DNA of 35,617 nucleotides. Source: a virus. Taxonomy: Duplodnaviria > Caudoviricetes. Position numbers and translations under genes: made by a program. Positions 1 to 35,617 of this stretch are shown here, piece after piece. The notes beneath the pieces were generated by a model. It saw nothing but the letters and a program-made list of their open reading frames with translations, had not been told where the DNA came from and ran no database searches. The stretch covers positions 1-35,617 of the IMG/VR virus record IMGVR_UViG_3300025390_000021; one strand, written 5' to 3'. How positions within the stretch are numbered: position 1 is the first letter of the stretch; the number at the start of each line of letters is the position of its first letter.

Positions 1-1
1 T

Positions 2-3000
2 CGCCATTCTGAGGTAATCAAGCGGGCTTTTCGCCTTGGGTGGAATCTTGTTGACAGGCGCAGACCGCTTGTGCTCTCGCAACTCTTCACGCATTTTATC
101 CAGCAACTTCGATCCTGTCTTGTTATCTCCACCGCCTAAAGCGGTAACAAATGCAGCCGGTAACACATATTCACCGTCAGCGATCTTGGCGGGAACTGGA
201 CTGGCAGAACCGCCGTGAGCGTGATGGGGGATCTGGTTGCGGAAATGCTCTAACGCCTGAGCGCCTGCTTTGCTGGAACCGTCACCCAACTGGGCCACGG
301 AATCAGCGTCAATCACATAGTCACCGTCATGAAGCATGGCAGGGATGTCGTCTGACTGGCCAGTGCCACGTCCAGCCGCGTAATAGCCCGTTTGGCCGGT
401 GATAAATTCTGGGTGATGTCCTTCAGGCGCCTCGGGGTGATAACGCGCTGGAAGGCCTCCTTCAGCCATACCGCCCACACCAACAACTGGGCCGCCACCC
501 ATCAAATGGCTGCGCAACTCAGGATTGATTGAGTTGTACAACTGTTGAAGCGCCCTCGGTTTAACCGAGTTTATGTATTTTGTGCTTGACTCCAAGCCGG
601 TTGGTGCGGTGTTTTTCATAGGTGTTGGCTGGAAATCTCTACTAGCGTCAGACAAAACTTTTTGTAGGCTTGAAGAATTATCGTTATCAATTGAGTTCAA
701 TTGGTCAAGCAAAGTGCCGCCGTCACTCTTGTGGATAAGACCGCCATGAGCCGCTTGTTCTTCTGGCGCACTTTCTTCGGCGGGGGCTTTGATGTTTTGA
801 GCAGCCAACGCTTCTTTCAAGTCGGGGTCAAGCGAAGAATACAACTGATTCAAGGCAGCCATCTTGGCCATCTTTGTATGCGGATCAGTTGATTGCAACT
901 CAGACGTATCGTTGTTGAACTTGGGCATCATGGCCTGTGCTTTTGCTTGCTGTTGCGCTTGTTGCAACCCGGTTAAGCCAGAACTCAATCCTCCCAATGC
1001 AGCAATTGTTGATGCCTGATTTGAAGCAATTGTGGAGTTTGTCGCAGCATTTGCGGCCGCCGAAGCTTCAGCAGATTTTGCAATCTCGTCTTGAGTTTGC
1101 TTAGACAAGTCGTCGATATTTTGGTTGGTCGTATCCAAACCGGCTTGGGTTTGTTTCTGATAAGCATCTAACTGTCCTTGCACAGTTGCAATGCCTTGCT
1201 CATCCAAATTCTTGACCTGATCAATAGCGTCACCAAAACTGGTGCCCATGTTAGTCAAAGATTTTGCAAGATCAGCCTGAGCAGAACTTAGATTCTGAAA
1301 ATCAGATTGTTGTTGGCCAGACAACTGACCAAAATCAGTTTTTTCTTGCTCAGACAAATTGGCTACATTCTGATTGGTGGCCGCTATGTTTTGATTTGTG
1401 GTTTCTTGATTGGAAGCAACTGTGTTCCCCAAGGCAGAGAGTCCGGCTTGAGTTTGTTCTTGATAACCTTGCAGTTGGCCATTCAATGTCGCCAGACCCT
1501 GCTCATCAAGATTTTTCACTTGATTGATTGCATCACTTAAAGACGTGCCGGTTTCAGTCAACGCTTTTGCGGTTTCTTGTTGAGCCGTGCTCAAGGTGTT
1601 GAAATCTGTTTTCTCTTGATCGGATAAATTATTAACAGCCGCATTTTCAGATGCCGCATTTGCGTTGACAGTATTAGTTAAATTTGATAGGGCGCCTGTT
1701 GTTTGAGTTTGATTTGTATCAACCGTGCTCTTCAAAGCATCAATTGCCGAAGTGTTTTCCGCTGTGCCCGCCGCAACATTAGAAATTGCTGACGACAAAT
1801 TGCCAGTATCTTGCGCTTCTTTCAACGCTTGCGCTTGTTGATCAGTCGTCAACTGTGAAAATGCGGCTTTATCACTCGCAGACAAATTAGCCACAGCTTC
1901 ATTGGTAGAGGCTAAAGCAGAATTTGTGGTGGCCTGATTTGTGTTGACAGTATTGTTCAACGCATCCAAGGCCGACTTGTTTTCAGATAGACCAGTTTGT
2001 AGACCAGATACTTGGTTATTAACCCCAGCCAAGTTGCTGCTGACGATCTGGTTGACTTGATCGGCAGTCATGCCGGGATTGGCGGTCATCGCAGACTGAA
2101 TGTCAGCCTTAACTTGAGCCTCGGTTAAACCGGGGTTTGCTGCCATTTGTTGGGCAACAATCGTTTGAACGTCAGAAGCCGATAAACCGGGTGAGCCTGA
2201 CGATGCAGGAAGAGAAACTGACAGACCGCCTGAGTCACCGCCAGAAATATCGGTGTTATCGTTTGTTGTAGCAGGGGTTTCTTGGGATGTTACGTCCACG
2301 TTGGTCACCGTGCTCTCAGGATTGTTGGCTGGAGTCTCGCTCACGCCATTACTGTCTGATTGGTTGTTTGTCCCAGTAATCGCAATCACCGGTGTACCAT
2401 TTCGAGTTGGCAAAGAATCAATGCTGCCTGCGCTTGGAGGCGCACTACCGGGGACATTGGTCAACCCAGCGGTCATCGGGCCAGCAGGGCCAGCCGCAGT
2501 TAAACTGGGGTTTGAGAACACCAGATTGCCATTGGCATCAGTGGTTAGACCAGTTCCAGCCAGTGGATCATTAGAGGCTACTGTGGTTGATGGAAGTCCG
2601 CCACTTGGAATTGTGGTGTCAGCGCTTCCATTGTCTGGATTCAAGCTGGAACTGTTCATAGTTCCAATACCGCCAGTTTGACCGGCGGTAGGATTGCCAG
2701 CTAAATCTTTTAATGCGCCGCTGATCTGGCTGCCAACGTAGTTGCTACCAGCGCCGATTGCAGCATTGGTCAAAATTTGTGTTGGGTCTGCACCCTTCAA
2801 AGCAGCAGAAGTGGCGGCACCAGCAGCACCCGCCAAAGGTGCTGACAATAAGTTTGCCCCATTCTGGCCAAGCCCAGAAGAAACACCGCTACCAATACCG
2901 CTGATCAACGCATTGGTTGGGCTGGCACCAGTCACCATATTACCGACTGTTGAGCCAATGGTATTTGAAATTCCAGTTGTTAGGCCTTTATTTTGGCAAA

Positions 3001-3838
3001 CAAGGCAAGAAATAGTCGGGGACACCAAGTTGCTGACATTACTTCCAACCACACCGCCAACAAGACCCAAAGCACCACTCTCAAGGGCTTTTGTTGGATC
3101 TTGGCCAGATGCCAAAGACAAACCAGTCTTTAGGGCGGCATTCTTGATCGCCTGATCGGAAGGCATCAAGTTAAGGTTTGACAATGGGCTGGCGGCAGCA
3201 TCAGCAGCGCCTGCTCCAGCGGCGGCAGCAGTGCCCCCTGAAACCGCAGCAGAACCAGCGCCAGCAATAGTTGCCCCATCAGCACCAATAATTGACCCAT
3301 CAGCAAGAACGGTAGCGCCATTGGCAAGCACAGTTCCGGGCAATAAACTTCCAGTTGTTTCGGCAGCAGCACCACCCAATGACCCTAATGCGCCAAGATC
3401 GCCCAAGCCTGCTGTGGCAATGCCACCCAGAACTACTGGAACAATTTTAGACAATAAATTGCCAAAACTGTGTGCATCATCAGCAGCAGCTTGTGTCATT
3501 TTTTGTTGATAAGCTGGCCCACTATTGGTTGCCAAAAGATAGCCCTTAGCCGCTGGATCATACTGAGATATTTGTCCAGTTACTGGGTCATGGTAATAAT
3601 ACATATTGCCGCAGCAATTGCCGCCCGACGGCCTATATGTCCATCCAAATTGTGGGTTTAATACGCAAGTTGCAGTCAAATTGCATTGAATCGAATTCAA
3701 TGAAGACAACAGGCAAGAACACAATGCTTTACCTGCAATTGGCGCTCTTACAGAATTGCCAGAAGCAAAAGATGGCAAAGCACCAGCGCTCTGATTCTGT
3801 GCGCAACCGAACGATGGAAGTCCTTGAAGATGATTCAT
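2..3838 (-). CDS. Large ejection/internal virion protein (>=1279 aa, C-terminus runs off the window)
   Basis: I read the minus frame manually: ATG at 3838 (ATGA overlap with the upstream stop) and no stop down to base 2, which likely explains its absence from the ORF track. It has a Gly/Ala-rich hydrophobic N-region, Q/N-rich helical repeats, and a C-terminal GTGQSDDIPAMLHDGDYV...PAKIADGEYV tandem module. It lies downstream of the nozzle, where podovirus ejection genes usually sit. Confidence 0.8.
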   Translation of the reverse strand, partial: MNHLQGLPSFGCAQNQSAGALPSFASGNSVRAPIAGKALCSCLLSSLNSIQCNLTATCVLNPQFGWTYRPSGGNCCGNMYYYHDPVTGQISQYDPAAKGYLLATNSGPAYQQKMTQAAADDAHSFGNLLSKIVPVVLGGIATAGLGDLGALGSLGGAAAETTGSLLPGTVLANGATVLADGSIIGADGATIAGAGSAAVSGGTAAAAGAGAADAAASPLSNLNLMPSDQAIKNAALKTGLSLASGQDPTKALESGALGLVGGVVGSNVSNLVSPTISCLVCQNKGLTTGISNTIGSTVGNMVTGASPTNALISGIGSGVSSGLGQNGANLLSAPLAGAAGAATSAALKGADPTQILTNAAIGAGSNYVGSQISGALKDLAGNPTAGQTGGIGTMNSSSLNPDNGSADTTIPSGGLPSTTVASNDPLAGTGLTTDANGNLVFSNPSLTAAGPAGPMTAGLTNVPGSAPPSAGSIDSLPTRNGTPVIAITGTNNQSDSNGVSETPANNPESTVTNVDVTSQETPATTNDNTDISGGDSGGLSVSLPASSGSPGLSASDVQTIVAQQMAANPGLTEAQVKADIQSAMTANPGMTADQVNQIVSSNLAGVNNQVSGLQTGLSENKSALDALNNTVNTNQATTNSALASTNEAVANLSASDKAAFSQLTTDQQAQALKEAQDTGNLSSAISNVAAGTAENTSAIDALKSTVDTNQTQTTGALSNLTNTVNANAASENAAVNNLSDQEKTDFNTLSTAQQETAKALTETGTSLSDAINQVKNLDEQGLATLNGQLQGYQEQTQAGLSALGNTVASNQETTNQNIAATNQNVANLSEQEKTDFGQLSGQQQSDFQNLSSAQADLAKSLTNMGTSFGDAIDQVKNLDEQGIATVQGQLDAYQKQTQAGLDTTNQNIDDLSKQTQDEIAKSAEASAAANAATNSTIASNQASTIAALGGLSSGLTGLQQAQQQAKAQAMMPKFNNDTSELQSTDPHTKMAKMAALNQLYSSLDPDLKEALAAQNIKAPAEESAPEEQAAHGGLIHKSDGGTLLDQLNSIDNDNSSSLQKVLSDASRDFQPTPMKNTAPTGLESSTKYINSVKPRALQQLYNSINPELRSHLMGGGPVVGVGGMAEGGLPARYHPEAPEGHHPEFITGQTGYYAAGRGTGQSDDIPAMLHDGDYVIDADSVAQLGDGSSKAGAQALEHFRNQIPHHAHGGSASPVPAKIADGEYVLPAAFVTALGGGDNKTGSKLLDKMREELREHKRSAPVNKIPPKAKSPLDYLRMA
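1130..2195 (-). repeat. Internal protein repeats in the ejection protein
   Basis: Three ~19-aa PG[LM][ST]xxxV units (SPGLSASDV, NPGLTEAQV, NPGMTADQV). Also two ~101-aa helical units (DAINQVKNLDEQGLA / DAIDQVKNLDEQGIA, 303 nt apart) plus a partial third (VANLSASDK). Confidence 0.75.
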
Positions 3839-4068
3839 GATGTGATGCTCATAATCCCGCACATAGACTCTGCCCAACCACGCCAATCACTGAATTGACG
3901 TGCGTCAGGAATACCAGACTGCACGAAGTAACCAATACCGTTTAACCCGTCGACCCAGTCCATCCAATGCTCTTCGTCAACATGGCCAAGCTGATTCGGA
4001 GCAAACAACTCCTCCATCAGTTTGCAATACTGATCCCAAGTCATCCCTCTGGGGTCGTAGGTGATCAT
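3835..4068 (-). CDS. Trp-rich small hypothetical protein (tail-associated?)
   Basis: 77 aa, translationally coupled on both sides (ATGA overlaps), WDQY..W.DW..SDWRGW pattern. Confidence 0.75.
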   Translation of the reverse strand: MITYDPRGMTWDQYCKLMEELFAPNQLGHVDEEHWMDWVDGLNGIGYFVQSGIPDARQFSDWRGWAESMCGIMSITS

Positions 4069-6059
4069 GGGTTGCCCGTTCCGCGAACGTCGCCGGTTTC
4101 GATGCCGAGGATGATCTTACCCATTTGATAGTCGCCATTGAACGTGTTCGACTCAAAACGCAAGCGCATTTCACGACGTTGTTCACGCATGTCAATTTTC
4201 AAAGTGGTGGGATCGAAATTGTAGGGCAGAGAAGGCTCATCAGTGCCATCGGCATAACCCTTACCCGTCACGATCACGTCCATCGCGCCGCTTTGGATAA
4301 AGTTAGGCTCAACACGATCCAAACGAGTCCAGTTGTTTGCGCCGGGTTGTTGGGTTGAACCAACCAGACCAGCCAAACTGCCCAGAATAGGTGTTTCAAA
4401 CGCCGAGTAAATGGCATCGACATTCGTCAAATAAACTTGATCTGTGCCGGTTTCGTGTTGCCAGATGGTGTAACCATTGGCTGTGATTGTTGTGGCGCCT
4501 ACAGCGGTGCTGGTGGGGTTTGAAACCGTGTAAGTTCCTGTTCCACCCGAGCCAGTTCCCAAGCCAGTAATGACCATCTGATCCGGTACACCCAAGCCTT
4601 GGAGAATCTGACCCACAAAGATGGTTCCATAGTTAACAGAGGTAACGGTCAACGTAGTAGTAGTGACCGAGCCTTCAAACGAAACAATCGGAGTGGCGTC
4701 CGTGCCACCACAGATGGGTTTCGGGAACACTTCAGTAAACGTGCCAGCAGACCGGTTAGCGCCCGGTGCAGAGCCAGCGTCGTACCAAATCTTGTCTTTG
4801 ACGTTGTAAATGATGGCGTCAGTACATTCAGTCGCATCACCACGCGGATAGAACCACCAGATTTCGTTGTAGCGAGGAACTTTAGATACCCACACCTTTT
4901 GGCGCTGGCTGAAGTTCACGTTATCAAAGAACCAGTTTAAATTCTGATCATTCTTGATTTCTTGCACCGTACCGTTGTACATCAAGAACCGATCCACGCC
5001 GCACCAGTAGTAAATGCCATCGTATTCAATGACGGAACTGGACGACATGATCGAACTTTGTTGGGTGATCAAGTCATAGCGCCAGTAGAACGTCGATGAC
5101 GTGGTTCCTGTGGTGACTGTTGTTGGGGTGTAGGACACGCGTATAACCGAATCCAGCGACCAGAACAGCCCAGAAGGTGATGTAGTACCACCACGAACTG
5201 GAAGCCCCTTCACGATCTTTGTAGAGGCCACGTTGTTGGCGTTGGCGTCAGACGATGTCCAGTTGGTGAAGTCACCAGCCGCACAGTTTTGGATCAGCCC
5301 GTTGTTGCCGTACACAAACAAATAAGGGTACAGCATCACAACACCGCCAGACACGGAGATGTTGTTGTCGAATGTCAGGGTCACCGTGCCAGATGCGGTG
5401 GCGGCATTGTTCAAAGTCGCAGTCCACACCCCAGCCACGGTGGTGGCAGACACCACATAAGTGTTGGCGGGGATGCCAGTTCCAGTTACGGTTACCCCCG
5501 GCCCAATGCCAGCGATGGTCGAAGCAAACGTGACGGTTTTCAGCGTATTTGTTGTTGTCCCTGCGGCCGTAAACACACCAACTGGCGTTAGAGTTGTACC
5601 AGTAAACGCACCAAACAATGGGCGGGTGTTGGTAGTGCTGGAGATGTATTGAAGATTTTGTCCGGGGTGAGCGATTAACTGAAGTTGGTTGCCGCCAGTT
5701 GAATCCCAACCAATGTCAAACTGCCACAAGTTATTGGCGCTTGGCGTGAATGTCGGTGCGGTTGGCAACGAGAACGGTGTTGGCCCAGTACCAATAGCAG
5801 TCACGTTGTTGGTGACCCATTGTTGAATGCCTGCGCTGTAGCCAGAGATGATGTAGTTGAGGCCGTTTGAGGCGCTCATGGTAAGACCACGAGAGATGCC
5901 CGAAGCGTTCAAGAAGGCGCCGGTGTAGCCGCCAATCTTTCTAGGCAGGCCACGCTGGAAACGCACCCACTCACCGTCGACATAGGACGGCGCAGCAAAT
6001 TGAGTTCCATCCCGCTGTATACCCGGCGGGATTTGTAGGGCAATGACTTTATCGGTCAA
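4065..6059 (-). CDS. Tail nozzle / DNA-stabilisation protein (P22 gp10 / T7 gp12-like, probable beta-propeller)
   Basis: 664 aa. N-terminal PGIQRDGT...DGEWVRF..G.PRKIGG, then YNEIWWFYP and IWQHETG, and a C-terminal LRFESN...MGK. Size and position fit a podovirus nozzle. Confidence 0.65.
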
Positions 6060-7492
6060 AACGTGCCCCCGCTTATGCCGTTAAGAACGGTCAACCCGGT
6101 TGAACTGAAATAAGCTGCCTCAGAACCAGCCACCGTAATACCCAATTGGTTTGAGTTGGGGACATACAAACCAGTATTTGTGTTGCCGGTAAAGTTCAAC
6201 GATGGGTTTGTTGATGAGCCAACATTCAATGTCAACGTGCCAACACTGTTCGAAACTGTTGAAACGGCGTATACGTTCGTGCCATCGCAAACCATGGCAA
6301 TCGTGGTGCTATTCGGAACAGTTGTTGTTGCACCGCCAGCCACACTGGTCTTGAAGGTCATCGTATACGAGCCACTCGTATTATTGGTGATGACGTAGAA
6401 CTGAACCGTGGAAGGAACAACCACGTTTGTGTTTTGGCTCAGGACACCTGAATACTCTTGAAGGGTATACGAGGCTTGCGTTGCAGACAGCGTGATCGTG
6501 GCGCCAGCACCGGTGACAGAGATTTGTTCTTGCGTGAAGTTGAACAACGTGCTCTGGCCATAACCCCAAGTGCTGTAACCAGTTGATCCATCAGAAACCA
6601 GAGAGAACGACTCACCGATCTGCAACTGGGTTGATGTTCCCGCTCCGTCTATCTGGTCGGTGCCACTGGTCTGAATAGTCAGGATGCCAGTACCGTTGTT
6701 CTTGACAATGGTGAACCAGTTGATCCCGACAGTCGCAGATGATGGCAACGTAATCGTGCCAGCGCCACCTTCCCAGACCGACAACTGCGATTGAGCATTT
6801 GCGCTCAGAGTTGAATTGGAGTAGTAGTTCACCAAAGGCGTTGTGGTGTTCAGCGTGTTACCGATGGCATCCAAGCCATACCCAGCCAGAGTGGCCGCAT
6901 TGGCAGACGATGTACCAGCACCAAACTGGACTTCAGTCCATGTTCCGTTGACCGTGCTGTTGTTGGTCAGCCAGATGTAATACGCAATGCCGGGAGCCAC
7001 AGAAACAACCGAGTTGCCAGAGTTGTCAGCCACCGTGAAAGTGTAAGAGCCAACGTTGCGCACGATGATGGCTTGGCCGGTCGACACCTGAGTGGCAGGG
7101 GGCAACTCCAAAAGCAACGCAGAGGCCGTAATAGCCTCAGCCGTGCCGATTGTTTGCGAGATGCTGATGATGTATGTGCCGGTGCTTCCAGAGCCGCTTC
7201 CAAGGGCTGTAATGGTCGTCCCTGCGGCGATGTTCGTGCCGATGATAGTTTGGCCAACTTGAACCACGCCAGAGGTCACAGAGGTCACAGTCAGGGTCGT
7301 GCCTGAGATAGTTCCCCGGAACGATGCCGCACCAATGGTTGCGGTCACGTCAATGATGTTCGCCGAGGTGACGGCGTCATTACCGTTGATCGGCCACTCA
7401 AGAGGCGTGTTAGCGCTGATCGTCAGCGACTCGTAAGAGACTTGGCTCGGTGAAATCGTCTGGCCAGTAAATGGCGATGTATATGTGGTCAT
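6056..7492 (-). CDS. Tail structural protein, beta-rich
   Basis: 478 aa, Thr/Ser/Gly-rich, repeated (T/E)LP...G...(I)V(R/K)N.G motifs, ends NGISGGTF. Confidence 0.65.
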
Positions 7493-7500
7493 GGTTTGCC

Positions 7501-8142
7501 TTAACTGTCAACAGCCACCGCAGAACGGTCGCCAACGCGGGATACGTCTTCGGTCTTGAGGGCGTTCAATGCTTCGGTAAACATCTGACTCCACAGAGCC
7601 AGTCGAGCATCGTTCTTCAAGAATGGGGCTGTTTGTTTCAATGTGCCAAACAGCATGGCATTGGGTGCATTCTGTGTGAGCCAGTTGGTTTGATTGTTTG
7701 AGTCCAGCGGCTGGAGTCGGGTGTAGCACAAAGCCTCAAAGCTGTATGCCGCATCAGGTGTAGGCGCCACAAACCAATGATCGTAATCGTAGTCAGCGTA
7801 ATACAGCGGCTGTGCGGTTGCGCTCACCACGGGCCAGTAGTTGTTTAGGTATTCCAGTTTGCGCAGCAGCAAAGGTTGTTTGTTTCCAGAACCGTCCACC
7901 AGTGTCATGGACACAGTCTTGCGCCAACGTGCAGGCTTTTGGATAACTGCGCTACCAGCTTGGAGGGTTGAATCAACAACTTCCAGTTGGCCCAATGTTT
8001 TGATTTCTTGGGCGATCTCAAACTCAGCCAAAGAAATGGCTGTGGGGATGAAGTTAACGACCGCTTGGTCTTTCCGCTCCAAGTACTGAAGGACGGTACT
8101 CGTTAGGGAATCATAGGTGAGGACAAAGCTTGGTGTGGTCAT
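7501..8142 (-). CDS. Head-tail adaptor protein
   Basis: 213 aa. TYDSL...[28 protein letters not shown]...AP..LFG.L....FLK, a pattern typical of podophage adaptors. Confidence 0.7.
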
Positions 8143-8147
8143 ACCTT

Positions 8148-8176
8148 ATTTTCCCATTAGGAGGTGAGAACAGCAA
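8148..8176 (-). promoter_or_regulatory. Possible sigma70-like promoter for the adaptor/tail genes
   Basis: TTGCTG-17 nt-GAAAAT with TGn before the -10. The ATG at 8142 lies only 5 nt downstream, so the mRNA would be nearly leaderless. Imperfect -10. Confidence 0.3.
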
Positions 8177-8756
8177 GCGCATGTTCTGCGTGTTTACGGC
8201 GTTCTTCAAGGCCAATTGTGCCACCGTTAATAATTTTTGTGCATTTGATGAAGTCCCAAGCCTCGGCCGGGGCGTTCAACTTGTGCGTGTCCCAAAACCA
8301 ACCAGCGGTCAGGGCTGCGTATTCTGGGGTGGCGATGAGTTCGGGGTGCATGACGAAGTCGAACCCAAGCGCTTGTCCCGCGTGATAATAATTTGCGTGG
8401 CCGGTAAGCTGAACGCATCCCCGCCCTCGAAAACGAAACCCGTCGCCAGAAGCTTCGTCACGGTTGCCCATTCGGTTTGCGTAAACCATGTTGGCAATTT
8501 TCTTTGGGTTTCCTGCATATTGATTGGCAATCTCTTGTGTGGGGAAGCGTTTATCCCAAAGCCGCATCAACGTAGCCGCTTTGTAATTTAGGTTTTCTTC
8601 AAGAATCTTAAAGTTAGCGCACTCATGCCCACATTGCCCAATGAACATGGCTTGTTGCTTGGGCGTGGCGATGTGGAACCGCTCAAAGGTCTTGTTCAAG
8701 CCATCAACCCACGCGGGGCTGATACCCAGCTTTTGAAGTTGATCACTGTTTAACAT
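8157..8756 (-). CDS. Endolysin, glycoside hydrolase family 19 (chitinase-like)
   Basis: AMFIGQCGHEC, EENLNY, YANRMGN, GDGFRFRGRGCVQLTG..NY, TKIINGGTIGLEER: canonical phage GH19 motifs. Confidence 0.92.
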   Translation of the reverse strand: MLNSDQLQKLGISPAWVDGLNKTFERFHIATPKQQAMFIGQCGHECANFKILEENLNYKAATLMRLWDKRFPTQEIANQYAGNPKKIANMVYANRMGNRDEASGDGFRFRGRGCVQLTGHANYYHAGQALGFDFVMHPELIATPEYAALTAGWFWDTHKLNAPAEAWDFIKCTKIINGGTIGLEERRKHAEHALAVLTS

Positions 8757-9324
8757 TGACCTTGTCCTTTACTGCGTTATAGGTGTCGATGCAGGCGTTG
8801 AGGCGGGTGATGGCTGTGTCGCCTTCTGCTGCGATGGTGACAATATCTTTAAGAGCCTGTCGCTCAGATTCGGCTCCATCTTTTGTATCTCCTCCGGCAG
8901 TTCCGGCATCTGTACTGGCTTGAACACTACAGGTGGAGGGGAAGCGCAACTCGCCAGAGTCAATGCGCTTAAAAGTATCAGTCTTTTTGGCTTGAATAGC
9001 ATTGTTTGCCTTTCGGAGTGCTGCGGTCTTGTCTTTTAAGGTTTGGGCCAACTCAGCCTCTTTGGCGCGGGCTTCGGCGTTCAATCGGTCGATCTCGGCT
9101 TTGTCTTCAGCCACACGGCGCTCATAGCCCTTGTGATCTGCAACGTAATAACCGCCACCCAGAGCCATTACCACGCCACCGATTTGCATCAGCAGGGCAT
9201 AGGTGGCGATCACCGGCAGCAGTTTGGCGAAGTAACTGACCCCATACAAGGCCACGCCAGCGATCATGGCCGCACAGGCGATGACGTAGAACAAATCACT
9301 GAAGAAGGTAAGGAACCAAGTCAT
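8743..9324 (-). CDS. Rz: Inner-membrane spanin (Rz-like)
   Basis: Hydrophobic N-terminal segments, a coiled coil, DSGELR and AAEGDTAITRLNACIDTY motifs; contains an embedded lipoprotein ORF. Confidence 0.8.
   Translation of the reverse strand: MTWFLTFFSDLFYVIACAAMIAGVALYGVSYFAKLLPVIATYALLMQIGGVVMALGGGYYVADHKGYERRVAEDKAEIDRLNAEARAKEAELAQTLKDKTAALRKANNAIQAKKTDTFKRIDSGELRFPSTCSVQASTDAGTAGGDTKDGAESERQALKDIVTIAAEGDTAITRLNACIDTYNAVKDKVNVKQ
8769..9002 (-). CDS. Rz1: Outer-membrane spanin (Rz1-like lipoprotein), embedded in Rz
   Basis: Basic N-terminus, hydrophobic core and lipobox LASC, followed by a Pro-rich mature region. Fully nested in another frame of Rz. Confidence 0.8.
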   Translation of the reverse strand: MLFKPKRLILLSALTLASCASPPPVVFKPVQMPELPEEIQKMEPNLSDRLLKILSPSQQKATQPSPASTPASTPITQ

Positions 9325-9845
9325 TCTGCGTCCTTTGCGGCTGCACGTTCATTGGCAATCTCTTCACGCTCTGGGTGTAAGTGATCCGGCGCTGTCGTGG
9401 GCGGTGGAGGGGGGCGCCAGTCTTCGTCGAACGTAGGGTTCACAAACGTGGGCATAGCGCCGAAAGCTTGGCTTTGCTGTGGCACACCCATAGGCATCGT
9501 GGGCTGGCCCATTTGCTGGCCATAGCATGGTTGCATTGTTGGCGTATTGGTGGCCGCTTTGACCCCCGCCAAGGTGCCTGCAACGCCGCCAGCGACCCGT
9601 TTGCCGACGATACCACCTATACCCCCAACCAACAGCAAAACGATGTCGTTGAGCATCTTTGTGTAGGCTTGGTCGATGGGAGCCATTGCCTTGATTGGTT
9701 GCACCACGAAAGTGACCGAATAAAGCAAGCAGATAACGATGAAGAACAGAATACCCGTGATGGCAAGCACCACGATAGCCCAGATGCGGACTTCGATGTC
9801 TTCAGCGCTTAGGCGGTGATCCGGGTGGTTGCTGAACAGATTCAA
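9321..9845 (-). CDS. Two-TM membrane protein (holin-like)
   Basis: Two hydrophobic segments (IWAIVVLAITGILFFIVICLLY; IVLLLVGGIGGIVG), Pro/Gln-rich tail, located in the lysis cluster. Confidence 0.6.
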   Translation of the reverse strand: MNLFSNHPDHRLSAEDIEVRIWAIVVLAITGILFFIVICLLYSVTFVVQPIKAMAPIDQAYTKMLNDIVLLLVGGIGGIVGKRVAGGVAGTLAGVKAATNTPTMQPCYGQQMGQPTMPMGVPQQSQAFGAMPTFVNPTFDEDWRPPPPPTTAPDHLHPEREEIANERAAAKDAE

Positions 9846-10023
9846 CTTGTTTCTCCAGAACTGGGGCGACTAAATAGTCGGGACACGTCTGCGTGAACAG
9901 ACACCGAGGACGTTGGCACTCAGGGTCTTGGAAGTGATCAAAGTCCTGACAGGTATATCGATACCGGTCAGAGCAACCACTAAGTGCGATGATGATGAGC
10001 AGGCTTGGCAGCAGCTTTCGCAT
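9802..10023 (-). CDS. Small Cys-rich lipoprotein
   Basis: Likely start MRKLLPSLLIIIALSGC (lipobox LSGC, ATG 10023). Mature part has 4 further Cys (DRYRYTCQD..ECQRPRC....CP). Confidence 0.75.
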   Translation of the reverse strand: MRKLLPSLLIIIALSGCSDRYRYTCQDFDHFQDPECQRPRCLFTQTCPDYLVAPVLEKQVESVQQPPGSPPKR

Positions 10024-10486
10024 CTTGCACCTCTTGGAAGACGAAATACCCAAACACGGCTACAGCAACCAACAAAACAACCACCGCAATTGCGGTCATC
10101 AACTCTTCGAATTCTGCTTTTTTGGCCTTGGCTCGGTCTTCAGCAGCTTTCTCGGCAAACTTGTCAGCTTTGTCCATGCTGGCTGCACGGCTTTTAATGT
10201 TGTTCCAAACATCTACTTTTCCTGCTTGCATGAACAGAATTTGCAATTCAGCTTCAAACTGTTTGGATTGCTCCAGCGCCATTTCAAGTTGAATGGCTGT
10301 GCCCATGTTAGAGGCATTGCCAGAATCTTTAGCTTCTTTAATTGCTTGAACACCGTTGTTCTTGGCGTCGAAATACTTGCCCAACACAGGCCCAAGCGAG
10401 CCGACATCGTCGACCGTCTGACTCATCTTCTTGACGAGTTTTACGGCCGACTGTATCGCTGCGAGGGCTGAGATGGGATCAATCAT
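9980..10486 (-). CDS. Coiled-coil membrane protein with C-terminal TM helix
   Basis: 168 aa, MIDPISALAA start, helical body, TM segment AIAVVVLLVAVAVFGYFVF. Confidence 0.7.
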   Translation of the reverse strand: MIDPISALAAIQSAVKLVKKMSQTVDDVGSLGPVLGKYFDAKNNGVQAIKEAKDSGNASNMGTAIQLEMALEQSKQFEAELQILFMQAGKVDVWNNIKSRAASMDKADKFAEKAAEDRAKAKKAEFEELMTAIAVVVLLVAVAVFGYFVFQEVQDAKAAAKPAHHHRT

Positions 10487-10487
10487 T

Positions 10488-10703
10488 TCACACTCCTATG
10501 AGATGCTTCAGCAATTGTTCCAGATATTTAGGGCCAAACAATGACACCGCAATTAAGCAGTACAAGATGTACTCAATGCGCTGCATGCGCTTTGAGCCTT
10601 CGTCAAAACGCTTTTGGATGCCAGCATAGCGCTCCGCACAAACCGCCTCGTGAACGCTCAGTTGTTTGTCCGTCTTTGTGGCGAGTTCGTGCGTAGCTTC
10701 CAT
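10488..10703 (-). CDS. Small holin-like / XhlA-like membrane protein
   Basis: HEAVCAERY motif, short coiled coil and one C-terminal TM segment. Confidence 0.6.
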   Translation of the reverse strand: MEATHELATKTDKQLSVHEAVCAERYAGIQKRFDEGSKRMQRIEYILYCLIAVSLFGPKYLEQLLKHLIGV

Positions 10704-10717
10704 TACCCAAACCCCAG

Positions 10718-11071
10718 TTAAACTGGATCGGTCACCACCGCTGGTTCATCAGACACAGCAGAGGCGTTATCAGAAAGAACCTCCACAGCGGGTGCTTCAC
10801 CAGAATCATCACCACCAGCATCAGCAGGAACGGCAGAATCATCGGCAGCGCTTGCCTCAGCAACTGGAGCATCAGGAACGGCGGCGGCAACTGGTTCAGC
10901 AGCCACAGTATCTGATCCAGTTCCGCTTGCATCTACAGGAGCCACCACAGCATCTTTTGGCTGCATGTCTTCGTACTTGGCTTTGACGAAGTCAAGGAAA
11001 CGATGAACTTCATCATTCGCTTGGCTTCCGAATTCAGCAACATATTGGCGAATATCATTCAAAAATTGCAT
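10718..11071 (-). CDS. Acidic low-complexity hypothetical protein
   Basis: 117 aa, Ala/Asp/Pro/Val-rich, GGAG RBS upstream. Confidence 0.65.
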   Translation of the reverse strand: MQFLNDIRQYVAEFGSQANDEVHRFLDFVKAKYEDMQPKDAVVAPVDASGTGSDTVAAEPVAAAVPDAPVAEASAADDSAVPADAGGDDSGEAPAVEVLSDNASAVSDEPAVVTDPV

Positions 11072-11087
11072 GGGTGGCTCCTAAAGG

Positions 11088-11336
11088 TTATGCCTCAGCG
11101 GGCTTAGGTGTAACGTCAGTCACTGAGGCGGCGGCTGTTTCGGCCAACGATTGCTTCAGCATGTTCAAAAACGAGTCACGACCAACCGAAAGTTGGTCGA
11201 CGGAAAATTTGGCAGAGTTGACCTTTCGCTCCAGATCAGCAACGTGTTCAGTCATCACTTTTTGCTGGTCGGTGAAGGTGTCGTAGTCATACTCAACGCC
11301 GTCGATAACGATTTGGGGTTTTGTGTTGTTGCCCAT
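11088..11336 (-). CDS. Small coiled-coil protein (possible tail-fibre chaperone)
   Basis: IVIDGVEY...TDQQK...HVADL plus coiled coil; AAGGAA RBS; downstream of a fibre gene. Confidence 0.65.
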   Translation of the reverse strand: MGNNTKPQIVIDGVEYDYDTFTDQQKVMTEHVADLERKVNSAKFSVDQLSVGRDSFLNMLKQSLAETAAASVTDVTPKPAEA

Positions 11337-11356
11337 TTCAGTTTTCCTTTTAAAGT

Positions 11357-11384
11357 GCCACCAAGATCGGGTGGTGGCTTCCCG
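11357..11384 (-). promoter_or_regulatory. Putative H-type RNA pseudoknot in the 5' leader of the 82-aa gene
   Basis: CGGG-AA-GCCACCA-CCCG-AUCU-UGGUGGC: S1 CGGG/CCCG, S2 GCCACCA/UGGUGGC. Confidence 0.5.
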
Positions 11385-11389
11385 TTAAA

Positions 11390-11743
11390 TTACGACTGAA
11401 CCCAAGGCAAGGGTGGTTGCGTAGTGGCGGGTGTAATCTGAGCAGCCAAGTTAGCGTTAATAGCAGCCTCAGTAGCTTCTTGGTTCACGCCGTTTTCCCA
11501 GCACCAGCCAACCACTTGGGCTTGGGTCAGGTCAGCGTAGGGGGTGAACGAGCCGCCAGCAGCAGGTTCAGGGAACGAGCAAGTGCCGTAGATAGAGTTG
11601 GTGAACGTCACAGGGGGTGTGGCAGTGTTTGCCTCAGTGCCCGTGCAGCGCCAGCCGCAGGTCAGAACGACCTCGCTGTAGCCGTTGATGGTTTGGGTGG
11701 ATGCTTGGAGCCAATCTATGCTCCATTGGATTTGTGCTGACAT
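11390..11743 (-). CDS. Tail-fibre-associated protein (DUF7936-like)
   Basis: W.I..L...VV.T..W....FTPYADLT..QV.GW....LPW pattern, directly after a fibre gene. Confidence 0.6.
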   Translation of the reverse strand: MSAQIQWSIDWLQASTQTINGYSEVVLTCGWRCTGTEANTATPPVTFTNSIYGTCSFPEPAAGGSFTPYADLTQAQVVGWCWENGVNQEATEAAINANLAAQITPATTQPPLPWVQS

Positions 11744-11761
11744 GATTAGCCTTTCAGTTGA

Positions 11762-13363
11762 TTAAGCAATGTTTGCCGCTTTGAGGCGGGAACGGAGGGA
11801 TTGGATTTCTGCCCACATCACAGGGATAAGGGCGCTTGCATCCATTTGTTGATACACGGGGTTGCCATCTTTATCAACGGCATCTTTTTCACCAGTATGT
11901 GCGTAATCTGGTGTTTCGTGAGCGATGAACATTGGACGCTCTTGTGTAGCGCCTTTCATCTTGCCCATGTAAACAGGCACAGAATCAATCAATGCACCAC
12001 TACCAGTTACAGGACCATAAATATCTTTTGCTCGGTAGTCAGAGGTAACATTGTAGGCAACAAGACCGCCAGCACGGTTATATGAAATTGTGCCTCTACG
12101 AGTTGCACTGGTTTCTGTATAAAAATCAACAAAAAGCGGATTTCCTGTTGTGGCGGCGTTCCACGCTACATATGTTGCTGCGGTTCCTGTTGCGTCAATA
12201 TTTTTGGCCCAAACTGCCTGATTTGATGAATTAGAAGTGCCGTCAGATGTAATCCGCCCATTGGCAGAAGTTGTCCCCACCAACAAAGTCCCGCTGGAGT
12301 CGAGGCGCATGGTTTCGCTACGAGTTGCTGTATTGCGCCAAATTACAGCCCCACCAGATGCTCCAACGTTGTCTGCGGCATAAAACGTAGTACCGCTAAC
12401 AAACATTTCATAACCATCAGATGATGATGATTGCGTCATCCGAATGTTTGGGCGAGTGCTGTTTTGAATGTGTAATCCAATACCTGTGCCAAATGTAGGC
12501 GAACTTGTCCCTAGTCCTAGGTTGCCGGAGGAGTCGAGGGTGGCTTGCGTTGAACCAGCGTATTGAAACTGAAGGTTACCAACTGAACGCTGAAAATATG
12601 CATTGTCCGCATTGATCGCCAGCAATGAAATAGTTTGGTTGCCACCGATGACGTTTAACGCTGCGCGGCTACTGGTGTTGGTGGTATCCGTGTTGCGAAA
12701 ATAAAAGTTTGACGTTGCATTTTGGTTATTCTGAACATCAATACGTCCGTTTGGCGAACTCGTCCCAATACCCAGACCTGTGCTGGTCAGGCGCATTAAC
12801 TCACCATTAACAGAACCATCGCTACTTGAAAGATAAAATTGAATCTGACCAACAGTAGAAGAATTTGCGCCCCATGCACCAAGCATTGTTGTGCTAGAAC
12901 CTTGATACGCCAAAATTCCACCAGTAGCATTTGCTGAAACTGCGCCAGATACTCGCAAAGAACCATTTGTAGATAGTTTTTCAGTAGCACTACCACCAAC
13001 AGTTAAGTTAGTCCCATCAAACGTCAGCGCAGCCCCCGTAGTAAGCACCTTAGAGCCGTTCAAATAGGCTACACCGTTGGCTGTGCCGCCAGCCAATCCC
13101 AAGTTCGTGCCGTCAAACGTCAGATTAGCCGAGCCAGCTAAACTGCCGGAACTATTGTATTGAACTTGCGTGTTCGAGCCACCGGCAATACCTGCACCGC
13201 CAGCACCAGCCAACACCTTGATCGCTGAACCAGTGTTGTAGTACAGCTTACCGTCAGCATAGTTGATCGCCAACTCACCCACAGCCAAGTTGCCCGTGGT
13301 GGGGACATTGCTGGCTGTGCCAGAGTTGAACAAAATAATCGGCGTAAATCCACTGGCGGCCAT
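11762..13363 (-). CDS. Tail fibre with C-terminal intramolecular chaperone (peptidase S74-like)
   Basis: Start MAASG (ATG 13363). N-terminal GELAINYADGKLYY anchor, [MR/AT]L[DT]S[ST]G..G.GT.S repeats, C-terminal TSDYRAKD...FIAHE...LIP..WAEIQSL. Confidence 0.85.
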   Translation of the reverse strand: MAASGFTPIILFNSGTASNVPTTGNLAVGELAINYADGKLYYNTGSAIKVLAGAGGAGIAGGSNTQVQYNSSGSLAGSANLTFDGTNLGLAGGTANGVAYLNGSKVLTTGAALTFDGTNLTVGGSATEKLSTNGSLRVSGAVSANATGGILAYQGSSTTMLGAWGANSSTVGQIQFYLSSSDGSVNGELMRLTSTGLGIGTSSPNGRIDVQNNQNATSNFYFRNTDTTNTSSRAALNVIGGNQTISLLAINADNAYFQRSVGNLQFQYAGSTQATLDSSGNLGLGTSSPTFGTGIGLHIQNSTRPNIRMTQSSSSDGYEMFVSGTTFYAADNVGASGGAVIWRNTATRSETMRLDSSGTLLVGTTSANGRITSDGTSNSSNQAVWAKNIDATGTAATYVAWNAATTGNPLFVDFYTETSATRRGTISYNRAGGLVAYNVTSDYRAKDIYGPVTGSGALIDSVPVYMGKMKGATQERPMFIAHETPDYAHTGEKDAVDKDGNPVYQQMDASALIPVMWAEIQSLRSRLKAANIA

Positions 13364-13364
13364 A

Positions 13365-13952
13365 TTAAACCTCAACTTTCATTTTTTGCCGTCTTGCTAT
13401 CCAAGACAATTTTACAGAGTCAGACAGTTTTTGCTTTGTTTCTTGGGACAACACTTTGCCTTTTTGAACCAAAGACATCTTTTGACGCAATTCTTTCGAG
13501 TATTTCATGCCTTTGTTTCCGGGCGTATTGCCCTTCAAAGACTCAGAAATTTTCTTTTTGGTTTCTTCACTTCTAGCTTTTCCAAGCCAAAATTTTGAAG
13601 GGTTGTTTTTTTTTGTTTCAGAAATGCGTTTTTTAGTTTCATCATCATGCTTTTTGCCAAAAAACGGATTCTTTTCACCAACCAGACCAGTTGCACCCTT
13701 GCCTCCATCAGCCACATTTGACAGATCAAATCCAAGGTCACGAAAGCATTTGATCAGAAACGCTTCGTGCTCATACGCCTCATCATGTGTTGGCCATGCT
13801 GCCAACAACTCAACTTTGAAATCGCCATGTTTGTCAACAATGAAATTCCAGTGCCGATTGCGACCACGACGACTGTGCGCTCGATGACGAGTACCTTTGC
13901 CGATGTAGAACATCGTGCCGTCTGGTTTGTAATGAGCGTATGTGTAGTACAT
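13365..13952 (-). CDS. Free-standing GIY-YIG homing endonuclease with NUMOD3 repeats
   Basis: YYTYAH...FYIGKG...R, E...E..LI, N..DGG, then NPFFGKKH.DETK.RIS and SEETKKKIS repeats. AT-rich; TAATG coupling to the upstream fibre gene. Confidence 0.85.
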   Translation of the reverse strand: MYYTYAHYKPDGTMFYIGKGTRHRAHSRRGRNRHWNFIVDKHGDFKVELLAAWPTHDEAYEHEAFLIKCFRDLGFDLSNVADGGKGATGLVGEKNPFFGKKHDDETKKRISETKKNNPSKFWLGKARSEETKKKISESLKGNTPGNKGMKYSKELRQKMSLVQKGKVLSQETKQKLSDSVKLSWIARRQKMKVEV

Positions 13953-16900
13953 TAGAAAGTGCCACCGTTGATGCCACCTGTGATGGCATTATTGGTGTAA
14001 TTGTATGTCAGGGATGCGTTTATGTTGGTTGCAGAATTACCGCTGGATACAGGGCCGAAGTGTAAATAATTTGTCGATCCTGATCCAGTTGTAATCGCCA
14101 CGTTCGTCGCATTTGTTGCGGTTCCCGCGGTCGCCGCATTCAAGTTCGCCACTTGAGTCGTGCTGGCCACCGTGAAGGGCGCTGTGCCCGTTGCAACAGT
14201 CGATGTCAACTGCCCCGACATGTTCAATGTCGTCACACCTTGGATGTAGCTGCTGGCCAAGTTCAACCCAGCCGTGCCCCATGTGATTAAGCCAGTTGCG
14301 CTGTTGCCGGGAGGCAAGATATAGCCCGCCCAGTTGCCAGTTGCAGCACTGTTCGAAAGCGAATAAATCCAACCAGCACCACCGGGGACAGCAGTCGCCA
14401 ACGTGTTGCCTGCACTGTCTTGAACAGTCACGTTGGCAGATGAGTCATTGTCAACGATGTAGCCCAAACCAGCCGGGACGGTAGTCTCATCAGGGAACTT
14501 GAGGGTCTGAGTCGTTGTGCCGCTGAAGTGCTGATAACGGGTCGATGCAGCCGTCAGCGTGGTTGTTCCTGCGGCGGTGACCGTGTTCGTGTAGCCGGGA
14601 GCCTCATTGTTGTAAATGATGTTGGCATTTGCATCACGCAGCACCACAGAGTTGGCACCGCTTGACGATGTCACGCCAGTACCACCATTGGCCACTGCCA
14701 ACGTACCAGCCACAGTAATCGCACCCGAGGTCGCAGTCGATGGAGTCAATCCGGTTGTGCCAAAACTGAGTGTGGTCACGCCAATGCTCGACAGATTCGA
14801 CCATGTAGGTGCGCCAGTACCGCCGGAGGTCAACACTTGGCCGCTTGACCCTGCCGAAGAAATGGCAAGAGCCGATGCACCTGAGTAAACAATCCCGCCT
14901 GCCGTTGCGGTCAGATTAGCATTCGTGCCGCCACTGGCCAAGGCCAAAGTGCCTCCCAGAGTGATTGCGCCAGCCGTAGCAGTCGACGGTGTCAAGCCAG
15001 TTGTACCAGCGCTGAATGTCGAAACAAAGTTGCCAGACAAAGCACTTGTCGGGATCGTTGTAGAGGCCGTTACAGCGCTTGTGCCGTTGGCATACATGTA
15101 ACCAGTCAAGCCGGTCACGATAAGGCTGCTGAAGGCCTCTGTAGAGCCTCCCAGAACCTTTTCCCAAGCGCTGGTGGTTCCGTTAAAGATTGCCCAGTCA
15201 CCGACCGACCACAGCGAGATGCCGTTCAATGTTGTCGTACCGGCAGTTGACACGATGTAGTAGTTGTTGTTCGTGCCCACGCTCGATGTCAGTGTCGGCG
15301 TGTTGGTTGAGGCGTTCCATGTGCCTTGGTAAGCGGGTGAATTCAAAGCGTTGGTGCTGATCGACGTGATCTGACCTTGTGCATTGACCGTCAAAGTCGG
15401 GATTGACGTTGCAGAACCATACGTTCCTGCACTTACACCAGTGTTTGAAATTGCAATCGTGACTGGCGTTGAACCGTTAAATGATGTGCCAGAAAGACCA
15501 GTTCCAATCGTTAGAGCAGATGTGGTGCTGGCCGTAATCGTGGTCGATCCACCCAAACTGACTGTATTGCCGTTTATGGTGATGCTGCTATTTGCCAAAT
15601 AACTGTTGGTAATTGCAGTGCCATTCCACACGCCGGTGGTGATCGTGCCAACTGTCGTCAGGCTTGTTGAGCCAGCCAACGGCGATGCGCCAATCGTGTT
15701 GTAGGACAACGTCACAGCAGTTGCGCCGTTGAAAGTTGTACCAGATGCAGCACCAGTCCCGCTGCTATTCATAGTCAAAGCGGCTGTGGTGCTGGCCGTA
15801 ACGGTTGTTGAACCACCAAGGCTGACTGTGTTGCCGTTGATGGTAATAGAACTATTTTGTAGACCGCTGTTTTGGATTGCAGAGTTGATTGCCGAGGCAG
15901 GAATGCTGATTGTTGCATTTGCCGCGGTTGTCAGTTGACCTTGGGCGTTTACTGTAAAAGTCGGAACAACAGAAGCTGAACCGTAAGATCCGGCCGTCAC
16001 AGCCGTATTGGCAAGCGCAATCGTTACTGGAGTTGATCCATTGAACGAACCGCCAGACAAACCGGTGCTAATTGTCAATGGGCTTGTAGTAGCGGCGCTG
16101 ACGGTGGTCGAACCGCCTAAACTGACCAAGTTTCCGTTAATTGTGATCGAACTGTTGGCCAACTGAGCATTCGTGACCGTGCCAGACAATGCCGTGGTGG
16201 GAACGGTGGTCGAGGCAGTCATTACCCCAGTTCCGTTGCCATAAACGTATCCAGTTAAACTGGATGCACCAGTACCGCCGCTACCTGCACTCAGGGTTCC
16301 GCCGAGGACAATACCGCCCGCGGTGGGTGTTGCAGGGGTCAGGCCTGTCGTTCCACCGCTGAATGTCGTAACACCTGAGCCAGACACCACAGCACCCCAT
16401 CCAGAAGCCGTATAAGCCTCCAAGCTGGCGATGTCGGTGTTATATCGGAAAGCGCCATAAGAGGGTGAGCCGCGCTGCGATGTCGTGCCAGAAGGCAGTT
16501 GAACAAATGAATTACCCGGCAGGGTGGGGTTCGATGCCAATCCAACCGTTGGAGAGCCGCCTGAAGCATTGCCGTTTGTCACAGCAATCTGGCTGGATGT
16601 GCCTTGAAGCGTAAACACGCCCACGGATGTGCCGTTGATCGACAGAATGCCTGTGCCGGACGTGCTGGCAAAGTTTTGTAAGGTGGCGTTCAAACCAACT
16701 GTAGGATTGCCAGCCGTGCCATCGGCGTTGGCAATAGTCAGGCCTGTGCCGACCGCAATTGCGGTGTTGCTGACCGTTGTAGGGCCGGTCTTGACGATCA
16801 ATCCATTGGATGCGCCGTCCAAAGATTGAGCAGCGCCGGTCAAATTGATTTGTAAGCTGCTACCAACACCGTTGTCCGTCAAAGACAAGCCAGACCCAGT

Positions 16901-17089
16901 AGTCAAATACCGTGCTTGAGTGAGGCCAGACGTGCCGCCAACAGTCAAAAATGGATAGTTCAACGCACCGGCGCCAGAAATAGCACCGGTGGTGGTTTGT
17001 ACTGTCACCCCATTTTGGACAATTGGAACAGACTCAGTGCCTTGTAGTGCCTGCGCCTGTGGGAGTTCGGTGATCGAAACTTGTGCCAT
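13952..17089 (-). CDS. Long repetitive tail fibre / spike protein
   Basis: Start MAQVSITELP (ATG 17089), 1045 aa, G/T/S-rich. Contains LPSGTTSQR..G.FRYNT, YQGTWNASTNTP..GDW and many repeats; ends GGINGGTF. Confidence 0.8.
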   Translation of the reverse strand: MAQVSITELPQAQALQGTESVPIVQNGVTVQTTTGAISGAGALNYPFLTVGGTSGLTQARYLTTGSGLSLTDNGVGSSLQINLTGAAQSLDGASNGLIVKTGPTTVSNTAIAVGTGLTIANADGTAGNPTVGLNATLQNFASTSGTGILSINGTSVGVFTLQGTSSQIAVTNGNASGGSPTVGLASNPTLPGNSFVQLPSGTTSQRGSPSYGAFRYNTDIASLEAYTASGWGAVVSGSGVTTFSGGTTGLTPATPTAGGIVLGGTLSAGSGGTGASSLTGYVYGNGTGVMTASTTVPTTALSGTVTNAQLANSSITINGNLVSLGGSTTVSAATTSPLTISTGLSGGSFNGSTPVTIALANTAVTAGSYGSASVVPTFTVNAQGQLTTAANATISIPASAINSAIQNSGLQNSSITINGNTVSLGGSTTVTASTTAALTMNSSGTGAASGTTFNGATAVTLSYNTIGASPLAGSTSLTTVGTITTGVWNGTAITNSYLANSSITINGNTVSLGGSTTITASTTSALTIGTGLSGTSFNGSTPVTIAISNTGVSAGTYGSATSIPTLTVNAQGQITSISTNALNSPAYQGTWNASTNTPTLTSSVGTNNNYYIVSTAGTTTLNGISLWSVGDWAIFNGTTSAWEKVLGGSTEAFSSLIVTGLTGYMYANGTSAVTASTTIPTSALSGNFVSTFSAGTTGLTPSTATAGAITLGGTLALASGGTNANLTATAGGIVYSGASALAISSAGSSGQVLTSGGTGAPTWSNLSSIGVTTLSFGTTGLTPSTATSGAITVAGTLAVANGGTGVTSSSGANSVVLRDANANIIYNNEAPGYTNTVTAAGTTTLTAASTRYQHFSGTTTQTLKFPDETTVPAGLGYIVDNDSSANVTVQDSAGNTLATAVPGGAGWIYSLSNSAATGNWAGYILPPGNSATGLITWGTAGLNLASSYIQGVTTLNMSGQLTSTVATGTAPFTVASTTQVANLNAATAGTATNATNVAITTGSGSTNYLHFGPVSSGNSATNINASLTYNYTNNAITGGINGGTF
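14680..16380 (-). repeat. Repeat units within the long fibre
   Basis: 3x NSSITINGN.VSLGGSTT; 2x G.YGSA...PT.TVNAQGQ; 3x V.T.S.GTTGLTP.T.T.G.I...GTL....GGT; 2x LTGY.Y.NGT...TASTT.PT.ALSG. Confidence 0.85.
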
Positions 17090-17090
17090 A

Positions 17091-17432
17091 TCAGGGTTGC
17101 AATCCAATAATTTGTTGATTCCCGTCCTGTGATGGCGTCTGACCGCTTTGCTCAGTGCTTAAGACTTCACCGCCGTATGGCACAGTCACGATGTCATTCG
17201 GATCAACCGCCACACTAACGTCTGGACGTGGGTATTGTAGAGTGATCCGCTCAGTTTTCCTAGCGGGAAGACGGTATGGATCTTTCTCATCTGCACACCC
17301 TTGTTGACACACTTTGAGGCCACTAAAATTTGGATCAGGCATTGCTTCAATGATGGGTCTTTTCATTTTGCAACGATCGCAGATGAAGATTGCAATTGAT
17401 GCATTCCCACGCGTGTCAAGAAATCTTGGCAT
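17091..17432 (-). CDS. Cys-rich putative Zn-binding neck-region protein
   Basis: CDRC...C...C...DP...PRPD pattern; TGATG coupling with the HNH gene. Confidence 0.7.
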   Translation of the reverse strand: MPRFLDTRGNASIAIFICDRCKMKRPIIEAMPDPNFSGLKVCQQGCADEKDPYRLPARKTERITLQYPRPDVSVAVDPNDIVTVPYGGEVLSTEQSGQTPSQDGNQQIIGLQP

Positions 17433-18100
17433 CAGTGAGTCCTTCCTTGAGACTCAAGTGTCGCACGGCGTGCAGCAACCCGCTTGGCAATTTGCTCTGG
17501 GGTCTGCTTGCGGCCCTTTGCTTTTTTCCCGCCAGCGATGCAGGCTTCAATTGATGGTGGCTTTGAGTTCTTAGCGTATGGACGAGGGACGCCCTTCATT
17601 TTGGCGGATTTTTTTGCTTGCGCTTCTGGTGTCCATGCCAATTGTCTGTTTGCATGAAGAACCGCCAATTGCGCCTGATTAGGCTTTCGCCCTAAATTTG
17701 CCTGTCGAGTCTTTTCTACAGCCTCTGGAGAAGCAGGTACCCCCTTCTTTGCCGCCGAAATCTTTGCTCGTGTTTCTTCGCTCTTGGCAACACCTTTGAA
17801 ACGCTTGCTCGTTTCTTTTGCGACCTCACGACGCGCAACTTCGTACAGTCTTGAGTTGATGTAGAAGTCGTCGTTTCCACGCATGCGCTTGATGGAACAC
17901 CATTGGTTCCCGCCGTGCAATTTCGCCAAAAGAAAGTGAGCGACAAAATGCTCTCTGGCAGTCAGATCAACAAGGTTGGACGAGTCGTTAGACCCTCCCA
18001 ATGACTTTGGAACGATGTGATGGCGTTCTTTGTAGCCCTCAATTGAGGGCCGTGCTCTGCACTTGGCGATCAAGTCGTCATAGATTTTCTGGTAATTCAT
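17432..18100 (-). CDS. Free-standing HNH homing endonuclease with NUMOD3-like tail
   Basis: MNYQKIYDDLI...ERHHIVPKSLGGSNDSSNLVDLTAREHFVAH, then KSEETRAKIS and QTPEQIAKR repeats. Start could alternatively be 18130. Confidence 0.88.
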   Translation of the reverse strand: MNYQKIYDDLIAKCRARPSIEGYKERHHIVPKSLGGSNDSSNLVDLTAREHFVAHFLLAKLHGGNQWCSIKRMRGNDDFYINSRLYEVARREVAKETSKRFKGVAKSEETRAKISAAKKGVPASPEAVEKTRQANLGRKPNQAQLAVLHANRQLAWTPEAQAKKSAKMKGVPRPYAKNSKPPSIEACIAGGKKAKGRKQTPEQIAKRVAARRATLESQGRTH

Positions 18101-18144
18101 GTCTTGTACACAGTAATGATTGGAGTTCATAGTATATCCAATTA

Positions 18145-19215
18145 TTAGCGTGTATACACACCAATCGCCGGAGCAAAATATATGGGCGAACGGTCGCGGT
18201 TCTCATTCTCCATCATGATGAACAGCTTCTCAGCTTGTGTCTCAAGATATTGAATGCGAGGCACATCCACACCGGGCAAAATCATCGACATTTGGTGCGC
18301 CAACATGGTCTGAATAGCCATTTGGGCGTACTGAGGAATCTCAATCTGGCCAGACAAATCACCCACATCCATGATCTGGCGTGAATACCACACCACCATC
18401 TGCTCAAATGGGTCACTTGGCGTTGGCCACAGCGTGATCTTGGCTTGAGGGATCGTGCGGTTCAGCCAGAACTGGTACGGCTGGTTGGCCGTGAAGTTCT
18501 TGTTGGGCAAGTTCGTGTAATCATCACGGTTCAAACGTGCCATCGTGATTTCTGTGGAGTTGTTGCCCACAAAAAACTCAGCCACGCTCAAAGTATTGCC
18601 ACCAGTTTCACGCATACGGTAATACTGGCATGTCACGCCGGGGTCAATGTCGTACCAAAGCCACTGGCCGCTGACCCATGTGGTCACGCCAGTGTCTTCC
18701 AGCAGATTCCATGTGGCGCCGTCATTCGACCATTCCAAATAAATGTGGAACTGGCCAGAAGTGGCAGGCAAGATACCAATCGAACCCGCATAAATGGGGT
18801 TGTTGCTACCGTAGTTGATGCCAATGTAGCCGTTCGGCGATGTCTGGGTGTCGGCAGTCAGCACATTGTTGTCAAACGCAAGGCCAACAACACCGGATGA
18901 GCCGAAGTATCCGCCGTATTGGGCAGGCGTAGGGCGGTTTAAACGGCGATACAGCGCGTTTAAAACGTCATTACCACCCACAGGTAGCAGATACTCAAAT
19001 TGGTCGGCGTTAAAGCCGTAAACCTTCTTGTCAATGGCCCAATAGTTGATGCCTTGATTGATCAAGTTGCTCAGAACGTAGTACAAGGCCTGTTTAGAGG
19101 CCTGAATTTGCTCGACAGTCAACTCTTCGGCCAATTTGCCCGACATCCGGGCGCCTTGGTCGATCATTTGTTGGGTCGTAACGACCGTTTGTCCTACTGT
19201 TCCGCTGTAAGCCAT
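18145..19215 (-). CDS. Head-tail adaptor/neck protein with inserted discoidin (F5/8-C)-like domain
   Basis: Helical N-terminus (L...L.N.GINYW), RDDYTNLPNK..QPYQFW..R, LWPTP. Central AFDNN...I.YG...EWSNDGATW...YYRMR insert. Confidence 0.6.
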   Translation of the reverse strand: MAYSGTVGQTVVTTQQMIDQGARMSGKLAEELTVEQIQASKQALYYVLSNLINQGINYWAIDKKVYGFNADQFEYLLPVGGNDVLNALYRRLNRPTPAQYGGYFGSSGVVGLAFDNNVLTADTQTSPNGYIGINYGSNNPIYAGSIGILPATSGQFHIYLEWSNDGATWNLLEDTGVTTWVSGQWLWYDIDPGVTCQYYRMRETGGNTLSVAEFFVGNNSTEITMARLNRDDYTNLPNKNFTANQPYQFWLNRTIPQAKITLWPTPSDPFEQMVVWYSRQIMDVGDLSGQIEIPQYAQMAIQTMLAHQMSMILPGVDVPRIQYLETQAEKLFIMMENENRDRSPIYFAPAIGVYTR

Positions 19216-19223
19216 TGGTTACC

Positions 19224-19658
19224 TCACCAGTCTTTGTGCTTGTGGCTCTTCTCAACGGTGCTGATCTTGCAGTGCTTCAAGTCAATCTTGCCGCCTTGCT
19301 TGTATCCACCAGCCTTGGCTGCGCTGATACGAGCGCCCAGCTTGTTCATTTCTGGTTCAATGTCACGAGCCTTGCGCTCATAGTCAGACAAATTTTGCTC
19401 ACGGTCAGCATAACGATAGTTTTTGCCACCCTCGTAAGTTTTAGTCATCTCTGCATGACGCTTTTCAAGGTTGGGCAGGTCAGCCGCATCTTTCTTGGCG
19501 CGTTCTTTGGCCTCAACAGCCTCTTGTTGACGGCGCTTTTCCTGACGCTCCTCTGACTGTTCACGAGTCATGGGGTCGGTAATTGAAATGCGGCGGCCGG
19601 GATTCTTGGCGTTATGCGCCTCAGCCACGGCCCTAATCATTGACTTCAGATCGGACAT
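19224..19658 (-). CDS. Basic hypothetical protein (putative internal head protein)
   Basis: Start MSDLKS (ATG 19658, AAGGAA RBS); ends AGGYKQGGKI...KISTVEKSHKHKDW. Confidence 0.7.
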   Translation of the reverse strand: MSDLKSMIRAVAEAHNAKNPGRRISITDPMTREQSEERQEKRRQQEAVEAKERAKKDAADLPNLEKRHAEMTKTYEGGKNYRYADREQNLSDYERKARDIEPEMNKLGARISAAKAGGYKQGGKIDLKHCKISTVEKSHKHKDW

Positions 19659-19668
19659 GTTTGTTCCT

Positions 19669-20064
19669 TTACCAGCCGGGGCATTTCCAGCGTTTAAGCG
19701 ATGCTTTTGCACGTTCAGCATCGCCCTTTGAGTGTTCTACAACACCGCTCATTCTGGCACAAAACGAGTCTTTTCGGGAGCCGCCTTGGGGCTGTGGAGC
19801 CTTTAAATGCGACCCAGTTTCACGGTTGTACTTGGCACGACCTTTTTCGGTCAGGCCAGCACCCTTGGAAACAGGCAACTTCTCACCGCGGCCAACAGCT
19901 AGCGACACACCGCCTTCTTTCTTTTTGACGGTCTTCGCTGACTCTTTGAACGCAGCAGCCGTGGGCGCACCCTTAGAGCCGGGTTTACGCATCTTCTCAC
20001 CAGAACCGTGAGCGATGCGCTCCTGCTTTGCGTGGATGTTGGCGTAAAGCCCCGGCTTGGCCAT
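19669..20064 (-). CDS. Basic protein, DUF6321-like
   Basis: Start MAKPGLYANIHAK (TAATG overlap); GAGLTEKGRAKYN..GSHLKAP...RKDSFCARM...RWKC. Confidence 0.7.
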   Translation of the reverse strand: MAKPGLYANIHAKQERIAHGSGEKMRKPGSKGAPTAAAFKESAKTVKKKEGGVSLAVGRGEKLPVSKGAGLTEKGRAKYNRETGSHLKAPQPQGGSRKDSFCARMSGVVEHSKGDAERAKASLKRWKCPGW

Positions 20065-20252
20065 TACCAGCCACCTTTGCACATGGGATTTTCGTGGCAG
20101 GTCGAAACCTTGCCGCCATGCGCTTTGTGAGCGTGACGCTTTTCGTTGTAGGCGATGGCCACGGCCTGCTTAACAGGTTTTTTTCCTTGTACAATCTCTG
20201 TGCGTATGTTTTTCTCAAACGCTTTTTTGGAAGGACTATTTATGAGTGGCAT
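20064..20252 (-). CDS. Small basic protein (62 aa)
   Basis: MPLINSPSKKAFEKNIRTE...KQAVAIAY...KAHGGKVST; GGAG RBS 6 nt upstream. Confidence 0.75.
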   Translation of the reverse strand: MPLINSPSKKAFEKNIRTEIVQGKKPVKQAVAIAYNEKRHAHKAHGGKVSTCHENPMCKGGW

Positions 20253-20823
20253 AACACGCTCCAGAGTGAAATACGAAAAATTTTGCCAACATTGCAGCAA
20301 ACAATTTTTTGTTCCTGAATACAGAAAAGACACTGCTTTGTTCTGCGGAAGAAGTTGTATGGCATTGTCTGCTAGAACCGTTCAAAAAACAACTTGTGAA
20401 GTTTGCAATACGGTTTTTGAGCACATTGCAAGCAGGGCAAACAAAGCAAAATACTGTAGCCCAAATTGCTATCACACAGCAATGAAAGATAAAGGAACTT
20501 TTGAGTACACCTGCCTTCATTGCAAAACAAGATTTCTTTCTGCTCCATCTAAAAAAAGAAAATATTGTTCTCGTGCTTGTATCAACAAATCTGCAATTGA
20601 AAATTGGAAAGGTGATTTCAGCACTGTCAGAAAAAATATGAAACGGAGAGGTTTGTTGAATTCTTGCCAAAGATGCGGTTTTGATCAAAACGCACAAATT
20701 CTTGGCGTTCATCACAAAGACCGCAATAGGTCGAATAACAGCATGGAGAACTTGGAAGTTCTTTGTCCAAACTGTCATTCGATTGAACACGCCAAACATA
20801 TCTGCCATGGTTTTACTGAGTAA
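20242..20823 (+). CDS. Antisense HNH endonuclease with Zn-ribbon repeats
   Basis: ATG 20242 with GGAAGGA RBS. Three CxxC...F...[FY]C..xC repeats, then CQRCG...VHHKDRNRSNNSMENLEVLCPNCHSIEH. AT-rich; the only credible plus-strand gene. Confidence 0.88.
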   Translation: MSGITRSRVKYEKFCQHCSKQFFVPEYRKDTALFCGRSCMALSARTVQKTTCEVCNTVFEHIASRANKAKYCSPNCYHTAMKDKGTFEYTCLHCKTRFLSAPSKKRKYCSRACINKSAIENWKGDFSTVRKNMKRRGLLNSCQRCGFDQNAQILGVHHKDRNRSNNSMENLEVLCPNCHSIEHAKHICHGFTE

Positions 20824-20887
20824 TTCCCATCTCAGCCTTGATGTTGTGCTCAAAAGCCTTCTTGGATTTGGATTTGATCAACGGCAT
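20813..20887 (-). pseudogene. Truncated original 5' end of the small basic gene
   Basis: Translates MPLIKSKSKKAFEHNIKAEMGITQ*, matching the N-terminus of 20064..20252; GGAGG RBS upstream. Confidence 0.75.
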
Positions 20888-20889
20888 GA

Positions 20890-21669
20890 TTAACCTCCGG
20901 GTACGGTTAGGGTGTTATTGTTTTGGATCAGTTTTCCGGTCACGATAACGCCAGCAGCAACTGTGCTGGAACTCGTTGACAACTGCCATTGGATGTCAGT
21001 CTTTTGTGAATAAGCATACGGATCAGCAATCCGGTTAGCACTGTAGAGCGACACAAAAGGCTGTTGCAACACGTTGCGAGTAACGCCAGACACATTGTCA
21101 CCAGCCTGCACCTTGTAGGTCACAGTGACGCTGCCAGTGTAGGAGTTCGATGTGTTGACTTCAACCCAGTCCAAGAAGAAGCTATAACCAGCAGGCACGG
21201 TGTACACGGTGCTTTGCGAACGACCAATTCCGGGGTTGATCTGAGCCAGCGTGTTGGTGCTTTGCTTCAGAGTAATCGTGCCCACGTTGGTGCTTTGGCT
21301 GGTGCCTGCGCTGGCCAAGGTCAAGTTGTTAATACGGAAATAGCTGTTGACAGTCGTCACAGCAGTTGTGCCGTTCAAGAACAGGGTTTCAGACAACGGG
21401 TTGAAGTTGGCGTCAAGGCCACTGATCAAAACCGATGCCGATGTATTGTCTGAAGCAGAACTACTTACCATCGTCAGCGTGGTCGCTGAGGTGGGGTAAG
21501 TGTATGTGCTTGCATTTTCCCAAACTGGGATAGAAGTTGTACCGACCGATGCTTGATAGCCAAAGATGCTGACGGTTGTGTGGCCCAAGATTTGGCCACG
21601 AGCAACTTGCAAATCAAATGGTTCATAAGCACCCGCACGAGTTACTGATGCAACGATTCCATTACTCAT
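20890..21669 (-). CDS. Virion structural protein (beta-rich, possible decoration)
   Basis: 259 aa, FDLQVARGQI.GH...IFGY, ISGLDAN...E...LNGTT.V.T, YTVPAG; GAGG RBS. Confidence 0.6.
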   Translation of the reverse strand: MSNGIVASVTRAGAYEPFDLQVARGQILGHTTVSIFGYQASVGTTSIPVWENASTYTYPTSATTLTMVSSSASDNTSASVLISGLDANFNPLSETLFLNGTTAVTTVNSYFRINNLTLASAGTSQSTNVGTITLKQSTNTLAQINPGIGRSQSTVYTVPAGYSFFLDWVEVNTSNSYTGSVTVTYKVQAGDNVSGVTRNVLQQPFVSLYSANRIADPYAYSQKTDIQWQLSTSSSTVAAGVIVTGKLIQNNNTLTVPGG

Positions 21670-21680
21670 GATAATTCCTC

Positions 21681-21706
21681 AAAGAAGCAGGGGCCGAAGC
21701 CCCCGC
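21681..21706 (-). terminator. Rho-independent terminator
   Basis: GCGGGGGC-UUCG-GCCCCUGC followed by UUCUUU, just after the stop at 21710. Confidence 0.8.
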
Positions 21707-21709
21707 TGT

Positions 21710-23185
21710 TTACTTAGCGCGTCCGCCGCGTTTACGTTGTGGGACTGATTTCGCAATCTCAGCAACGGTTCTGGGGTTTACAAAACCACGACCGGCTCCG
21801 GCATCTTTGCCGTAACCCATCAATGATCTTGCACCTTCATACAAGCGACTAGGAATGCTACGGATGGCTTGTGCCGTGTCCATATCGTCCTGATCGGGGC
21901 GCATAGCGGCGTCATAGGCGCCCTTAGAGGCGTCTACGAGGTCACCATCGGCAAAGTGATGCACCTTGCCACCCTTTTTGAAAGTACCAGATTGCAGGCT
22001 GTTGGCTACGGGGCGGCTAACGAAGTGACGAGGCATTTTTTCTGCCTTGCCTTGATCGTTAACATTCCCCCCCGTAGCGTAGGCTTTTTTTGTGGCATGC
22101 CCTCCACGCTTAAAACCACCAGCATTGGCTTCTTTGACTTCACCAGTTTTGGTGTTGGTCTTGCCCTTGGGAGTGCCGTCCACGTTGTTGATGGCGAACT
22201 TCATTTCGTTGCCTTCAATAGCGCCACCAGTTGCCTTGTGGTGCATCTTTTGGTGAGCCTTGCCGCCGTGACGGAAGCCGCCAGCGTTGTTCATGCGAAC
22301 GCCGCCAGTGCCATGAGCGCGGTCGCGTTCAGCTTCGTGCATCTCGGTGTTTTCAAAGTCGTGCTCATTGCCTTCAATAGTGCCACCCATGACCGTGCGG
22401 CCGGGGTTCTTTTTCTTGTCGGTATCAGCAGGAATATCGCCGCCAGTTGCTTTGTGATGGACTTTGCCGCCACGTTTGTAACCGCCAGCATTCTTCTCTT
22501 TGATTTCACCAGTGCCGTGGTGCTTATCAGCATGGTCGCCGTCAACCACTTTGGTCTTAACGAAAGGTTTTTCGTCGTGCTCAATGGTGGTCTTGGTTTC
22601 GAACTTGTCGAGAGCCTTGCCAGAAGCTTTACCGCCTTCGGCTTTGTGATGAATCTTGCCACCATGTTTGTGATGTGCTTCTTTCATACCCAAAGACTCG
22701 TGGTGGTGCAGTTCTTTTTCCAACTTCTCGATATGTTTTTCCATACCAGCGTGGCCACCCTTTTTCATACCGGTCAAGGCCTTGCGGACTTGCATAGCAC
22801 GAGCGGCGCGAATGGCAGGAGCCATTTGAGCCAGTTTGGCTTGGCCCATAGGAGCCATAGGAGCGGCCATAGGAGCAGCACCCATAGGCATCATGCCACC
22901 ATCAGCCTTGTGATGAACCTTACCGCCGTGAGCGTATTGGTTGGGGTTCATTGCCTTGCGGCGTTCGGCCATGGAAGGCTTCTTGGGGGCGTGACCATGT
23001 TCAGCGTGGCCGTGCATACCTTCATGGTGCTTTGCAGCAGCATGGTGCATGCTGTGATGGCCGTGCTCTTCGTGGTGTTCCTTCTTATGGACTTTGCCAC
23101 CCTTTTTCAGCTTCAAGATAACTGACGGCTCGTCAGTCATCATTTTTGGCATTTGGCTAAAGCCGCCAGCGTGTTTTGTAGCCAT
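21710..23185 (-). CDS. His/Lys-rich repetitive protein (putative internal capsid protein)
   Basis: 491 aa with 14 x-[AKR]-x-GG motifs and His tracts; AGGAGG RBS. Confidence 0.8.
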   Translation of the reverse strand: MATKHAGGFSQMPKMMTDEPSVILKLKKGGKVHKKEHHEEHGHHSMHHAAAKHHEGMHGHAEHGHAPKKPSMAERRKAMNPNQYAHGGKVHHKADGGMMPMGAAPMAAPMAPMGQAKLAQMAPAIRAARAMQVRKALTGMKKGGHAGMEKHIEKLEKELHHHESLGMKEAHHKHGGKIHHKAEGGKASGKALDKFETKTTIEHDEKPFVKTKVVDGDHADKHHGTGEIKEKNAGGYKRGGKVHHKATGGDIPADTDKKKNPGRTVMGGTIEGNEHDFENTEMHEAERDRAHGTGGVRMNNAGGFRHGGKAHQKMHHKATGGAIEGNEMKFAINNVDGTPKGKTNTKTGEVKEANAGGFKRGGHATKKAYATGGNVNDQGKAEKMPRHFVSRPVANSLQSGTFKKGGKVHHFADGDLVDASKGAYDAAMRPDQDDMDTAQAIRSIPSRLYEGARSLMGYGKDAGAGRGFVNPRTVAEIAKSVPQRKRGGRAK

Positions 23186-23197
23186 GAAAGCCTCCTA

Positions 23198-24199
23198 TTA
23201 AGCTTGGGTCACACCCAAAGCGCCAGTGCGGGTTGCATTGGGGCCAGCAGCGATGCCGGGCAGTGCAATCACGACAACCAAACGCTTCACGCCGTTAGTG
23301 GCGCTAGAGGGGTAGTAAGTTCCACGCACATCGCCAGTTGACGAAGTTGCGGGGGTCGTCATGTCAGCAGCAGTAAATGCGCTGGTGCCGCCAGTGTCGT
23401 TGGCCAAGGTGTTGTTCCAGCCCACGCGGACAACATAACCAGCGTCAAACACGCGCAAAGGCAAACCGAGGGTATCGGTAGTACCAAATTGGATTGTCAC
23501 TGGCAAAGAACCGTTAATGGCGATGCTGGAGATCTGGTAGAAAGCTTTCTTACCAGACACGTTGGCAACAGCAGACGATGTCGTGCCGGTGGCGATCACT
23601 TCGGTCATTGCTTGGCCGTAGTAGTCGTAACCAGAAACGGTCAGGTTGCGGCTGGTGCTGATAGTGCCAGAAGCGGTGGTCAACTGAACAGCACGGGGAG
23701 TGTCCAACTGGATCACAGTCGTGCCATCGTTGCGGACATAAGTCTTGGTGTTAGTACCAGCAGCCAATGTCAAGTTACCAGCAGCGGCAGGCGTTTGAGC
23801 GGCTGCGATGTTGGCGTTGTTCAGAGTCTGAGGAACCACATCCCACACATATTCACGACCCAATGGGCCAACACCAACTTCCATTGGTGAAGGATCGCCC
23901 AGACCGGAGTTACCGGAAGCGTAAATTGTGATCGAGCCAGTAGCCGATGAGGAAGCGCTCAGGGTGTAAGTACCCGTGCCACCTGCACCAGACACAAAGG
24001 CCGTGATGTAAGAGTTAGCGGTGATACCGGTGCCGTTGACGTATTGTCCCAGAACCAAAGAATCACCAGAATTCATCGCAGTAACGGTCATGGTGGTGCC
24101 GGTGACGGAACCAGTAATGACGGCTTCAGCAGACGTGTTGGTTGTACCAATATAGCCTTGGGCAGTACCCAAGAACAGATCATCACTAAATTGAGGCAT
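23198..24199 (-). CDS. Capsid-associated structural protein (decoration-like)
   Basis: 333 aa directly after the MCP; LDTPRAV, VSGYDYYGQAMTE, GKKAFYQISSI, TGDVRGTY. Confidence 0.65.
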   Translation of the reverse strand: MPQFSDDLFLGTAQGYIGTTNTSAEAVITGSVTGTTMTVTAMNSGDSLVLGQYVNGTGITANSYITAFVSGAGGTGTYTLSASSSATGSITIYASGNSGLGDPSPMEVGVGPLGREYVWDVVPQTLNNANIAAAQTPAAAGNLTLAAGTNTKTYVRNDGTTVIQLDTPRAVQLTTASGTISTSRNLTVSGYDYYGQAMTEVIATGTTSSAVANVSGKKAFYQISSIAINGSLPVTIQFGTTDTLGLPLRVFDAGYVVRVGWNNTLANDTGGTSAFTAADMTTPATSSTGDVRGTYYPSSATNGVKRLVVVIALPGIAAGPNATRTGALGVTQA

Positions 24200-24234
24200 T
24201 TTTTTCTCCCTGTGGCTTGAACCACTCAGGTTTT

Positions 24235-24263
24235 AAAAAAGGGTGGGCTTTTACACCCACCCC
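24235..24263 (-). terminator. Rho-independent terminator after the MCP
   Basis: GGGUGGGU-GUAAAA-GCCCACCC followed by UUUUUU. Confidence 0.8.
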
Positions 24264-24270
24264 GCTTGCT

Positions 24271-25185
24271 TTACATGCCGGGAGTACCGTACATGGCGCG
24301 TGGGTCAGTCCAACCCACTGTGTAGCGCTCGGTGGCTTTGTAGCGCATCGAGTCAGTTTCGAAGTCACCTTCCATGGTCTTCTCCAGACGACGGCGCATC
24401 AAAAGCTTCATGCCTTCGGGAGCGTCGGTCTGAACCCACCATGCTGTAGAAGATGTCAAGCGGCTCAACACAGCAGCGCCTTCGTCCAACAACCCGATGG
24501 ATTTCACGGGGTTGATGTCGTTGTTGGCGTTGCCGGTGCGGAGAACCGACTTCAACAGAACTTCAGCTTGGAAGATGTTGCCGGGAGCGACAACCAGTTG
24601 ACGAGGAACCAAACGAATTTTCTTTTGGTTGTTGTCAACAGCTTGACGAACTTGGATCAACATTTGTTCCAGCGAAGTTTGCGACAACACAGCGGCGGTC
24701 GACAATTGGTTGCTGAAAGTACCGTTCACGATGGGGTGAGCGGTGTTGATCAAAGACACGCCGTCACCGCCAACATACGAAGAGTTGAAAGCGGTGTTCA
24801 ACACGTTAGCAGACAACAGTTCCTTGGTTTCCACCAAAGATTGTGCCAAGTGACGTGCATAAACTTGACCGATACGAATGTGATCGCCGTCTTCCACCAA
24901 AACTTTGGTCAAAGCGAAGGCCAAGCCATACACTTTGTACACATAGCGTTGCAGGAACAGGACGCCACCTTGTTGATAGGTCACGGGCGTACCGTCAGGC
25001 AACTGAGGTGCGGCGCCGAAACCGTACAAGACGGGTTCTTCGTGGTAGTTACGGGGAATGCCGTCTTCTTCACGGAACACACGGCTCCATTCGTCGGCAC
25101 GTTGATCATAGACTCCGTCGAAGCATTCGTTAAGAATAGGTTCAACAATCGAACGGAAGTCCGTACTGCGCATTGGTGCTGCCAT
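24271..25185 (-). CDS. Major capsid protein (HK97 fold, Mu gpT-like family)
   Basis: 304 aa; GFGAAP..DG..V.Y, GDGVSL....HP, P..LVVAP, WWVQTD, DFET...RYKA.ERY..GW.DPR..YG..G. Confidence 0.9.
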   Translation of the reverse strand: MAAPMRSTDFRSIVEPILNECFDGVYDQRADEWSRVFREEDGIPRNYHEEPVLYGFGAAPQLPDGTPVTYQQGGVLFLQRYVYKVYGLAFALTKVLVEDGDHIRIGQVYARHLAQSLVETKELLSANVLNTAFNSSYVGGDGVSLINTAHPIVNGTFSNQLSTAAVLSQTSLEQMLIQVRQAVDNNQKKIRLVPRQLVVAPGNIFQAEVLLKSVLRTGNANNDINPVKSIGLLDEGAAVLSRLTSSTAWWVQTDAPEGMKLLMRRRLEKTMEGDFETDSMRYKATERYTVGWTDPRAMYGTPGM

Positions 25186-25198
25186 GATTTAGCTCCCT

Positions 25199-25789
25199 TT
25201 ATGCAATGGCGTTCACAGTACCGAAGAACTGCGAAGCTGAGTTAACGACACGGACGACGGTGTAGGAATCACCCCACGCATTGTCCACATAGGGGGCCAG
25301 ATCAACGACGCGCATTTGACCGGGTTGAGCATTACCGACAGCGGTCGAAGCACCCAAGGTAGCTTGCGACAGGCCAGTAGTGGTCGAGCCAGCAGTCACG
25401 TTGGTGAACAGGTACTCATTACCGATAGTGGTTTGAGCCATCGAGCCATCAGCTTGAATTTCATAAACGATGTTTTGATCGTTGTAGAAATAAGCAACGC
25501 AAGAACCAGCGATGTACGCGGTGTTTGCGGGCCAATAGTTGGACACACGACGACGACCAGTGGAATCAGTCCATTCCACACCAGCGAAAGCACCAGACCA
25601 AGTGGCTTGGGTGCTGTTAGCGGTGATAGGAACGATGACGCCAGCGGAGGCGGAATAGGCTACTGGTTGACCTTTAAGAATAGCGGTCGAGTAGCCAGAG
25701 GTGATACCGCCAGCAAGCGCTTGAGCGCGATCCAAACCGGAGGGGTGGAACGCGGGGCGCAAGCCGAACGGAGCAGAGGTAGAACTCAT
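25199..25789 (-). CDS. Capsid-associated protein (minor capsid/cement-like)
   Basis: APFGLRP start, G.FAGVEW, D.NIVYEIQADG, TGLS; immediately upstream of the MCP. Confidence 0.65.
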   Translation of the reverse strand: MSSTSAPFGLRPAFHPSGLDRAQALAGGITSGYSTAILKGQPVAYSASAGVIVPITANSTQATWSGAFAGVEWTDSTGRRRVSNYWPANTAYIAGSCVAYFYNDQNIVYEIQADGSMAQTTIGNEYLFTNVTAGSTTTGLSQATLGASTAVGNAQPGQMRVVDLAPYVDNAWGDSYTVVRVVNSASQFFGTVNAIA

Positions 25790-25804
25790 AATAAACTCCT
25801 TTGG

Positions 25805-26356
25805 TTAGCCGGAAAATACCGGCATTTTGCTTGGCTGTTGATCAAAACCACCAAAACCCTCACCCTCGACTGACACCAAAGAACGACCTCGGCTGTCTCG
25901 TGCCGCACCTTGCAGTTGCTCCTGTTGGACTCGGATTTTCTCCTCCTCCTCGCGGGGCTTCTCATGATGTTGATACAACATGATGTCCTGATAGATGTCC
26001 ATCGGCAGTTTGAACAGCAACATTTCGTTGCATGAGATGTAGCCAACATGCTCACCTGACTTCACTCGATAATTTTCAAAGCCGGGGAACTCTTCAGACT
26101 TAACTGGAACGTACCCTTGGCGAATCCGCTTATCAATGGAGTCGTAGCTGTTGGTTGTCGAAAGCCAGCACAAGTGCCAGCCATCTAGGTTAGGTAATTT
26201 CGGAAGCGCTGATTGCGTCCACTCCTCACTCCACATCTTGCGACGTTCCTGTGTTGAAGCGAACTTATTCTCGGGTGCTTCGCGGCTTGCGTCCTCGCTT
26301 GCGCGATCATTGCGGCCACCAGCACTGAGGGATTTCTTTAGGCGTGATTCTGTCAT
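25805..26356 (-). CDS. Conserved head-module hypothetical protein
   Basis: GWHLCWLS...R.RQGYVPV...LLFKLP pattern, between scaffold and capsid genes. Confidence 0.7.
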   Translation of the reverse strand: MTESRLKKSLSAGGRNDRASEDASREAPENKFASTQERRKMWSEEWTQSALPKLPNLDGWHLCWLSTTNSYDSIDKRIRQGYVPVKSEEFPGFENYRVKSGEHVGYISCNEMLLFKLPMDIYQDIMLYQHHEKPREEEEKIRVQQEQLQGAARDSRGRSLVSVEGEGFGGFDQQPSKMPVFSG

Positions 26357-26373
26357 GTTTGTTCTCCAAGTAA

Positions 26374-27369
26374 TTAGCGGTTACCGCCTTGGCGGTCATA
26401 TCGAATGAATTCTGCGATCATCTTCTTTTTGCGCTCAGGGTTGTCCCAAGCCCCAATCTCTTTCATCGCCTTCACCCGTTCAGGTGACAGCGTGAATTGA
26501 TTGCGGTTAGTACCACCATACGCAGCAGAAGCTTCACGTCCAGAACTGCCCACTACATTCCTCGGTTTACGAACAGCAGAATTGCCGTCAGATGCCCCAT
26601 TGTAACGATGGGGTAAATACTTTTGCAAGCGGTTATCGAGTTCATCCCAATAATCTGGGTCAGTTGGTGTCCAACCTTCTTTAGAAAGTTCAACATCGAC
26701 CTCTTTTGCGATTCGACTATCGGTGTCTGAACCGTCAACCTTGTACCAATTGTTTCGTTTCAACCAGTCCGCAGCGTTGCGTTGCACTCGTGGATCGGGT
26801 GCGGCCGGTGCAACCGGTTGTTGGCGTGGTTGTTGGTCAATTTGGCGGCGTTGGTTCTCCAATGCGTCCAAGTCCTTACGGGCTTGATACATCATTTCTT
26901 GCGCCTCAACCATGGCTTGGCCGTCACCGCTGTTTGCGGCCTCTGCCAGCTTCATTTTGGCGTATTCAACACGCACTTGCTGGTCTTGGACGGCTTTTTC
27001 CACTCGAGAAACGAAGCCTTGGTGGCTTTCTTGTTCTACTCGTTGCAAACGCTGGTCGGCTTGAGCCAGTTTGCGTTGCATTTCTTCATTTTGGCGACGC
27101 AGAGCCTGAATTTGGGCGTCTTTTTCTTCACGGCCACGCTTGGCAAGGTCACGTTTTGCCTTGCGACGTGCTCGTTTGGCCGCCAAAACAGCTTCTGAGT
27201 CATCAGGATGGTCGGGTTCTTCGTCTTGGACGTTCCCGCCTTCGTTTTTCTCGACAGGCTCGTTTGAATTGTCATCATCGGTGACAAAATCATCCGGCAA
27301 GTCGACCACCGCGGAGCCGTCAACGCCCTCTTCGATGTCTAAATCTTGATCTTTTGGTTCGTTACTCAT
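26374..27369 (-). CDS. Capsid scaffolding protein
   Basis: Acidic N-terminus, long coiled coil, W..RN.W and DPDYWDELD.RL motifs, C-terminal LS......K..G; typical position. Confidence 0.7.
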   Translation of the reverse strand: MSNEPKDQDLDIEEGVDGSAVVDLPDDFVTDDDNSNEPVEKNEGGNVQDEEPDHPDDSEAVLAAKRARRKAKRDLAKRGREEKDAQIQALRRQNEEMQRKLAQADQRLQRVEQESHQGFVSRVEKAVQDQQVRVEYAKMKLAEAANSGDGQAMVEAQEMMYQARKDLDALENQRRQIDQQPRQQPVAPAAPDPRVQRNAADWLKRNNWYKVDGSDTDSRIAKEVDVELSKEGWTPTDPDYWDELDNRLQKYLPHRYNGASDGNSAVRKPRNVVGSSGREASAAYGGTNRNQFTLSPERVKAMKEIGAWDNPERKKKMIAEFIRYDRQGGNR

Positions 27370-27378
27370 GTTGGCTCC

Positions 27379-27834
27379 TTAAACGTAAGCTTTGAACGAC
27401 AGCGGGTCGTCCGTAACTTTGGCGATTAGTTCGTGATCGTTAATCGTCATGAACAAAACTGGGTCTTCGCCGTCCTCATTAGGAACTGGACGCTCCCAAC
27501 GGTCGCCACCCCAGCGGGGAACGCGCACAAAGTCACCAACATTTGCCCAAGAACCCTCTGGCCATGACGCCATCGTGTCTCGGTTTTTGAACGCCAATGG
27601 GCCAATAGACACGACCTTACCGATCATGTTGTTCCATTTTTCGTTCTCTTTGGTTTCATCAACGATGATGATGCGTCCAGCCTTCTTTTTGATCCGGCGT
27701 AGTTGAACGATCACGCGGCCACCATAAGGCTGCTGCCCCGGCGCCACATCTGGGAATGCCCATGCCAGTTCAACTGGATCAGACACGCCCGCTTGCCCCT
27801 CAATCGTGGGGATTGGGTCTTTTGTATCACTCAT
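27379..27834 (-). CDS. groES: GroES-like co-chaperonin
   Basis: Start MSDTK (ATG 27834, AGGAG RBS); P.GGRVIV, GRIII.DE, GKVVSIGPLAF, VGDFV...WGG, INDHELIA.V. Confidence 0.8.
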   Translation of the reverse strand: MSDTKDPIPTIEGQAGVSDPVELAWAFPDVAPGQQPYGGRVIVQLRRIKKKAGRIIIVDETKENEKWNNMIGKVVSIGPLAFKNRDTMASWPEGSWANVGDFVRVPRWGGDRWERPVPNEDGEDPVLFMTINDHELIAKVTDDPLSFKAYV

Positions 27835-27849
27835 ACTAACTCCTAAAAT

Positions 27850-27935
27850 CACCTTTGCAGGTGCGTCTTCTAAGCGCTTTATCAGCGCGGCCTCCGTCCT
27901 TTAGGGGGACGTTTCATGCCCCAGTTAAACTGGGG
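27850..27935 (-). promoter_or_regulatory. Structured intergenic leader with four hairpins
   Basis: Stems at 27919-27935, 27895-27911, 27874-27888 and 27850-27863 (GCAA tetraloop), just before the groES RBS. Confidence 0.5.
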
Positions 27936-27936
27936 T

Positions 27937-28116
27937 CTATTCTTTGCCCTTATCCTCGTCCAGCAGGTTGTCGATCTCGTCCAACACTTGTTGGAAGCCC
28001 TCGTACCTGCCCACCAGACGCTGATAAGTTTCCCAAGATTGAGCATGCCCCGAGGCTAGGGACGCGCTCAACTCGGCTTGTTGAAGCTTGATCACATGGA
28101 TCAGGCGGTCAATCAT
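27937..28116 (-). CDS. Small hypothetical protein (59 aa)
   Basis: MIDRLIHVIK...LASG...WETYQRLVGRYEGF...; below the ORF-track cutoff; ATGA coupling. Confidence 0.7.
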   Translation of the reverse strand: MIDRLIHVIKLQQAELSASLASGHAQSWETYQRLVGRYEGFQQVLDEIDNLLDEDKGKE

Positions 28117-28271
28117 TTTTGTTTCTTCAATGCGCTCAGACCGCCAGATGACTTGCCTTGAGATTGGCTGCCGCCTTTGGGTTGCAGGCTAGTGCCGTCC
28201 AGCTTTTCGCCTTGGGCCAAGCGTTTGTGCTGGGGCACGTTGATGCCCTTTTGTTCTGCTTCAGATGCCAT
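28113..28271 (-). CDS. Small basic hypothetical protein (52 aa)
   Basis: MASEAEQKGINVPQHKRLAQGEKL...; AGGAG RBS; overlaps the portal stop. Confidence 0.65.
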   Translation of the reverse strand: MASEAEQKGINVPQHKRLAQGEKLDGTSLQPKGGSQSQGKSSGGLSALKKQK

Positions 28272-30735
28272 TTGGAACTCCTTGTTGTGGCATTGCTGCC
28301 GGTTGTGGCTGTTGGGCCGATTGTAGATTCTGTTGCTGCATATCGGCAGCGTGATTGATCGTTTCGTGCGTCAATTTTGCATTTTCGATCTGGATGCGTG
28401 TCTGGTTGTCCAGTTGGTTGCGCTGTGCTTCCACTTGCAACCGTGCCTGAGCAATCTGTTGATCCGCCTTGTCCTTGGCAGCCTTGCGTTGTGTCTCTGC
28501 CATGCTGGTGTCTTTGACGACTTGAGCATCTGGAGGCAAGTTGCCTTGAGCAGATTGTTGGCGCTGTTGGGCTTGCTGGATGAGGCTTTGGAAGGCTGGC
28601 ACAAAGGCTTGGAACACCTCTTGAGTGTCCTTCTCCACATGTGCGCCCACCACTGCGTACAGTTGGTCAATGCTTGATGTCAACTTTGGATCATCGTAGT
28701 TGTTTACAGGCTTGCCACCGCGGGACTCGGCCACATAGGCGTTGCTGCGGTTCAAGTACCAGAGCGTCATGTGTTGCTTCAAGTGCTCGATCACATTGTT
28801 CAGATAGCCCGGATCAGCAAACGGCGACTGGCCCAAGAATGGGTTGAGCGCAAACTGCAAGTGATCTTGGATGTGAGCGATGTGGTCTTGCTGCATATAA
28901 GCGTATGCAGGCTGGCCAATGAGCATGGCGGCGTTTTCGTCCGCGGATGTACGTTGCTCCGGTGCAGGCACGTCCTTCATGATCTCGTTGATGTCCGGCA
29001 CTTTCAATTGTTTCAAGAAGCGAGACAACACTTTGGAGACATTGAACTGGTCGGGATACTTGTCCACCAACGCCAGCACAGCTTGGTTCTGAGCCATGCG
29101 CTGAGTCTCAGAGAAGATGTGCGGGTCAGACACCGGAACGATGTCGGTGTTCTTGGCGAAGTCGTCACGCTCAATATCCAAGTCGGTGACAACGTCAGCC
29201 TTGCGCATTTCGTCAAAGTGCCAACGGTTCAAGCGGCACAAAATCTTCAGCACACGGGCTTGTGACTCGTGCAGTCGAGCGTGAATGGCGGAAAACACCG
29301 CGGCGCCCTGTTCAATCAGCGCCTGAGTTGTGCCCACAGGAGCCTGAGAATTGACGTCAGCGACCTTTTCTTCGCTGGTGGTCACTACCCCCTTGGCGGC
29401 CGTGTCAAGCCAGCCTAGAAGCTGGAATAGCACGTCCGAAGGCGGATTAAACGGCATGGGCATCGCCACTTGACGAATGTCATTAACACCGGGTGCGCCC
29501 TCAATCTCAATCACTTGAGTTACGTCAGGTTGTGCAGATTGACCACTGATCTTTGCGCCCTTCATCTTCAGCATGGTGGCGCTGTTGTTGATGTGGGCTG
29601 TATCCAGCAAAGCGCGTAAGGCGCCAGTCAGGGCAGCGCTCAAGCCACCGATCAACTGAGGTAGGCCGATAGCATAAGCACCTCGCCACGGGATGAACTT
29701 AAACTCAACGATCCAATCTAGCTTGGTCATTGTGTCGTCAGTCTCTTCCCAGTTGCGGTACAGACCCACGACCTGATTGCTCAATTCGTCAATCATCAAA
29801 ATGTACGGAGCCATCTCACCCTTGGAATACTTGTCGTCTTCAAGTTCCATGTAGGTGTAGATGTGGTAGACCTTGCGCAGACCGTCATCATTGTCCTCAT
29901 ACTTCTTGCCTTCAATCTTGTCGTTGGCTTTCTGAGGCTTGGTGGGGTCAAGTTCCATCGTGGCGCGAGTGATGTTCACGTCACGGTACATACCCGATGC
30001 AATGCGTCGGTTGAACTCCCAATGGGTGATCTCGTGCATCTCAGCCGCACGTTCTGCCGTGTAGAAGTTAGTCGCCGCAAACGGCAAGATCACCCGGTCA
30101 ATCGGCAAGAACTCAACGCATGGGCGTTTCTTCTTTTCGTCATACCAGAGTTTGAAGTACTGTGAGCCGCCCAAAGGCAGTTGGGTTAGCAGTTGTTCTT
30201 GCTCGTCACGGAACTCTTCAATCTGTTCGGTGATCTGCCAGTTCAGGAAGTCACGCTTACGCTCTGCGACCTCCAGTTTCTGGTCATCAACCGTGCCAAT
30301 GATCTTCGTGCGTACAGGGCCGTCCGGCGGGAACATCTCTTTGATCGCCCGTGCAGCGAAGTCAACGCAACCCTCAGCCATGGCAGGATGGACGACCTTA
30401 GAGGCTCCCATAAAGGTTGCACCTCCGGGGGCATCATTGCCCATACCAGTCCGACGAATACCCTCTTCATACTGCTTATCTCTTAATTCTCGTGCGTTCT
30501 TATCGTTCTCAAGCAGGTCAATGTACCGAGCAGACAGCGGCTGCAAGTCCCAGTCGCTCATGCTCTCTGCCATGTTGGAGTAGAAGTCAGGGTTAACCTC
30601 TGGGCCGTCCTCCGGCAGCGTCACTATCGCAGAGCCATCAGGCAGTTCTTCGGTGTCAATGTCCTCTTCAGGAATGTCTACTTCAGCACTGCCGTCTTCG
30701 TTCAGTTCTGGGTCGATGTTGTCTTGCTCTTCCAT
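28261..30735 (-). CDS. Portal protein (P22-like, long C-terminal barrel)
   Basis: 824 aa from ATG 30735 (TGATG overlap). F.GAS.VVHP.MAE..V.F.ARA..E.FP..GPV, LP..GS...K...D, APVGTT.ALIEQG, DI.PVSDP; Gln-rich C-terminus. Confidence 0.9.
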   Translation of the reverse strand: MEEQDNIDPELNEDGSAEVDIPEEDIDTEELPDGSAIVTLPEDGPEVNPDFYSNMAESMSDWDLQPLSARYIDLLENDKNARELRDKQYEEGIRRTGMGNDAPGGATFMGASKVVHPAMAEGCVDFAARAIKEMFPPDGPVRTKIIGTVDDQKLEVAERKRDFLNWQITEQIEEFRDEQEQLLTQLPLGGSQYFKLWYDEKKKRPCVEFLPIDRVILPFAATNFYTAERAAEMHEITHWEFNRRIASGMYRDVNITRATMELDPTKPQKANDKIEGKKYEDNDDGLRKVYHIYTYMELEDDKYSKGEMAPYILMIDELSNQVVGLYRNWEETDDTMTKLDWIVEFKFIPWRGAYAIGLPQLIGGLSAALTGALRALLDTAHINNSATMLKMKGAKISGQSAQPDVTQVIEIEGAPGVNDIRQVAMPMPFNPPSDVLFQLLGWLDTAAKGVVTTSEEKVADVNSQAPVGTTQALIEQGAAVFSAIHARLHESQARVLKILCRLNRWHFDEMRKADVVTDLDIERDDFAKNTDIVPVSDPHIFSETQRMAQNQAVLALVDKYPDQFNVSKVLSRFLKQLKVPDINEIMKDVPAPEQRTSADENAAMLIGQPAYAYMQQDHIAHIQDHLQFALNPFLGQSPFADPGYLNNVIEHLKQHMTLWYLNRSNAYVAESRGGKPVNNYDDPKLTSSIDQLYAVVGAHVEKDTQEVFQAFVPAFQSLIQQAQQRQQSAQGNLPPDAQVVKDTSMAETQRKAAKDKADQQIAQARLQVEAQRNQLDNQTRIQIENAKLTHETINHAADMQQQNLQSAQQPQPAAMPQQGVPNGI

Positions 30736-33700
30736 CACTTGGCCTTCTTAAAGTGTTTAACGCTCATCAGTTCGTACTGCATGGCGTCAAGGTTGGGCGA
30801 AATTGTAACTTTTTCTTTGGTGATGCCGTGCCCAACAGGCTTAATTGTGCCACCCTTTTTCTTGCCCATGCGCTCTTTTCCGGTCAATACCAGATCACGA
30901 GCAGTCTCTGGGCTGACACCAAGGCGCTTTGCCGTAAATCCAATTTGTTTTGCAATCAACTCAAGCTTAGGGGCGCCAATGGGCGTTGTCACACCAGTCT
31001 GAGGAGAAAACGCACCCCATGCAAGCGCTTGCGCAGGCACAGACTCAAGCCCAACTTTGTTGGCAATTTTTTGTTGCCACCATGGGCCAAGCGACGACAT
31101 CTCAGGATTTGTCACGCTGGCGCCGGGAACAACCTCTTGGCCTTTCAAAATCTGCGGGTTACGCGTATCGGCCAAACCAACGGCACGGCTCCAGTGCGCA
31201 TCACCCACCGGTGTACGGGTCTGGAATCCAATCTCAGGCACACCAGATGCTTCAATGTACATCGGCACTTTGGGGCTGCTCATGCTTACTTCGCCATGCG
31301 TCAAAAAGTTCTTCATGGGTACAGCGTGAGTCGTCTTGTGCGCCAAGTGACCGGGTACTTCACCAAAATCAGCGGGACGATTGGGGTCACGCTTACCACC
31401 ATGCTGCACAAACTCGTTAAAGCGTCCTTGGTTTTGCAAATAGTAAGCCAATGATCCTCGAGGAATTTCTGTGTTCACCTCACTGGCAGACGATGCCATG
31501 CCCATTAAAGCATTCATCTTCTTGTACTCTTGCGCGGCTTTTTCGGGGCCAAGCAATTTGACCATGTGTTGAAACAATGGATCCATGTAATACCAAGGCT
31601 CCATCCCATGACGCAGGCCTTCGTGCTTCTGGGCCTCACCCAACACGTCCAACAGACGACGTTCATTGCGTGGGTTCATGACGTTTTCTGCGGCTTCAGC
31701 ACCACGCGGGTTGGCCGATGCACCGGGCAATACACCCAGATGCGGCATACCTTGACGGCCATGTGCCTGCTCAAACATTTCTGCACGGTTTACGCCAAAC
31801 AACTGCTTCAAGATTGGGTCTTCAGGCGCCACGCGTGATGCAGCCAATGCTGCGATCTCATCAGGTCTGCCATAGATGCCGGGATACGCCATGCGCTGGG
31901 CATTCTTAACTGTCTGTTGGCGCTTGGTCACGCTACCCTTTGATGCGTAGTGATCTACACCACCGCCATCAGCCATGGCTTGTGGGCCTTTGGGTGGAGT
32001 CATTGCATTCATTGCTTGACCTTGGGGCGTCATCTGTAGGATGTTGCTGGGCGGTTGACCCTGTGGGCCACCTTGTGGTGGTTGAGCGCCTTGTGGGGGC
32101 TGCTGTTGGCCTTGCTGGGGCTGTTGACCGGGTGCAGGAGGCTGTGTAGGCCACAGTTGTTGTCCGGGCACCGCGGGCTGCATGTCAATCCCACCAACGG
32201 GCAGTTGGCCGGGGTGTTGGCCATGAGGCAGGATGTATTCTTTGGTCGGCAGGTTGGGGGCTTCTTCAGCGCCAACATTGGTGATGTTTGAAAGGCTTGT
32301 CGGTTGCTTCATCATCAACTCTGCTTGCATTTGACTTAGTGATGGCATAGAGCCTCCTGTTGCTTTGTAAACGATGCCGCCGCGGGCTTTTTGTTGAACT
32401 GGCGGTTCATAACCGTGATGTGCCATCCCTCTTTCAGCTTCGTTGAGCCAATAATTAAGGCTTGGGTAGTAGTCATTCAAACTGCTGATATTATCTTCTG
32501 GTTTTTTAATAACATTCAGTAGTTCTGGAGCCGAGTAGGATGACTTTGGATATAGTGGTTGACCATAAATTTTTTCTAATTTGTGTTGATCCTCATAATC
32601 CAAATTAAGCAAATCTTTGTCTCTTTTTGCTTTGGCAGCATGCTGTTCTTTGAACGCTGGATGGTTCTGCAAAAATTCAATCGCCATTTTTATGCGTGGT
32701 TCGTAATGTTTTTTTGCTTCGCTTTGCTCCAAATACTTGTTATCGCCAATAGGAACCATGTCGACGTGATGCAAGTCTTCAACATTTGTCCAATTGCCCG
32801 ACTTCACAAAGTCTTGCGCGTAAGGAATGTATTTGGCTACTGGCTTAGCGTTTCCCTTGCCCTTAATTTGCTCAATGCGCTCGGGGGGATTCTTCATTAT
32901 TTTTACCGCCTCATCGTCAGGCAAATCAGCAGCTTGTCTGCCTAGTTCAGCGCCACGCACTTTGTTTACTTCAATAGTTACATGCGGCTCATTCTTTTTG
33001 TCACGCAGACTAAAAATACGAGTATTGCCACTTGCAACATCTGGGCAGTACCCACCAACGCAGTGGCCCATTGTGTCGCCTTCATACTTCAGCGCCTCTT
33101 CCAGCTTGCTGTAGTTGGGATGTTGGACGTGATTGACACCTTGCGGGTCAGTATATGTGCCGGACGAATGTTGGCTCCAGCCTTCGGGCAGGTTCTTGTC
33201 CAGAGCCAATTCCAGCCATCTAAAGCCGTTGCCGTAGTCCTTGTGGACTGGCATGCCCTCGGTTGCTTTGAGCGCAATTTCAGCCATTTTGCGTTTGCGC
33301 TCTTCGTTGTACTCATGCGCACGACGGACAGCCTGCTCCATGCTGACCTTGCTTAATTGTTCTGGACGAATACGACCCTCGGTCATGTCTTGCTTGAGAA
33401 TGTCAATTATGTGGTCAAAACCAAGAGCATTAGCATCCATGCTATTTGTTGGCGCAAACACTTTAGTTGACGGATCGACTTTGTCCATCCACGGCTCACG
33501 TCTTGAACCTTCAAGATGAGAAACATAGTTGGGTTTCATTGCAACATCAGTTGCGTCTTCCCATGCTTGTGCATGTTCAGACTTGCCAAGTTTAGGCTCA
33601 TCCCAATTGGCGCGATGATGTTCTGCTTTCCATCGATCTATTCCAACTTGATCTGGGGAAACATGCAAAATTCCCTGTTCTGCCAACGCACGAATTGGAT

Positions 33701-35555
33701 CGTTATGCGTTCCCATTTGTTTGCGTATGTAGTTGCCAAGGTTGCCTTGAATCCAGTTGTTCAAATGGGCTTTATGCTCCAATTCTTGCATTTGACGCGG
33801 AATTGTTTCACGAACTGTTGGAACTGTTTTGGCCGCTTTTTCAATGGCTTCAGGATGCCAAACCCTTTGCATCTCAGCCAATGTTTCTGCCGGATCATCT
33901 CCAACCGCTGTTCTTTGTTTCAGCGAGTTAAGTATTCGATCAACACCGCCCTTAATCCAGTTCTTTGGCCCTTGACCACCGATAGCCAAGTGTACGGGCT
34001 TGCGCAGTGCCAAAGCGGCTTGCATCTCGTCAATAGTTGGTTCCACGTTGCCTCCTTGGGCTTGTCTTTGCACGGGAACAGGATTGAACACCGCCGCAGT
34101 TGGCATGCTCAGATTCCGGTTAATCATGCCGTTGTATCCGTAGTCTTTGATGAGCCGTTCGTAATCATTGGCTGCCTGCACTTGATCCACCAAGCCGGGG
34201 TTGACCATGGACGTATGAGGCGTCCTGTTGGCCTCCACGGCAAGCTTGCGCAACATTAACGGGTCAGCGCCCATGTCATACAACTTGTCGACCATCGCTT
34301 TGTATTTATGTGTGCCCAAACCAACTTCACCACGTTCTGGGTTGCCAGCATAAAAATACGTCCGGTCACGCACGGCGCCGGGTTCTTGTAAGCGGCTTGC
34401 TTCTGCACCTTTGATGCCAGTGCCATATCTGGTTGGGTCAGTCATAGTCAGGTTTGGTTCGTGGCTAAAGTGGGTCAGTTGCGCAGTCTCGCCGCCTTCT
34501 GGTTGGATCAAGTGGCGGATGTATGCGGGAATGCCACCAGCATAACTGCCACTGTTCATCTCTGGAGGCAACAACACAGCCCTTTGAGGGGCAAACTGGA
34601 AATGGTTGTCCAGTAAGTTCTTCTTCTCGGCCTTGGCGGCTTCAAACAAGTCCATACGGCCCTTGCGCTTGGCGTCATAAGCAGTCTCATCCAACGCTGC
34701 CACTTCAGCTTTTATGCGGGCATTTAACGGCGTGTAATTAACTACACTGTTTTGGCCACGAGTCTCTGCCGTCATGGCTGCTTGAGCCAGCGGGCTGAAC
34801 ATACCAGAGTGAGCCGCCCAAGCCTTCTCTTCGCCTTGAGGGCCAAAGGTCGTGCCGTGCAAGGCATGGCCATAGACATCATGCACCGCCCGGAACATTT
34901 CATTGTCATTCAAGCCCGACTCGGGATGGACGTTGTGCAAAAAGTCATGGCGGTCGCCGCCTTGGAAAACATAGAGGTGTCGGTGGCCATGCACATCGCG
35001 TATCATCTCTTTGCTGTCTTGGTAGTTGCCTTCACCATTGCGGTGAAAACTCATGTTGATTGGTAAGCTCTCAAACTGGCGCTTAGTTTCATGGGCCAAG
35101 TGGCCATACGCTTTTTGCAGCAGTTGATCGTAGTCTTGAGCCTCACCGACGTGCTCAGGCATGTGGCGCTTGTAAGCCTCGTATACGGCTTTTTTGTACT
35201 CTGGGTGATCTGTGGCCGCCAGAAGGAATGTGCGTCCAATGGCGCCTTGCTTGGCCAGTGAACTGGATGAATTGTCAACAGGCTTGTACGGTTTGCCTAA
35301 ATGCTGTTTTGTATATGCCTCAGCCGCATGGCGAATGGCATTGTCTGGGCCTTTGATTATCCCTTTGACCGCTTCGTCCGTAAGTGGTTGCGGAATTGTG
35401 TTTCGTGATAGTCCTTGCTGGCCTTGACCGGTATCCCGATGGCTTTCGATATTGCCGCTCGTAGCTGCGAAGCCCGATGCAACGCCATGTGGGCGGACTC
35501 GGTAGAATGGGCCTTCTTGTGCTGTGTCATAGGTTATTCCTTGTTGTGTGGCCAT
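30735..35555 (-). CDS. Large polyvalent protein: HDxxGH domain + ART-like + PcfJ-like + HhH-glycosylase-like domain
   Basis: 1606 aa from ATG 35555 (GAGG RBS). Motifs: NEMFRAVHDVYGH; THFS..GTG...TYFY...GYNG; EGDTMGHCVGGY..SLRD..PHVTIE..IEQIKGKGN; WY...AS..KV...DAHWSR...QALAW. Confidence 0.8.
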   Translation of the reverse strand: MATQQGITYDTAQEGPFYRVRPHGVASGFAATSGNIESHRDTGQGQQGLSRNTIPQPLTDEAVKGIIKGPDNAIRHAAEAYTKQHLGKPYKPVDNSSSSLAKQGAIGRTFLLAATDHPEYKKAVYEAYKRHMPEHVGEAQDYDQLLQKAYGHLAHETKRQFESLPINMSFHRNGEGNYQDSKEMIRDVHGHRHLYVFQGGDRHDFLHNVHPESGLNDNEMFRAVHDVYGHALHGTTFGPQGEEKAWAAHSGMFSPLAQAAMTAETRGQNSVVNYTPLNARIKAEVAALDETAYDAKRKGRMDLFEAAKAEKKNLLDNHFQFAPQRAVLLPPEMNSGSYAGGIPAYIRHLIQPEGGETAQLTHFSHEPNLTMTDPTRYGTGIKGAEASRLQEPGAVRDRTYFYAGNPERGEVGLGTHKYKAMVDKLYDMGADPLMLRKLAVEANRTPHTSMVNPGLVDQVQAANDYERLIKDYGYNGMINRNLSMPTAAVFNPVPVQRQAQGGNVEPTIDEMQAALALRKPVHLAIGGQGPKNWIKGGVDRILNSLKQRTAVGDDPAETLAEMQRVWHPEAIEKAAKTVPTVRETIPRQMQELEHKAHLNNWIQGNLGNYIRKQMGTHNDPIRALAEQGILHVSPDQVGIDRWKAEHHRANWDEPKLGKSEHAQAWEDATDVAMKPNYVSHLEGSRREPWMDKVDPSTKVFAPTNSMDANALGFDHIIDILKQDMTEGRIRPEQLSKVSMEQAVRRAHEYNEERKRKMAEIALKATEGMPVHKDYGNGFRWLELALDKNLPEGWSQHSSGTYTDPQGVNHVQHPNYSKLEEALKYEGDTMGHCVGGYCPDVASGNTRIFSLRDKKNEPHVTIEVNKVRGAELGRQAADLPDDEAVKIMKNPPERIEQIKGKGNAKPVAKYIPYAQDFVKSGNWTNVEDLHHVDMVPIGDNKYLEQSEAKKHYEPRIKMAIEFLQNHPAFKEQHAAKAKRDKDLLNLDYEDQHKLEKIYGQPLYPKSSYSAPELLNVIKKPEDNISSLNDYYPSLNYWLNEAERGMAHHGYEPPVQQKARGGIVYKATGGSMPSLSQMQAELMMKQPTSLSNITNVGAEEAPNLPTKEYILPHGQHPGQLPVGGIDMQPAVPGQQLWPTQPPAPGQQPQQGQQQPPQGAQPPQGGPQGQPPSNILQMTPQGQAMNAMTPPKGPQAMADGGGVDHYASKGSVTKRQQTVKNAQRMAYPGIYGRPDEIAALAASRVAPEDPILKQLFGVNRAEMFEQAHGRQGMPHLGVLPGASANPRGAEAAENVMNPRNERRLLDVLGEAQKHEGLRHGMEPWYYMDPLFQHMVKLLGPEKAAQEYKKMNALMGMASSASEVNTEIPRGSLAYYLQNQGRFNEFVQHGGKRDPNRPADFGEVPGHLAHKTTHAVPMKNFLTHGEVSMSSPKVPMYIEASGVPEIGFQTRTPVGDAHWSRAVGLADTRNPQILKGQEVVPGASVTNPEMSSLGPWWQQKIANKVGLESVPAQALAWGAFSPQTGVTTPIGAPKLELIAKQIGFTAKRLGVSPETARDLVLTGKERMGKKKGGTIKPVGHGITKEKVTISPNLDAMQYELMSVKHFKKAK

Positions 35556-35578
35556 GGGCACCTCGGGGAGTTTTCGGC

Positions 35579-35607
35579 ATTATGCCAAGCCATGATGACT
35601 GTGGCAA
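35579..35607 (-). promoter_or_regulatory. Sigma70-type promoter
   Basis: TTGCCA-17 nt-CATAAT with TGn extended -10, 23 nt upstream of the polyvalent gene ATG. Confidence 0.6.
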
Positions 35608-35617
35608 ACACAATGCT

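What the first reader, a model, noticed from the sequence alone, without database searches (positions are those of the whole stretch)
209..34064. Candidate new system: a shared x-[A/K/R]-x-G-G tag on capsid-internal cargo proteins and at polyprotein domain boundaries
Seen: 14 copies in the 491-aa protein, often paired (YAHGGKVHHKADGG, YKRGGKVHHKATGG). Ejection protein: AAHGGLIHKSDGG (716-754), MAEGG (455-469), HAHGG (209-223). Small basic proteins: YKQGGKI, KKEGGV, KAHGGKV. Scaffold: variant KNEGGNV (27235-27249). Polyvalent protein: QAQGG/LAIGG (33975-34064), KARGG/KATGG (32352-32390), MADGG (~31960-31976) and KKKGG (30849-30863), all between or after enzyme domains. I did not see the basic-context form in the MCP, adaptors, lysis proteins or endonucleases. 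Known: adenovirus and ASFV maturation proteases cut after Gly-Gly motifs, and T4 uses capsid-targeting sequences. Inference: the motif is either a procapsid-loading signal or a cleavage site that releases separate effectors injected with the DNA. No protease gene is evident in this window.
Basis: partly seen in the sequence, partly recalled or inferred. Interest (0 to 1): 0.82.

Follow-up and report, generated by a model that had tools for sequence, protein, structure and literature searches.

The report
AxGG seam code on phage cargo
A short peptide (Ala/Lys-x-Gly-Gly) marks the joints and tails of the proteins this freshwater phage likely packs inside its head, turns up only in relatives that also carry one small conserved domain, and is likely a cutting site just before the Ala/Lys, the position where phage T5's tail ruler protein is cut.

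Summary
The motif is real and at the stated coordinates. In the form [FYMRKLHAV][AK]xGGx[VILM] it occurs 16 times against 0.7 expected in six likely cargo proteins, and 0 times in shell, tail or lysis proteins. Relatives repeat this. Enzyme cassettes of the 1,608-aa polyvalent protein are swapped at the motifs.

The motif also heads a conserved 156-aa module ending the ejection protein. That module is homologous to units in siphophage tape measures (lambda gpH) and, more weakly, crAss001 cargo C1. Tags track the module across lineages: module in 12 of 26 genomes, absent from 14 tagless ones.

T5 pb2 is cut R|AEGG, and crAss001 C1 density starts at the same Ala. So a cut before Ala/Lys is likelier (0.5) than pure docking (0.33), and a cut after GG is unlikely. 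No protease was found and no cut is shown here. I found no paper describing it; the scan has noted the motif many times on other DNA.

The parts
2..3886 (-). Ejection/cargo protein (C1-like position, after the nozzle gene); variable N-terminal part, conserved C-terminal module; the frame runs off the window end
   Evidence: homologues 275-1,963 aa share only the last ~156 aa at ~75% identity
2..469 (-). Conserved two-unit module (unit 1 GDYV, unit 2 GEYV), headed by M-AEGG; candidate reader/anchor of the tag and possible protease
   Evidence: pTM 0.77; 9,884 representatives at E<=1e-3; tag 15-21 aa before the core in 222 of 231 homologues
455..469 (-). Tag MAEGG at the start of the module
209..223 (-). 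Tag HAHGG at the start of unit 2 (kept in only 19 of 53 aligned homologues)
716..754 (-). Paired upstream tags AAHGG/KSDGG
   Evidence: a second tag 50-110 aa upstream in about 200 of 222
19224..19721 (-). 165-aa basic protein with C-terminal tag YKQGGKI (19290-19304)
19669..20082 (-). DUF6321 basic protein with tag KKEGGV (19909-19923) before the domain
20064..20252 (-). Small basic protein (PHROG 2423; start at MPLINS inferred from 61-62-aa homologues) with tag KAHGGKV (20112-20126); fused to the DUF6321 protein through a tag in some relatives
21710..23185 (-). 491-aa Lys/His-rich low-complexity repeat protein with 14 tags, often paired 8-12 aa apart
   Evidence: (tag glycines more conserved than other glycines, 8.1 vs 6.1 on a 0-9 scale, 27 sequences)
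27235..27249 (-). Variant tag KNEGGNV in an acidic loop of the scaffold; a similar element in about 7 of 17 relatives, absent in the rest
   Evidence: read by eye
30735..35561 (-). 1,608-aa polyvalent protein: cassettes at about 1-499 (PHROG 3170), 530-1057 (PcfJ-like), 1067-1196 (Gln/Pro-rich), 1201-1567, plus a C-terminal tail
33975..34064 (-). Tags QAQGG and LAIGG flanking a helix signal (34005-34040)
32310..32390 (-). Paired tags KARGG/KATGG followed by a helix signal (32310-32345)
31962..31976 (-). Tag MADGG; left border of the cassette that L009 lacks and L063 carries elsewhere
30762..30863 (-). Tag KKKGG (30849-30863) and C-terminal helix signal D-x-M-Q-x-E-L (30762-30797)

Best explanation
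The motif [Y/F/M/K/L/H]-[A/K]-x-G-G-x-[V/I] sits at the cassette joints and tails of six proteins that are likely carried inside the head, and it is likely cut just before the Ala/Lys during virion assembly, which would release separate cassettes and short basic peptides. Shown: the motif, its restriction to these protein families, cassette exchange at it, its fixed position ahead of a small conserved module, and its co-occurrence with that module. Inferred: that the proteins are internal (gene position, basic low-complexity make-up, analogy with crAss001 gp45); that the module, as a dimer or tandem pseudo-dimer probably held at the portal as in crAss001, recognises the tag and so gathers the cargo; and that the bond before Ala/Lys is cut. 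The catalyst is unknown. I put about 0.3 on the module itself (its one acidic residue kept in all versions could be catalytic or bind the new N-terminus) and the rest on an unrecognised phage or host enzyme.
For: Enrichment: 16 vs 0.66 in the window; in relatives dereplicated at 90%, ejection protein 60 vs 10, 491-aa family 240 vs 5, polyvalent slot 34 vs 1.5, small basic proteins 18 vs 0.6. Portal, nozzle and tail families 0; non-virion families 2 vs 2.7; lysis 1 vs 1.4. In the complete relative MW202545, 14 of 15 strict hits lie in the four homologous slots, including an 890-aa polyvalent-slot protein with no BLAST hit to the window's at E<=1e-4.

Seams: L009 lacks 1203-1567, L063 carries 1201-1575 elsewhere between its own tags, and L001 replaces about 535-1075. 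Internal HSP ends fall within 15 aa of a tag in 38% of 493 cases vs 11% at random.

Register: T5 pb2 is cut after R1127 (PMC10038345), which reads R|AEGG; the computed fragment is 9,701.7 Da vs 9,702 measured. crAss001 gp45 has about eight motifs bounding its domains, and the portal-bound density starts at A425 of N-AFGG. Lambda gpH carries the homologous unit between FATGG (733) and YATGG (778); a cut there gives 79.8 + 12.5 kDa vs published estimates of ~78 + ~14 kDa.

Core-pattern scans that did not contain the motif find it at a fixed distance in 57 of 113, 100 of 120 and 18 of 83 units.

Co-occurrence: module in 6 of 6 and 5 of 5 contigs of two tagged lineages (tags 394 vs 15 and 69 vs 12) and in HTVC023P; absent from 12 of 12 CRP-901-lineage contigs, CRP-901 and QDWS535, where tags are 2 vs 10, 1 vs 1.7 and 1 vs 1.2. 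None of 140 tagged proteins starts with the tag, so upstream residues seem needed.
Against: No cut, and no virion location, is measured for this phage or any close relative. No prohead protease was recognised in the window or in the 81 ORFs of the complete relative (most ORFs have no Pfam hit). The module has no canonical catalytic motif, and its homologue in crAss001 has a structural role on the portal. The T5-type unit is not detectably homologous to the window's (hhalign 0.5-1%); it has Arg/Lys before the Ala, whereas here that residue is mostly hydrophobic and Lys replaces Ala in 57% of 455 cargo sites. The T5 site is disputed by an older V1148 assignment (PMC11937520). The lambda match is about 1.5 kDa off, and the paper's working range ends at 730. 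Density starting at A425 may only be where order begins, and the crAss001 authors model gp45 as continuous. Co-occurrence rests on about four lineages, and a diverged module could be missed. Caulobacter RW has the module with no other tagged protein. Two of the three downstream ejection-protein families carry no strict tag.
Confidence: 0.5

Rival explanations
1. Uncut address tag. G-G-x-V is a strand of the module's own fold, and free copies on other proteins dock into module dimers at the portal. The 491-aa protein then acts as a multivalent hub that condenses cargo inside the procapsid, and nothing is cut in this phage.
For: The motif is the first element of single-unit modules at a fixed 3-residue distance. 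A single unit does not fold alone in AF2 (pTM 0.37) while the tandem pair does (0.77), which suggests a two-site dimer. Tag pairs are spaced 8-12 aa. Tags track the module. The crAss001 homologue binds the portal wing. No protease was recognised.
Against: It does not explain the T5 cut at the exact Ala, lambda gpH processing near the unit, or why enzyme cassettes need a tag on both sides. In the window's family the strand position is taken by T-G-Y-Y while AxGG is kept separately upstream in 222 of 231 homologues.
Confidence: 0.33
2. Neutral flexible linker or DNA recombination seam: the motif spreads by duplication and merely marks where cassettes were shuffled.
For: The 491-aa protein shows internal DNA duplication. 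Tags lie in low-complexity regions.
Against: Glycine codons vary freely (GGT 0.44, GGC 0.42) with no GGAGG excess (8% vs 8% background) in 462 sites. The motif is shared by non-homologous proteins. Tag glycines are more conserved than other glycines. Tags are absent from the module-less lineage.
Confidence: 0.1
3. Cut after Gly-Gly by an adenain/SUMO-type cysteine protease, as in adenovirus and ASFV.
For: Invariant di-glycine with a preferred hydrophobic or basic residue four positions upstream.
Against: No such protease in the complete relative. The T5 cut is before the Ala. crAss001 density is reported from A425 through GG.
Confidence: 0.05

Closest known systems
Crassvirus cargo protein C1 (crAss001 gp45; PDB 7QOG chain M; Pfam PF25725; PMC10172136, passages read)
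   Same: First gene after the nozzle/muzzle; a string of small domains bounded by the same motif; its portal-bound domain is linked to the window's module by a profile chain (A1 to type A 98.5%, type A to type C 81.7%, type C to gp45 E 2e-4); nearest Pfam cluster in the ESM Atlas (0.84, a lead only).
   Different: No direct Pfam, HMM or fold match to C1. Here the module is duplicated and C-terminal, and the tags are spread over six genes. The passages read mention no motif or cleavage.
Tape-measure maturation: T5 pb2 to pb2* + pb2C (PMC10038345, PMC11937500, PMC11937520) and lambda gpH to gpH* + gpHC (PMC12617516); passages read
   Same: AxGG ahead of a small acidic-residue unit near the C-terminus; the T5 cut is exactly before the Ala; lambda, JBD30 and Douge tape measures are the top three PDB hits of the unit profile.
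   Different: Those are single cuts in tail proteins of siphophages; this is a short-tailed phage with many tags on head-operon proteins. The T5-type unit is not detectably homologous.
Polyvalent proteins of phages (Iyer et al. 2017, PMC5512222, passages read)
   Same: Shuffled effector domains in one chain; the same gene slot holds PcfJ, GNAT, ART-PolyVal, PBECR5 or GP88 hits in relatives.
   Different: The paper proposes processing by fused zincin MPTase or assemblin domains; none was hit here, and the passages read describe no linker motif.
Prohead-protease processing of head cargo (T4 gp21 and capsid-targeting sequence, recalled; SPN3US gp245, PMC10052503 and PMC5694885, search listing and abstract start only)
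   Same: A short motif repeated in internal, ejected proteins.
   Different: No prohead protease recognised, the capsid protein and portal carry no tag, and the specificity lies on the prime side of the predicted cut.

Membership tests
Prohead-protease cargo processing (T4/phiKZ/SPN3US type) | Short motif enriched in internal head proteins | tested here: met
   internal location itself is inferred
Prohead-protease cargo processing (T4/phiKZ/SPN3US type) | Phage-encoded prohead serine protease | tested here: not met
   none in 34 window ORFs or 81 ORFs of MW202545; only an S74 fibre chaperone and an M15 endolysin; an unrecognised enzyme is not excluded
Prohead-protease cargo processing (T4/phiKZ/SPN3US type) | Capsid protein or portal carry the same site | tested here: not met
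   0 strict hits in the window's MCP and portal and in 16 portal relatives
Prohead-protease cargo processing (T4/phiKZ/SPN3US type) | Cleavage shown in virions | not testable with these tools
   no virion proteome available
Adenovirus/ASFV Gly-Gly maturation | Cut after Gly-Gly by a viral cysteine protease | tested here: not met
   no such protease; the comparable measured cut is before Ala; crAss001 density runs through GG
Polyvalent proteins (Iyer 2017) | Several unrelated effector domains in one chain, shuffled among relatives | tested here: met
   only PcfJ and PHROG 3170 are named in the window's own copy
Polyvalent proteins (Iyer 2017) | Fused MPTase/assemblin processing domain (common, not obligatory) | tested here: inconclusive
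   no Pfam hit in 5 window segments and 17 relatives' proteins, most of them truncated at the locus edge
Crassvirus cargo C1 (PF25725) | Match to PF25725 or gp45 | tested here: not met
   no Pfam hit; A1 profile does not hit gp45
Crassvirus cargo C1 (PF25725) | Remote homology of the compact domain | tested here: inconclusive
   indirect profile chain only; fold searches gave no match
Crassvirus cargo C1 (PF25725) | Binds the portal wing | not tested
Tape-measure C-terminal unit (lambda gpH/JBD30/Douge type) | AxGG followed by the G-x-G-T-G-x-S-D ... G-E-[FY]-V unit | tested here: met
   hhalign 98.5%, E 4e-15
Tape-measure C-terminal unit (T5 pb2C type) | Homology beyond the motif | tested here: inconclusive
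   hhalign 0.5-1%, no better than reversed controls; the unit is very short

The most novel reading that the evidence does not exclude
The small module is an unrecognised dimeric self-processing protease and anchor shared by siphophage tape measures, crassvirus C1 and podophage ejection proteins. It cuts before AxGG in cis. In phages without a prohead protease it has been turned into a portal-bound loading-and-release station for any protein that acquires the tag. This would name the missing catalyst and site (F733|A734) of lambda gpH cleavage and give a portable code for packaging proteins into phage heads.
Probability: 0.2. Interest if true: 0.92.

Novelty: new variant of a known kind. Interest (0 to 1): 0.7.

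Why it matters
It gives a sequence rule for spotting injected cargo and for splitting phage polyproteins into their working units across very abundant freshwater, marine and gut phages. It also makes an old question directly testable: a 2025 paper still says it is unknown how lambda gpH cleavage is catalysed (PMC12617516), and the motif predicts both the site and a candidate catalyst in a laboratory phage. If the tag loads cargo, it is a short handle for putting proteins into phage heads.

Tried and rejected
Complex prediction of the module (residues 6-156) with a 35-aa tag peptide from the 491-aa protein: no verdict, score 0.01, which is not evidence either way.

Fold searches of the module model: no PDB match (Foldseek best E 0.87, VIA best Z 3.2) and only uncharacterised phage proteins in BFVD. 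This shows neither a new fold nor a different one.

Pfam on 81 single units and NCBIfam on 14 segments gave no family.

The 183-aa protein as a protease: no named look-alike. Tagless CRP-901 and QDWS535 have a gene of similar size in the same slot, though BLAST did not link them.

Shine-Dalgarno or DNA-repeat origin of GG: rejected on codon use. Free N-terminal AxGG as a natural start: 0 of 140. Nozzle RKIGG as a tag: rejected.

Invariance of columns 26-37 in alignment A2 is forced by my search pattern and was not counted; only S40 (80 of 81), G42 (77) and E43 (81) are unbiased.

Looking for more measured cuts: nothing in bioRxiv 2022.12.01.518664 or PMC2248197 (passages). The crAss001 peptide map (Extended Data Fig. 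3) is a figure I could not see, and supplement file 1 was unreadable; it bears on whether gp45 joints are intact.

Paper searches that found no description of the motif. The library lacks most subscription papers.

Full report
Setting. The window is the whole held record: the virion operon of a short-tailed phage, on the minus strand. It has a portal, GroES, scaffold, capsid protein, SU10-type adaptor, nozzle, fibres and lysis genes. The capsid protein is 93.8% identical to that of the complete freshwater genome MW202545 and 78.6% to Caulobacter phage RW.

Observation. All listed sites are present. The loose pattern is enriched in the six named proteins (29 vs 9.3) but occurs at chance level in shell and tail proteins (9 vs 8.6). 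Adding the hydrophobic residue two positions after GG gives 16 vs 0.66 in the six proteins, 7 vs 0.46 without the 491-aa protein, and 0 elsewhere. I chose that form after seeing the data, so the relatives are the real test.

Relatives. In 156 related loci dereplicated at 90%, the strict motif is enriched in the ejection protein (60 vs 10), the 491-aa family (240 vs 5), the polyvalent slot (34 vs 1.5), the small basic proteins (18 vs 0.6) and the next ejection protein downstream (25 vs 3.7, in 17 of 54). It is at or below chance in portal, nozzle, fibres, adaptors, two further ejection families, lysis and 174 non-virion proteins (50 shuffles each). In MW202545, 14 of 15 strict hits are in the four homologous slots. 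The copies in the 491-aa protein are partly duplications, but their glycines are more conserved than the protein's other glycines. Codon use shows an amino-acid signal, not a DNA one.

Seams. The gene between terminase and portal is a cassette array. Relatives delete, move or replace segments of the window's 1,608-aa protein at the tags, and internal alignment ends fall near tags 38% of the time against 11% at random (493 ends, not independent). The slot holds GNAT, ART-PolyVal, PBECR5, GP88 or PcfJ hits in different genomes. A second signal is confined to this slot: a helix pattern [DEQ]-x-M-x-x-[EAD]-[LVIM] follows 32 of 84 tags against 6 of 485 background windows, and tag plus helix ends 14 of 25 proteins. 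It follows no tag in the other families. It may be the slot's own loading signal; this is untested.

The module. The last 156 aa of the ejection protein begin with M-AEGG and are ~75% identical across proteins of 275-1,963 aa; 9,884 cluster representatives match. It is two copies of a unit found singly in RW gp66 and in tape measures of Douge, JBD30 and lambda. AF2 folds the tandem (pTM 0.77) but not a single unit (0.37), which suggests a dimer. Scans for the unit core alone put the motif at a fixed distance upstream in 57 of 113 type A, 100 of 120 type B and 18 of 83 type C units. Types A and C are homologous by profile comparison (81.7%); type B, which includes T5, is not detectably so. Type C includes the portal-bound domain of crAss001 gp45, a proven cargo protein whose domains are bounded by about eight such motifs.

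Co-occurrence. Among phages with this capsid family, the module was found in 12 of 26 records searched: all 6 of the window's lineage, all 5 of a second lineage and HTVC023P. It was absent from 12 CRP-901-lineage contigs, CRP-901 and QDWS535 (6 of the 12 contigs are at least 90% complete). Tags around the head genes follow the same split: 394 vs 15 (a set fetched with the tagged 491-aa protein, so enriched by design), 69 vs 12 (fetched with a capsid protein) and 2 vs 10. HTVC023P and Pag-Yong1 are enriched (8 vs 1.6, some of them fibre repeats; 6 vs 1.2), while RW has only the module's own tag. This is about four lineages, so it is suggestive only.

Cut or dock. T5 pb2 is cut after R1127 by intact mass (PMC10038345, PMC11937500; passages); the sequence there is R|AEGG and my computed fragment mass matches. 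An older V1148 assignment is cited against it (PMC11937520). crAss001 C1 density starts at A425, the same register, and runs through GG; the authors model the chain as continuous, and I did not see coordinates. Lambda gpH loses a ~14-kDa piece by an unknown catalyst (PMC12617516); the motif predicts 12.5 kDa. JBD30's authors guessed a cut at 1066 and called the unit a hook (PMC11445458). The DT57C passages also infer tape-measure cleavage but give no site (PMC10713586). Three loose-to-exact fits in one register, and tags on both sides of enzyme cassettes, favour a cut before Ala/Lys. The absence of a recognisable protease, the module's apparent two-site build, the 8-12-aa tag pairs and the portal-bound homologue keep pure docking alive. 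The two are compatible: recognition by the module could both gather and cut.

Novelty. Nine paper searches found no description of the motif. Earlier notes of this scan report the motif, the T5 match, the crAss link and the module on other genomes. In the few lines of those notes that I could see, I did not find the module-tag co-occurrence across lineages, the fixed-distance test or the helix signal in this slot. It works like motif-directed maturation of head cargo but fails the membership tests for the T4/phiKZ and adenovirus systems, so I file it as a new variant of a known kind, interest 0.7.

Noticed in passing
window 34005-34040, 32310-32345, 30762-30797 (-): Amphipathic-looking helix signal (P-[STN]-[IL]-x-x-M-Q-x-[EA]-L) three times in the polyvalent protein, usually 7-11 aa after a tag and at the C-terminus; 15 of 16 strict hits in relatives are in this gene slot (0.1 expected).
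   Followed up: partly
window 20155-20823 (+): An HNH endonuclease gene lies on the opposite strand inside the virion operon, head to head with the small basic gene; two more homing endonucleases at 13365-13952 and 17432-18130.
   Followed up: no
window 25805-26356 (-): Conserved 183-aa protein between scaffold and decoration genes, the usual slot of a prohead protease, with no known family; 82% identical in MW202545 and 42% in RW.
   Followed up: partly
window 27379-27852 (-): Phage-encoded GroES-like co-chaperonin in the head operon, kept in RW, MW202545, HTVC023P, CRP-901, QDWS535 and Pag-Yong1.
   Followed up: no
L521:22437-23381 and 23534-23815 (MW202545): A beta-ketoacyl synthase gene and a small neighbour that may be an acyl-carrier protein sit just upstream of the ejection genes; possible acylation of virion proteins. 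A similar pair is seen in L144.
   Followed up: no
L077:9883-11148, L083:8644-10500, L114:10477-11904: The ejection protein downstream of the module gene often ends in Cys-rich stretches followed by paired tags and a conserved I-G-C tail; other relatives lack this whole ending.
   Followed up: partly
window 17091-17432 (-): 113-aa protein with two CxxC-like pairs (possible zinc finger), conserved in RW; no family.
   Followed up: no
window 28113-28271 and 27937-28116 (-): Two small genes of 52 and 59 aa between portal and GroES, below the first ORF cut-off, conserved in relatives; the 52-aa family carries a loose GG motif in 4 of 12.
   Followed up: partly
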